DNA of 64,000 nt from NCBI GenBank assembly GCA_965178125.1, contig OZ237751.1, forward strand, positions 62,001 through 126,000, written 5' to 3'. Origin of the DNA: Bilabrum cf. latius. Its lineage: Eukaryota. Below, piece after piece: positions 1-64,000 of this stretch. Made by a program: the position numbers and the translations under genes. The notes under the pieces were generated by a model that was not told where the DNA came from, did not search any database, and saw nothing but the letters and a program-made list of their open reading frames with translations. How positions within the stretch are numbered: the stretch's first letter is position 1; every line of letters begins with the position of its first letter.

Positions 1-2
1 CT

Positions 3-2336
3 CCGGCTCCGAAAGGACCGGGCCTGACAGTGCTGCCTATGGATTAGCGCCTGGTCCCTTTCTTTGCAGCTTGGCTGCAAGATGAATACGATGGTGATAT
101 CGAGGCCCTAAATCGAGCGTGGCACGTTGACACCACGGAATCTCTGTCAAGGGCTTCGCGTGCAGCAGTAGAGATGCAAGCACATGGCCGACAGGCCATT
201 GACGTGGCCTCGATCGCCGGCGGGTACGGCCTTGCGAGCGCCGCCTCAGCCAGAGAATCCGACTAGCAGCCCAAGCAGACTGTGAGGAGCTCGCCGCTCC
301 GCAATTTCACCGATGCAGCCCTCAGTGTGGCTGTCCCCACCGGCGGTGCAGCGCCCGCCCCCGGACAGTGGGCCTTCGAGTACCTCGGGTCGAACTTCCA
401 CTTCTCCCCGTGGCAGCCGAGCGGATGGGACAGGGACTATCGTCGGTTCAGGGATGCCATGCGATTCCACGCGCAGCACAAGGCCGGTCTGGAGCTGGAC
501 ATGTGCAGGTACATGCGCGCGCACGAACCCCAGCAACCGGTGCGCGTGGGCGGCGAGACAATGCTGCTGCAGCCGCAGCCCCTCAACGGCTGGGACAGGG
601 CGCTCATGGCAGACGTGGCCCGCGAGTGCGGGGCCTACTACGACTCGCTGCACCTGCCGTGGCACTACGCGCTCACCAACACGGAGAGATCCGACGGGCA
701 GCACCATGGCTTCCACAGGTATGACCCCGACCAGAGCCTCTACTCCATGGCGCGGTACATTGCAGACGGGGGCAGGGACATGTGGCGGGGGGCCTTCGAG
801 AGCAGTGGGGGCCCTGCGCTGTACTCTGGCGCGCAGGACAGCGGCATCGACGGTGGCCAGATCTAGAGGATGTTCATGAACTATTTGAGCGCAGGCCTGC
901 GCGGGATCGGGGTGTGGTCTTGGAACGCGCGGTGGCAGGGGCAGGAGGCGGGTGGCTATGCACTCACCGATCTGCAGGGAAACGTGGGAGAGCGAGCAAT
1001 CGCGGCTGGGAACGTGTCTAAGGCGATCCAGCGGGAGAGGTTCTCTCTGTGGGAGGCAGAGGACGAGCCCGTTGTGGCGGTGGTGCACTCTTGGGAGGCA
1101 GAGGCAGCCAACTCGAGGATGGGGTAGGCGGGCGGGCCCGTGATCTCGTGCACGCTTGCAGGGTGCAGGGACAGGTGGGCGCAGGAGGCCTGGATGCACG
1201 TCAAGGCACGACTGGGCGTGGCGGCAGCTCTCACTGCCGCCGGTGTGCCCTGGCAGTGGGTCAGTGACGATGATGTAGGGCAGTGGGGTGCCGACGGGCT
1301 GCTGCAGCGCGGATTTAGGTCGGTGGTGCTGCCGGGGCTGGTGAGTGCCAACTCGACGAGCCTCCTCCCGGTGCTGCTGGGCTTCGTGGCCAAAGGCGGC
1401 ACGGTGGTTGCAGACGCGCCCCTCGGGATGCTAGAGGCCCCCGGCAGCGAGTTGGTGGACCATTTCCGGGCCTCGAGCGGTAGCAGCAAGGACCCTGCTT
1501 GGGCAGATCTGTTCGGGGCCGGCGTGTCAAACTGGCAGTCCTCATCCAACGGGTATGAGAGGATTGTCTCAGAGCTGCCCGGTCGGCTGGGGCGTCCCCA
1601 CCATGCTTCGGACTCGGGCGGTCTCTTGGTCCAGGGTACCACGGCGGATCTGCTGGTGGACGAATCTGCCCCCGGCGGTGGGGCCACGCTCGTCGTGGAG
1701 CCGGGGCATGGGCAGCCGAACGCTCGCCCCTGGGCCAGCGCCGCGGTGTGGGACAGGCCGCAAGGGGGAGGCCGCACCGTGCTGCTTGGCTTCGAGGCAG
1801 GGCGACTGGCCTTTGCCGAGCCTGCGCCTGCCTCGAGCGGGCTGTGGCCGGGCGAAGTCGAGGGCGGGCCCACGCATCCCGTGCCGCCCATGAGCGGACT
1901 GGGGCCATGGAGTCGATTCCTGGCGGAGTGCTCGACCCGCAACTACACTCTCTTGCCAGGAGCAGGGGCAGAGGCAGGGGCGATTGGCAGCACTCCTGCG
2001 CTGGGGGCCTGGCGAGTCACTGCTACAAGCGGTAACGGCGGCGGTGGCTAGTCTGCTGCAGGCGCGTTCGGGCCGGGCCAGCCGATGGTGCAGGTGCCTG
2101 GCCTCAAGGTTTTCCGCCGGAGCGCCCCCGGCCGGGGTGTGGACTACTTCTTCTTCCTCAACTCGAAGAGGGCAGATGTGGCGGCTGACCTGCTCGTGGG
2201 TGGAAACGTGTATCGGGGCGTGATTGATGCGCTCTCACACGATGTGGTGCACTGCTCTTTGGACGGACAGCTCAACAGGTGCTCGGTAAAAGTGCCGGCC
2301 CACGGTGCCAGGTGGCTCATTGGGCAGCTGATTTGA
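3..2336 (+). CDS. GH42-like beta-galactosidase / glycoside hydrolase, 5'-partial, 5 in-frame TAG
   Basis: One frame joins ORFs 282-866, 870-1127, 1140-2051 and 2085-2336 through TAGs at 45, 264, 864, 1125 and 2049, ending TGA 2334-2336. FAAWLQDEYDGDIEALNRAW resembles the GH42 F..WL..KY.....LN.AW motif; W.WNAR..G.EAG and a trimerisation-like segment (LLGFVAKGGTVVAD) follow. Confidence 0.75.
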
Positions 2337-2483
2337 AAGGTGCTGCCGTGCATCAAGTATTGGCCCTGCCGGTGTGCGTCGACAGACCTGATAGGGTCTA
2401 TGAAGCATAATAGTATTATGTCATTTTCTGAGCGCACATCTTCTACCTCCACATTGGGCTGTTGTGCAGTTGCAGTGACGCAC

Positions 2484-2510
2484 ATCTGAAATCTGAAATC
2501 TGAAATCTGA
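2484..2510 (-). repeat. (TTCAGAT)~4 tandem tail at the retrotransposon 3' end
   Basis: The + strand reads atctgaa-atctgaa-atctgaa-atctga. Confidence 0.85.
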
Positions 2511-2641
2511 TTTAGGGTCAAGCATAACCGAACAATGGGTGCTGCACAAGACAGCATAACCATGACGGTGGACTTTCGTCCGCAACCATACAGATGAAAG
2601 ATTCACCACTTCCATCTGCAGGTCCCATCCACTCCGTCTTC

Positions 2642-5600
2642 TCACCATCCATACAGACTTGCTCGTGGCGCCATCCGCCTTACCAATTTCGTCTGCAGTG
2701 CCTCGTTGACGTCATTCTACCTGTTCCAAAGCTTCCTTTCTCCGTCCCTCAACCTAACGGTTCCTCGGATCGCTCTTAGCCCAGTCCTGCACCATATCTC
2801 CTCCATCTACTTTCGCACGCCTCTCATCTTCCGCTCATCCGGTCGTCCTCTAGGTCTCCCCCAATTCGTCCATCTCTCTAGCCCAGTTACAAGAGTTGGC
2901 CATGCTGACAAGGATGTTCCTCGCCATCTCAGCATCCGACACCGCGTCGGGTACCTACTCCATGCGTTCTCCATTGCGTCCAGGAATCCACTCAGTTCCT
3001 TCCTTTGCACTTCCTCCTTGATCCTGTGCACTACCTACCTCACCCTTGGAATTGCTGCTCCCTTGGATGACTCAATCGGCTCCGACTCCCAGGGTTTCTC
3101 TGTCCATGGGGATCGTCCATCCACCTCCTTCACCAGCAACTTCGTCGTCTGCTCCGTCGTGCCCTGGCCCGATTGCCATCGCTGAACCAACCTCCTCACC
3201 TGACGCTGACCTTCTGGTGTAAGCACCGTCGGCCGTGGCAATATCATGCACCGAGCCTTAAGTGCCAATCTCCCAAGGTTCCCCCGGTTCTGTACCCCCG
3301 CGAGCTTTGGGATAGCCCCTGGTCCGAACACTCCCAACTAGGACCCGTCCATCCACTCTCGTACCATAGCATAGGCAACTGCATCGTGTTTCTGCGCCCT
3401 GGGGATCGCCCTATTCCCTCGTAGTGTAGCGTACATGAGGTCCATGTACAGCTTCTTCGTACCCGAGTGACCCGACAGAGCCTTTTGTGCGATCCTAGTC
3501 ATTTCAGCCTTCGCCAGTTGCCGTATAGCGTCCTTGCGGACCACTTCCGCCGTTGCTCCTCTAGCAAGAACCTCCTCGTCCCTGACCGTCCATCGTCTCA
3601 GACACTCCCCCGCTGCATCGAGGGGTCCAGTCCCAGCCCCGCCATCTCGAACTTTGTTGAATACTGCTCTCTTGAAAGTGGCCCAGGGTGACGTGTTCCT
3701 AACCGGTTCTCGTACCACCCATACCGCCCGAAGCAGTTGCAGGTGAACCCTTGATGCGGCGTCCGCCGGTAGTACCTCAATGTCACATACCGACGTGCCT
3801 GGTTTCCTAGGTCCGATCACTTTCGGGTAGGCTTCCATCTTCCCAAACACTAGCGCTGACCTGACCTCCTGTAACAATCTATCCATTGTTTCGAGTGCCT
3901 CAGCGTTCATGGTTATCCCGTCTCTCTCGATGGTCCTCTACCCCAAGACCTCCTCCCACCCGGTCACTGGCACTGCAGCCTCTGATCCATACAGCATCCC
4001 CATCACCGTCGTCTGATAGAGTAGCTGTGCATGAAGCTTAATTCCCCAGTTGCACTCCACAGCTGCCCTGGTGACAAGTTGACCATTCATTCGGGCCATG
4101 CTGACCCTACAGTGCACGTGTGGCATCATGTCCACCGCATGATACTTCTCCTTCGGTGAGCTCCCCTATATCACCCTCACTGATATTCGCAACCCGAGGT
4201 ACTTGTACGCCCGTACGACTGGAACATCTCTGCTCTCTGCAGCTCCCGCCTGTTGCAACTCTACCGCATCCACCGAATGCCCCTTGCGTTCAAATTCTTC
4301 TGCCGCTCGCCCGAACGGCATAAACGCTGTCTTCTCCCCGATTCCGTTCACTCCTGTTTTTTTGATCCCTAGAGTCAACCCAGCCGCCCGCGCCAACTTC
4401 GACATTTTCGCGTACGCCCTCAAGGCTAATCTCCTGTTGCGGACCAGTATCACGTAGTCGTCTGCGTATGCTGCGTGCATAACGTAAATGGACTTATTCC
4501 GGTACCTGAGTCTGACTGGGGCTGCCCCTTCAGCCAGGAGTTCGCGCCTCATGGTCTCCAAAATGGGTGCTATGTACACCAAAAACAGGGTGGGTGATAA
4601 GATTTCCCCCTGAGGTGCCCCGCCTTCTTTCACCACCGGGTTTGACAGTTCCCCTGTTCCAGGGTCACGTACTCTGACTCGCTGTCGTACCCTGTTCATC
4701 AAGTACCGGATCGATTGAGTTCCCCATCCCTGTTCCATCATCGTTTTCTCCAATATCTCCCACGAGCATGAGTCATACGCTTGTTTGAAATCGAAGAAAC
4801 ACATGACTCCCCCAGCTCTGCCCTACTTGCTGATGCCTTGCATCATCGTCATGAAGGCTTGCTGGCAGTTACGTTCCCGTCGGAATCCCATCTGGTCTCT
4901 CCCAAAGAGACCGTGTCGTTCGCAGTACCGCCTGATCTTGGTGTCCAGCATCGTACTGATCACCTTGCTGATCGTGGAGGTCCAACAGACCGGCCTAAAT
5001 CCCGACACCTCCATTGATCGCCGACCAGCCCCTGCCTTGTCCAGCGGCCGCATCATCGCCTCCTCTAGCTACGCCGGTTGGCATCCAGTGCACAGTATTG
5101 CATTCGATAGAGATCGTAAAACCTCGAGCAGACTGCCTTTGATGTCTGCGTGCGGATCGGCTGCACCCTCTCGCCGGATGAGCAACATGTCTTTCAGTTG
5201 ATTCGAAGTGACCCCATCCAGACCCGTGGCTTTGTTGCGTCGTAAAGCTTTAATGGCATCTTCGACCTCCAGGTTGCCGTGACAGTACAGGTTCAGAACC
5301 CTGTTCGCTGTCGGCATATTCGGCCTAACTCTGTCGAAGTAGATATCAGTTGCTGTCCTACGCTTCTTTGCCATCTCCCTAAGCCCTTCTGCGTGTCGAT
5401 TGACGATCTCCGCTGTCGTTGATGTCATCGATCCGTTCGCCATCAGGATTGGCAGTAAGCCTTTTTCTCGCGTCGTTGTCACCCCCTCCCTGTTCCTCGC
5501 CGCCTGCTTGATCCTGTCCGTGATGACTCGCCATCTTGCCGCGGATGTCGTGGATTGAGCGTCAGTCCACAGTCGATCTCCATCGAGCCTCATGCCCTGC

Positions 5601-6157
5601 TCTGTCACTGCCATCCTGGTCTGCTACTGCAGCTCCGCTAGCTCGAGCAGTTGTTTGCAATGCGCAGGACGTTTTAACCAGTTCGGGTCGGCCAGTTTGT
5701 CCTCCCACTCGTGGCTGGTTATCCTGGTGCGCGCCAATGCAACTTGCCTGATCAGCGTTCTAGAAATGCGCCGAAAGCATGCCACCAGTTTTCCCAACCG
5801 TCGGGCCCCTCTTTCCCGATTCTCTGAGTGTTGTGCTCCAGATCTAGCCTCTTGGGTGACTCCCACTAGTATCTCGTCCCACTGTCTCCACAATCCGTGT
5901 TCAGGCCGCTTCTGCCTGCGCTGTCTTAGCCTCGGTTTGGGTAGCGATCCGGTACTAATGTCATCCGCTTCCCTGAGAATGTCCACCAGCCTTGCCAGTA
6001 CCTTTGAAAGGTCCACAGTCGCTCTTTGCCTCAGACTCTGGGGGAGCCCCCCTCTGGTACCTGATGTACCAGGCTCGAATTTCCTGCCCGTTCGTTCCCA
6101 GCTCTGCAGGAGTGCAGCCGCGGTGTCCAACTCGACTTGGTGATGTTCCTGTATCCA
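2642..6157 (-). CDS. Non-LTR reverse transcriptase ORF (~1170 codons, 9 in-frame TAG)
   Basis: Same-frame ORFs 5624-6130, 5069-5614, 4823-5056, 4166-4804, 3938-4135, 3338-3910, 3035-3337 and 2807-3031 are separated only by TAG; the frame ends TGA at 2642-2644. Motifs: NKATGLDGV, FRPVCWTSTISKV, QMGFRRER, FFDFKQAYDS, GAPQGEILSPTLF, AYADD, IKKT, YKYLG, MLYGSE. The frame opens after a TGA at 6158-6160 with no early ATG. Confidence 0.9.
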
Positions 6158-6279
6158 TCACATTGTGATCATCGCGAACGAACAGAAAGTGCATGTCATT
6201 GTAGTGCAGCAGCAGCAGATCGATCCTGAAGCAAAAACTTCACTGTGTTCGTGCTCGTTACCTGCATGCCTGTCTCAGT

Positions 6280-9200
6280 ATGATTGGAGCTGCATGGATT
6301 TGTTTATGTTTACTATCGCTGACTCCAGCTGTGAGCTTTCATTTCATCTTGCCATAGTATCAAATAGCCTTCATTTCACCTTGCAACACGAAGTGATCGA
6401 CAGATAGTCTTTTTCATATTCTGCAGGTGGTCAACTTCCTAGTATGGGCGACTTTGAATTTAATCACACTTTGGGCGTCGCACTATACAAGCGGTGCAGT
6501 TCGTTGTAGTTTCTCGGGATGCAGACTCCAACATGAACTCGTGCAGGACGTTTTGCGGGTGTGCTTCGGATTGAAGGCATCTGAAGCCCCGAGTCCAGGG
6601 CTTGCGCTATTTGTTGAGCGCAGTCGTATCTTCATTGATGCTGACAGGCTACCGAGTCGAACACGACCAACGCAATTGGAAATCCCTGGGGTTCGAACGG
6701 TTCGAGTAGTGGTTCAGGTTTTGCAGTCCATTCTGGCGGTACTTGGCGGTGCACGCGTCGTCTTTAAACAGATTGATGTCGAAGTTTGCCATGCCATTCG
6801 AGTCGGTCCGGATCAGACATCCCAGGATCTGCTTGTTTCTGTTCAAGAGGCGCACCTCCAAGCCACCGCAGTGCTGTCTCCGTCTGGAGACAACTCACGA
6901 ACCGATGGCAAAGCCTCTATGGACGGGCTACAGGCAAACTTGTCCATACGCAATATTAAAGCAACACTGCGTGGTGTGCACCCGCTGGCTGACAGGACGG
7001 CTCAAACCACCGGCCCTGTGGCGTGGGCAGTTCTACGCACCAAGTCGGCAGGCTTGGAAGCGCGCGCGTCGTGGCCTGCGGCTGAAAGTGTGGGGAGCAT
7101 GGAAGCCAATCTGGGCACCTCAGCGACATTGTCCCACCTCGCTGGGCCGCCAGGTGCCCCTCTGCCGCTGCCGGATCGCGTGAGCCTTGCACTCGACCTT
7201 GCTGACGTCTGCGCCCGGGTTGAAGAATGTGATATTGGGAGCCGGACTAGTCCAGCAGGAGGCGCTGGCCTGCACGCCAGCTTTGGCCGCGTATCGGCCA
7301 GGCTGACCACCAGCCGAGTAGCCCGAGGGCACCAGGACACCTCTCGCAACGAGCTCCAGTGGACCTGGGATGCGAGAGTTGCATTCTTTGGCTCTTTGAT
7401 CCGTAACGACACCACCAGGAGCAGCAGGCAAGGTGGGAGTAGCCTGTAGGACGGATTGCGCGTGTCTTATTTTGGTGCCTCGTGTGCTCCGCGGGGAGCC
7501 AGTCGGCTTGGCCTGGCTGCCGAGCGCCCCCTGGGCCTTTGCATGCTGGCGAAAATTGCTGGCGTGCAATCCAGCCGAAGAGCAATAGATCCAATCGTGA
7601 TGTTTTGCCAAGCAATTATTGGATCCTTGTTCAGCCTTGGGCCGGGCCTCCAGCCTAACTAGCCCCCACAGCAGGCCTCGCTACGTGGACCTCTAGATCC
7701 TATACTGCCAATCGAGATAACCATCGGCGGTTTCGTTCAGAGGGTCATGGCAGCTGGTGCGCTTCACCAGGTACTGGGTTTCACCCCAGCATGTGAGAAT
7801 CATATTTCGATCGCGGCAGACTCTTTGAGTCTCGGCTGGCATGGGGCGGTGGGCAGCGAGCTGAGGGACTGCCTGATCCGACTGCCTCACTTGGACATTA
7901 GCGGAGTTGTCACTAAACAATCGAACGCTACAAGAACAAACTCTGGGTCGATGCATCCGCCTTGTATGCTTGGCCTGGAACTGTCAGTTCTGGTACACCA
8001 GCTGCGCATTGACACGCGATCGGAGGATTGTCCGGGCTTGTTAAGGCCAAGTCTCCTCCTCTACGGGATCCGCATTAAGCAAAGCATATGTTTGGAGCTC
8101 GATGGCGCATCCAGGCTGTTTGCTTCGCTCCAACCGGCGTGGAGACCTGCGGCACACTGTGCCAGCACCATGCTCTGCATAGACGGGATGGACGCTAGAC
8201 CCTCTCCAGAGCTGCTCCAGCTGGTCGGAATGTGCATATACGATTACATCCAGGTTATCTTTGGTCCCAACCGTGGAACAAATGTATCAAGCCGCAGCAG
8301 TCAAGCAGGTACGGCAGCATGCATTGGGACAGTGCGTGACTAGCTGTACGCAAACCCCGTCACGCTGTATCCCCCGAGCCCTGCAATGAGCACAGACTTG
8401 CTACCTGCAGAGAGCGGTGGCTTTGTTGGGAAACTGCTGAGCTCTACCATTGAGGTCCCTCCTGTCTTTAGCGGCCGCCGTGATGCTGTCGTGGCTGCGC
8501 GGTTGCTTGCTCTCGAGGACTGGTCCTGCAGCTCGGCGCGATCTACCATGAACATGTGCGGCGGGCATGCGGTGTGCTCCTAGGCCGACAGGGCGCCTAC
8601 CATTCGCTTCATCATTCGCGATTGCAGAGTTAGTGCTGCCTCCTGCCTGTCAGACACGCTTAGGAGGCCCATTTACACTCGCGAGATCGAGAGAGACCCA
8701 GCCTTTGACCAGCTGCACGTGTGGAGGGCGCGACTCAGAGCACCACAGCCCGACTAGGCTGAGGTCCGAGCCCACCACAGGGCAGCGATCAGACAAGTGT
8801 ATCTTGATCTAGCATTCAATTAGCAATCAAGCCATTGGTACGGGCACGGCGGTGACGCGGGGTACTTTCGGGCACCTGAACCCTCCTTCGCTCTATCGAT
8901 CCAGCACGCAACGCTTCGGGCCTGCTGTACAGGCGTACGCACTACCATGCGGTCGATCAATTCTCGCGCGATTTCGCCGGATAGACTTGGCTCAGCACAG
9001 CATTTTATAGCAAGAACTGCTGATGTCCAGCCACTCGTCAGCCCCACCCCGTACCTCAGCGTCAGAAAGGTAGACGTTTGCGAGGAGAACGCCGTGCCGA
9101 TCTCGACCCGACGGGCTCAGCATGGCGGCCAAGGCGGCCAGCGGCTTGTTATGGTAAGCACATTGGACGCGCAGTGCACCTGCACCTCTGCTGAGATGGT

Positions 9201-12200
9201 AGACTCGCTGCTCCTCGCTCTCAGGCAGGCTGCAATCAGTCAGGACATCGCTTCGGCCGTCCGTCTCGCGTACACCCACCTGCCTGCGTACAGCACAGCC
9301 GGAGGCGACCGCATCCAGCAGGCAGGATGGAGGCTAGTGGATGCCATAGATGGATGCAGGTACTCTATCGGTCCGGATGACCACGATCGTGCCATCGTTC
9401 TGCAGGTGAGGAACACGCGGCTCACCGTGCATGACGGGTCCGCTCGCAGCACCAGCGCCAAGCTGCGACGAAGGTCAAATTTTCCAGTTGGCGTTGCTGT
9501 GGATGTCTCCATTCGCGATTTTTTTACGCACTCGCTACCGGCAATCATGTAGATCTCTGGGGTGAAGGCCAAGCTGGCAACAGCTGCTGCCCTTTGCGAT
9601 GTTGCTGTGCCTCGCCTGAAGATCGTGCATGCTGCCATCGATAGAGCCAAGCAGCGCCCCATTGCACAGGGCTCCATGCAAGACATATTGCGAACTGAGC
9701 TTGGCAGCGCCATCAACACGGTACCGTCGCTTGCTCACTCTAAGCTGACGGTGCTACGCGGCACAGCAGCCACTGCGCCTCCCACTCTCAGCCTCAGAAT
9801 CTATAGGCCCAGAATCCATGTCCGCCTGGACGGATCGCACTACTTGTAGCGAAGATGCTTCCTGCGATTGGTGAGCACCTGTCAGGAGATTCTAAATCCA
9901 TTTCTTGATGCAGTGGCAATGACCGCAACAGCCGAGGTGCCACCCCATCAACTCGAACCTCCTGCAGCAGCAAGCAGCACTTCGCCGCTAGGTGCTGCCA
10001 ACCTACTGATTGGGCATGGCAGCTCCATTCGTGGGCCAAAGTCTCAGCTGTTTGGGATATAGAGCGGAAGCATGTCCAGGGGTGGTGGAGAGCCTATCCT
10101 GCAATGGAAGTACGGAGTATGCCAGTCGGCTTCCCTGGTGAGGTGCTCGGTCTACGAGGCGTCTGCCCAGGTGTTCGAGGGGACATTAGAATAGCGACTG
10201 CCGGCGATTTCAGCGGCAGCATAGCAATCTCAGCGTCGAATGGTTGCTGTACAACGCCTGGTGGATTCGGTGCATGCCGCAAGAGACGCTCCTGACAGTC
10301 GGCAAGTCAATGTTTTTGCCAGTGCTAAGGACAGAACCAAGTTGGCCGAGCAGGCTGCACTGCAAGAAGTAGCTTCGGCGTCATTCATTGAAGAGTTCAA
10401 TGACATCACTGGAAAGATGATCTCAGGTAGCGGTACGTTAGGTCATCCTGCGTTCGAGGTGCGCCTGTCTACTTTGGACCTTGGCGTGAAAACAGCGGCC
10501 ACTGCTTAGGAAGTGGGCTCTCCGGCACGCAATACCACGCTGGTTCGTGCAGATATGTCTGGATTAGTCGTGCGGGCAGGCGCTGCGCTGGAGCCGCTCA
10601 CATGCGTTGATTCGGTGAGGTGTAGGTCGAAGCAATCGCTCGAAACGGCTATAGTCTCCGTTAGTATTGTTAGGCCAGAGATGAAGGCATCTGCAGCACA
10701 GCTTGTTGGTATCGCTGCAATGGTCAAGAGGCTTCGGAAGACCTTCGAGGTGCCCATGAAAGGACTGCTTGGGGCTATGCCAGCCATGGAGCCCAGGGAG
10801 TTACTGAAGTCCTTGCCGGTGATTGAACTGCGAACAGTGGTTCATTGGCTCACAGTGACCTGGAGAACCGCCTAGCACACAAGCTCAACGCTGCACTAGC
10901 ACCGGCGGACCGCCTCAGTAGGGCCTGCCGACGGTGTTTCTCAGCGTGCTGAGTTGATCGACCTTGGTACAAGAGGGCAGCCTGCATGGCCGTCCACGCG
11001 AGAAGGCATGCAGCTGGACATCCGACGCATTGGATCATACGGGCGGGTCACAAAGGGCGACGATGAGTTGCGCTACACTCCCGACGACCGCGTTAGTGCG
11101 CAGGGTCACGTGGTGGTCGCTGATGTGCTCGTGTCGGCTATGACAAGGGCGCAGAGCAGGTCAGTAATCATGTGCGTGCCACGGATGGGCTTGGATACAG
11201 CAGAACTGGGAAGAATATCCCACGGGGGCAGCATGGGCTGGTTCGTGGACAGCAGAGTCGTGGTCAGCGACTCTGAGGGGTATACCAAGTGGTCCACGCG
11301 CCCGGACCGGTTGCCAACCCTGGCAGTAGTAGCAAGACTAGAAGCTGACGCATCACAAGTTTGCAATGAAACCGAGGCGTAGCTAGGCGACGGCGGGGCA
11401 TCAGCTGACGATGACTTACTGGCCCCTTCGCCATGGGGTGGCTCTCGGGTTGCTCTGCACGGCCCGATGCTCACCCTGTCCGCAGACTATGTCGGTCTTG
11501 CGTGGCGACTTACTCGGAGCGTTCTACAAGTGCTTCGTCCCTTTGGGCTGCAGAGTGTCACCAACCATAAGTATAGACCGAACGAGGCTCGCAAGAAGCG
11601 GGGAGGCCGGTGGTTTCGATCGCGGTCGAGAAGCTAGTCAAGGCGTCCCTTCCAGGCTCGGCAGCAGATTGTGCCAAGGAGGCGACCCAAGCACGTTTTG
11701 CTGGGCCTCCGGCTGTCTGGTGCAGAAGTGTCTTCCTTCGACGTGCGCTTATGGCGCAGCTTGGTAGCTCCTACGTGTGCCGCCCCCACTTCCAGACGGG
11801 CCAAGCAGGCAGACGGCGTGTAGAAATCGAGCCGTGGCACAGCTCTAAGGTCGCCGCCTGTCGGCGTACGGGTGGTCTTGCGGAATGCTACTGCCTCTTT
11901 ATCTCTCTCAAAAGTCCTTCTCAAGCACGAAATTCTCCCTCTGCTAGTGGACCACGGTCTCTTGCTTTTGTCTTCCGTCGACCTGGCAGCCAAAAACCTT
12001 GGACAGGCTTGGGTCGCCCACGATGCCGTCTTCAAGGCAGGGGAGGTCGAGCTCAGGTTCATCGCGGTGCCTTGGTCTCCTCATGATCCGGACAGCACGG
12101 ATTTGGAGCGACTGCGGGTCAATGCAGCCCGGTGGGATGGAAGGCCTGTTTTAAGGTTAACAGGAAGTCTAATATCGTCCCGCAGCTGCCAGCACACTCC

Positions 12201-15200
12201 GGGGCAGAATGGTTCAGACTTTTCGGTGTTTGGAGTACATAGGGGCGGCTTCCCTTTCTCCGACAGCACCAGCTTGCCCCCTGCCGGTCAGACCCCGCAG
12301 GGTGCAGCATCTATAGGAGCAACCAACAGCCGTGACTCCAGCGACGAAGGCTTGATTAATTTGTCCATCGCATCGTTGCGGGTCCTGCTACGCTCGGAGG
12401 ACCGTGACGCTGGCTTCAGCCTAACCAAGACTTACCTTCGCAAGATCCTATCGGTCGTATCACACTTGAGTGAGCCCCCCTGGTAGCTGCTAGGGCAGGT
12501 CAGCAGTCTCATGATTAAGCAGTAGGCAAGCAAGAGCAGCCGCGCTGCCGGTCGCGCAATGGCTGCTGGTAGGCAGTCGCTTCAGCGAGCAAGGTCCACC
12601 GCCTAGAAGACTGCGTTGGTCCTCCCTGTAGTGAAGCAGGGCTGGCGGCCAGTTCTCAAATCAACGGTGCGTAACGGTCAAGTGGGTATAATGGGGGAGC
12701 GGCAGTTGGCATACGCTCTGCTGTCTTTCAGTGTGCTCGACTCTGGGCTTTCCGCCACACCAGGAGCAGAGCTGGAGCACGCGTCGATCACCATTCAGGG
12801 TCTTGGCGTGCACTGCGCTCCAGGATCGCTCTATCCAGACCTGCCGATTGCCGGGCTATGGCTGGATGGGCCTGATGTCAGCCCACACGCATCGATTGAT
12901 CGATCTGTAGACAGCTCAAACGGAGCTGCTGCCAACGCCAGTCCAGTCCCAGACCCGAAAGCCACGGCTAGCAGTCTGCGGGGCGATTTGCCACTTCTGC
13001 TTCCAGTGCTGCAGCCCACCAAAGTGCAGCTCAAGATTACAGCAGCGCGGCTTGGCAAAGAGCTTGGTGCTACGGCCCGCCTATCTCCCCTCCCACCAGC
13101 CAGATCCATGTACGATATTGCATCCACCTTCGTTGATATCCGCCTATCGCACTTAAATGTAACACTGGACCAGGACCGCCTCAAGTGCCTGGTGCTGGTT
13201 GGGAAGGCCGCGGCTAGCATGCCGCAGCAGGCCATGGACCTGGGCCAAGCAGCAGGCATGGAGGATTTGCTCGGCTCTATCGCAGATGACTTTGACTACA
13301 AGAGCACGTCTAAGGAGCTGCGCATCGCGGCTGTCAAGGAGCTTGCTATGCTGCTGTACGAGTTCAAGCGGGAGCTGCGGCACTCCCCGGACGGGTTCCG
13401 AACGCTTGTATTGCAGCTGCTTCCACTCCGGTTGCTCTATAAGAGGGTTCAACAGCACCGTTGGGAAGCAGTCCAGGCCGCAAACGTTGCAGTAGCGCTG
13501 GCTGAGGAACGCGGAGTGTTGAGTTCCCGCCAGCTGCTGCACCCAGCTCATACTCCCGTCACTCACCAGTCCACATGGCCGGCGCTTCGCTGGCTACAAT
13601 CCGCCTCGGAGCTATCTCAGGCGATGACTGGCCTGCTGGACCGCAAAGCACAGACTGCACTGTCGCTGCAAGACTCTCGCAGACATCAGCTGAGCCGAAA
13701 GCTGCAGTCTGTGCTCGAGTCTGCCCGTTTCCTGCCCAATGCCAAGGTGCAGCTTCGCTTGCAGGAGATCCGGGTGGATCTAGTTGACCCCAATGACACT
13801 CGAAAGCCGGCAGTAGGCAGTGGTACTGCTCGTGACGGGGCCTTCTTTCAGGTCGGTGTAGACCGGGTATCTGCCCAGATTGATTCGCACGAGAGCGGCA
13901 AGCTGATCGTCACGGCGGACGTAGGGGAGATTCGAGGCAGGGACCGCAGGCCAGAAGCGGCTTTCCCCGTTCCTATCGGATTGCTGCAGGGCCATCAGCG
14001 AGTCAAAGAGGCCGAGCAGGAGGCCACATAGCAGATGCAGAGCTTACAGCGGCGTGAGGACGAGGAAATACGAAGAGAAGTCACCTTTTCGGGTGCTAGC
14101 GCGGCCGTGCGAGACAACAAGCCTGCTAGTACCGGCAAGGAACACCTGACCGGGGCTGTGAGGCGAGTGTCAATGCTACGAAATCTGGTTGGTAATCAAA
14201 GCAGCCTGCCTCGCGAATCTTCGGGTGCCAGCTTTGGTATGGAAGAGTCGCAAGCTGCGGAGATGCCCCAGCTCCAGCCGGTCGATTCGGGGCTCAGCTC
14301 GGGAGGGAGCCGGCGGGGCAGGGCCGCGAGCCACGTGTTGCTGGGAGGGGGCTTCACACCTACGGTAAGTGTTGAGGCAAGCTTAGCTCCTGAGTCGTTA
14401 CCTGCTCTCGGACGATAGGCGTCTCACACGCTCGAGCAGGCCAAGTGGTGGGGACACGTGGCGGGGACAGGGTCCTCGGGGCGCATGAACGCCGAAGCAG
14501 TAGTTGGCAGGTTGGGAGAAATTCACCGCTCCATCCTGCGGTGGGATGCTAGGCTCACCATCGAAAGGAAGAGGAGCCGCTAGATGCAGCGGCAGGAGCG
14601 GGAGCCCTCGAGTGGGGAGCCCTGCACACCCGTTGCCCTGCCAGAGACCATCTCGACCATAGACAAGGGTAGTCCAATGCACGGCAGCATGCAGCCACAC
14701 CCAAGCAGCCTTGTCTAGAGTAGACAAGCCCGGTCGCACCACGCAGGCCTTCTCACATCATGGAGCGCGTTCAGATCCCGGGTGTCAGCCCGTGGAGTGG
14801 TGCGGCAGCTTATTTCGCGCAGCAGCCCACAGCTCGGGATTGATGCCCCGTTGAGTGGACCCGTAGCCCCTGGAGCCCCCCACCTGACTATGTTCGCGTC
14901 CCGCTTCTACTGGAGTGAGGTGCCCGACCGATGGCACGTGGGCGACGAGGAGCACGCGGCTGTAGAGGCCGTGCACGGGCCGGGGCCCGCCTGGGTGCAT
15001 CTGGCCCTTGAGATGCGCATCCCTGCGAGTGGGATCGTGAACGTGTCTCACGCAACTGTCAGTGCATTGCCGCTGAAGGTGGGAGTCAGCGGCTCGCTGG
15101 TGGCTCGCATCGTGGAGATGGCCAGCGGGGCTCTCAGCGGGGCGGAGGAGGAACTGTCCTTCCCGTACGACCCGTGGACCCTGCTTCCGCCCTCGCCCTC

Positions 15201-16788
15201 ACGCTCTGTGGAACCTTCGTATGGTTTGAATGCTGCACTCGGTCGCTTTGACACTGCTGATGCTGCCGAAGCAGAGGCATCGAGTGCCCGCAGCGCAACT
15301 GGCAGCCGGACTGCGGGATTTGTTGGAGCATCGCCATTCGGACGACACAGGCAGAAGCGGGTTCGCCGAGCCGATGACGAGCCTTCGCTGACAGCACGAG
15401 CCGCAGTGGCCCGCACCATTGCGAGAAAGAACGAAGAAGCGCTGCAGGGAGCTGAAGGCGTTGATCGCATGGCCGTGACAACGCCCTCACCAGCCCAGGG
15501 GTAGGTCCTCACCAGGCTGCAAGAGGCCAGCCGGGGCATGCTCGGTGGTGAGCTGCCCCAGGCGGCCTCCTCCCGCAGCCTGGCCATGGAGAACAGCATC
15601 CGGGCTGCCGTACAGGGCAACATGCAGGCTCAGATGGTTGCTGCTAGGGCGAGGTCGAAGCTCGCCGCAGGTGCAGCTGCCGGCCTCGCTGTCAATCGGT
15701 GGAGGCTGGTGCATGGCCAGAACCAGTGCGACTTTGTGGTGGGTGACCCGGTGGCGTGGTAGAGGGGGGCGGCGCACGAGGGAGTGACCGTGGAGGAGGC
15801 GCTGGCGCATCACGTGCCTCTGCCCTCCGGGGCCGTGTTTGGGATCGTGCTTCCCAACGGCCTGGCCATGCAGGTCTTCGTGGCCCCCGAGATGATGGCG
15901 CGGGATGCCTTCACCCAGGAGGCAGAGGGTGGCAGGAAGCAACTAGAGGTCATTGGGTTCCAAGAGCTGTGTCTGGATCCCGAGTCCGATTACGCCCGAT
16001 TCGCCCGCATGGACCCCGAGGCGGCCCACTCGCTGGCAGAGGGACTCAAGCTGGCCAGCGCGCCCAATGCTGGCCCGCACAGGGTCGCGCTTGCTGCCCT
16101 TGTAGACCGGAGCAGGCACCTGAGGCTGCGTGCGCCTCCTAACGTAGAGAGTCTGTGGAGCCGACTGGCCCGGCACGCCCGCTCGGCGCCTTGCCCTGCG
16201 GTATTCGAGGAGCTGCAGCGGTCGGTGCGTTCGTTCGCCGCCAGTCGGCTGCGGCTCGCGCTGGAGCGGGTGTCAAAGGGAAGATAGGAGGCGTCAAGTA
16301 GCGCTGGAACAGACGGCGGTGCCATGAATAGAGGCGTTAGATTGAGCATGGGTTCGTCTTCAAGCAGGGCAGGGGCGGATGCGGGTGTGAGCCAGTCAGC
16401 AGGGGAGAGGGTTGGCAAGGGCCGCAGGCGAGGCCAAGAGGCTGTTGACGAGATGGCGGAGCGGGCGAAGGAGCTCATGATATTTCGCTTCATTCGACTC
16501 GAGTCTGTCGACCTGGAGTTTCACTTCGTGTCAGAGGATGACGCCTCGCAGCGGCCGCTGTTCTCGCTGGCTGATGTGAGCGGCCTTCGCATCAAGCTGC
16601 ATCCAGTTATCGTGCGCTCGAGGAGGTGCTCTGCGCAAGACTTGCTGCTCGACCTTCGAAATACGGTCATTATGGATATCCTTTCGTAGGCTGGGCAGAA
16701 CTTCAAGAACATTGGAGCATACCTTGCGCCACGGCTTGGGCTTGGTTCGACCACAGATGGTTTCGCAGCTGCAGCAAATCTGCAGTGA
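6280..16788 (+). CDS. BLTP2: Bridge-like lipid transfer protein, BLTP2/FMP27/Hobbit/SABRE family (~3470 aa; exons 6280-6330 and 6427-16788; 28 in-frame TAG)
   Basis: Hydrophobic N-terminal anchor MIGAAWICLCLLSLTPA|VVNFLVW. A 10.36 kb single frame is interrupted only by TAG and ends TGA 16786-16788. C-terminal Apt1-like segment VDEMAERAKELMIFRFIRL...DLLLDLRNTVIMDILS*AGQNF. Confidence 0.8.
6331..6426 (+). other. Spliceosomal intron (96 bp, phase 0)
   Basis: GTGAGC...ATTCTGCAG; joins a 17-codon hydrophobic exon in frame to the long exon. Confidence 0.75.
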
Positions 16789-17082
16789 TCCGATCCGCAC
16801 CAAGCTGTATTGCTGGCTACATCGTCGACATTGATACCAAAAGAGCAGCTTGAAGAAATGCTTCAATACCTAACAAACAACAAACTGTGATATTTTTTGT
16901 TCCAATCGTCGTCACTGCGAACACATCTCTGCGGTTGTCATTGATTGTCATTCGATACCAGACGAAAAGACCTGCATCAATTACTATTATGCTTGACGAC
17001 TTTCAATTGTAAATCGGTGGGCTCGACGTGCTCTGTTCCCCATAGAATCTTGCTCTCCAAACTGAGAGCAGTTGCTCTGTTC

Positions 17083-20000
17083 ATGCAGGCGGCCGATTGG
17101 CTAGATCCGTTCCGCCTACGGGGTTTGGACAACATCAAAGGAGGATTCAGTTTGTATCCATGGCAGCAGGCAGCTTTGCGCAGAGGATTTGGCCATGGCA
17201 AGGCCGGACAAGAATAGGAACTATTGAAACGAATTTCGAGCTTGCTGCTGCTCCCGAAATCTTTCGTTTTTTCAGCGCCGACGTCAGGCGGAAAGAGTAT
17301 GGTAGCAGATATACTAATGTTGCGTGAATTACTCGCGCGCCGAGCCCTTCGCCCGGGCTTGCCGTGGCGCTCGCTGGTCGTTGTGCCATTCACAGCGCTG
17401 GCAGCTGAAAAAGCCCAGGACCTGAGGCGCCGAATCCCACTCTCGCCAGCTCGAGGCGGTTTTGGCTTAATCCTTGATTCGGCTGCTCACGTAGGGGAAG
17501 GGAACGCTGGAGATGCGTAGCTTTCGCAGCGTGGTGCGCCAGCATCGATTCCGTACCGGCAGATTGGGGAGCACTGTGGGATACGCAGGAGCAGTTGCAG
17601 CGGAGCCTCCAGCGAAGCGGACCCATTACCAAGCAGAGACATGAACCGAGAGAGTGTGTCAGCGTCCATTCGGGTAGGCGAGTGCTATGGCAGGCACTCC
17701 TTGCGGTCAGTGGAGGGTTGCGACGTGGTGGTTTGCACGATCGAGAAAGCATGTCGACTGGTCACGCAGCTGGCCATGCAGGGCCGTCTCCACGAACTTG
17801 CGTCGATCGTGGTGGATGAAATGGACATCGTGGGCAGGGACTCGCGCGGGGCGCTCATCGAGCGAATGCTGGGCGTGGTCCGCATGGCCTGCCGAGAGAC
17901 TGCCTGGCCGTGGCCAAATAGCTCGAAGGAGCTGTGGGCAGCGACCCATTTGGGGTCCCAAGACCCGCCAGAGAAGTCAAAACGAGCCCTAGATGCACCA
18001 TCATCGGCAGGCGTGTCCACAGCAAGGACCAGCTGTGCTGGCACGATTGCTCATCCACACTCAGTTGGCCGTGCTGTTGCAACTGCCGAAGCCTGCTGCC
18101 TGCCCGACAAGAGCGTAATCAAGGGTCCAGTGACACGAGTTGTTGAGGTTATTCAAGCTATGAGTGGCCGGGGTGGTGATGATCTGCGCGCAGATCACGC
18201 TTCAGGTGATCCCCAGCCAAGCGCAAGCAAGCGAAGGAGGAAGGAGGCTGGACCACCCGATGTATCGGCCGGCCTGGACGTGCTGAAGGGCTTGTCTCCT
18301 GCACAGTGGCAGCATATGGGCTTCTTATGGCTGGTACTGCCCCAGGTTGTACCGATGAGATCCCATGGACCCACCGACTCGGCTATCTCGCGAGCAGCTG
18401 AAGCAGGCCGAGCCACAGCGGCTGCAGGGCTGCTGCGCATCCCGGTGATTGGGATGTCTGCCACATTTTGTGGGTCACTACCGTATGTGAGCAGGTGGCT
18501 GCATGCTTAGGTGGCTTTATTTAAGAACCGACCCAGAGCGATCCGCCGGGTGGTGTTGCAGGGAGATAAGCTGCTTGCTGTTCAATCGAGTGGGGGATCG
18601 GGGCTGGCGAGACTGTCCAGCACTGGGCGCGTGGAGCAGAGTCCCCGTGGAGCTCTCGTAATGAATGTCGGTACTGAGCAGACGGGGCCATCCAGCAAGC
18701 AGGCCAAGGCTGCAGCATCCTCATCGGCTTCCTCCACAGATAGCACACTGCGAGGGATTCTTTCAAGCTGCCTGAGGCCAGCCTCAGCAGCCTCGTCGGA
18801 CTCATCGTCGGCACGACCGCAAGTGTTGGTCTTCTGTCCAACCAGAGCAACTGTTGAGGGATTCGCTGCTTCCATTCAAGCTACGCAGCAAAATTTCCAC
18901 GTGGGATCCATTTCGATCGGTGATCCCAAGCCCGGAGACGGCGTGGAAGTTTCCCTGTCCCAGCAAATAGTCGAGGTAAGCGAGCACAGCAAACGGTGGG
19001 AGCTGGCTTCGCAATTGGAAGGATTGTGTCAGGATGGTGTGAGCGAACCAACAAGGAGGCTGCTAATCAGTGCCGCTCGAGCAGGCGTCTCCATTCACCA
19101 CGCGAGGCTGCCAAAAGGCGTCAAGTCTAAGGTGATTAGCGCCTTCAGGGAAGGCACTCTCAGGTGCCTTTGCTGCACTACTACCCTTAGTGTCGGTGTA
19201 AACTTGCCTGCTGATGTCATTGTGGTGCGACGGCTGCACGGCTGGCTTGGCTCTAGTCTCACTCATCGATACTTGGGAGCGCCCAAGTACTGTCAAATTG
19301 AAGGGCGCTGCGGCAGAGGCAAAGCCAAGGAGGGCGAGGGCAATGCTGAAGGGACCAGCCCGGCACCGGCCAGCGAGTGGTTAGGCAGGCAGCCCACCAC
19401 CATTGTTGCTGTAGACTCTCCTCGGGATCTCCCGTATGCGGAGCAGCTGTTGGTCGCAGTCACTACGGACGGTGGCGGCATCACGCGAGAGAACGCTGAG
19501 ATCGGGGCTGTGGCGCGTCATAGCTCGCTTGTTCCCTCCGTGGTCGCAAACTACCTGCGTGGAGACTGCTGTGTGCCCAAACAAGGTGTCGCGTCTGAAA
19601 CTGGCAGAAAAACAGACGAGCGTGGATCTGCCAAAGCTGCTGGTGGTCCTGGTCAGGTACAATCGTGCCCACACATCGACGTCGTGGCCCGGCACCTCGA
19701 AGCTGAGAGTCACCCGCTGTCGGCATTTCTGCTGGATCTGCAGCTGTCTGGGATCGCACCTGCGCTGCGACACGGGCTTGGGCACGCGCACGGTAGCAGT
19801 TCCTAGTATGAGCAGTACCTTGAGTCGCTGTCGAGCTGCATGCTGCTGGGGCAGGAGTTCAACGAGGCCAGCCACGATCGAGGGCAATTCTTAGAGAGGC
19901 TTGGCGCGCTGGTGGCGGCGTGTGCCCGGCGGGTGGCCCGGCTGGGTCTGCTGCAGGAGAACAGGGGGCACGATCGGCGCATGGCTGTCGCGTTGAGTGC

Positions 20001-23000
20001 CTCTGGGGTGGGGCTGGATGCCGGCGTGTCTATGGGCCAGGCCGCCCTGAGGCTCAGGGCTCGGCTCATGCCCCATCCGATTGCCTTGCTGCACCTTGCC
20101 GTGCCTGACGAGTGTCTAGAGCGAGTGCACAGCGGGGCGGGCGAACCTCGGCTGCCTCTGCTTCCAGTCACTAGTGCGGTATCGCTCGTCACAGCCACTG
20201 TGTGCATGGACGCGCGCGCCTCTGCCGCCCTGCAGCTGCAGGGTGTGCGCCTGGATGAGCTGAGAGAGACCGGCCACGAGCTTGAGAGGGATGAAAATCG
20301 AGGGGCCAAGAGCATGTCAATTCGGCTGGAGATCGATCAAGCAACTGGGCAGACTGGCAATGCAGGGCATTCCGTTGTGTTCCGCCTGAGCGACGTGCGA
20401 TCGAGGCGTCTGTCCCTGCTGCGGGCCGGTTGGGCCTGTCTTCTTTATATTATCTTGCAACACGTGAGGCATTGCCTGCAGCCAGAGATGCAACTCTTGT
20501 TTCGATGCTTAGCTGTGCCGATGTGTGCCAACTGCTCTATCTTCCCGCTCTTTGTGCCCTCGCAGGCTGGTAATACAGACACGATCGTCGGCATCCTGCG
20601 CAAGATCGGCTTGTCATCGACAGCGTTGAATATGTCCACCGCGTCTGCTCGAGAGGTGCTCCGGATCGTCAAGCGATCGTGCCGCGGTCTTGCTCGCCTG
20701 TACAAGCAGCTGGGCTGGGCCGACTTGGAGAAACCGATGCAGACTCTATGCCAGTCCATGGACAAGTGCACGAAGCAATCAGTCTCCTCACCCAGCGCAC
20801 AGCTGCAGCGTGCCACAGGCTGTGATACCCACGTGGCCTAGATTGCAGCAGAGCACCATCTGCAAGACCTGCTCATGAGTGTGAAGGGTGAAACTGCACC
20901 AGAGGACGCAGGGCCCCCGTGGGCCAGGGCTGTTGCCGCCACCTACCGGTACTAGCCCGGCAGTTCGCCAGCGATGCTTGCAGCTAGCTCGGGTTCCAGT
21001 ACATTGGGTAGTCTGGACGGAATTTTAGAGGCCCATTCGGCAAGTCCGATCTCCACTGCAGCATCTAGCATGCTGCAGAGGCTCCTGCAAGGCGAAGAAG
21101 GATATCACAGCAATCCAAGGAAAGCTGCAGGTCGCGCAGCACATAGTATGCAGCATGTGCAGTCCGCCAAATCCGCTGCATATGTCTCTCGGGGCACGAA
21201 AGCGATTTCTCCGTCTTCCAGTGGCACCAAAGCTCACAGCCAGCTCGACAGCCTGCTTGTGCCCATTGCCGATGACCACGAGCCCGAGGCTAGTCGAAAG
21301 GAGTGCGAAGATGACCAGGTTTCAGTGCTCTCCAGCGCGTCTGGCAGTGATTCGGATGGCTTGACTTCGGGTAGTAGTGTCAGTAGTTTCGATTCTGGCT
21401 ATAGCGACAGTAGCGACGAAGGCCTAGCCGGAACAGAGTCGGGAACCGACACAGATGGCAGCTATTCAGACGAGGAGGGTCTGGAACATGTGATTCGCGA
21501 TTCAGCGGGCTTGGAAGATTGGGAATGTCCGTCACCTGACGCTGTTACTGATGCCTCGCAGAGTCCCAGGATGGATGAGTCCGCCATGGCAGTCGAGGCC
21601 ATCGTGGCGGGATCCATCGGTGACTCGGCGATCCGGAACGAAGGGCCCGGCTCACCATCTCTAACCTGGCACTAGAACAGCAATCCCGCTGAAACGGAGA
21701 TGCCAATCGGTCTTGGGATTCGTGTAGGTCCCACCATGTCCCAACGTCAGCAGGAGCAGGGTACCATTTCCGCTGAGGACTCCCTCCTGCATGCCCCTGC
21801 ATTCGGCCGCTTCCTGCCTTGGACCCCACCCGCGAGTCAGCTGCGCACTGCGCCCCGTGTTCTATCTGCCGCACTATCGTAGTCCGGGCGGCTTTCTAGC
21901 ACGCCGCGTGCCCCTCGCACCTTGAGCGATGCTCTGAGCGAGACGGACGGCGTGCTGCACCAGACCTTCGGGGCGGAGGAGGCCTCGAATGCCTCACCTG
22001 GTGCCGACGGTGCTGCTATGTCACGCTCCTCTGCTGAGAGTACTGGCCGCCGCGAGTGGAGTTAGGAGTGCTTGCAACGGCAGGTCGTGGCGCTGCAGGT
22101 GGTGCTACGCCCGCTCCCTGCCCACTCGTCCGCGGCGCGATGGTGTAGCATGGGCCGGTGGACCACGAAGCATCGCGAGGGAACCACGCCAGCAGTAGTC
22201 TCGACCGACCGTCCGATGGATTCTAGCTTTACGATGCGGGCCGCTGGACTGACCGTGCTGTGGGGTATGGGTAGGGGTTAGGTCGCTCACGTGCAGCTCC
22301 CGAGCGGCTGGAGACTGCCTTCAGATCTCAGGGCGCTGTCGCGCTGGGTGTCCCAAAGCTACGGTGTCAAAAGCAGAACGGCCGAATTGCACCGCCCGCC
22401 GGATGCGTCCTGGGCCAACATGCCCGTGTCTGCGCTATGCGCCATTATGGACTTTGCAGGTGGTCAGAAGGCGGGACCACCAAGCTGCGCCAGCACTGTG
22501 TGCAAGCTGTGGAGGCAGGCTTGGATCCTATCCCACAACCAGGCCGTGACGAGGAACCTCGACAAAGACATGAGCGGGCTCAGGGAGGTCCTCGGTCAGC
22601 CTCACATCACGTTTGTCATGCTTCAAGCCAAGTAGCAGCTTCGATGGATCGCACAGGCTGGCCTGCCTGTATCCGGTCACATCTGTGACCCTGTGCTTGG
22701 CAGCCGAATGCTCCGCCAGGCCACGTGGCACGACTATGACGGCGGTGCCCCAAGGCTGGATGCTTTGCTGCAACATTGTGCGGATCTATGCTCGGATCCG
22801 GATGTGCCGGTGGCTGGCAGCGTATCGTCACTTCTTCGCAACTTCCGCTCGATCGCCGTTAAAGGGGGCATTAGCGGGACCCGTGCGGTGCGGTAGACCC
22901 AGGGCACTGTCAGGGCTGCAGGATAGACGGTTAGATCACTTGAGTTCCTCGTCGTGTAGAGAGCCAGCGGTGCAGATCGACCCGTCCTGGGCGAGCGTGG

Positions 23001-25584
23001 CGCGAGGCGTGGTAGGCTGCAGCCAGCTACATCGGCTCGCCTTCTCGCGCAAGCTGGCTTGCTCTGCAACGCGGTGATTCTGCCAGCCCTACACAGCCTG
23101 GAGCTGCATCGCGTATTTCTGCTGCAAGAGATGCCGCTGCAGAGAGCCCTTGCATCGATGGAGGCGCGCGGGATGGCTCTCGATACGAACAAAGTGTATC
23201 GTCTCCGGTCTAGTGCGCGCATGGTGCTCGATGCGATTCATGCTGACGCACACGACGCACTCGGTGAAATGAAGACAGGTCAAGCGAAATCAGGCGCAGC
23301 TACTAGTAGTTCGTCAGGGATGCGCACATCCAGCTTGTTACCCGCCTTTCTCACAGCTTCTGGTACCTGCGATATCTTGACGCGTGTGTCGGGCCAGCCC
23401 GAAGTCCTTTCGGCTCTGTCTCGCGGGCTGCATGAAGCGAGGGCGCGCCCAGTGCTGGCCACGCCGGGCAGATGGTTCGAGGCAGAAGCCGACTGCTGGG
23501 GCCCTTGTGCGTTCGAGCTGCAGGCTGCTATCTCAGACCTGAACGGGGACGGCGATCGGTTTTCAGGAGCCCTCGCCCGCCAGTTGAAGTCCCGTGCGGT
23601 GGTCTACTGCTTAATGGCCTTTGGCGGCGAGCGGCTTGCTAGGCTGCTTCGAGCCATGGTTGGCGCTAGGGTGACACTACGTGTCCTCTGGCACGCCAAC
23701 TCTTTACTGAGAGCCGTGCACTGGCAGCCCGGCAGCTCCCCTCCGCTCCCGTGCGTGCTGCCAGAGCTCACCTCGTGCGGGCCCACAGGGAGGGTGGTTG
23801 CCTCGGCCCCGGCGGTGCAGTCGCTCCCGTCCAGCGTGCGCCTGCCGCGCCTTGCAGGCACTTCCCTCGCCGACTTGCTGCAGAAGGGGATCGACCCGGC
23901 TGCCATGGCTGGTATGGGTGCTTGGGTGCTGGACGCGGGTCGCCTGGGGCAACGACTCAAGGCTGAGCGAGAGAGACTCAGGGCTGCAGCGGCCGGGAGG
24001 CTGTCTTCCCCTCATTACGTGCGGATGGAGGCCAGTGGATCAAAAGGCGGAGTCACAGGCGCGTCGCAGACTTTGATACCAAACACGTCTGCAGCAGGTG
24101 GGGCCCCGGGCGGCGCCACGGCAGCTGCTGGAAAGGGAGCTGCGCGCGAGCGAGGGTCTTCACGAAGCATGTTTCGCCGCGGCGTAATCATGGAAGTTCT
24201 TTAGCCTGCACTGACTGCATCCGATCCCATCAGTACGCTCTCTAATGCTGCCAGCAGCAGCAGTAGCAGCAGCAGCGCCGCCAGCTCAACCCCACCAGCC
24301 TCTACACCAGCGAGCGCAGCCCCACCCGTCGGCTCGCTCGCCAGCTACTGGTCAGCTCGGGGTGCCCCGCTTCCGCGCCCAGCCCGCGAATGCCGGGTGG
24401 CCCTCGTGCACATTGGGGCCGCCGGGACAAAGCCCGGCGCCCCTGTCTCGCACGTCAGGAGGGTGCTGCCGTACCCAGCCAGCGCCGTGCTGCCCAACCG
24501 CTGGGACCTCAGTGCTAGCCCTGTAGCTGCCAGCCCGCTGCAGGGCAGACCGCCAGGCCTGTGGGACATGCCTCAGTTCGGGAGCGCATCCATGTGCTCT
24601 CTCGTGGACGATCGGCCCCTGCTGCGGGGGTGTCTCGTGGCCCGGCCAGGGCACTTGATCCTGTCTCTGGACTACTCCGCCATCGAGCTGCGGCTGCTGG
24701 CTTGGCTCTCGGGGGATGAGCGACTGCTCCGTATCGTTGGTCGGGCTGGAACAGATTCCACCGAGGCATTTCGCGGGGTGCTGGGCGAACTGGGTATGCC
24801 AGCTCTGGGCCGGACCATGGCCAAGCAGGCGGCCAAGACCATCGTTTACGGTGTCGTGTACGGCATGGGCGCCAGGTCCCTGGGCAAGCGGCTAGGCCTC
24901 TCCGACACGGCGGCGAAGCACGTGCTCTCCACCTTTCTCGGGGTGTTCAAGGGTGTGGGTGCACTCAGGAAGTCGGCGTGGAGGGGGGCGCTGGCATGCG
25001 GGGGTGCGGTGACCACTGCGGGGGGCAGGCGACGGATGGTGGCGGACACGGGGAGGTATGCCATGCGTGGGTCCTCGGGGCAGGGCAGGCGCAGGGCACT
25101 CAGCACGCTGGTGCAGGGCACTGCAGCGGACGTGCTGCAGCGGGCCCTCCTCGGCCTGTGGAGGCGCATCGCATCGGCCTAGACATACAGCTCTGGCTAG
25201 CATGGGAGCTCGAGCGGCAGGGAAGTAGGGACAATCTAGCCAGCAGGAGAAACACTTAAATCAGCAGCAGGCTAGCCAGTATCGGCGGGTGGTCCTAATG
25301 GTAGCATTCGTTGGCGGGGTGTGCGGCTGCTGCTGCCGGTCCACGACGAGGTGCTCCTCGAGGTGCCTGCGGCTGGGCTGGGCGAGGTGGCGCGGGGGGC
25401 GGCCTGCATCATGCGGCGGGCGGGTGCGGAGCTGGGCATTGGGGTGGAGCTGCCTGTGAGGGCCAGTGCGGGGACCAGCTGGGGCGGGCTGGAGCCGGTG
25501 GAAGGCCTCCCAGCGGGTGCCCCTGCAGCAAGCGGGAGCGTTGCAGCGAGAGAGGGTCGCAGCGAAGCATCGAACCAGTCGTGA
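17083..25584 (+). CDS. POLQ: DNA polymerase theta (SF2 helicase + A-family polymerase), ~2830 aa, 19 in-frame TAG
   Basis: One frame ending TGA 25582-25584. Helicase motifs LYPWQ, SAPTSGGKS, IVVDEMD, GMSAT, VLVFCPTR, HHARL, TTTLSVGVNLPA, QIEGRCGR. Polymerase motifs EMPLQRALASMEARGM, DYSAIELRLLAWLSGD, AKTIVYGVVYGMG, VQGTAADV, VHDEVLLEV. Confidence 0.92.
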
Positions 25585-25705
25585 CATTGACAGGGCGTTC
25601 TCTGATCAGACAAATGAATGAGTCCTGCCTGGATGAACACGACATGCATAGTGTTCGAAATCCTAAACCATATATATCTGTCCTCATCCTGGTTGCAGGC
25701 AGCTG

Positions 25706-26311
25706 TCATCGTCTGTCTTCAATTGGTAGCTGCTTCGCCAGCAGCTCTACGAGGTACATATGCCTTCCCACGTGCTACTGCGGAGGCGCACAGGCCTCTT
25801 TCCATTCAGATTGATCGACTACCGCAACTTTCCAACCCTTCCTGCGAGCCTGTGCATGCTTCTCCAGTATCTCTTTCTTCAGCACCCTCGTATCAGGATA
25901 AAAGTCCTCTTCTACGGCTACTTCAAAGGCAAGAAACTTGTCTCGGAGTACAAAAGGCATAACAACACCCTCCGCTATCTCAAAATTTTCCTAGACCGGC
26001 CAATTGACCTTTCTGAATGTCTGTCGCAACCCGAGAGTAGTTACCATCCTAGGGTCAAACTGAGAGGCATACTCCACTGCCTGCCTGATCCTGAGCGCCC
26101 TCCTCTTCCTAAACTTCTTACGAACGGATTTTCTTACGCCAGCAGAGTTTGAACCGAATCTCACTGCCCCTGAGCAATCAGTCAAGGCAAACCCGACCGT
26201 CCTGCAATCAGGAGCACATGCCAGGGTCTCTCGCCCAAATAGCGGCGTAAATACCCTACTATACACCTATCTTGCAAAGAAACAGCGCTTGATATTACTG
26301 GATGCTCTCAT
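25706..26311 (-). CDS. RAP-domain protein, possibly mitochondrion-targeted (201 aa, 3 in-frame TAG)
   Basis: ATG 26311, TAG at 26267, 25991 and 25775, TGA 25706. Basic Arg/Ser-rich N-terminus. C-terminal LAFEV..EEDFY..TRVLKKEILEKH....RKGWKVAVVDQSEW resembles a RAP domain. Confidence 0.65.
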
Positions 26312-26432
26312 GATTTACAAAATGCTGATTTGGGGACGAACATTTAAAGTAGCGTGGTAATTCTCATATTAATTGTAATGTGTCAAATCTCATATCATCC
26401 TAGGTGCAATAACCCCTGATCATTGCTTGAAC

Positions 26433-29400
26433 ATGCAACGAATGGTTTCAATTCTGGCTTTCATTGTTTTATCGGTGCACATTGTTGCTGATTCATGCCT
26501 TGATTATGCAACTGATCTGCAGGTGTAGATGCGATCTGGCTCAGGAGTGTTTGTGGACTCTGCAACCCCTACGTTTGCGTTCCGCGTCGGTGGCACAGGT
26601 TTGAAAATGTCTCAAAACTTTCGAATAGTAGTGAATGAACAGCTATAGGGCGCTACAGTTTGGGACTCCGGATGGGTCACATCTAATTCTTCGGTCGTAC
26701 GGTATGGCACTGAGGGCGCGCCACCAACGCCGCTCAAGTCCTATTGGGCGTACACCTGGGGCGTTTAGATGAGTTCAAATGAGTGCACTGTAGTTTATTC
26801 TACGTTTTTTACTGGAATCCTGGCGTTGTCAGACGAAGCTGTGGCACGTGGCTGGGATGACGAGCTCGAATCTCAGTGGATCGGTGCCACGCAGTAGCTG
26901 CCCAAGAATGACTGCGCGTGCTATGAGTAGGACCCGCAGCCGCTGGTTCGCCGTAGAATAAACCATACCGAGGAACTAGGGGTGGAATCAGGCGATGAAA
27001 TAGCCTGGGCGAGCGTGCTGTACGTCGGGCTGGGATTCTCGAGACTGTTCATCAACGGCCAGAGGCCCATCCCAGCCGGGGGTGCCGTGCAGGCCCCGCA
27101 AGAGCTGGGCGGGCCATGGACCACCTATGCGAACCGCACGTACTACGAGGCAGTCGATGTGACGACTAGGCTGAGAGAGCTCGTGAGATACGGGGAGGAT
27201 ATCGTCATCGGGGTTGAGCTGGGCAAAGGGCAGTTCGACCCGCTGCCCATGCTGTTCTTCGGAAAGTTCGACTTCAGGAAGGCCCTCAGCATCGTAGGGC
27301 CTCCTACTTTGCGGCTGGCGCTGGTGGTCCGCCTAACCAACGGCACCCGGGTGGTGGTTTCATCGGAGAGTCGGTCGGGCAGGTGGACCGTGGGCAGGGG
27401 CGCCATCCTGAGGAATAACGTGTACCTGGGGGAACAGAAGGATATGCGGATCGAAGAATCGGACCAAGTGCAGTCCTGGATGGACCCTACCTTCAACCCG
27501 CCCACGCCCTGGCCCTCTGCGGTGAACTCGATCGCCGCCCCTCGATCTGGTGTGCTCCGCCTCGACTACATGCCCCCCCTGGCAGCGAGGCACATGCAGG
27601 ACGGTATCAAGGCGGTCCACGACATTGGAGGGGGCTCTTTTGTCGTAGAACTGCGCGAGGAGATAGCGGGCTGGCTGATGGTGGGCCCCGTGTCGCTACC
27701 CGCGGGCCACGTGCTCAACCTGACGTTCGCCGAGCTCGTCTTCAGCAACGGGTCCGTCAACACCGTCACCACGCTCGCGGGGGCTGTTGGTCGCTGGGAT
27801 GGTAACTTTGGCCAGTGTGCCGTAGTTCCAGCCATCCAGAGAGACACGGTGACGTTCCTGGGATATGAGAACGAGGCATACCAGCCCCAGTTCACCTACC
27901 ACGCCTTCAGATACGTGCAGATCGACAACTGGCCCACAGCTGCCGCTGGTCCCCCCTCTCTGCAGAATTTCTCGCCCGTGCAGCTGCTGGGCTGGACCAA
28001 CGGAGACGAGACTCCGTTCTCCGCGGCAGTTGCAGCGGGCCCCGTAACCTCATCCTCCTCCTCGTCATCCTCGCCAGCCGGTGGCGCCTCTCTGCTCTCC
28101 CGCATCGACGCGATGGCCCGCCGGTCCTTCCAGGCCAACTTCGTGCAGGGCATTCAGAGCGACTGCCCCGCGAGGGAGCGTCTTGGCTACGGCGGGGACG
28201 TGCTGGCCAGCGCAGGGGCGGGGCTCAGCATGTTCGATGCTGCGGCCTTCTACCGCAAGCGGGCGCAGGACTACGCGCAGTCGCAGATGCCCAACGGGGG
28301 CCTCCCTGAGACGGCGCCTTGGATTGGGATCAGTTCCTGTTCCCTGGGCGGGAACGCTGGCCCAGTGGAGTGGGGCGCGGCACTGGTGTGGCTGCAGGAC
28401 CTGCTGTGGCGGGCGGCCGGTGACATGGAGGTGCAGGAAGAGTACGTTGAGTAGGTCCACCGGTGGATTGGCCTGCTCGAGCGCACCGTGGACGCGCAGA
28501 CGGGCCTGCTTCACAGTTCGCTGGACTACTTCATCAGCGATGCGTCGGGGATGTGTTCCGGCAAGGGCACTGGTGCAGCCGTCGAGGGGACTGCCTTCCT
28601 GTACCAGCAGGCGCTGCTGGCCAGCAGGTCTGCCCGCCGGGTGGGCAACGATTCCTTGGTGCAGAAGTACGAGGCTATTGCCAGAAATGCAAAGGCAGCC
28701 TACCGACGGGCGTTCTGGGACAATAGCACGGGGCGCGCGGGGCAGGCCATCACGGGCGGCCGCGGCAACGTGAACGAGCAGCTCATCGCGATGGGCTTCG
28801 GACTGGCGGGCAACGGCAGCGAGCCGCTCCAGCCCGAGGCGCCCACCACGGCCGCCCTCTCCTTCCTCCGGGAACAATATGTCGCGGCGAATTTCTCCTT
28901 CAAGCCCGCGACGTTCGCCACGTGGCAGCTGATGCTGCAGGCGCCACTGTGGTCGAGCGGTGCGGGGGAAGCGTTGTACGGCTGGGTGTCTGACGACAGG
29001 TACCCGTCGTACGGCTACATGCTGGCGCACAACGCCTCCTCGATGTGGGAGCACTGGAACGCGCTGCAGGCGGAGATCTCTTAGAACCACGCGTGGCTGA
29101 ACTCGGTGGTTGAGTTCCTCAGAGGGCACGTGGCCGGACTGAGGCTGCATCCACAGTCGGTGGGCAGCGACTGGCTCGTCGTGGCCCCGCAGCCGTTCGG
29201 GTGGAGGCGACTCTCTGCCGAAGAGTCGTGGGGATTCGCCCCTGGGCATGACCCTCCCCCTGTGACGAGTGCGAACACCACTCGTAGGATCCAGGGTATG
29301 CAGGCCGGGGTCAGCTGGGCCATCTTGGACGCTGGGGGCGAGGCACTAGGGGAGGGACTGGGCAGCGATGAGGCACGTGCCGCCGGGCGCACGGTGCAGC

Positions 29401-29621
29401 TGAATGTGTCGGCACAGGGCAACACCCGGCTGACGGTGCGGGTGCCGCTGTGCAGGGCGGATGCTGGCGATGCGGACCAGGTCGCGGCTTCTTGCTTGCC
29501 GGGAGTCAAGGGGCGATACGAGCAGCTTCCCACTCCGGCGGCGGTATTCGATGTTCAGGGATTCCACGAGTGCAAGCTCTCAGGTCCCTGGATTTGCGAG
29601 CCGGCAACAACCACGTCGTAA
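26433..29621 (+). CDS. Secreted alpha-L-rhamnosidase (GH78), 1062 aa, 7 in-frame TAG
   Basis: Signal peptide MQRMVSILAFIVLSVHIVA; motifs VWDSG, PQFTYHAFRYVQI, SDCPARERLGYGGD, YPSYGYM, SMWEHW, S*NHAW; ends TAA 29619-29621. Confidence 0.92.
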
Positions 29622-29728
29622 AGATCCGAACTGCGCGGCGACGGCGATTGCGGAACTGAAGCATACCTTTTCCTCTCGAAAGTATTACATTATTTCCGAA
29701 CACAAGAATTGCCTGAGAGAGTGTTTTG

Positions 29729-32290
29729 ATGCTGACAGGAAACGGAGTGCTGCTGCTCAGTAGCATTGCTGCATGCGGGGCTCTGCCAAGCACCACGATC
29801 AAAGTTGCACTGGATGCCATTGGTATCACGCGGCTCGTCACCATAGAGTCCTCGCCTCTTTTGCACCCGAAAGCTATCGAGCAGGGCACTGCACTACAGT
29901 TTAACGTATCAACTAGCAGCGCGTTGACCAGCGCGGCGCATGATAGGCTGACTCGGCCAGATGGCACGGATGCAGCGCTCTGTCTGATTGACGGGCACGA
30001 GGTCGAAGCTCGCCCAACTTGCACCTCAAGCAGCACCAGTTAGGACGGGACACGGCTTGTATGCTCTTGCCCTATCCCTGTTCAAGCGCTCACGCCGGGG
30101 CACCACGTCCTGGCATCCTACACCCAGATTGATGCAGTCGTTGCATCATCGCCGGCTCTTCAGGTTCGTGTGTCTGCAGAAGGCTGGAGCAGGGGTCCTT
30201 CTGTGACAACTCGGCCACAAGGTCTGAGGCAGAACGGTTTCAAAGCTGGTGTGTACTACACGACGTACCTGAATCCGATCGCTCAGGCGCTTCAGAACAT
30301 CTCTGCAGCCGCCAAGAAGAGGGGCACCCAGACCGCCCTGAGCATCGAGGACATCTTGCGGTCGGACAAATACACCATCGGTGGTTTCAAAGAGGAGTGG
30401 TTTCAGGCGAAGGACTCCCCCGTGTACGGTCCCCTGCATGGGGCGAGCAACCACACCATGTACCAGCACGAGCCGCAGCTGGGCTACTACTGCCTCTACC
30501 GCCGCCGCGCCTGGAAGAACGAACGGGGGTGGATGCCAGACTGCCCGGATATCCCCAAGGTGCTCGCCCAGCACTCCCGGTGGATGCGGGCTGCTGGCCT
30601 CGAGTACGCTGTGCAGGACGGGACCAACTGGGGCGCCTGGCCCTCGAGCGCCAGCGACGTGTACCAGCTCCGGTCAGCCGAGGTGGTGGCGGAGGAGTGG
30701 GCCGCGCTGAGGCAGCAGGGTGAGATCTCGCCGGACTGGGGCATCTGGAACGCCTTGAACGGCAACTGGTCCCTGTGGCAGCAGTATCTGAACAACATCT
30801 ACAACAACGAGACGTTCGAGGCAGTCAAGCTCGTGCACAGGGACAGGCGAGGGAACAAGGTGTTCTGGGTGGTGAACGCCGACCGTAGGCCCAAGCCCAT
30901 CTCGATCTTTGGCAGCCACGGCTCCATCAAGGATGCGAGTGCCGGCAGCGACGAGCCCAATGGCGTGCAGGACGACAAGAACCTGCTCATGAACGCGACG
31001 AGCGTGTTCGCGCTAGCAAGCAACGGGGGTAGAAAGGACGTCACCGTGCAATTTGCGTGGCAGGACACGCCCCTGCCTCCATTCTGGCAGAACAGAACCG
31101 GCGCGGGGACTCGCTCGTGGGCATACCTCGGCCAGTGCCAGGACTAGGACGTGCTGCCTGGGGTGCCCTGCCAGAACCCGGTGATCAACGACACCGCGCT
31201 CGGGTCTGTGCTCGTCGTGAACTCGAACAACGCGCTGGATTCACTGCCCTTTGGTGCCTCGGGTAAGCGACACGGCCTAGTCATGAAGAAACAGTTCGCC
31301 ACGGCGTTCCGTACACCGGTGGACTACATCTTTCTGCCCTCCTGGAACGAGTACCCCGTCGCTGGCCAGAGCAAGCCGTGGAACATCCAATCGCCCTACC
31401 TGGCGGCCCTGGGCCTCAAGCTAGACGACACCGCTCGCGCCGCCATCTATGTGGACGGTTGGGGCGAGGCCAAGAGCCGGACGATCGAGCCCTCGGTGGA
31501 CGACGACGGGCTCTACCTGGATGTGCTGGCTTCGTGCCTTAGAGTGGCCAGACTGGCCGAGGCAGGGGAACACTGGAGGCGGGCCATCGTCGGCGACGGT
31601 GTGGCGAGTGACAAGTGCAGCGTGGCAGGCGAGGTCTGCTGCCAGCGGTCCGACCCTGAGTACCTGTCGCTGGTGTGGTCCATGCAGCTGCACCCGCCGT
31701 CCACCGGCGAGCCCAGCCGCCGCGTGCAGGCCGCCGCGCTGACCGGGCGCCCCCAGGAGGTGCAGGCGCTGGAGCGGCTGCCCGGCTGGGAGCAGGTATG
31801 CTCTCCGTACGGCAGCTACGGTGGAGTGTGCACGAACAATAGCGTGCTGTGGAACGAGCCCTACTTCCAGGGTGTCCGGGGCCCGTTCATGCTGCTGAGC
31901 AACATGACCGAGCCAGAGAACATTCCCTTCGAGACCGTGGGGATCGTGAGGTGCTCTGCCCCCGCCTCGTCTTCATCGTAGTCATTGCCGTCTTCAATTT
32001 TTAGCGACACCGCGTTCAGCTTCGGGATCGAAGGAGCCGAGGGCCCCATGGGCTGCGGGGCCGGGTACAGCGAGACCGACTACCTGCTCGGGTATGCCGC
32101 CTTGGACAGGGGCGCGGGGTCCAAGATGCCAAGAGAAATGAGGAAGTGCCAGGCGGCCAGTGGGCGGGGGTAGGTTGACGAGTCGAGGCTCGGGGATAGG
32201 GGTGTGCCGCTGCCTGCGTACTATCACACGCTGGATGCCGCATGCCAGGGTGGGGACCAGAAGATTGGCACGCTTGGGTTCGTGTTCTGA
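29729..32290 (+). CDS. Secreted putative glycoside hydrolase, GH99/GH71-like (853 aa, 4 in-frame TAG)
   Basis: Hydrophobic N-terminus; GVYYTTY, EPQLGYY, QHSRWMRAAGLEY, LPSWNEY, TIEPS; TAG at 30041, 31145, 31979 and 32171; TGA 32288-32290. Family call is tentative. Confidence 0.6.
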
Positions 32291-32532
32291 TACAGGACTC
32301 TGCGACAACAATTTTAGCCGAGTATATACGCGGCGCAGCGAGACGTCAATGCATAATCAAACGGGCCCTCAATCCCGTTCGGAGCAAAAACAAATCCAAA
32401 CGGAAAGAGATGATTCCCCCTTTGCTGCCGCATTCCTACAGCGATGTAGGTTCGTGTTTTGCTGCGTGATACCCACGATCTTGTTCTTGCGGTAAGGCGT
32501 TGCATGTATCGTATGGTAAATCGTGCAAAAAT

Positions 32533-34338
32533 ATGCTGCGCCTGGATATACGAATCACTCATTTTACTCTCGAGCGATCTCCGCAGAGCGATCACGAACG
32601 CATTCACGTAGCTGCATTGAAGGTTGGCTCTGCATTGGATTCTGCTGGAGTTCGTCCAGGGATGCAGCTTCTTGCTATCGGCCCCCAACGAGTCGTCGGG
32701 AAGCTGTCCGCTTTGGAAGCCCAGGCCGTGCTGGGTCATTTAAGGACAATGAAGCCCAGTTCAAGCATCACTATTGAGTTTGCTCAGTCTAGCTCAGATA
32801 GCTACGTCGCTGCTCACAACGAACTGGGCAGAGCGAAGCCAATAAAGTCTGCGGTATAGCGATCCCTTCCGCAGGGCTCACCGCCGCCCTCGGGCCGCCA
32901 GGCACGAACGCAGTCGCCCCCGAAGTATGTGTAGCCCCACCATAGATCCAAATTCGGCCCACCTATCGGGGCACGTGGTCCATTTCACCGGCCAGCTGCC
33001 ACGCTTGCGCATCCCGCTGGCCCGGGATAGGGCCACCGCGCCGGCTCGGCGATGCCTCCCTCGGCCTCCAGCGTGCCGGCGATGGGCGGGAGAGACAGGG
33101 AGCGGCGAGAGATGCAGGGGGGTGCACCTGCGTCAGCACACGGATACCACTGGAACCAGGACAGTGCATCCCATGGCCATGCCAGTGGGGGGGGGTGGAG
33201 GAGGAGCCGAGCCAGCTCTTGGGCTCGGGACAATCTCCTCGATGCACGTCCTGACAGGGCTGGACCATCATCTAGCTTTAGAGGAACCCTGTCACCGGGT
33301 GGGGCAAGTACTATGCTTGCGTCTGGGCGTGCCCTCGCACCCGCAATCACTCCAGCAGACAGTGGCCAAGGCGGCTCTACTGCTGGCGCCGTTGCTGTGC
33401 CAGCGCACTCCGGTGGCAGTGGCCGCCACAACGGGTACCCCCATCATGGGGAGTACAGCCAACCCCTCCCCTCGAGTACGGCTGGGCTGCAGGGTCCCAT
33501 CATGTCAACGCCGGCACAGCCCCCGCAACTGCCTGCAGCGGTCCGCTCAGCCAACCATGCAAGTCATGCAAGCCATTCATCGCGCTCGCAGACTGCTGCG
33601 CTTGCTGGCAGCAGCACAGACGCCATGCATCGAGTCCCCCAGAGCACGGCCTCAGCGGCTCGTGCACCACACGGGTCCAACGCCGATGTCCCTCGCTCAC
33701 ACCGCGGAGGGGCAGGGCGCGACACTAGCACGCAGGCAAGTCGATTTGGCGGTGCATCGGGCGGCTGGGTGGAGCGCCCTACGCAATCGCAATCGCAATG
33801 GCACGCCACTGGAAGCATGGACTCGCGCCCCAGCTCCGGCACGCAGAGGGCCTTGATTGTGGGCAGTCTGACCGGCAGCGGGTGGGCCCGGCGGCACAGG
33901 GGACCCCTCGCTGGGGAGCTCTCGTTTGTCCACGGTAGGCAGGGGGGTGTTTCTCTGCCGGCCCCCTAGCCCTCTCTGGCTCTCGCTGCCCCCAGGTCGG
34001 GGATTGAGGCCTCCTCTCCTCCCCGCGCTGAGGGTCCTTCCCCACACAGGGGGGCCTCGGAGCTGGAGAGCGAGCATGGGTGGGGCCGGGACCCAGGCAG
34101 GAAAGGAAACACCCCACGCCGAAGGCTGGCCTTCTCCGACCTGCAGCCCAGGCGGGCGTCAGCGCATTGGAATTCGCCGGGGGGGCAGAGGCCGTCTGGC
34201 GTGGCCAGCAGCGTCGGGGTCGCCCCAAGCAGAGGAGAATTAGCTGGAAGTGCCGCGCGTGGGGGCTCTGCAGCGCACGTTCGTCGGCAATCAGGCCCAG
34301 ACGAGCGGCATTGGAGGATCCGGGAGCTGTTCGGTTGA
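32533..34338 (+). CDS. PDZ-domain protein with long disordered tail (4 in-frame TAG); start uncertain
   Basis: IHVAALKVGSALDSAGVRPGMQLLAIGPQRV...ITIEF is PDZ-like. The frame continues through TAG 32857, 32932, 33028 and 33967 to TGA 34336-34338. Confidence 0.65.
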
Positions 34339-34482
34339 TCCCCTGATCGAACGACCTTGCACGCGGTACGAGTACTTTTGGTCTTGCGTTTTTGAGTGGT
34401 GTGCAAGCGTAGCAACATAATGTGGTTATTCGTGTTTCAATTCAGTTCTAGCCAACATGCTTCCAGGCATCTCTCGCTAGAT

Positions 34483-37400
34483 TCACCGGTGCCTGTGGCC
34501 CGTCCCTCCTGAGTCGTCCGTTGCCTCGCTCAGGCTCGGAGCTCGAGGGGCCTGCGGGGCCCGCATCAGCGTCTCCTGCGCCCTCCTCAGCGCCTCCGCC
34601 ATTCGAGGGGAGGGCAGGGGCGCCGATTGGCCCGCTTGCACCTCGTCCACCCGCGTGTCGCGCGCAGCTCGTGGCCCTGCCTCGGCCCTGGACCACGCGT
34701 CGTCGTCCCTGGGCGCCTGCAGTCCGCCGAAGGCTGCTTCCAGCTGGGCGCGGCGTGCTGCAGTGCGATGCTCCCACTCGCTGCTACTAGCCCCGGTTGC
34801 AGGCTTGAACCCACCCTCCTCCACGCGTCCACCAGACCCGTGCCCAGCCATGCGATCCGCCTTCCAATCGTCCACCGCGGGCTCGTAGGCACCTGGGAGC
34901 CGAGAGGCAGCGTCCGCCGTGGCCTCGTGCACGATCCCTCTGGCCCTGCGCTCGGCTTGTTCCCTGGCCTCCCCCCTGCCGCCGCGATGGCCAGCCCCAG
35001 CCCCAGCCACGGAACCACCACCCATGCCGCTCCTGTCGATCTCGGCAGGCAGCCGCGGCGGAGACACGGCCGGCGAGAACGAGGCGCCGTCGATGACGAG
35101 GCCCTGCCCGCCCGACGGCTTGCGGCCCCGCGCGCTCCCCGGGCCCCCCGGTTCCGCCTCTCGTCCCAGGCCCAGCCCCACGGCAGATGCCTCCGTCTCC
35201 TCTGCCTCCCGCACGGCTGCTGCGACCTCATCCCAGCTGATAGGAAACGCAGACTGCCGGTGGGGTGCACTGCGCTGCGGTGACCCGGGATCCAGGCCTA
35301 CCCTCCCCGCCGGGTCGGGCGAGAAGGTGAAGTGCTGCGGTGAGGAAGCAGAAGCAGGGCCCCTGTCCCTGCGCCCGCGCCCACCTGGTGACGACCCATG
35401 CACCGCGTCCGGGTCCGGGTCAGGACTGAAGTGCGCACCGGGCATCTAAGGCGACTGCTACCTGAGAGACTGCTGCTGGTAACGGTGCTGCTGCTAGCCG
35501 TCGCCCCCCACGGAGGGGTACAGGTCGGCCCCCTGTCCCCTAGGCTCCCCGCCGTACCCGTACCCTCCCTCGTCTCCATACTGGTGCTGGCCACCGTCCT
35601 GGTCTCGCCCTCCGGTTGCCGGCTCAAAGTCGCCCATGCGTCCCCTGCCATCCTCACCCACTCCGCCTGAGCCTCTCCCGCGGTACGCCCGATCGTCCAT
35701 GGGCATGGGTCGCGCAGACCCTGGGGCAAACCCCCCCGCATCACCATGCCGTGCACCAGGACTGCGCCTCGCGTCCTCAGGAAAATCGTGCAGCCCCTGC
35801 CGCCGCTCCTCAACGGCACCCACCCCCATTCCCATTCCCATTCCCATACCACCCTGGCCGCCAGGCAAGACGCCGCCCGCCCGCCAGTCCTCGGCATACT
35901 CCGCCCGCCACTCCATCGCTCCCGTGCGGGGATCGTATCGGGGCTCCCCTCCGTCATAATCATCCTCAGGACCGGCTGCGGGGGCCTGGGACCGCAGCCC
36001 CTGCGCCCAGTCGCGCTTGCCCTCTTCTGCGCCCCTGTCCCTGCCGCGACTGGCCCGCCTGCTGCCGCCGCCGCCTCTGCCCCCGCTCGCAGCCCGCGCG
36101 CCCTTGCTGGCCCCGTCACCGTTCACCACAAAGTCGTCGGACCGGAGATCAGCGCGGCCCCGGCGCCGCCGCTGAGCCGCCTTGGCAGCTGCCGCCCCGG
36201 TATCGCCCCCCGCTGGCCCGCCCCTGCGCCTGGCCCTCGGCGGCCGCTCCAGCTCCGGGGCGGCATCTCCATCCCACTGAGCCCCCGGCTCCAGCACGCG
36301 CACGGACCCGCCCGGGGTCACCACCGCCTGCACCTTGCGCTGCACCTCCACGCGCCCCCGGCCGCGAGCGGGCGTCTCCGCACCGCGCCCGCCCTGCCCC
36401 GCTCCCGCGGCCCCGTCCAGCCGAGTCGATGTCTTGGGCTTGACGTGGGACCAGTCCACCTTCTGGGGCTTCACCCTCGCGGACTTGCGCTTCAGGAACT
36501 TGCCGCCCTTCGAGCCCTGCCCTGCCCCCGATCCACCGGTAGACTAGCCATACCCGCTGCTCCGCACGCCATGGGCCCCTTTGCCCTCGCCCTCGCCGTC
36601 ATCTGCCCCTTCGCTCTGACCCGCTGCTCCCTCCTTGGCCCGCCGCAAGGCACTCTCCTCGCTCTCGCCGTCGGGGGGCAGCAGCCGCACCCGTACCCGC
36701 ACCTCCCCGCGCCCGGGCACCCACTCGTCCGTGCCCTCCCGCGGCTTCCACAGGGGCAGCCACACGGCTGGGGCACTGGGCTCTGCCAGCGCGAACAGGT
36801 CGGCCGGGTCAAGCCCCGCCAGTGTTCCCTCCCTCACGTCCTCCCGCTCCAGCAGTGGCGCGAGTGGATCCCGGGGCGGGGGAGGCGGAGGCCCCCTCTC
36901 CTTCTGCCACTCCTCGGGGTCCACGCGAGCCGCAGCCGCACCGCGCAGCCGCCCCGCCGCCCCCGGGCCCGCTTCATTGGCCTCTTTCGCCCGAGCCGCC
37001 TCCTGCTCCTGCTCGTCCTGCTCCAGGGGCCTCCAGCGCTAGGGACACAGCACGGGCACGGGCAGCCTCACGCCCCCGAGCAGCGGCTCCTTGGCGTACC
37101 TGTCCTCATCCCGAAGGTGCACCCGCAGCTCCATCCCTTCAAAGGCTGGCCAAGCGCCCACTGGCAGCGGAGGCCACTGGACGTCGCCCTGTTCCTGTCT
37201 CTGGTCTGGTTGGCCTTGCTCCTCGAGTCCTTCCGTGGACGGTGCCTCGGCCGCACTCGAAGCCGCCCGACCCTCGCCTCCGCCCTCCTGCGCCGCCACC
37301 GCCACCGACACCGACACCCTCTCGCCCCTGGCCTTGCATCGGGCCGCCGCCTCCTTCCAGCCGAGGTGCACTGCTCGAAGGGGCAGCGCGAACACGAACC

Positions 37401-40400
37401 GCTTGCTCCAGCTGACCCCCGCATCGCCCGCCCCGTCATCTTCGTCACCGCCCCCAGCGCCACCAGCGGCGGCTGGCAGCTCCTCCTCCGGTGCCGGGCC
37501 AGTGGCCTTGGGCCGCCCGAGCCCGCGCCACTTGAGCGGAGCCTCTGGGTCTGGTACCTGGGTTCCCTTGCCGCCCTAACCCTCTCCCTCTCCCTCTCCC
37601 CCACCTCCTGGACTCCTGGCCTTGCCCAACTTCGCGTTCACGGCGGGACACACGAACAGCTGCGCCTCGGCCGAGACCTCCCTCAGGTCCGCCTCTGCCG
37701 CGGCCCGCTGCCTCTCGTCCTCGGAGGCAGCCATGCCGGGGCCCCGACCAGCGCGCACCCCCGGCAGCAGAGCCTTGCCGGGCAGCCTCCTGGCTCTGTC
37801 CACCTCCAGCAGGAGCCTCCAGGCGGGGGAGGGGCGGCCCGGCTGCGCGCCGAATCCCTTGTGCGACCAGCGGTGCGGGCCCGGGGGGAACACACGCGGC
37901 AGCTTTGGAGCCGCCACGGTGATGTCCTCCTGCGCCGCTGCACCCGCGCGCCTCTTGCGCCCCTTCTTTTTCCATGGAGGTGTGGGTGGGCCGCTCTTGC
38001 CCTTGGCCTGATCCCCATCGATTCCTTCGTCGCCCTCACCCCCTCCTTTCTCCTTGTCCTTGTCTGCGTTTGAACCGCCAACCATCTGCCGCGCGCGCTT
38101 GCCGTAAGCCTTCCGCCGCTCCGCAAGCTCCTTGGCCTTGCGGCGGGCAGCTGCTGCCTTGGCCCCCTTGGCACCCTTGCCCGACTGAGACCCCCCACCA
38201 CCTCCTCCGCCCCCGCTCTCTGCCGCAGCCTGCCTCGCCCGCTGCGTAGCCTGGCTCGCATTCTTGCCGCCAACCTTCCACTCCACCCACGCGCGCCCTA
38301 TCCCTTCCAACGACAGCTCCGTCCGAACCGCAGCTTCCAGACCCCGCCGCCTGCGCTCCGCAGGTGGCAGCGAGCCGCGCCCCTTGCCCCTGTCCGTAGC
38401 ACCATCACCCTCCTCTCCCTCGGGGTCTTCTGGCTCGGGGATGGGCGCCCCATCGTCCTCCAGGGCGGCCTTGCTGGAGCCCAGAGCAACCAGCAGGTCA
38501 CCCACCGCGCCCACAAGCTGCTTCTGCAGTCCCTTGAGCAGCAGCACGTCTAGCTTGTCCATCGAGCCAGCGGCCCGATCCAGAAGATCCTGCAACGAGC
38601 ACGGCGCGCCGCCTGCCGATGCTGCCGCCCCAGACCCACCACCCGCGGCTCGCAGCAGCGGCAGCAGCGCATCACCGTTCTCCTCTTGCGCACTGCTGCC
38701 ATCCTCGGGCTCACCGCCGGCAATCTCCGGGGCAGATCGCCGGACCGAAGCTGCGATCTCCCTTCGGCTGTCTCGCCACGCAGCGATGGCCGTCTGTGCG
38801 CGAGGGGACCGCTGGAAGAGCTGCCTCTGCTGGTGGCTCCTCCACGCGGACAGCAGCAGCGATTTCTATCGCTCAGAGAGAGGCAGCTTCACTGCTGGCT
38901 GGGCTGCGGCGGGGGAGGATGGCACCGTCCCTGCGCGACTTGTCGCACCGGTCTGCTGCTGCTGCTGCTGCTGCAGGTCGGCTGCAAGTCCGGTTCCAGC
39001 CCTACCTGGCGAAGGCTAGGCCCCGGCTCCTGCCCCCGACTGTGCCGGTCCTGCTGGCTGGGACTCGACTGCTGGTGGCTGTCCATGATCCTGTGCCTGA
39101 CCCTGTGCCTGCGCGCTCCTCCTCTCCTTCTGCTCCTTGATGTACTGCATGTACGCGATCACATCGGTGGGTGGGGGGGGCTCTGACTCCGAGGAACCTG
39201 CCCCTCGTGCCTGGGCCTCGGCCTGGGCCTGGAACTGGCCTTGGCTATGCTGAGGCTGGGAGGCCGTTTGCTGCTGCTGATGAGGTTGTCCCATGCCTCC
39301 CAGTGGCTAGCCGCTCTGCTGGTACTACTGGGGCTGGTGCATGCCTCCTGACACTCCCATCTGCCCACCAAACGCGTGCTGCTGCTGCACGCCCTGAGAC
39401 ACACCGGGCCCGCGATGATAGGGAGCACCAGCCCCCGGATGTCCCTGAGGGTGCTGCCGGTGCATTGGAGGGAACTCACCAACGCCTGGGGCCACCTGGG
39501 CCACCTGCCCGCCGTAAGGACCCTGCCCGCCAGAGGCAGCGTACGATGGGCGGTAGTACGTGTTGTACCCCACTGCATACCCGCCCTGCGAGCCCACACC
39601 TGCCCCAGCCCCAGAGCCTGCGTGCACAAGCACCATCCGTTCTCCTTGCGGACCCCGCCCGTGCCCCGGCGGGACTGCCATGGGTGGCGCAGCCCCGCTG
39701 TCCCGGGCCGATCGTGACCGGTGCCTCCGCCTAGAGGACCGCCTGCCCCTACCCCTGCCCCTGCTCCTGCCCCTGCCTTCGCTGCCATCGCTCTCGCTCC
39801 CATAGCTGCCAGATCCTTGCCTGTCTTCATCTTCATCTTCTGAGTGGCTGCGCCTGCGCCTCCGTGAGGATCGCTTCCGCCCGCGGCTCCTTCTCTCCTT
39901 CTGCTTCTCCCTCGCCCGCATCGATTTGATCTCCATCTCCCTCGCTGCGGTGGCTGCCTCCTCCCGCGCCAGCTCCTCCCGCCGCTGGGCCAGCGCCCGG
40001 GCCCTGGCCTCAAGCGCCGCCTCCTCCTCCTTGGCCTCCTGCTCAGCGGCAAGTCGCGCCTCTCGCTGCCGATCCGCAGCCCGTCTCGCGTCCTCCCTCT
40101 CTTTCTCGCGGCGATCCGCCTCCAGCCGTTTCTCTCTCAGGGCCTGGGCGTTCAGGTGGCCCACCCGCGCCATGGCATCCCCGCTGCCCCCCGCACCACC
40201 ATGCCCGGAGCTGCCCTTGTACCTAGGCGGCCGGCGCGCTCTGCCAGCTGTTCCTGCGCTCGCTGCACCTGCTCCCGAGCCCACCCCTGCTCCCGCGTAC
40301 GCGCCCACCAGCCTGTCTGCCAGGTTGGACCCCAGCTCGCCCCGAGGGACCAGCCGAGGGGGCTGTTGCGAGCGGGGAAGCTGGCGCCTGTGGAGGTCCC

Positions 40401-41874
40401 CTGCATCCCTGGCCAGCTTTATGCTGCGCCTGATATCGCCGCTCGCGCCCCCTTCCACACTCTCGATGCTGCCCCGCCTGCCGGCAGGCTGCAGCCCCTC
40501 CCTCGCACCTCGCCTCGAGCCGGGGCCGCCATCGCTCTCCCGGCTGCCGATGGACGCACTCCGCCCACCCCGCGAGTCCCTTGCTCCCTCCTCCTGCCCT
40601 CCACTTGCGGGAGCCCCGCCCACGAAATCGTCAAAGGAGGCCCGTAACAGGGCGGAGGGCGCTGGACCCCGACCCCTTGCCCCCCTGCTCGACCTCCTCC
40701 TGCTCCTCCTCTTAGCGGCCTCCTCCTCCTCTGCCCCCTTCTCTTGCCTCTCCGCTGCGGAGGCAGCTGCGTTCGCCCACTGCTGCTCCTTTCTGCGCTG
40801 CCTCTCCTGCTCCACTTGTTCCCTCTCCTGAGCCTCTCTGCGAGCCCGCGCCTCCTCTTGCCTCTCCTCCTCCTCCTCCTTTCTGCGCCTGGCTCTCCTC
40901 TCGTTCTCCATGCGCCGCAGGTCTTCCTCTTCCTCCTCCAGCTGCCGCTCCCTCTCCCTGGCTCTAGCTCGCACCCTCGCCCGCTCGCGCGCGAGCTCCT
41001 CCTCCTCCTGCTCCAGCTCTCGCTGCCTCCTCCTCGCCGCCTCCTCCTTGTCTTTCTCCGCCTGCATGGACTGCAGCCCGGCCTGGATGCCCGCCTGCAC
41101 CCCAGCTGCCACGCCTTTCGCCATCTCCTCCCTCAGCTGGGCGGCAGTCATGGACAGCGGGTCCACCACCTGCCCCGAGGCCCCCTGCCCCGCCCCCTCC
41201 TCGGGCTGGGCCAGCAGGTCTGCCCCGCCCCTCACACCACTGGGAGCAGCAGGGGGTGCTCGCCGGGGGGAAGCAGAGCGGGACCTAGACCTAGATCTCG
41301 ATCTCGATCTCGATCTCGATCTGGGCCTGGGTCTGGGTCTCGAGCGGGGGCTCCGGTCACCATCCCTTGCCCCGCTCTGTTCGTGGTTGCCTCCGTCCCA
41401 CTCAACCGCGCTACCGCTCTCCTTCTCCTCGTGATTATCCTCCTGAGCATGAGCTGCATAGCCTTGTGGACCCGGCGCTCTGTTGATGGGAGCGTCTTGC
41501 AGCTGCCAGTCGCCTCCAGCAGCGCCCTACTATCCCTCCTGCTGTTCGTAGTCCTCCACATCCTCGCGAGCGAGCCGACCCAAGGGAGACTCGGACCCAG
41601 GGCCGGAGCCGCCCCCCTGTGCCCCAGCCCGGGCACCGTCCCCGCCGGAATCGCTGCGGGGGGAAGTCGCGGCGCTGGCTGCCAGCGTGCGCTGCTCTGC
41701 CCACCTCCGCTGCGCCTCGGTCAGCCTCCGCGGAGGCGTCTTGCCTGTTGAGCCGCCCTTGGAAGCGGAAGAGGTGGCCCCACCGCCCCCGTCACCAGAA
41801 GCGGACGATCCACCCGAGGGCATGGCCATGTCGCGGGGGGACGCGTCGCCTGCCCTGCCTGTCTCTATCCTGGC

Positions 41875-41907
<33 letters not shown>

Positions 41908-43374
41908 TCCTCTAGCTCCAGCTCCATCGCCGGCCAAAGCGGGCGAGGCCAGTGGCAGTGCTGCATCCTCCTCTTCACCCTGTCCCTCTGTAGCCCCATC
42001 CTCGGGGCGCTGCCTTGGTGACCGCACCAGCCCATGGCTCCCCGAGAAACTCAGCCGGGCCCTGATGCGCGGGGAGCCGCTGCGTCGCTTTCCTCCGCTG
42101 TTCTCGTGCGGGCCTAGCACGCCATCGCCCCGGCTCCCACCCGCGCCCCCGCCCCCAATCTCGCCGTCCTCCGATGGCGGCTGCGAGCTGCCCGTCTCCT
42201 CCACCAGCTGGATGTCATCGCTCTCTTCCCTCTCTCCCCCGCCCCAGCCCCCGTCGTCGTTCTTGTCTTCGTCCTCCCCGCCCCCCATGTGCAGCGAGAT
42301 CAGTCCAAAGTCCCGCCACCGCACCTCGAATGCCCCCCCTCCAAAGCCCCGGCCCCTGCCTGCACCACCTCCATCCAGCGGCTCGCTGCCTGCCCTCAGA
42401 TACTGCACCAGCCAGATCCATCCCTGGGACGGGTCCTCCCCCCGCCCCACCCCCACCCCCACCCCCACCCCCACTCCGGGGACATACCCGATCTCCCCCG
42501 CCCTCGACAGCCGGAGTGCCCTCCTGCGCAGAGGGGCAGGCCGCCTCCCAGGGGAAGAGTCCTCCGAGCGGGCCGGATCGTCCTCATCCTCCAGCTCGGC
42601 GGCCTCTGCCAGCAGCGGGGGCGGCTCGCTGGGAGCCTCCGACACCGACAGGATCACGCCATCGAGGCCACAGCCGGTGGCGGGCCCTGGCGCGTCGGGT
42701 GGCGGCAGGGACCGCGCGCGGTGGTGCCTGTACGCGTATCCGTCGTCCCTCCACTCCGGCATCCTCCGCTCGTCGATGATGAACAGGCTGCCGGGAGGGG
42801 GACGCACCGGAGGGGCCACGGGGCCCACCGCGTCGTATATCACCTTGACTGCGCGCGCGGCTCCTCGGCGAAGGAAGGCGTGGCTCATACCGAGAGGGAG
42901 CCAACGCTCGCGAGCAGCAGATACCAGTGCAGCAAACGTATCTGGTAGCCAGGTTGAGCTTTCGGGTGACTGAACCACCCTGGGCGCAACGTTCGGATGT
43001 CTCTCGCTGCTCGGCCCAGAAGGACTGCGCGCTGCTAGCCCGACTGGAGGTTGTGATGGCTGCCTAGGATTCGAAACGGAGGTCATCTGACTGGATCTTA
43101 TCACAGCCGGTCCGGGAGAGCTGCGCTACGGCCTTCCACTCGTATAGTTGGGTTGTTGCATTTGAGTCTACTCCTTGATCGTTTCCGATCGGGAGCTGTG
43201 AGTTTCCACACCACTGCTCACCCGCCGCTGCTATGCCACTCGCTACAGTACCGCATCGGCTCTCCTGCGAGCTTCTTCTGTCGCTGCATCCAGTCTCTGC
43301 TGCCACTCCCCAGGGCTCCAATCCCCGCCTTGCTGGGAGGTTCGGCCAGCACCGTGGTCGTCCCGACCAGCCAT
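34483..43374 (-). CDS. Giant (~2960 aa) protein with CG-1-like (CAMTA-type) domain, coiled coils, IQ-like motif and C2-like domain; 16 in-frame TAG
   Basis: ATG 43374 to TGA 34483 in one frame. CG-1-like: AARERWL, PPPGSLFIIDERRMPEWRDDGY, IWLVQYL. IQ-like LLSAWRSHQQRQLF (~38820-38860). C2-like LRVHLRDEDRYAKEPLLGGVRLPV (~37060-37130). KVDWSHVKPKT motif. Confidence 0.75.
41284..41343 (-). repeat. Coding hexamer repeat encoding an RP/RS dipeptide run
   Basis: (GATCTC)n, (GACCTA)n and (TGGGTC)n on +; reads SRPRPRPRSRSRSRSRSRSR in the coding frame. Confidence 0.8.
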
Positions 43375-43854
43375 GAAAGCGGGCAGCAGGCTGCAAACTG
43401 AAAATGCTTGGTGAATAAGCCAAAGTCAGACTGCACGATTGAGGCTGTGCCCCGCGTAGGCTGTCAATGCGAATTTTGCGACAACGGGCCGGACGTCCTT
43501 TGTAAGGTGCACTGCTGCAGGCAGCAAAAAAATATTCGAATCCGGGAAATTTGAGGGACTCGTCCACTAGATATCTATGTGGTAATGTTCGCTTCACACC
43601 TAATAATATGCCACGCTGCAGCAAGTTTACCCTGTATCATCTACCCTGAGGCGGTGCATATCGACGGTTTGCGGTACGCGACGCAGTGCACCTGAATTCG
43701 CCACCGCTACTTTCAACATTTAATTGTTTGGTTGGATATTGCCACTTCCGAGCGTTAACTGATGGAGCGGTCTTTCTCCTGCCCCCGAAAACCAAAGACG
43801 GCCCGGGTAGGGCCGGGCCGACCGTCATTGGCGTTATTGCCAGCTTGACTGCTC

Positions 43855-46770
43855 TCAACCTAGCTTGTACCACCAAGCCATCGCCTCGGGCGACGCCCAC
43901 GCCTTGTGCCAGATGTATCCCTTGAACGGCGTCATCTATTCGAGGTCGAGAGTGTTCCCGCCCGTGCCTGTCGTGTCCAGCACCAGCTCGGCATTCCCCG
44001 TGGATGCACTCACCCGCCACAGGTCATTGGATACAGCAGGCTTCTTGGGAAAGTACAGCTCGCCATCCATGACAGGAAACTGCGGCCGCTCGTATCTAAA
44101 GTGCACGCTCCCAGCCCCGGACACGGCCGTCACCGTCGTGGCCCCGTCATACGTGTACAGGTTCCAGTCGGACCCATCGGAACCCATGAAGTACACCTTG
44201 CCGTCGTGCACGGTGGGCTTCGACATGGTTCGCAGGGCATCAGCTGCACCACCGGAAGGTGGTAAGAGCCGCGTCGGTGTCCCGCTCCCAGTGTACGTGT
44301 GGATCTTGTAGTCTGTGTTGCTCCAGTCCACCATGTACAGCTTGCTGTTGAACTCGAACAAGGCCCGGAAATTGATCAGGTTGTTCTTGGTCCTTCCAGA
44401 GTCGTATATCACGTCAACATCATGCGTGCCGGCCTTGACCCTAACCACGGACTGCGTCTCCCCCGACAGCGCCACGTAGCAGTCCCCCTGGAACATGGCC
44501 ATGAAGCCCTGTCGGCTGCTCCAGGAAGCTGGGCTCATGTAGGAGCTCATGTCGGACACACGCGACACGGTCATGTTCGAGTACAGAAAGTACGCTACGA
44601 AGTACTCGCGGTCAACGGCACCCGGGACCATCCATCCCTCGGACTTGCCGAAGAAGAGCACGCGCCCGCCTGCCTCGTCCAGCAGCAGGTCTTTGCCGGA
44701 TGCCAACATGTCCTCACCGACCCCCCTGGTGCCTGGCACGACGTACACCGTGTCACTGGTGATGTTGTACACCACAATTCGCATCAACGACTGCCCAGCC
44801 TCCTGCACTTTCGACCAGTAGACCAGCCTGTCCTGACCCCAGGGGGTAAATGACTCAGGGGTCCTGCCCCCAGTAGATACACTCACCCGCAGCTGGATGC
44901 CATTCGATTCGTCCCAGGAGTACAGACCCTCCTCTGAGTTCTAATTGGCATCGATCGCCCGGAAGAACATCTCGTCTCCCATGGGCGTGAACTCCTTCGG
45001 GACGAATCGGCCTGGGTTGGACGTGTGCTCGAGGTAGCCCCATGACTGGGGGGTCGCCGAGGGTGAGGGGGTGCCGGATGGTGTGATGGACTGCGACGGT
45101 TCAGAGGGCAGCACGAAGGAACACATAGAGGGTGGATCTGCGGAACTGCAACTCGATATGTGGTCAATCGCTACGCTAGCTCCAAACGACACGGCAATGA
45201 TCTTGGTCTAGTTCTCCTGAACTCTTACCGGAGTAGGGCTGTTGCTGGGGCTGGCTGTGACGCTGGGTGTGGGGCTGTTGCTGGGGCTAGCCGTGACGCT
45301 GGGCGTGACGCTGGGCGTGACGCTGGGCGTGGGGCTGTTGCTGGGGCTGGCCGTGACGCTGGGTGTGGGGCTGTTGCTGGGGCTGGCTGTGACGCTGGGT
45401 GTGGGGCTGTTGCTGGGGCTGGCCGTGACGCTGGGCGTGGGGCTGTTGCTGGGGCTGGCCGTGACGCTGGGCGTGGGGCTGTTGCTGGGGCTGGCCGTGA
45501 CGCTGGCCGTGACGCTGGGCGTGGGGCTGTTGCTGGGGCTGGCCGTGACGCTGGGCGTGGGGCTGTTGCTGGGGCTGGCCGTGACGCTGGGCGTGGGGCT
45601 GTTGCTGGGGCTGGCCGTGACGCTGGCCGTGACGCTGGGCGTGGGGTTGTTGCTGGGGCTGGCCGTGACGCTGGGGGTGGGGCTGTTGCTGGGGGTCTGC
45701 GAGGAATAGGGAGGAGAACGAGCGCTTGCAGGCTAGGCTGGGCGATACTGGGGGTACCTACCGACCAGCGAGGGAGAGAGTCAGATCCAATCCATGCATG
45801 CAGGCCTTACAGGAGATGTGGAAGGAGTCGTCGAAGGCGTGGGCGTACCCGATGCAGACGGCAGCGGAGTCCCGGCAGCAGCCGCGCTGGCCTGCTGCCT
45901 CCTCAGCGGGGACAGGTCCAGCAGCACGGGACCCACCCCGGGGGTGGCCGTGCCCTGCCCGCCGTCTCCCGCGGCATCATCAGCCTCCTCGTCCTCATCG
46001 GCGGCTCGCAGTGCTTCCATCACCGCCGGTGGAGGAGGCACCGCAGTGGCATTGCTAGCCGAGACGCCCAGCCCCGGGGCCTGCTCGATGGGCCCCAGCA
46101 CCAGCACCCGGCCGGCTGCCTGGGACCCGAGCGTGTCCACCACGGCCACCGCATCGCTCTCGCTCGAGACCATCACGGCCATCGTGGCCACCATGGGCGT
46201 GTACACGAGGGGACCCGCGGGACCTACCCCCGACCCGCCATCTCCCTCTCCGCCCAGCAAGCTCACGAAGATGTCCCGGCCCGGCGTGCCATCGCCTTGC
46301 GCGGGCAGGCGGGCGCGGGCTCCCTCGGTAATCGCCTGGCTCACATTGCACCGCGTGGATGCGTCGATGCCCGTGGCATTGAACCCGAACGACGCCACCG
46401 TGAAGCCCTGGTACTGGTCGTCCAAGGCGGCGTCAACGAGAGAGCGTTGGCCGTCACTGGCGCACTGGCTGAAGGCATCTGAGACGTTGCGGACCCCGTC
46501 GAGGCCAGCTCCTCCAGTTGCACCTTGCAGTGGTGCAGTGGAGGTGTCGTCTATGGGTGCATCTTCATCTGCTCCCTGGCCCAGCACGAAGAAGAGGGCG
46601 ATTCCGAGCGCGAGCGCGAGCGCGAGCGCGAGCACACCGACTCCAAGCACAAGGCACCACCAAGTGCCCCAATATCCGGCAGCTTTCCGCTTCGGCTGTG
46701 CTCCTTCTACCTTCGCCGTGTTGGCGCTGTTGCTGCGCGTAAGGTCAGATGTTTGGCTGGCGGGGACCAA
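43855..46770 (-). CDS. Membrane-anchored protein with Ser/Thr/Pro stalk and ELWxxDGT-like beta-propeller repeats; 5' end unresolved; 3 in-frame TAG
   Basis: TM helix WWCLVLGVGVLALALALALGIALFFVLG; intron 45697-45810; SPSNSPTPSVTA repeats; propeller-like repeats PKEFTPMGDEMFFRA, PESFTPWG.DRLVY, DGKVYFMGSDG, DGELYF, DLWRVS; TAG 45208, 44941 and 43936; TGA 43855-43857. No in-frame ATG at the 5' end, so an upstream exon is likely (possible acceptor CTGAC...CGCAG near 46733). Confidence 0.7.
45236..45696 (-). repeat. Coding tandem repeat, ~36-bp unit (SPSNSPTPSVTA) with 12-bp subunit duplications
   Basis: + strand unit gggctgttgctggggctggccgtgacgctgggcgtg repeated about 11-12 times. Confidence 0.9.
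45697..45810 (-). other. Spliceosomal intron (114 bp, phase 0)
   Basis: GTAAGG...TTCCTCGCAG; removes an in-frame TGA (45781) and joins TPSTSP|TPSNSP. Confidence 0.8.
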
Positions 46771-47074
46771 TCATGCACTCGTAAAATCTCGAAAATGCCC
46801 AAGTGAAAGTGCAGTAAAGTGTATGTTTTTGAAAGCATTGGAGCCAAACTAGAAGCCATGCGAAGGATTCACGCTCGACTGCGTGTGTCACCGTGCCACT
46901 CTCACATCGGCTTGTCTCGGTCAAACAGCTGGTTTTGGGGAGATACGAATGATGCTGATTGGGCTTCTGCCATATTGTCACGTACCCAGTGAGACTATAC
47001 GTGGGCAAACACAAACAAAGGTTCAGCGTGTGGCCTACACTCGAGTCCACCCACAACGACCCGAAATTTTTTTA

Positions 47075-47119
47075 CGCCGGCGGCGCCGCGACAGTGGCAC
47101 TGCGCCGGCGCCGCCGGCG
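47075..47119. repeat. GC-rich inverted repeat / hairpin between divergent genes
   Basis: cgccggcggcgccg (47075-47088) is the reverse complement of 47106-47119; inner cagtg-g-cactg; preceded by a T run. Confidence 0.8.
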
Positions 47120-47228
47120 CGCAACTTGAAGTTGTTCCGCACATGCTCTCATCTGTAACCTGTCATCGTATCGCAGTCCATGAACAATTCGATGCGAGCG
47201 AAGACCACTCGGGTATCTTGACTCCAGT

Positions 47229-49865
47229 ATGCTATTGTCACGATCTGATTCTACTAGTCCTGAAGGCGTACTGCCATCCGCCGGCGATGGGCCGAGAAGC
47301 CCGAGTGCTGCAACAAGGCTTCCCGATTTCAAAGCAAAGCAGCCAATCGGAGAACCAAGCAGTCACAGTGCTTCGGTTAGCTCCTTTCTTGTACCAGCAG
47401 GTACTAGTGCACGTCGCGCGTCGCAGCTGGCCGCTGAGGAGCAGGCTGCGCAAGACGTCCCGGTCGCTCCGAACGGTGGCAACGGAGCAAGGCATCCAAA
47501 AAAGACAGCCAAACAACTCATTCGTGGAATCATGTCAAGCACAGATGCATCAGCAAGCTCGAATTTTCAGCTTATCAAGCACAGTCTGGTAGCTGCACGG
47601 GCCTTGGGTGGAAACGCGTGGAATCCAGTTTCGGCTGTAACTGGCAGTGGGCACAAGCAGCAGGCCAACGGTCTCAACAAGTTGAGGACAGCAATGGGTG
47701 AAGCAAAGCAAAGCGGGGTCTCGAGGCAGGTGCTTCCCTCCCGCATGTTCCGGACCCTCCTGCAAGCGGTTACATTCGACACCATGTGGCGCCAGGGCCA
47801 AGCAGAGCAGGACAAGGGACGGGACAAATGGGACAGCGATAAAGAAGCCACGGCAGAGATGCAAGACGATTAGTGGCAGTCCCTGCAACGGTCTATTGCG
47901 AAGGCGATTCGCAGCCGCGTTGACAAGATTGCTCGCATGGAGGCAGACTTGCGTGCTGGGTTGGCGCCTGTAGAGGCCGTGAGAGCCGAAATGCAACGAA
48001 AACATGAGGAAAAGATGGAACGCATTTAGCGGCGCCAGAAGTCTCGCATGGCCATTGTCGATCACTTGCATCGGGGCGTCTTTGAGCCCCAAAGCTCGAT
48101 TGCTGCTCATGCCGCCACTGCGACCGCGAGCCATATGAAGCATGCTTTGGATAGCGGTCAGTAGCAAGAAATGCGCGCGCTCAATGGGCTGGCCCGCGCG
48201 GAGAACATCAGCCTAGACAGTATCCATGGTTCGTACCAGGCCTAGTGGGATGCCCAGGACACGAGGGCAGCAGCAGCAACATTGGCTTGCCTGCATGGCG
48301 CAAACACCACGGGAAGCAGGGCATCCGCGCCATGCAGTCCCGCTGGTGGCACCAATGCCGCGGTTGATACAACCAAAACGGAAAGCACCGACTGTGCGCA
48401 AAAAGAATCCAAGCGCGGGGAATCACCCCTGCCAGCCGACGCCAGCGCTGGACGGCACCAGCAGCAGCATCAGCCAAGGCCCGCACGGCATGCACGCCGT
48501 CGCCGCTCTAGCATCGTTGGCGCGGTCCTTGCATTGCCAAGAGGAAGGACATCGCCACCCTTGCTCGCTTCGGGAGGGTCGGGTACCGACTCTGGTGTGG
48601 CAGCTGCGGTTGCAGCTGGTTCGGCAACGTCGGGTGCTGCAACAGCTAGCGATTCTGGCGAGCACTTGCTTGCCCTCTCGCAGGCCTCAGCAGATGCAAG
48701 ACCATCGTAGCAATGGTAGGGTGGTGCCGAAAGCTCAATACGAGCCGGTGACGCGTGCGACAGCGACTCCGCGCATCTGCAGTCGAGCACACGGCACTCA
48801 AGTAAACCAGGGCGCGCCCCCGACACGGTGTCCGGCTTTAGATCTACTTCCCCGCAAAGGGATGCTGCTGCATTACTGGCACGCGTTGTAGCCAAAGAGG
48901 CTCGCGTAAGCTTGAAAGGCGTCCGGGCCCAAGTACCCATCGGGACTTTTATCCGGATGTCTCGTGCCAAGGAGAAGCTGGAAGCTCCGCCTTGCGTAGT
49001 GGCTGAGCCACCGAGAAGATTGCAAGGCAGCAGTCAGGCCGTATCTCATCAACCGTTTGACTAGCAAGCCCGCCAAACGGAAGCGTTGAAACCCCTGCGC
49101 CCTGCAGACAGCTCCAAGGGGGGGGGTGGAGCCATGCCTTTGGTCAAGACATCAGCGGCACAGAGAAGACCAGCTCGCACGCGTGCATCCATTCCCTCTG
49201 CCGGGACATCTGGCTCGGGAACAAGTTCTGTGCCCACGATCGGGCAGCATCACACCTCAGTATCACGTCCGGCGCAGTGCAACCAGTCTCGGCCTGAGCA
49301 TCGCTCCCCAAAGCCACTGCGAATGCGCCGATACGGGCCAGCTGGATCCAGCCCTGGCATCGAGTACCCCTTCCCACGAAGACCGCCTGCACTAGATCAC
49401 CAAACAAGGCATGAGGGTAGGATACGTGACTATACCGCAGCTTGCGGCCAGCCAACCTTCCACAGCTCTGGCCATGCGGGGATGGTGCACTCGCCCATCG
49501 CGACCCTGGTCGAGCAGGCCAGATCGGCAACCATTGGGGCTAATCAAAACCGTGGCGGAACGGACAGCTTGTACAGGTACGCCAGTGGCGCTCGATGGAC
49601 GCCCGAGCAGCAGCAGCAGCGCGGCGGTGTCCGTTCACGAGCTGTCAGAGATGTCCGTCCGAAGCAAGCGATGTCTACGGCACCATCGCCTCTGCGCTTG
49701 CGACGAGGGCATGGATAGCACGGCGCGAGCCTCTCTCGCTTAAATTAGGCTCGCGGGTCAACAAAGAAGGTAGCACACTACCCCTACGCCGCGGCGCTGG
49801 GTGCAGCTAAGCCCAAGCCTCGACGTTTGGTGCCTCTCAAGCTCAGGTGCAAGAAAGGGCCATGA
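47229..49865 (+). CDS. Hypothetical protein with coiled-coil and low-complexity regions (878 aa, 9 in-frame TAG)
   Basis: Same-frame ORFs 47229-47873, 48282-48710, 48828-49064 and 49086-49718 are linked only via TAG; ends TGA 49863-49865. Confidence 0.75.
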
Positions 49866-50068
49866 GCCCCGAGGACCAGGGCGCGGTGATCAGGTCATTC
49901 CGCGGACTGCTGCTATTTCTGCAGGGTCTCTATTTTAACTGCCACACTGTTATGAACCGTTTATGATGTTGCTGATTTTTTCTGTACTTGTACCTAAAGC
50001 ATCGCTCCATGTGCTCAGTGTTCGGCAGGCAAAGACAAGTCAAGCCATCGCCAGCACTGATGCCCGCC

Positions 50069-51831
50069 TCATTGCTGAGGCACCTGCTTGCTCCTCTCGC
50101 CACCCATTCCCCCGACAATCGGCATGGTGTAAGGCGCCGCCCCCTGCGCCATCTCGGGAGTCACAGCCATGCCGGGCACCGCAAGGTGCTGGGGCGGTGC
50201 CTGCGCCTGCTGGAATCCATGTCCCTCACCTTTCCCCTGTCCATCCGCTGCCATGAGACGCTGGCTCATGCCATTTCCCTGGCCCTGACCCAGCTCCCCA
50301 GCCACAACTTCTTCTTCGTGCAGCAGCTGCTCCCCGAGCGCGACCAGGTACAGACCCAGCACCGCCAGTACAGTGCCCACGGCAGGCGGCAGCACCTGGC
50401 CGAAGCCGGCCGACCCTCCCCCGATGGTGGAGGCAATGTACGGCACGAACGCGCTCGAGTTGTACACGGGCACAATCGCCCAGCACATGAGGGCCAGGAA
50501 GGATAGGGCCAGTCCGCTGACTCTCGACACGTGTCGAGCCGGGTAGTCCCTTGCGACTGGTACGCTGGAGTGGAATCCGGTGGCAGCAATGGCAACAGGG
50601 ACAGCAAGCAGCGCCAGCATGATCAGCGCTCGAGCCAGGTAGATCCTGGAGCCCGGCCACCCTGCCTTTCTCATGTTGGTGCGGTCGTCCGAGATGATGG
50701 CAGCCAGGTTGCCGCACTCCACCGTGGAGCCCTGGGACCTCACCCAGCAGGCAGACCACAGCCCCGCGTGCTGCCGGTCCATCACCTTGGGGTAGTCGTC
50801 GTCACCCAGAAACGTCGGGGACACGAGCCACTCGTTGGACGCAATCGCACACAGCAGCATGACCCACGCGGCACTGCCCAGAGCGAGAGCCGCCCTTTGC
50901 CCGAACAGCCACTGGTCGCCCGTGGTGAGCTCGCCCGTGCTCGTGTCGTTGGCGCCCAGGGCAAGCACGCCGGCGAGCACCAGCAGGCCCGTGGCACAAC
51001 CCCGCGCGAGCCACAGCCCCACCCCGGAAACCACCGCAGGCGCGATGTTTCCCAGCTTCGAGCTGAACGCACCAGCGGCTGTCACGCCATGCAGCACCCG
51101 ACGCACTGGCAGTTCCTGGCCCTCGTAGCTCTGCTCTGAAGGGGCAAGGAACGTGCCCGACCGGATCCAGCTTGAATCAAAATAAAGCTGGATTCCTAGC
51201 CACAAGAGAGCCCCGGCACATCCCGCGATGCAAGCGAGCTGGGCCGTTGTTCTCGCCGAGCCAGACCCGATCCGAGACACCGAGAAATTGGATAAGTAGG
51301 CAGCGTAGGCCACCCCGGCCACCGAAGAAAAGAAACTAAGCAGACAAAATGCCTGGGCAGCAGACCATCGGCCGTCAGGCACCCTCCATGACGTGCCGAT
51401 GCCTCCACCCTGGTTGTACTTGCTGTCTCCAATCTTTTTCGCTACTTGACTAGCTAGAACACACTTTTTGGACGAGTATTGGCCATTGTCACCCGATTGC
51501 GAGTAGCAAACCTAATATAGCCCTAAATTGACCCTAAGGGGATGGCGATACCCTTCTCCATCGCCTCTTGGAAACACCTCACCTACCCATTCGTTGGAGG
51601 CAATGCCGACAATGGATCCCAGGGCAAGAACTGAGAAGCCAATAAGCGCTGCAACGGTTTATACAAAGGGGATGCGACAAGAAACATGATAGAAGGTGAA
51701 AAAATAGGCTTGCAGTGCATGGTGATTTCAGCCACCGGAGGATCGTGGTAGAGAAAGCGCCCAGAGCAAGGATCCCACCGCCAGTTACACAGTCCAAACT
51801 CACCAAGTCGAGTATATTGCCCAGATCTCAT
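50069..51831 (-). CDS. Multi-pass membrane protein with two tandem claudin/PMP22-like domains (exons 51804-51831 and 50069-51648; 1 in-frame TAG)
   Basis: Repeat 1: IASNEW...NLGLY*VC...KKC. Repeat 2: IASNEW...HAGLWSACW...VEC. Both match the W-GLW-C-C signature; about 8 TM helices; TGA 50069. Confidence 0.75.
51649..51803 (-). other. Spliceosomal intron (155 bp, phase 1)
   Basis: GTGAGT...GTTGCAG; gives MRSGQYTRL-A-LIGFSVLAL and removes an in-frame TAA at 51659. Confidence 0.8.
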
Positions 51832-51943
51832 GGATGACGAGGGAATTTAAAGTTCTACGGCGGCGTACGGCTGGCATTCCGGAACAACATGAGCGCGGCG
51901 CCGGGGGGTTGGTCCGGCCGGATGGCCAGACACGAGACAACCC

Positions 51944-52611
51944 GATCGAGGCACATGGACACGGCTCAGGCCGCGGGATCGAGACACATGGATACGGCTC
52001 AGGCCGCGGGATCGAGACACATGGACACGGCTCAGGCCGCGGGATCGAGACACATGGACACGGCTCAGGCCGCGGGATCGAGACACATGGACACGGCTCA
52101 GGCCGCGGGATCGAGACACATGGACACGGCTCAGGCCGCGGGATCGAGACACATGGACACGGCTCAGGCCGCGGGATCGAGACACATGGACACGGCTCAG
52201 GCCGCGGGATCGAGACACATGGACACGGCTCAGGCCGCGGGATCGAGACACATGGACACGGCTCAGGCCGCGGGATCGAGACACATGGACACGGCTCAGG
52301 CCGCGGGATCGAGACACATGGACACGGCTCAGGCCGCGGGATCGAGACACATGGACACGGCTCAGGCCGCGGGATCGAGACACATGGACACGGCTCAGGC
52401 CGCGGGATCGAGACACATGGACACGGCTCAGGCCGCGGGATCGAGACACATGGACACGGCTCAGGCCGCGGGATCGAGACATATGGACACGGCTCAGGCC
52501 GCGGGATCGAGGCACATGGACACGGCTCAGGCCGCGGGATCGAGACACATGGACACGGCTCAGGCCGCGGGATCGAGACACATGGACACGGCTCAGGCCG
52601 CGGGATCGAGA
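51944..52611. repeat. Minisatellite, 33-bp unit x ~20
   Basis: Unit GATCGAGACACATGGACACGGCTCAGGCCGCGG, head-to-tail with no spacers and only 4 single-base variants. Confidence 0.97.
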
Positions 52612-52694
52612 TATGAGGTCGGTATGCTTGCCGTGGCTGAGTCGAAGCTGGCATGGATCATGCTATGCTACATCAACAAGACCGTTAGCTTGCA

Positions 52695-55037
52695 TTACCC
52701 AGGAGCAGAATCCAGCACTGAGGCTTGTCTCGTGGTGCCCGCAGCACCTGGCGTGCCACTTGCTCGTCCTACAACAGCACTCGGTCGCTCATGCTGCTCC
52801 TGTGGCCCCACAATGGCGCTCCACAGACCGCCCAGCAGACCACCTGCATCATCCCCCACCAAACCTCCCGTCCCCGCCCCTGTCCCCTCCCCTGCCGCCC
52901 TAGCCCGCAGCTCCATGTCCCTCTTCGCAAGCAGGCCCAGGGGTCGACCTCCACCGGTGGACGATGCAAAGGCCCCACCAGGGGACGGCCTCACCGCACC
53001 GCGGAGTCCCTGCACCACACCTCGGCTCGCGCGCACCGGTGAACCGCCCACTCCCACCCTGTCCTCTCTGCCCTCGAGCGCTCGCCTCTCGCCATCCCCG
53101 AATCCAAGGATATCCGCGATCGCGGCCTCCATCTGGGCCAGCAGCCCCGACGATCCCCCCAGTCCGCTCGCGTCGAGCGGACCAGAGGACCCGCCAAGCG
53201 CTGCGCCCATGCCTGCGCCCAACTCTGTTTGTTCTCTCATTGCGCGGCGCCGCTGCAGCATGTAGCGCAGGACCAGGTTCCTCAAATAGGCCATCCTCGC
53301 TTCATTCGCGCCCTCCTGTGCATCTGCACCGCTTTCATTCGCAGATCCTTGCCCAGACACGCCACCATTTGAGGCTACCGCCACACTGTCACCGGCCCGC
53401 GCACCCCTGCCAGCCGCGCCCCTCGCAGCCGCCTCGGAGGCAGCGAGCATCGCGCGCGCCGCCCCGCTGGCACCTCCACCCGCCCCCAGCCCAGCCCCTG
53501 TGCCAGCCCCAGTGCCGCCCCCGTCCCGACTGGAAGCAGGTGCCGGCAGACTCAGTGGGATCCTCTGCACGGGCACTGCCGATGCCGCCCCTTGCATCCT
53601 CCTGAGTCTGCTGGCTTCCTGCTCGGCCTCCTCCAGCCTGTCCCGGGCCGCCCGCAGCTGTCTTCGCATGTCCGCCGCCGCCTCCTCCGCCTCGTCCGAG
53701 ATGCGTTCCTTCTGCTTGAGCAGCTCCATGGCCCGCCGGCGATAGGCCGCGAAGTCCCTCCGCAGCTTCTCCATCTCAACGTCCCTCCCCCCTGCACCCG
53801 CAGATACAGATCCATCTCCGCTGCCCCCTGCCTCGCCTGGGACATCGTACCTCAAACCAGCCCGACTCCCGCTCTCCCGTCCCTGCCTATCACCTGCCTC
53901 TGTCTGCGTTAGGGGAGAGCCCCCCAGGTCTCCCGCCAGCGCGCCCCTCAGCGCCGCCGATGCCGCCTCCTGCGCCTGCACACGACCGGCCTCGGCTGCC
54001 CGCGCCGCCGCCGCAGCCTCCCCCGCCGAGTCCCGCAGCGATGCGGACTCGTCCTCTGCCGCAGCTAGCGCCCGCTTGGCCTCTGCCAACTCGGCCGCGG
54101 CCCGCCTGGCCCCCACCTCGGCCTGCACCCTGGCCCGCCCCTCGGCCGCACGTGACTCGGCCAGCGCATGCCGCAGCTCCTCAAGCTCCTCCCGAGCCTG
54201 AGCCAGGGCTAGCGCGCTCCCAGATGCATTGCCGCCGCCATGTCTCTCGCCAGTAGAGGTCCCGGATGCTCTGTGCTCCGCTGCCCGGGCCTTCCCCCCT
54301 TCGATCTGGGACTAGAGTGAGAGGACTGGCACTGCGGCCCAGTCGGCCTGCAGCAGCTGCTGGCGGGTCGAGGCAGCTGCGGCGGCTGCGACCGCGTCCT
54401 CGTCCGTCTCCCCGTCGGGCTCGTCGTCCTCTTCACCGACCAACTGCAGCGCACTGCCGCGCACCCACACCTGTGTGCGTTCTGCGGCAGAGATCCCGGC
54501 GGCCCCAGCCCCCTTGGCTCCGTCGGGCGCGCTTGGCGTCATCTCCACCAGGACCCAAGCCTGCATTGATGGAGGCTACCCAGACTGCGAAACGCTAGCT
54601 GCATTATTTTCTTCAGAATGCAGCACACAAAGAGGTTGCAGAGCTTCTGCGCCAGTGCCGGCCGCTGCTCGAGACACTACGTCAGAAAGCAGCGACTATG
54701 CCAACTACGCCCCTTGTGCAGCGCTATCCGAGCTAATGGTGCCATCTGCCGGTAACATAGCATCAAATGCAGCCTTATTCAACGATTGGCCGCCGTCAAT
54801 GTCGAGGAGACCGCCGTCGCTTCCGGATCCCTCAATCGGGCGCCGAGCTTCAAGTTGGGTGCGAACAGATCCCAGCAAGCGTTGCATTCTTGCTTTGTAG
54901 TTAGAAACTACCTTTTTCTGCGATTCGAGCATCTGTTTCAGCCGCTTTGCCAATCGAATCGCTCGCTCATACCGGTCATCCTTGCCTGTGGCTGTGCCGG
55001 CCGCCATACCGGGCTCCACCCCCCGAACAGAGGACAT
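52695..55037 (-). CDS. GRIP-domain coiled-coil golgin (780 aa, 4 in-frame TAG)
   Basis: ATG 55037; TAG 54705, 54696, 54576 and 54312; TAA 52695. Long coiled coil plus a split GRIP-like motif MAYLRNLVLRYM...MEAAIADILGFGDGER. Confidence 0.75.
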
Positions 55038-55184
55038 AGCTATCAGCTGTCAATATTCTTTTGGTGGTATGAATGGGCACATGTCGCTGCAGGAGGCCAC
55101 ATGCGGCAGCTGATGGTGTGTGACGAAGACTAGTAGGCAAACAATATTGCTTCTTAACTAGAGAGTTCTGCAGCATCTGCTTGG

Positions 55185-56672
55185 ATGGAGGATGGAACTG
55201 ACTGCTATAAAGTACTAGAGATCTCGGCATCGGCTTCAACCGACGAGATAAAGACAGCGTATCGTGCACTTGGTGAGGCCTGACTGGATTCCCCGTTCGG
55301 CTTGCTGTCCGAGAGTGCTAGTCACCCGGTTGACTGTTTAAGTTCACATCACTCACAACGTATTGCAGTCAAAAAGTACCACCCAGATGTAGACGCTTCG
55401 GCAGGTGCACTCAAGAAATTCCGGCTCGTCAAGGACGCGAGCGAGGTCCTTCTGGATGACAAGCTGAGGCGGAAGCACGACATCAAGCTCGGGTACGCCG
55501 GCCCGGGAGTTGGACTGGGACAAGACCGTGGCGACTACGACCCAATGAGAGCCAGGGCTGCTCGGCAATCCCGCGTCTCGGAGGAAGAGTTCGCCCGGAG
55601 GGTGAAGAACGTCTCGCAGGGCTTCTGGGGAGGCCGCCGTGGCGGGCAGAGCCACACCTCGTGGCAGGACTTCGCCGGGTCTCATGGAATCGGCGCCCAG
55701 GACGCCAGCGCGCAGGGCAGAACCGGCAAGTTCCGCAGCAAGGTGCGCGGCGCCTACAGGCCGCACGCCTCTGCTGGGCTAGGTCTGGACGAGCGCGAGT
55801 GGCAGCGGATGCACTTCGGTGATGGGCTGCTGGAGGACCATGTGCGCGCAAAGTACGGGGAGGAAGGGGTGCAGAGGCTGCGCGCGCAGCAAGCGAGGGA
55901 GCGGGCACAGGGTGCGAGTTCGGGATCGGGATCGGGATTGGGTGCGGGTGCAGGAGCCGATGGATGGATCCACGACGACGATGGGTGGGGCGCGTTCGTG
56001 GGAGCACAGGTGAGGGAACAGCAGCAGCAGCGAACGGGTGCGGGTGCGGGTGCGAGTGCGGGGGGCATGGGAGCTGGGGGCATCGGCGCTGCGGGGGCGC
56101 AGCAGCACAGGCAGCGGCAGCGGGCGGGGGCTGAGTGGGGGCAGCGGGCCGCGGGAGCACGGGCAGATTGGGCGGGCGGTGGGGACTTCGGGCCGGACGG
56201 GCACGTGAGGCAGAGCGGTCGGTCTCGATTGGAGATGGAGATGGAGATGGAGGGGGCGGAGAGAGCGGAGGGGGGGCGCGGTGTGGGCGCTGGTGTGGGC
56301 AGCGGGCCTCAATCGGCGGCCGGCTGGGGGTCTGCTGGGTCGACTGGGAGTCCTTGGCGGCAAGGAGAGAGGGTTGATTTCGGAGCATCGCCGGGAGCAG
56401 GAGCAGGAGCAGGGGCAAGGGCAGGTTGGATGGACCCCCGTGGGCCTTCCTCCATGGCAGGTCACGCTCGCAGCTCGAGTTTCTACAGGGCACAGCTGGA
56501 CCGCTTGCGAACCGAGAGATCGAGGGGTTTTTCGCTGAGGGGCTGGCGGGGTGTGGTGCAGGTGGGCGTGTGGGTGGGAGCCGGGGTGCTGGCGTATCAG
56601 GGGGGCATGATGGTGCTGTCCACAATTGCTGGGGATGATAGGAGAGGGGGTGGTACAGGGATTTCAAGATGA
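55185..56672 (+). CDS. DnaJ (J-domain) protein with Gly-rich region and C-terminal TM (exons 55185-55272 and 55369-56672)
   Basis: DCYKVLEISASASTDEIKTAYRAL|VKKYHPD...FRLVKDASEVLLDDKLRRKHD; no internal TAG; TGA 56670-56672. Confidence 0.85.
55273..55368 (+). other. Spliceosomal intron (96 bp, phase 1)
   Basis: GTGAGG...TATTGCAG; splicing restores the J-domain YRALVKKYHPD. Confidence 0.85.
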
Positions 56673-56819
56673 CTTGAAATATGTAGGATGGACGAGGAGG
56701 AATGGTGAGACGCAGTGGCATCGTTGATGTATGACTGAGGCAGCCGCCAGGGTGATGAAGCTCCGATCAGGTCCACAGAAAACTAGCAAGACAACTCACG
56801 CAGTCAAACAGCGAATCAA

Positions 56820-59800
56820 TTAAACTCCCTACGTATTCTGCAGGAGCACCCGGCCCACGGGGGCCTCCTGCGGCGTGGCCCCGACCAAGAACGACACCCC
56901 TTCATCGATACATTCGGTGAGCGCCAGATTAATCACTGCGTCCGCATACTCCCAATCCATTGGCCGCTCAACGATATATTTTCCGTGTGAATGTGCACTT
57001 GGCGCAGGTGCACCGGCTACACCAAGATCGCCTGCGGACAGCCCCTTCGAACGGGGAGCGCTGTCACGCGGCCAGGAGCATGGGCTGCAGCACATCCGAT
57101 GGGACACAGGCGGTTGGAGACATTGCTGGACGAACCATCCGGCCCTGGCAGCCATCTGGTCGCTTCTAGCAGCGTTGGCCAGGCGAAGCACCGACTCAGC
57201 CCATCCCGAGTGCGAGCAAAAAGCCTACGGCCAGGCTTTCGACTGCTACTGCTTGTGCATGCTCTGCATTCCGAGATCCGACAAACTTGGTCCCTCCTTT
57301 GTATGGATCAAACCCTGTATCGTGTCTCTGCTCGCCGACATCCGCAATCCAGGCACCGGTTCACCGTGGAGCTCTGATATGCTGCCCCCACTAGCTAGCG
57401 CACGCTCTCGCTCTTGTACCCCCTCCGCAACCGCCGCAAGTGCCGCGAGAGGGCCAGCAAAGTGTGCAAGCCCGCCGCCTGCTTTCACTTCGTTTCTCAT
57501 CTTGAGCATCTCGATAGCCAGCACCATTCCAGCCTGCTTCGGCTGCATCACCATCTGAGCTGTAGAGCTGCTCGTACGCACAAGGGTAGCCCTCTTGCTT
57601 GCGAACGGCTCGTTCTACAGCGCTAAGCCCAGCTGTACCGACGTGGTCCATGCCAGCGCAGCAAGCAGCAAACACGCAGGCAAGCACCCAGCAGCCACTG
57701 ACACTGCCATCATAGGCAGAGCGCCGTCGCAATTCACGTGTGCGATGCACTCATGCAGCCCGTGCTCGAAGGCCCAGAGGCCGACGATCCCCGCACCTGT
57801 GTACAGTCCTCCGAGCACCATGAGCACCACCTCGATCTGCGCGTTGCAGATGCCGCCGAGCCATAACCTCCTAGCCCCTAGAAACCCAGTGGAACCACCC
57901 ACAGCTAGCAGGTGCGCCAGAAACAGCCCCTCCAGCCCGTGCTTGACGGCGAGACCAGGCCACCAGGGCACCCAGAAGTCCTCCTCAGCGCGCGCTTGCT
58001 GCCACGCCTCTCGCTCTAGCCGCAGCAGCAAGCCCTCTCTTTGCTGCAGCTCCTGCGCCATGAGCGAGAGCACAGTGATGGTCACAATCAGGCCAATCTC
58101 ACCGGCCATCACCACGTGCACCGCCCCGTCCATCCAGCGAGTGCCCAGGTAGAGCAGCCGCACGCCAGTCACAAGCACGTACGGCACCCCGATGGGCACG
58201 ATCAAGTCCTGCACCGCCACCCCTGCCGCTGCGGGAGTGCGCCCCGCGATGGGCTCCCAGGCACCTTCTAGCCTGCGCATGGCGGTCCACAGCGCGCTAG
58301 CTAGTAGCATGCTAGGCATCTCCAGCACCGAGGACACCGCCAGGTGCATGGAACTGTGCTGCAAGGGCTGTCCCCCCGTGGTGTCTCTAGAGGGGCACCA
58401 GTGCGGAGCAGAGCACGGGATGGCCCGCCCTGCACCGTCGAGCCCCCGGAGGAGGCTGCGGCTCGGCACCGCGGGCAGCGATGCGCGCCTCGAGGCCCGC
58501 AGCAGAGGCAGTGTGCAGCAGCCCACTAGCAGGGGCGCGCCCGCACCGATTGTTGCCAGCCCCGCTGCGATCCATAGCCACGAGATGGAGGTGCTGAACT
58601 GAGCCTCAAAGCGGCTGCGCACCCTTTCGAGCGTGCTGGCCGCTTCCCAGCTGGATCCGTCGATTTCCGGCTAGCTCTGCGTGCACTCGAGGCAGTGGCT
58701 GGCTCGAAGCGCCGATTTGGCTGCAAGCGTCATAATCGCAGAGGGCGCGTGCAGCCCACAGACCAGGTTTCGAACGGCGAAGGAGGACGCCAGCGGGGGC
58801 ACACGAGAGGCTGACGGGTCATCCCTCGTTACCATCAATACCACATCATGCGACGAGGCATTCCACGGCGGCAGGGCATCAACTTCCCCTTGACTGAGGC
58901 CGCGCGAGCCTGCTAGCATCTTGGCCTCGTCCCATCCGTCTTGCATGCCAAGCTGTGCCACAGGGCCGCAGTGCGCCCTGTCCACCGCCTCTGTCAGACC
59001 CGTGCACAGCACATCTGCGGCCCTGGCTGATGCAAGCACTGCCAGGAGAACGCTCGCCACCGGAAGCACCGCCCCGCAACAGAACCCTGCCAGGCTGAGT
59101 CCCCGCAGCAGGCACCTCCGCCGAGGCTTCACCAGCTCGTCCTCTCTCGATGCCAGGGCGCTGGATCTCTTCCACCTGCCCGCTCTTCCGCGGTGCTCGA
59201 GCAGCTTGCGGTACAGCGCGGTGGACGTGCTCGGGACCTGCGCAGCGGGTGCAGCCTCTCTAGCACCGGCATCGAAATCGCCGCACGTTCGGGCGGGCGC
59301 CGACAGCATCAGCTCCACGGAGGCTTGCTGGGCCCTGCGACTCGCCCGCGAGGACGGCTCGATGCATTGCTGCTCTTGGTGACGTGGCACTGAGGGCAGC
59401 ACGGTAGCTGGGCCCGGCGTGCGGCAGCTGCCGATGCCATCTGCCCCGACCGTTGCATCGCTCAATGAGCCGTGACAACATGACTCAGCACCCATACTTC
59501 CTCGTCCGAGTGGCTGGCTTCTACTGATTTGATCGCCGTGATGTGAGTCACTCGACCGAGACGGCACATGCAATGGAGCAAATAGCTACCGCGGTTGGAG
59601 CTAGGTTTCGACAGTGTCTCCCGCCGGCCAATTCCCATCCGAAGCAGACGCGTGGCTCGCGTCGGACCGATGCAGGTGCCCCACTGACCCTCGCATCTGG
59701 CGCCTCACCCAGATAGCTGCACTCGTCAGCGCTGCCTGCCGAGGCATCACTGACGCCTCACCATCCTGCGCTATACTCTACTAGCAGCTGAGTCGCCCCC

Positions 59801-60566
59801 ACAGGCAGCTCCATCCACCCCACTGGCATACACCACCGGCAGCATCACGGTGTCCCTTGCCTCTTCCCCTCAGCCTCTGGCTGGAGCCGCCGCCACTGGC
59901 CCACACAGCCAGTGCCCATCGGCCGGCGAGTGCGGCCTCCGATTGCAGCGCAGCTTGCCCGGTGGGCCTGCCCCAGCGTGCCAGCACGGCATGAGCCATG
60001 GACATCCTGCGGGCGACACACGCGGGGCACAAGCCGCGATGAGTCGACATCTGCCTGCTCTGCAGAGTTGCTGGACCGCCTTGTTCGCAACGGCACGGGA
60101 TCGTGTCGATGGAAAGGGCCTATATGGACTTCAGGGCACGACCTAATGCTAGAGATGCCATTGAACGAGCAATTATTCTCTGCGACCTGGGAGACTCCAG
60201 CTGCAGCAAGAAGCCCGCCTGAATGGTCTTTCGTACCGGGCCACGATTTTGAGATACAGCCACGACGTCAACAATTGCCTGCAGCGCAGACAACGATCGG
60301 GCCGCAAATTTTGAGTCGCTGTCAAAGCATTGGTCCTTCGTTCGCCAAAAGGTGTCCCTAGTACACACGAAACGACTGAATGGATCGCTTTCGGCGATGA
60401 ACCGTCTCAAATGCCTGCAAGAGGCAGCAACGGCTCTACAGTCCGAGCCAGTCAGAAAGGAACATACCCGATAATTCAGATTTAGCGCTGCGTTTTGACG
60501 GAGCGAAGTCTGCTAGGCCCAAATCTGTTGATTGCAACCGATCGAATCGACATTCCGAACTTTCAT
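56820..60566 (-). CDS. Multi-pass membrane protein with N-terminal F-box-like motif (~1250 aa, 11 in-frame TAG)
   Basis: ATG 60566; LNYRVCSFLTGSDCRAVASCRHLRR is F-box-like; same-frame ORFs 60120-60410, 59781-60050, 58671-59573, 57615-58622, 57246-57581 and 56829-57191 are joined via TAG; TAA 56820-56822; several TM segments at 57615-59100. Confidence 0.7.
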
Positions 60567-60904
60567 TGATCTAAAAATCAAAGGCAGCAAGTAGACAGGA
60601 GGTCCACACACTCGGGTGTGTATGACAAAAGCAACTGAGTTAAGCAACCGTCATAATTTCGCCTCTAGGACCGTGCTCGCAGCGATGCAATAATCGTTGG
60701 GATGAACGTTCGTTTGGTAGCAGCGAACCTTTTCCGTTTCGGGTCGATCCGTCGACGACCATCATCATCACTTCTACCGGGCTAAAGCAGGCGTCAGCGC
60801 AGTTTCCCTGTGTCTAGTAGAGTATTGCTACAGGGTTGATCGCAAACAAACGGACGCGGACGGTGTCCTTCGCAAGGTAGCAGCTACCGCGTGCTGAGCT
60901 TGCA

Positions 60905-63900
60905 ATGACGGGGCCTGGAGTGCTGGTGATGCTCCTAGGCATCATGATATCCCTGTCTCCGGTAGAATCCATTAAAATAACTTCAACGTTCAAATCCGTG
61001 TGTCGCGTTGATGAATATCGCGGCGTTGAGGGCAAGAATATCAGCCACGCATGCGGCAGAGCCAGGAAACCTCCTCGGCGAATTCATCCTCCGCAACGTC
61101 CCAGCTCCGATCCGGACAGTGTAAGCCGTGCAGTTGTAGTCGAGAGAATATAGCAGCATCATGTTATGTCGAGGTCTGCGGGAACTTGCAGACAGCAATC
61201 GGCCATGCGCCCAGCAGCGGCTGAGCCTCCGGCGCAGCCGCCTACCTTTCGGAAGGAATCGCGCCGACCTTTGGATCAGGAAACCAATCAAAATGCAAGG
61301 ATGCTATAGGCCTCTGGGGGCGGGGTGGAGACCCACCGAGTGACTTGGGTAGGCGGCTACTACTGGGTGCTGGCTCTGCAGCCACGGGTCGTGGTGCCTC
61401 CCGGAGCCTCGAATCCGGGCGACCCAGCGCTGGGAGGGCCCCTAAAGCCGCCCGGTCCTCGATCCTACGATGAACTGCAAGCGATGACGGAGGCGCCCCG
61501 CGCGCTGTACCAAGAGACGCACGCCTCGGCGTGCGCGAGGGTCGGCCTCGTCCCCTCCAGCGAGCACGTCTCGTTGCGGCTGCCCCCCGACGCTGGACCC
61601 GGCGGGGGCATAGTGCAGCAGCAGGCCGTGGAGGACCCGAGCGATGCCTCCCAGCGCGCGGCGTGGGGTGTGCAGTACGCACAGGCCATCGCCCAGGGCC
61701 TGGGCCTGCCCCTGTCCGGCTCCCCGCTGGCGGGCTGCTGCACCCCGGCCATGTACTGCGGAGCACCCCCTGGCCCGGCCCGCAGCCAGGTGGGGCCCGC
61801 TGGGGACGCAGGGGCCGAGTGTGCGGTGCACGGTCTGGGTGGGACCGTGTATTCCAATTCCGGATGGTTCCAGGACTCGAGCCGCCGCCCCGTGTACACG
61901 TGTCTCGAGCGGAACGCCACCACGGGGGGCGGCATCGAGCCGTGGAGTGCCGCAGGAGTCGGCTCCGGATCGTTGGCCTACCACCAGGCGGTCGGTGGCA
62001 ACGGCTCTATGCCCGCTCCCCGGCTGCTGTCTGTGTCCTCAGACGGGGGCAGCGTGGAGGAGCTGAGGGAGTTCGACCGGGTGTCGCTGGAGGGCTGGGG
62101 GCTGGGGGAGGACCCGGGGGACATCGACGTGAGGCTAGGGGGGGCGCAGTGCACCTCCCCGCAGGTGTGCCACCGCACCTGCGAGCCGTGTTCCGGCCCG
62201 GGAGACTGCGACTCGAACAGGGCTTGCGTCACCTTCGCCGGCTCGGACCAGCAGCCCTCGAGGAGCGTGTGCCTGCCGCTGTGCCAGGTGCAGCCCATCG
62301 CAACGTCGGAGCTGTGTGCCTGCGGGCAGCAGTGCCGAACGTTCGCCACGAGCGCCCAGGGTTCCTTCGTGTCTCTTTGCGTGAATGGCGACATGGACCA
62401 GCAGGGCATCTGCCCCGCTGGTAGGTCCTACGCCCCCTCCTAGGGCGACAGCGCCATCGACTGCTGGGCCCCGGGGGGGCAGTGTGGGCTCGAGGGGGTT
62501 CTCCCAGCCATCGTGTCCAGCTAGGGACTGCCCTCCTCGGGGGTGATCAGGGCCGCTGACCCGCCCACTGCGGCGGGGGAGGAGCTGGGGGGCTCCCAGA
62601 GCACCATGGGGATGGTGGATGGGCTCGAGTCCACTGCTGTCAGGTATGACCTTGACATGCAGGGGAGGGGCTTCACCTGCCAGGAGGACGAGGACTGCTT
62701 GCCGGGGGCGGACGTGTGCAATGCAGTGCGGTGCATCCAGGGGTGCTGCGTGTCGTCTTCCAGCGGCCGGTGCGACACGGAGGAGCCAGCCGATCGAGCT
62801 GTCCGTCTGCACGGGGCCCTCGTGCCTGTCCCCCTGCCGCGACGGGCTGCTGCCCTGCTGCCCATGCCCGGCCCGCTGCCGCTTGGCTCGGCCGGCACGG
62901 GCGACACGAGGCTGGCTCCTGCCTCTGACGTGGACGACTCGCCCATGTCGCTGTTCCCTGGCACTGGAAGTGGTGGCTCGGCAGGCCAGGACCAAGCTGC
63001 GGTGGCAGGGGCCGGCCAGGGCGCCAGGCGCGCGCTGCGGGGTCTCTCGAACTCCTCGGACGACGACGATGCCAGCGGGGGTGCCGGGGACCATGGAAAT
63101 GGCACCACCGGTGTGCCGGCCGGGTTCGACCCTCCCTTTTTCGCCCGTCGGGTAGACGCCCTGTGGGTGGGATCCAACGGGTTCATGGGCAGGAACGGCA
63201 CGCATCCGTGCGGCGGACACTTTGGAGGTTTCGACTGCGGTCCGTTGAACCGGTACAGGGACTCGATTGCCCCTCTGCTGACCGACCTAAACCCCTCTGC
63301 CAGCGAGAGCGCCGCTCTGTGGGCCCGTGGCCTGCCTGACAACCGGAACCAGACCGATGTGGATGCAATTTCGCCCGAGAAGGTGGCGGCTTCGGGGGCG
63401 GCATGCGTGCGCTGGAAGGGGGTCCCGCTCTACGGGGGCCCTTTGGAAGACACGTGGAGCTTCACCGCGTGCCTGTTCGGGGACGGGGGTCTCCGCTGGA
63501 GGTATGAGGAGCTGCCTGTGGGGCGGGTGCCGGCGGTGACCCAGTTCCTGTCGGGGGTCAGGGACGAGATCGAGCAGGCGGACGACGCGCAGGCCGCGGC
63601 CACAGCGCTGCTCAGGCACTTCAGGCCCTCGGGCGGGTCGGCTGGCTCGCTGGGAGGCGCCGAGGACGGCTCCGACTTCGCGGTGCTGGGTACATCGGAC
63701 GTGCTGCTGGGCGCCGATGCCATTCAGGAGGCCTCCACCGTGGGGCTATGCCAGGCGGGGGCCAGCGCCTGCTTGTCGTCTAGGTGCGGCGAGGCAGGGC
63801 AAGAGATTCGCATGCAGTGGGCGGGCATCGGGTGCGGGGCTGGGCTGGGGACGGGGGCGGCCGGCGGGGCTGGGGTCAACGGCTCTGACGAGGCCGGGGT

Positions 63901-64000
63901 GCTGTGTCAGGTGGGTGCTGCCGTGTCACCAGCGAGGTGGGTGAAGCGACCCTCATGGGAGCGGGTCACCACCGTGATATCCGGCGAGACCGGCCCGGTG
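60905..64000 (+). CDS. Secreted/surface protein with IPT/TIG-like, Cys-rich and NIDO/PLXDC-like domains; 3'-partial; at least 4 in-frame TAG
   Basis: Signal peptide MTGPGVLVMLLGIMISLSPVES; TAG 61151, 61307, 62441 and 62522; IPT-like VSLEGWGLGEDPGDIDVRLGGAQC; NIDO-like FDPPFFARRVDALWVGSNGF, IAPLLTDLNPS, FTACLFGDGGLRWRY. Confidence 0.7.

What the first reader, a model, noticed from the sequence alone, without database searches (positions are those of the whole stretch)
1..64000. Non-canonical nuclear genetic code: TAG is a sense codon while TAA and TGA remain stops
Seen: 15 of 16 genes, on both strands, are broken only by in-frame TAG (about 125 by manual count, e.g. 28 in a 10.4 kb BLTP2 exon and 19 in POLQ) and never by TAA or TGA. 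Conserved domains run straight across the TAGs, and all 15 visible gene ends are TGA (12) or TAA (3). Known: eukaryotes usually reassign UAA and UAG together; UAG-only reassignment is reported in few lineages, such as the fornicate Iotanema spirale (Gln), an uncultured rhizarian (Leu) and some phyllopharyngean ciliates. Inference: this GC-rich, intron-poor protist does not resemble those lineages and may be an independent reassignment, implying a tRNA with CUA anticodon and an eRF1 that tells UAG from UAA.
Basis: partly seen in the sequence, partly recalled or inferred. Interest (0 to 1): 0.97.

Follow-up and report, generated by a model that had tools for sequence, protein, structure and literature searches.

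The report
UAG read as glutamine, nuclear genes
This GC-rich stretch of a eukaryote's nuclear genome reads the stop codon TAG as the amino acid glutamine while keeping TAA and TGA as stops, a rare genetic-code variant known from only a few other organisms.

Summary
In 16 stop-to-stop frames (19,734 codons) there are 131 in-frame TAG and no TAA or TGA. Of the 15 visible frame ends, 12 are TGA and 3 are TAA. The counts of 28 TAG in the 3463-codon frame and 19 in POLQ are exact.

TAG most likely encodes glutamine. Fragments from 87-94% identical environmental relatives read through 11 window TAG sites: 9 are Q and 2 are E. Six of 6 usable fragment ends stop exactly at a window TAG. An empirical likelihood favours Gln over the next residue by about 10^12.

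A relative with 45% identity also has in-frame TAG, one opposite a window Gln.

RNA-like contigs from two other studies keep 37 of 44 TAGs unchanged and splice out one GT..AG intron.

TAA is not sense: 0 seen against about 38 expected.

No tRNA(CUA) or eRF1 could be examined, and the lineage is unresolved. This is the Iotanema/Hartmannula-type code (UAG=Gln) in an unplaced GC-rich organism that mostly terminates on TGA. Independent origin is plausible but untested.

The parts
3..2336 (+). g1: 777-codon frame, open at the window start; 5 in-frame TAG; ends TGA. No Pfam family.
2642..6157 (-). g2: retroelement ORF with a reverse transcriptase domain; 9 in-frame TAG; ends TGA.
   Evidence: RVT_1 E 2.1e-21; counts
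6397..16788 (+). g3: 3463-codon frame with 28 in-frame TAG; ends TGA. Weakly BLTP2/Hobbit-like at the C-terminus. A relative reads Q at the TAGs starting at nt 11821, 12484, 12523, 14029, 14416, 15502 and 15760. The relative's ORF fragments end at the TAGs starting at nt 9550, 12604, 14581 and 16285.
   Evidence: Pfam Hobbit E 0.3 only
16945..25584 (+). g4: DNA polymerase theta-like gene (helicase plus family A polymerase). 2879 codons, 19 in-frame TAG, ends TGA. Relatives read Q at nt 22957 and E at nt 19804. Relatives' fragments end at the TAGs starting at nt 24202 and 25180.
20464..20565 (+). 102-nt GT..AG intron inside g4. It is skipped by one contig of run X5 and contains no in-frame stop.
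   Evidence: (joint 20463->20566)
25706..26311 (-). g5: 201-codon ORF with 3 in-frame TAG; ends TGA. Covered end to end by RNA-like contigs of two studies.
26433..29621 (+). g6: GH78 alpha-L-rhamnosidase with a signal-peptide-like start. 7 in-frame TAG; ends TAA. A relative reads Q at nt 26895 and E at nt 26928.
29717..32290 (+). g7: 857-codon frame, 4 in-frame TAG, ends TGA. No Pfam family.
32470..34338 (+). g8: 622-codon frame, 4 in-frame TAG, ends TGA.
34483..43425 (-). g9: 2980-codon low-complexity frame, 16 in-frame TAG, ends TGA.
43855..45780 (-). g10: 641-codon frame with Pro/Thr/Ser-rich repeats. 4 in-frame TAG, ends TGA.
47184..49865 (+). g11: 893-codon frame, 9 in-frame TAG, ends TGA.
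50069..51658 (-). g12: membrane protein with a weak claudin/PMP22-like match. 1 in-frame TAG, ends TGA.
   Evidence: (Claudin_2 E 3.7e-06, below the cut-off)
52695..55049 (-). g13: coiled-coil protein with a weak GRIP match. 4 in-frame TAG, ends TAA.
   Evidence: (GRIP E 0.0054, below the cut-off)
55185..56672 (+). g14: J-domain protein, the only gene without an in-frame TAG; ends TGA. The J domain is split by a predicted 96-nt intron at 55273-55368 (GTGAGG...GCAG).
   Evidence: the intron is predicted from sequence only
56820..60650 (-). g15: 1276-codon membrane-protein-like frame, 11 in-frame TAG, ends TAA.
60644..64000 (+). g16: 1119-codon Cys-rich frame running off the window end; 7 in-frame TAG.

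Best explanation
The organism's nuclear genes use a code in which UAG is an ordinary glutamine codon, about 13% of Gln codons here. UAA and UGA remain the only terminators, with UGA the commoner.

Shown here:
- UAG lies in frame throughout real, conserved and apparently transcribed genes.
- It is kept in RNA-like contigs.
- It alternates with Gln codons between close relatives at a rate typical of a silent change.
- UAA and UGA never occur in frame.

Inferred from what is known of other stop-to-Gln codes (tRNA-Gln(CUA) in Tetrahymena and hexamitins, and the eRF1 GTS-motif change in Iotanema, as described in PMC5304391 and PMC9161772):
- UAG is decoded by a tRNA-Gln with anticodon CUA, which cannot pair with UAA.
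- eRF1 has lost efficient recognition of UAG while still recognising UAA and UGA.

The trait is shared by related environmental organisms, so it belongs to a clade and not to one strain.
For: 1. Frame statistics. 131 TAG, 0 TAA and 0 TGA in 19,734 in-frame codons of 16 frames. In-frame TAG density (6.6 per 1000) is close to the off-frame density (7.7). 57 TAA and 304 TGA would be expected at off-frame density. The chance of a 3463-codon frame free of TAA and TGA at that density is about 2e-28 (my arithmetic).

2. Only TAG read-through opens the genes; TAA or TGA read-through does not.

3. Homology runs across TAGs.
- POLQ helicase and polymerase domains share one frame.
- Four GH78 domains share one frame.
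- A 45%-identical homologue (L001) aligns over 489 columns on both sides of TAGs in both sequences.

4. Amino acid identity.
- Fragments of 87-94% identical relatives read through 11 window TAG sites: Q at 9 and E at 2. One search counted 8 Q and 2 E automatically. The ninth Q is residue 2 of P0159 opposite the TAG at codon 2005, read by eye.
- 6 of 6 usable fragment ends fall exactly one residue before a window TAG, so the relative shares those TAGs.
- In total 11 of 17 TAG sites differ, while only 8% of ordinary residues differ. That is the behaviour of a silent site.
- Empirical likelihood from the same 2713 aligned residues: log10L is -3.5 for Gln, -15.4 for Lys and -18.0 for Glu.
- One L001 TAG aligns with a window Gln.
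- A profile of 138 distant rhamnosidases over 7 TAG columns ranks Q first, but weakly: Q 4.28, E 3.89, H 3.82 bits.

5. TAA is not Gln. With CAA/CAG = 0.288, 37.8 in-frame TAA would be expected and 0 are seen (Poisson P = 4e-17). Three genes end in TAA. A 90%-identical relative's rhamnosidase ORF ends two codons from the window's TAA.

6. TAG near C-termini is still sense. The pooled 182 codons after the last TAG have GC1/2/3 of 0.63/0.48/0.64. All coding codons give 0.65/0.55/0.68. Sequence after the real stops gives 0.48/0.52/0.49.

7. Transcripts.
- Contigs of runs X5, X6 and X7 (two other studies) show gene-wise depth differences of 1.6 to 101.
- Two runs share the contig start at 26436.
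- One contig lacks a 102-nt GT..AG intron.
- Their listed pieces cover 37 of the 44 TAGs in 12400-32390. The only base difference reported anywhere is 29496 T>C.
Against: - No tRNA gene is in the window (Rfam found 0 matches). No genome was available. The decoding tRNA and eRF1 are therefore unseen.
- The runs taken as RNA are labelled by the tool only as 'RNA?', and X5 as 'probably DNA'. Their RNA nature is my inference from depth, contig ends and the spliced contig.
- 2 of 11 read-through sites are Glu in relatives. Several distant-homologue columns favour acidic residues: E or D at rhamnosidase codons 50 and 184, and E in human POLQ opposite codon 522. Distant homology alone does not separate Gln from Glu.
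- 7 of 14 genes have their last TAG within 39 codons of the stop, against about 3 expected (my estimate). This leaves some room for occasional termination at TAG.
- There is no peptide evidence.
- Stop-to-stop frames include some untranslated 5' sequence, so a few of the 131 TAGs may lie outside the true CDS.
Confidence: 0.88

Rival explanations
1. The organism uses the common UAR-to-Gln code (as in ulvophycean green algae, many ciliates, hexamitids and oxymonads). In-frame TAA is merely rare because of the GC bias, and the three TAA 'ends' are sense codons followed by a TGA.
For: The genome is GC-rich. In ulvophytes TAG is used more than TAA for Gln (PMC2984419, Figure 2 legend passage). Reading past the rhamnosidase TAA reaches a TGA after about 33 codons (my reading of the sequence printed).
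Against: There are 0 in-frame TAA among 19,734 codons, although CAA makes up 22% of CAR codons. 37.8 would be expected (P = 4e-17). Reading TAA as sense opens no longer frames. 3 of 15 genes end at TAA, and sequence after those stops loses the coding GC pattern (pooled with TGA ends). A close relative's ORF ends within two codons of the rhamnosidase TAA.
Confidence: 0.04
2. UAG is ambiguous: usually read as Gln, but still a terminator in some contexts, as in context-dependent codes.
For: Last-TAG-to-stop distances are short in 7 of 14 genes. In g15 a TAG lies 3 codons before the TAA.
Against: Tails after the last TAG look like coding sequence. The conserved PolA motif region and the rhamnosidase C-terminus follow their last TAGs. 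No gene end needs TAG as a stop. In the known UAG-only lineages no dual use was found (PMC11687900 Discussion; PMC5304391 passages).
Confidence: 0.05
3. UAG encodes another residue, glutamate being the only serious candidate.
For: 2 of 11 sites are E in close relatives. Acidic residues dominate some distant-homologue columns. UAG=Glu exists in one ciliate (PMC11687900 Discussion).
Against: 9 of 11 sites are Q. In the same alignments only 1 of 136 window Glu residues is Q in the relative. The likelihood is about 10^14 lower than for Gln. Ser and Leu are 0 of 11.
Confidence: 0.02
4. The TAGs are not translated: the genes are pseudogenes, were hit by C-to-T mutation of CAG (RIP-like), or carry assembly or base-calling errors.
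For: Every TAG is one transition away from CAG.
Against: Such processes would also create TAA from CAA, and TGA or TAA from TGG; none is seen in frame. The same TAGs stand in contigs from four runs of three studies with no differences. Six TAG positions are shared with a 92%-identical relative. A 45%-identical relative also has in-frame TAG.
Confidence: 0.01

Closest known systems
Iotanema spirale (Fornicata): UAG=Gln with UAA and UGA as stops (PMC5304391; passages read)
   Same: The same three assignments. UAG is frequent in frame (204 in 126 genes there; 131 in 16 frames here), and no gene needs UAG as its stop.
   Different: Iotanema terminates mostly on UAA (104 UAA against 15 UGA). Here TGA dominates (12 against 3) and the DNA is 62% G+C. 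Its nearest relative, Euthynema, keeps the standard code (PMC9161772 passages), whereas here relatives down to 45% identity share in-frame TAG. Whether the window's organism is a fornicate was not testable.
Ciliates Hartmannula sinica, Trochilia petrani and Protocruzia tuzeti: UAG=Gln, UAA kept as stop (PMC11687900; abstract, Introduction and Discussion read)
   Same: A UAG-only reassignment to Gln, predicted to be decoded by a tRNA with a CUA anticodon that cannot read UAA.
   Different: Those genomes use UAA in 87-98% of stops and have 27-54% G+C (the paper's Discussion). The window is 62% G+C, uses mostly TGA, and has long multi-kilobase genes on a contig of at least 36 kb, unlike gene-sized ciliate chromosomes (the last point is recalled, not tested).
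Ulvophycean green algae (Dasycladales, Cladophorales, Trentepohliales, Blastophysa): TAR=Gln with TGA as stop (PMC2984419 and PMC8271138; passages read)
   Same: Stop-to-Gln reassignment, TAG the commoner new codon, and C-to-T as the single step from CAG.
   Different: There TAA is also Gln and TGA is the only stop. Here TAA is absent in frame and ends 3 of 15 genes. No TGTAA poly(A) signal enrichment was found (2 of 15 genes); that this motif marks chlorophytes is recalled.
Other UAG-only codes: rhizarian exLh and TARA phyllopharyngeans (Leu), Scotinosphaera (Ser), ciliate PL0344 (UAG=Glu, UAA=Lys)
   Same: UAG and UAA have different meanings.
   Different: The amino acid differs: 0 of 11 sites are Leu or Ser here and 2 of 11 are Glu.
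Phage 'code 15' (crAss-like and Lak phages; search listing only)
   Same: TAG=Gln with TAA and TGA as stops.
   Different: That is a viral, late-gene recoding in bacteria. The window is eukaryotic nuclear DNA with spliceosomal introns, POLQ and a retroelement.

Membership tests
UAG=Gln / UAA,UGA=stop nuclear code (Iotanema type; the assignments of NCBI table 15) | In-frame UAG inside conserved coding sequence, with homology continuing on both sides | tested here: met
UAG=Gln / UAA,UGA=stop nuclear code (Iotanema type; the assignments of NCBI table 15) | UAG positions correspond to glutamine in homologues | tested here: met
   9 of 11 sites are Q in 87-94% identical relatives. Likelihood log10L is -3.5 for Gln against -15.4 for the next residue. 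The distant-homologue profile ranks Q first but only weakly.
UAG=Gln / UAA,UGA=stop nuclear code (Iotanema type; the assignments of NCBI table 15) | UAA and UGA absent in frame and used as terminators | tested here: met
   0 TAA and 0 TGA in 19,734 codons; ends are TGA 12 and TAA 3 of 15
UAG=Gln / UAA,UGA=stop nuclear code (Iotanema type; the assignments of NCBI table 15) | UAG never serves as a terminator | tested here: inconclusive
   Only 15 gene ends are visible. Tails after the last TAG look like coding sequence, but the last TAGs lie rather close to the stops.
UAG=Gln / UAA,UGA=stop nuclear code (Iotanema type; the assignments of NCBI table 15) | UAG present in the mature mRNA (not edited, not spliced out) | tested here: met
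   37 of 44 TAGs lie in listed contig pieces of runs X5-X7 with no base change. Caveat: the RNA nature of these runs is inferred.
UAG=Gln / UAA,UGA=stop nuclear code (Iotanema type; the assignments of NCBI table 15) | A tRNA-Gln with anticodon CUA | not testable with these tools
   No tRNA in the window; no genome held
UAG=Gln / UAA,UGA=stop nuclear code (Iotanema type; the assignments of NCBI table 15) | eRF1 N-domain change that spares UAG (for example the GTS motif) | not testable with these tools
   The eRF1 gene is not in the window
UAR=Gln code (NCBI table 6; ulvophytes, many ciliates, hexamitids) | TAA also used in frame for Gln; TGA is the sole terminator | tested here: not met
   0 in-frame TAA against 37.8 expected; 3 of 15 ends are TAA
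UAG=Leu or UAG=Ser codes (rhizarian exLh, TARA phyllopharyngeans; Scotinosphaera) | UAG aligned with Leu or Ser in homologues | tested here: not met
   0 of 11 sites in close relatives. Neither L nor S is among the eight highest-scoring residues in the profile test.
Context-dependent codes without dedicated stops (Condylostoma, karyorelicts, Blastocrithidia) | All three, or UAR plus UGA, stop codons occur in frame as sense | tested here: not met
   Only TAG occurs in frame
   Pfam Hobbit E 0.3, 8.5 bits against a cut-off of 24.5. The match is collinear and C-terminal only. There was no hit at E below 0.001.

The most novel reading that the evidence does not exclude
This is an independent origin of the UAG-only (Gln) code in a eukaryotic lineage outside ciliates and fornicates. 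The clade would be GC-rich, have compact genomes, terminate mostly on TGA, and already be visible in several environmental data sets at 45-94% protein identity. It would be the first such case where UGA, not UAA, is the main stop. It would also offer a lineage with both genome and transcriptome data in which to study how eRF1 tells UAG from UAA.
Probability: 0.55. Interest if true: 0.8.

Novelty: new member of a known kind. Interest (0 to 1): 0.72.

Why it matters
Codes that separate UAG from UAA are rare in nuclear genomes. The Discussion of PMC11687900 lists only a few ciliate lineages, Iotanema, one rhizarian and Scotinosphaera. These cases bear on why the two codons usually change together, through wobble by tRNA(UUA) and joint recognition by eRF1.

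A further case would add an independent test of codon-capture versus ambiguous-intermediate models, especially one in GC-rich DNA that terminates mainly on UGA and has relatives at several distances. It would also add a natural eRF1 that discriminates UAG from UAA.

There is a practical consequence too. Any annotation of this genome or its relatives under the standard code breaks nearly every gene. The public protein collections already hold the relatives only as fragments that end at TAG.

Tried and rejected
- Whole genome: none is held.
- tRNA and RNA families: ARAGORN found 0 genes and Rfam found 0 matches in the window.
- First POLQ homologue search at 'near' lengths found nothing.
- Taxonomic placement failed.
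I did not send pieces of POLQ.
  - The TAG-free DnaJ gene gave only generic J-domain clusters with scores at or below 0.89.
  - There is no TGTAA or AATAAA enrichment after stops: 2 of 15 and 0 of 15 genes within 500 nt.
  - No rRNA or other marker gene is in the window.
- Run search: no holder on record as RNA is listed. The RNA reading of X5-X7 is my inference.
- RIP-like mutation, base-calling artefacts and pseudogenes were considered and rejected (see the rival explanations).
- Pyrrolysine- or selenocysteine-type recoding was rejected because relatives show Gln.
- Metagenome loci L002 and L003 (30-32% identity) were not analysed further.
- Literature: 8 searches found no report of a GC-rich non-ciliate, non-fornicate eukaryote with UAG=Gln only. 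Subscription journals and supplementary files were not visible. Because the taxon is unknown, a published description cannot be excluded.

Full report
**What is there**

The window is 62.5% G+C. G+C is 55-71% in 4-kb steps. It is densely packed with long open frames on both strands, but only if TAG is read through.

Longest stop-to-stop frames:
- Standard code: 800 codons.
- TAG as sense: 3463, 2980, 2879, 1276, 1171, 1119 and 1080.
- TAA as sense: still 800.
- TGA as sense: 1527.
- Twenty block shuffles under TAG-sense: never more than 1229.

I settled on 16 genes, g1 to g16 (see the parts list).

Pfam and the structure bank identify several of them:
- A reverse transcriptase (g2, E 2e-21).
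- A DNA polymerase theta with DEAD and Helicase_C domains N-terminally and DNA_pol_A C-terminally in one 2879-codon frame (g4). Its best solved relatives are human POLQ helicase domains, E 1.4e-20.
- A GH78 alpha-L-rhamnosidase with four domains (g6).
- A J-domain protein (g14).

Weak, sub-threshold matches suggest three more:
- Claudin/PMP22-like for g12.
- A GRIP domain for g13 (E 0.0054).
- A Hobbit/BLTP2 C-terminus for g3 (E 0.3).

**The observation**

Counts in the 16 frames:

| Measure | TAG | TAA | TGA |
|---|---|---|---|
| In frame (19,734 codons) | 131 | 0 | 0 |
| In-frame density per 1000 | 6.6 | 0 | 0 |
| Off-frame density per 1000 | 7.7 | 2.9 | 15.4 |
| Expected in frame at off-frame density | - | 57 | 304 |

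- 15 of 16 genes carry TAG.
- The 15 visible ends are TGA (12) and TAA (3).

**Which amino acid**

The public protein collections hold relatives of this organism only as fragments, because ORF callers stop at TAG.

For g3, four fragments come from one 13,245-bp contig and are 93-94% identical.
- They cover seven window TAGs, and all seven are Q.
- All four fragments end exactly one residue before a window TAG.

For g4, three fragments are 87-94% identical.
- They give one E (codon 954) and one Q (codon 2005). The Q is residue 2 of P0159, read by eye from the printout.
- Two fragments end exactly before window TAGs.
- The third runs into an intron and was left out of the count of ends.

For g6, one fragment at 91% identity gives one Q and one E.

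Totals: 17 TAG sites were examined. Six are shared as TAG. Eleven are read through, 9 as Q and 2 as E.

The 2713 aligned residues are 92% identical, yet 11 of 17 TAG sites differ. TAG-to-CAG exchange therefore behaves like a silent change.

I used the substitution frequencies of those same alignments as an empirical model:

| Hypothesis | log10 likelihood |
|---|---|
| TAG=Gln | -3.5 |
| TAG=Lys | -15.4 |
| TAG=His | -16.8 |
| TAG=Glu | -18.0 |

A more distant relative was fetched as DNA: L001, a 2313-bp metagenome contig with 56% G+C.
- It has a 478-codon frame from an ATG with a signal-peptide-like start to the contig end.
- The frame is 45% identical to g6 over 489 columns.
- It contains two in-frame TAGs. 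One lies opposite a window Gln; the other lies opposite Leu in a variable stretch.

Distant homologues are less decisive.
- I built a profile from 138 of the 150 rhamnosidases returned. I dropped those under 400 residues and the three close relatives.
- Over the seven TAG columns it ranks Q first (4.28 bits), barely ahead of E (3.89) and H (3.82).
- Human POLQ has E opposite g4 codon 522.

**TAA and TGA remain stops**

- CAA is 22% of CAR codons. If TAA were Gln in the same proportion, 37.8 in-frame TAA would be expected. None is seen (P = 4e-17).
- A 90%-identical relative's rhamnosidase ORF ends two codons from the window's TAA.
- The 182 pooled codons lying between a last TAG and a nearby stop keep the coding GC pattern (0.63/0.48/0.64). 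Equal stretches after the TGA or TAA lose it (0.48/0.52/0.49).
- So even C-terminal TAGs look translated. With only 15 gene ends, occasional termination at TAG cannot be excluded.

**Transcripts**

The run index found the stretch in seven runs of three studies. I laid four of them on 12400-32390.

- X1 covers it in one contig at flat depth. It may be the source of the window.
- X5, X6 and X7 are labelled only 'RNA?', and X5 'probably DNA'. They nevertheless behave like transcriptomes.
  - Depth differs by gene: 1.6-7 over POLQ, about 48 over g6 and g7, and about 100 over g5 in X5.
  - Contigs of two runs start at the same base, 26436.
  - Contigs of two runs span g5 at 25654-26300/26306.
  - One X5 contig joins 20463 to 20566, skipping 102 nt bounded by GT..AG.
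- The listed pieces of these runs cover 37 of the 44 TAGs in the stretch.
- The only base difference reported in any run is 29496 T>C.
- If these are RNA, as I infer, the TAGs are neither edited nor spliced out.

**Alternatives**

- RIP-like C-to-T mutation, pseudogenes or base-calling errors would also produce TAA and TGA. They would not reproduce across studies, nor at shared positions in relatives.
- The UAR=Gln code fails on the TAA counts.
- Leu and Ser are 0 of 11.
- Glu is disfavoured by about 10^14.

**Mechanism**

Shown: UAG is a sense codon that exchanges freely with Gln codons, and UAA and UGA terminate.

Inferred: a tRNA-Gln(CUA) reads UAG but not UAA, and eRF1 no longer recognises UAG efficiently. 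This follows the mechanism proposed for Iotanema and the phyllopharyngean ciliates (PMC5304391 passages; PMC11687900 Introduction and Discussion; PMC9161772 passages on the eRF1 GTS motif). Neither gene could be examined.

**Comparison with what is known**

The assignments equal those reported for:
- Iotanema spirale (PMC5304391).
- Hartmannula sinica, Trochilia petrani and Protocruzia tuzeti (PMC11687900).

Those organisms terminate overwhelmingly on UAA. Iotanema has 104 UAA against 15 UGA, and the phyllopharyngeans use UAA in 87-98% of stops. The phyllopharyngean genomes have 27-54% G+C. The window is 62% G+C and terminates mostly on TGA.

The ulvophyte code differs in using TAA as Gln (PMC2984419, PMC8271138). 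I could not place the organism, so independence from these lineages is plausible but untested.

Eight literature searches found no matching report. Supplements and subscription journals were not visible.

**Verdict**

- The finding is real and well supported.
- The amino acid is glutamine.
- The kind of code is already known, so I class this as a new member of a known kind.
- A fair chance remains that it marks a new, clade-wide and independent origin.

Noticed in passing
window 25654-26311 (-): A small gene (g5: 201 codons, 3 TAG, no Pfam match) lies between POLQ and the rhamnosidase. It has the highest contig depth of the laid stretch: about 100 in X5, against 48 and about 6 for its neighbours. 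RNA-like contigs of two studies span it with the same end at 25654.
   Followed up: partly
window 20464-20565 and 20630: A 102-nt GT..AG intron in POLQ (5' GTGAGG, 3' CGCAG) is skipped by one X5 contig. The same contig also lacks 2 nt at 20630, inside ATAT. If real, that would shift the POLQ frame in that strain; at depth 6.6 it may be an assembly error.
   Followed up: partly
window 55273-55368: A predicted 96-nt intron (GTGAGG...GCAG) splits the J domain of g14. Joining 55272 to 55369 restores ...AYRAL-VKKYHPDV. The intron carries an in-frame TGA. Both introns seen start with GTGAGG and have lengths that are multiples of three.
   Followed up: partly
window 51944-52611: A minisatellite of 33 nt x 20.2 copies with 98% matches lies just downstream of the g13 stop, between g12 and g13.
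   Followed up: no
window 45236-45694: A degenerate 36-nt repeat (12.4 copies) encodes the Ser/Pro/Thr-rich N-terminal part of g10 (SPSNSPTPSVTA units).
   Followed up: no
window 2642-6157 (-): The retroelement ORF with the reverse transcriptase carries 9 in-frame TAG and no other stop. The mobile element therefore follows the host's code.
   Followed up: no
window 34338-34483, 49865-50069, 56672-56820: Convergent gene pairs have only 145-204 nt between their stop codons. Intergenic DNA is about 50% G+C against about 65% in genes. No AATAAA or TGTAA signal stands out after the stops. The genome looks very compact.
   Followed up: partly
window 26433-26442: Contigs of X5 and X6 both begin at 26436. 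That is 3 nt inside the first ATG of the rhamnosidase frame and 6 nt before the second ATG at 26442. It suggests a very short 5' leader and a start at the second ATG.
   Followed up: no
L001 1-2313: The 45%-identical rhamnosidase relative comes from DNA of lower G+C (56%). The TAG-sense trait may therefore span organisms of differing base composition, unless L001 is a paralogue.
   Followed up: partly

Follow-up and report, generated by a model that had tools for sequence, protein, structure and literature searches.

The 64-kb stretch of DNA analyzed here (the window) is very probably nuclear and comes from a GC-rich (62%) and gene-dense eukaryote in which UAG is translated as glutamine, UAA and UGA still serving as stops. 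The code used in the window is almost certainly that of NCBI table 15 (UAG, Gln; UAA and UGA, stop), a rare UAG-only variant that has been described before. The preliminary description of this DNA had assigned TAG to glutamine on the basis of its sequence context, a reading borne out by comparison with a close relative and by the enrichment of glutamine next to TAG; that the reassignment is limited to TAG, with TAA unaffected, is an addition to it.

TAG is an ordinary sense codon in the genes of the window, where it accounts for ~12.5% of the glutamine codons, the others being 675 CAG and 196 CAA (GC3, 0.58–0.79). Fifteen long ORFs, amounting to 19,154 codons, contain 124 TAG in frame and neither TAA nor TGA, and the other two frames (2 and 3) respectively contain 301 and 290 TGA, 53 and 50 TAA, and 137 and 151 TAG; so many in-frame TAG unaccompanied by TAA or TGA are far beyond chance. 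With TAG as sense the longest ORFs reach 3453, 2963, and 2879 aa, and under table 11 they are limited to 775 aa (on the plus strand, overlapping a minus-strand gene) and 636 aa. The TAG-bearing ORFs include Pfam-supported genes, namely a GH78 α-L-rhamnosidase (26427–29621, plus strand, 1064 aa, seven in-frame TAG, TAA end), a DNA polymerase theta-like protein combining helicase and family-A polymerase (PolQ; 16945–25584, plus strand, 2879 aa read through, 19 TAG, TGA end) and a retroelement ORF with an RVT_1 reverse transcriptase domain (2642–6130, minus strand, 1162 aa, nine TAG, TGA end). This mobile element follows the same code; its copies were rejected as a source for the tally of TAG residues, since dead copies would bias it toward CAG-derived nonsense changes. 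The 3453-aa ORF (6427–16788, plus strand, 28 in-frame TAG, TGA end) had initially been labeled BLTP2, a name that found no support among Pfam families (none at E ≤ 1). Further ORFs lie at 47229–49865 (plus strand, 878 aa, nine in-frame TAG, TGA end), 52695–55037 (minus strand, 780 aa, four in-frame TAG, TAA end) and 50069–51577 (minus strand, one TAG, at 51514), the last being Claudin/PMP22-like by a match below the Pfam cut-off. TAG is spread evenly over gene bodies, with 27, 26, 23, 18, and 25 occurrences per successive fifth of gene length and a distribution along genes comparable to that of CAG (Kolmogorov–Smirnov p = 0.30), and is neither depleted nor enriched toward 3′ ends.

The surroundings of TAG point to the amino acid. 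The Gln/Gly/Arg/Glu-rich low-complexity ORF at 34483–43374 (minus strand, 2963 aa, TGA end), which matches CG-1 (CAMTA-type) weakly over aa 186–218 (E = 0.0031, below the Pfam cut-off), carries 16 in-frame TAG, with first bases at 43245, 43233, 43170, 43128, 41532, 41529, 39327, 39309, 39018, 38868, 37578, 37041, 36546, 35496, 35460, and 35448. All the examples of TAG given in the preliminary description are present where it placed them. Within this ORF they comprise (x standing for TAG) AVLxRVAxQRR and IKExTQMQQ (TAG at 43245, 43233, and 43170), EQQEGxxG (two consecutive TAG, at 41532 and 41529), HQPQxYQQSGxPL (39327 and 39309) and GDGxQQHRYQQQSLRxQSPxM (35496, 35460, and 35448), and elsewhere LQxQT (5626), EATxQMQ (14029), GQxQE (48162), HKQxQS (57248) and RMLxA (61307). 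Over all ORFs, glutamine represents 62 of the 743 residues within three positions of TAG (0.083), compared with 0.079 around CAG, 0.056 around CAA and 0.037–0.056 around the codons of the other 19 amino acids, and none of 2000 permutations with random non-TAG codons reached 62 (mean 33.0, sd 5.8), so that the proposed check for glutamine enrichment near TAG came out positive. Indeed, the neighbor composition of TAG matches that of CAG and of no other amino acid.

Further evidence on the meaning of TAG comes from a close relative, represented by protein fragments 78–94% identical to the window ORFs at ~10% DNA divergence. At the 13 window TAG positions that are covered, the relative has Gln 11 times, Ser once, Glu once and Leu never. 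These positions lie in the 3453-aa ORF (Gln at aa 1256, 1799, 2020, 2033, 2535, 2664, 3026, and 3112; Ser at aa 1361), in the PolQ ORF (Gln at aa 2005; Glu at aa 954) and in GH78, where P0001, a relative at 94% identity, shows Gln at both aa 676 and aa 886. The tally is limited to TAG positions that differ in the relative, because the public gene calls break where the relative also has TAG. Of 147 window CAG/CAA positions, 131 (0.89) are Gln in the relative, and TAG positions are thus conserved as Gln at the same level as ordinary Gln codons. The predominance of Glu, Leu, Tyr, Trp, or Lys named beforehand as the refuting outcome was not seen in this tabulation. Both exceptions to Gln differ from TAG by a single base and are located where conservation is lower.

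The possibility that TAG, though sense, encodes an amino acid other than Gln (Glu, Ser, Lys, Leu, or Tyr), or has an ambiguous reading, seems extremely unlikely. The single Ser and the single Glu of the close relative could be cited for such a reading, as could the mixed residues of distant homologues and the precedents of UAG as Ser in the green alga Scotinosphaera and as Leu in a rhizarian, both cited in the available part of PMC11687900. However, log10 likelihoods computed over 12 positions (10 Gln, 1 Ser, 1 Glu) come to −4.8 for Gln, −16.9 for Lys, −23.1 for Glu, and −31.4 for Ser, i.e., Gln is favored by ~12 log10 units over Lys, the next best, and both the 11 Gln of 13 and a neighbor composition that fits CAG alone speak against any other residue. 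Distant homologues are uninformative on the amino acid, because TAG sits mainly in variable columns: in the PDB homologues of GH78 and PolQ, in the distant GH78 homologues and in Pfam, TAG falls in variable columns or insertions. In fragments with 33–42% identity the residues are Gln 2, Asn 1, Ala 2, and Gly 1 (six cells at five distinct TAG positions, aa 1256 being counted again), GH78 homologues 28–39% identical have Gln in 1 of 15 cells at TAG positions, and at GH78 aa 886 the residues of PDB homologues are His, Ile, and Phe. The preliminary description had also pointed to semi-conserved sites tolerating Q; TAG is indeed found at 16687 (DILSxAG), 51514 (GLYxVC) and 29082 (SxNH), but the columns are variable in distant homologues.

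The reading of TAG as glutamine also accords with the places where the public fragments of the relative end. Eight of 11 ends fall exactly at a window TAG and therefore denote an in-frame stop common to the relative; one, that of P0001, falls at a window CAG, one lies within a residue of TAG in a gapped stretch, and one runs into a candidate intron. Taken with the Gln residues of the relative at window TAG, the end of P0001 at a window CAG supports the earlier proposal that CAG and TAG replace each other synonymously. A query of JGI metagenome contigs with the GH78 core gave 106 pattern matches, none of them a relative, and the PolQ polymerase core, run against the ESM Atlas, retrieved generic DNA_pol_A clusters only, with no useful taxa.

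A more familiar alternative is that UAG and UAA both encode Gln and UGA is the sole stop (NCBI table 6), TAA being merely rare through high GC. Table 6 is described as by far the more frequent eukaryotic variant in the portion of PMC5304391 available, 11 of the 14 ORFs whose 3′ end lies inside the window end in TGA, and a GC3 of this order disfavors A-ending codons. Nevertheless, if TAA encoded Gln, ~36 in-frame occurrences would be expected (CAA:CAG, 196:675, applied to 124 TAG) and none is observed, and the three remaining ORFs end in TAA. Adopting table 6 leaves the 11 TGA-ended ORFs as they are, and reading through the three TAA ends adds just 36, 34, and 8 codons before TGA (GH78 is also extended 5′, by 46 codons). 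The 3′ additions contain 4, 2, and 1 further TAA/TAG, a density of ~5%, typical of non-coding DNA, compared with 0.65% within ORFs. Moreover, the TAA of GH78 lies within ~10 residues of the C-terminus of a 39%-identical homologue. Joint reassignment is accordingly very unlikely; because no TAA occurs in frame against ~36 expected and three ORFs end in TAA, TAA is a terminator and not a sense codon within the window. UGA is likewise a terminator, being absent in frame and present at most of the ORF ends.

Stop codons with a dual meaning occur in some karyorelict ciliates and in Condylostoma, and TAG could similarly encode Gln within genes and terminate translation, depending on context, at some gene ends. 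The 1275-aa ORF at 56820–60647 (minus strand, 11 in-frame TAG, TAA end) contains the sole site arguable as a TAG terminator, its last TAG lying 3 codons before TAA, and the 14 gene ends of the window are too few to show the absence of TAG terminators. On the other hand, termination at TAG is required by no ORF among the 14 gene ends judged; at 0.65% TAG per codon, the chance that one or more of 14 genes has TAG among its last 3 codons is ~0.27; and TAG shows no bias, in either direction, toward 3′ ends. A dual TAG is thus unlikely.

It is hardly credible that the TAGs are not translated as such, owing to U-to-C RNA editing, introns, pseudogenes or sequencing artefacts. None of the runs carrying matching DNA is recorded as RNA, and at least one candidate intron lies in frame: a putative spliceosomal intron of 102 nt inside the PolQ ORF (20464–20565, plus strand, GTGAGG...CGCAG), without TAA or TGA, which one contig of sample X5 skips exactly, among the pieces listed. 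Introns or gene decay would nonetheless bring all three stops and frameshifts, as opposed to the 124 TAG and absence of TAA/TGA that are seen. The TAGs are not assembly errors: X5 contigs with 0 differences, from a second sample, cover at least 26 of the 47 TAGs of 6427–25584 among the pieces listed. Eight fragment ends represent stops of the relative at the same codons despite ~10% DNA divergence. X5 is labeled “RNA? (probably DNA),” and its contigs constitute no mRNA evidence. Editing of the U-to-C type is not known for nuclear genes.

Ciliate macronuclear genomes are AT-rich, and phyllopharyngeans have gene-sized chromosomes, whereas the window is a multi-gene stretch of 64 kb at 62% GC; because of this, a ciliate source is unlikely. 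The phyllopharyngeans Hartmannula sinica and Trochilia petrani and the ciliate Protocruzia tuzeti nevertheless use the same code as the window, with UAG alone read as Gln, and their UAG codons are distributed along genes much as the synonymous Gln codons are, as in the window, according to the part of PMC11687900 available. The fornicate Iotanema spirale (table 15) also reads UAG alone as Gln with UAA as stop, on evidence of the same kind, i.e., in-frame UAG at orthologue Gln positions (PMC5304391, in part); there the evidence is from the transcriptome of an anaerobic gut flagellate, here from a genomic, GC-rich and gene-dense contig. The meanings of UAG and UAA also differ in the rhizarian exLh (UAG, Leu) and in Scotinosphaera (UAG, Ser), as cited in the accessible text of PMC11687900, but in the window Leu is found at 0 of 13 positions and Ser at 1 of 13. 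Code-15 phages (crAss-like, Lak) share TAG as Gln in the part of PMC9523058 available, but theirs are phage genomes, and the window has eukaryotic genes. A phage or organelle origin was ruled out by the PolQ-type fusion, the retroelement, the candidate intron and the GC content. Table 6 is used by many ciliates, hexamitin diplomonads, and dasycladalean, cladophoralean, and trentepohlialean green algae (several ulvophytes); these systems have in common with the window UAG as Gln, presumably via tRNA-Gln(CUA), but TAA is not sense in the window.

By analogy with what is established for such codes, the decoder of UAG would be a cognate tRNA-Gln whose CUA anticodon differs by one base from that of the tRNA-Gln(CUG) that reads CAG, and eRF1 would no longer recognize the third-position G of UAG but would still recognize UAA and UGA. 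Once this was in place, the exchange of CAG and TAG by C-to-T or T-to-C changes would be synonymous, and TAG could spread through Gln positions, foremost Gln tracts. Precedents for both components, tRNA-Gln(CUA) and changes in the GTS motif of eRF1, exist in UAG=Gln eukaryotes in the available parts of PMC5304391 and PMC9161772, and a T32G change is given for the eRF1 of Iotanema (PMC5304391, in part). Scans of the 64-kb window returned no tRNA gene and no Rfam match.

It is quite possible, though we would not call it probable, that the UAG-only glutamine code arose here separately, in an as yet undescribed origin outside both ciliates and fornicates, the host being GC-rich and gene-dense and the code being shared by two or more species ~10% apart in DNA. 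In the full texts of the open literature, no GC-rich eukaryote other than ciliates and fornicates was found with UAG alone as Gln. Few nuclear codes are known to split UAG from UAA, those named in the available parts of PMC5304391 and PMC11687900 being those of Iotanema, three ciliates, one rhizarian and Scotinosphaera. If such an origin is real, UAG was captured in a GC-rich genome and the rarer UAA kept as stop, which bears on the usual joint change of UAA and UAG; each new independent case helps to test the discrimination by eRF1 between UAG and UAA, as well as the sufficiency of tRNA-Gln(CUA). A deeper clade may share the code: homologues of the 3453-aa protein with 33–42% identity are recorded as short ORFs only, one of which stops at a window CAG. 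In practical terms, under the standard code every long gene of the organism fragments, as in the public fragment ORFs P0001 and P0008–P0016, and annotation of this genome and its relatives requires table 15; otherwise the proteomes will come out heavily truncated and could be mistaken for poor assemblies or pseudogenes. Near-identical or related DNA is present in runs labeled algae or protist metagenome, and DNA of the ~90% identical relative in runs X8/X9.

The 64-kb window has a G+C content of 62%, and in an ORF scan with the standard or bacterial stop set its longest ORF is 775 aa, located on the plus strand and overlapping a minus-strand gene, followed by one of 636 aa. Reading TAG as sense yields ORFs of 3453, 2963, 2879, 1275, 1162, 1064, 878 and 854 aa and more, tightly packed and separated by spacers of only 100–850 bases. 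The 15 ORFs taken as genes for codon counts (19,154 codons in total) contain 124 in-frame TAG, no TAA and no TGA. By comparison, frames 2 and 3 of these ORFs hold 301 and 290 TGA, 53 and 50 TAA, and 137 and 151 TAG. Of the three stop triplets, TGA and TAA have thus been cleared from the reading frame, as is usual in coding sequence, while TAG has not. TAG is evenly spread over the successive fifths of gene length (27, 26, 23, 18, and 25), with a distribution along genes similar to that of CAG (Kolmogorov-Smirnov p = 0.30), and every example on which the preliminary description had based its proposal of glutamine was recovered at its position. In the region 6427–25584, 26 of the 47 TAGs are covered by contigs of a second sample (public run X5, ~99% identical) listed with zero differences, and therefore are not errors of a single assembly.

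The best-supported genes are a PolQ-type fusion of helicase and family-A polymerase (16945–25584, +; Pfam DNA_pol_A, E = 2.6e-36; DEAD; Helicase_C), a four-domain GH78 alpha-L-rhamnosidase (26427–29621, +; Pfam E = 4.6e-46) and a reverse transcriptase in a retroelement ORF (2642–6130, –; RVT_1, Pfam E = 9.1e-22), with PDB searches concordant with Pfam for PolQ and GH78. Weaker Pfam matches point to a claudin/PMP22-like protein and to half of a J domain (55302–56672, +). These genes, together with a candidate spliceosomal intron, identify the window as nuclear DNA of a eukaryote with densely packed genes and few introns. For the 3453-aa protein (6427–16788, +), named BLTP2 in the preliminary description, Pfam returned no family up to E = 1, which leaves that label unconfirmed. 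The low-complexity protein of 2963 aa (34483–43374, –) carries, toward its N-terminus at residues 186–218, a weak match to CG-1, the CAMTA DNA-binding domain (E = 0.0031; 17.7 bits, short of the cut-off of 23.5).

Fragments from a close relative, called with the standard code in a public protein collection and hence broken into pieces, carry Gln at 11 of 13 window TAG positions, Ser at one and Glu at one. Gln is found at aa 676 and 886 of GH78 (P0001, 94% identical), at aa 1256, 1799, 2020, 2033, 2535, 2664, 3026, and 3112 of the 3453-aa protein (P0008, P0009, P0010, P0013, and P0021) and at aa 2005 of PolQ (P0015, which starts M-Q-R-A-S-G against V-TAG-R-A-S-G in the window); Ser stands at aa 1361 of the 3453-aa protein (same set of fragments) and Glu at aa 954 of PolQ (P0014). 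No window TAG position is covered by P0011 and P0012 (3453-aa protein) or P0016 (PolQ). As a yardstick, window CAG/CAA codons correspond to Gln in these fragments at 131 of 147 positions (0.89), and across 3676 aligned columns Gln pairs with any given other amino acid of the window at most three times. On an earlier tally of 10 Gln, one Ser and one Glu, the log10 likelihood was –4.8 for TAG as Gln, –16.9 for Lys, –23.1 for Glu and –31.4 for Ser. The tally is limited to positions that differ between the species, sites with TAG in both being unreadable, a restriction that favours no particular amino acid. Alongside these residues, the fragment ends give a reciprocal signal: 8 of 11 stop exactly at a window TAG, so the in-frame stop is kept at those sites in the relative. 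P0001 ends at a window CAG codon, P0011 at most one residue from a window TAG across a gapped stretch, and P0014 runs into the candidate intron of the PolQ ORF. Over 6427–25584, a ~90% identical relative sampled in runs X8/X9 shows 333/368 T>C and 313/331 A>G changes relative to the window, in excess of the reverse C>T (194/204) and G>A (252/273), and is thus somewhat GC-richer at variable sites.

Distant homologues are less uniform. Fragments 33–42% identical to the 3453-aa protein have Gln at TAG aa 1212 and 1266, Asn at 1256, Ala at 719 and 799, and Gly at 777. Among GH78 homologues (28–39% identical), Gln occupies one of 15 cells, with Asp in three, Pro in three, Thr in two and others in one each; at aa 886, PDB homologues have His, Ile, and Phe. 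TAG thus falls mostly in variable columns. The earlier remark that semi-conserved positions tolerate Gln is fair but carries little weight. The fragments aligning to aa 437–1282 of the 3453-aa protein (P0020, P0022, P0023, and P0024) are on record solely as short ORFs of 84–203 aa, and P0023, from the 33–42% identity group, terminates where the window reads CAG. Such an end is a hint that in-frame stops may extend to a more distant relative, but contig ends or introns could also account for it.

The glutamine-rich context of TAG noted in the preliminary description is borne out statistically. Among the six codons closest to a TAG, the Gln fraction is 0.083, as compared to 0.079 around CAG, 0.056 around CAA and 0.037–0.056 around codons of all other amino acids. 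Against equal numbers of random non-TAG codons drawn per gene, 62 Gln neighbours were observed vs. 33.0 ± 5.8, a value reached in none of 2000 draws; random Gln codons gave 49.4 ± 7.0, with 101 of 2000 draws at 62 or more. TAG therefore behaves as a Gln codon of Gln-rich tracts.

The reassignment is restricted to TAG, a refinement of the original proposal. None of the 11 TGA-ended ORFs is altered when TAA is also read as sense, and read-through lengthens the three TAA-ended ORFs at the 3′ end by no more than 36, 34, and 8 codons, up to a TGA. In the sequence so gained, which for GH78 also takes in 46 codons at the 5′ end, there are 4, 2, and 1 extra TAA/TAG, a non-coding-like density. A homologue 39% identical to GH78 has its C-terminus within ~10 residues of the GH78 TAA. 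With 675 CAG and 196 CAA codons in the ORFs, ~36 in-frame TAA would be expected if TAA coded for Gln, and none is observed. Together with the little gained by read-through, this speaks strongly against NCBI table 6, in which TAA is also Gln, and leads to table 15 (UAG = Gln; UAA and UGA as stops). Among the 14 gene ends judged, one ORF has a TAG three codons before its TAA stop, where our arithmetic gives a chance expectation of about a quarter.

It is thus very probable that TAG is translated as glutamine and TAA and TGA as stops, a reassignment demonstrated at the level of coding sequence. By analogy with known variant codes, as outlined in PMC5304391 and PMC9161772, UAG but not UAA would be read by a tRNA-Gln(CUA), whose anticodon differs in a single base from that of tRNA-Gln(CUG), glutaminyl-tRNA synthetase possibly accepting the CUA anticodon, and eRF1 would no longer recognise the G of UAG, as proposed for the T32G change in Iotanema. 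The 64-kb window contains no tRNA gene in a tRNA scan and no Rfam match.

A G+C content of 62% and a long multi-gene contig are not typical of ciliate genomes, which makes a ciliate source unlikely. Runs from five studies, including an "algae metagenome" and a "protist metagenome," contain DNA that is near-identical or ~90% identical to the window. Reassignment of UAG alone to Gln is listed for Iotanema spirale, Hartmannula sinica, Trochilia petrani, and Protocruzia tuzeti in PMC11687900, which also cites UAG-only reassignment to Leu in a rhizarian and to Ser in Scotinosphaera; table 15 is described in some phages as well (PMC9523058). Iotanema is a gut fornicate, and no link between it and the window DNA was seen. 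The window adds a solid instance of a code variant that is rare but already known; the mechanism is not of a new kind, and annotation is directly affected. In full-text searches restricted to the main text of non-subscription journals, no paper on an organism of this kind came up, and there is a real chance that it has already been described.

Within the PolQ ORF, 102 nt at 20464–20565 (+), running from GTGAGG through a pyrimidine-rich stretch to CGCAG, are exactly skipped by one X5 contig. This segment is probably a spliceosomal intron, in frame and by chance free of TAA and TGA, so that the 2879-aa reading takes in 34 intron-derived residues. The alignment of P0014 is lost in this region. 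The DnaJ-like ORF (55302–56672, +), without TAG in its 456 codons, aligns with the J domain only in its second half (profile positions 24–63); an upstream exon probably carries the first, which makes the genome intron-poor, not intron-free. The retroelement ORF (2642–6130, –; 1162 aa, RVT_1 at aa 376–594, no endonuclease domain recognised) has nine in-frame TAG but neither TAA nor TGA in frame. Under the variant code of its host it looks intact, and the mobile element thus obeys the same code. A near-perfect tandem array of a 33-nt unit (51944–52611; 20.2 copies, 98% matches), directly downstream of the minus-strand ORF 52695–55037, is open on both strands and reads as repeated SRHMDTAQAAG on the plus strand. 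A second array, of a 36-nt unit (45236–45694; ~12 copies, 81% matches), gives rise to the repetitive LGLAVTLGVG "ORF" at 45242–47158, which is probably not a gene.
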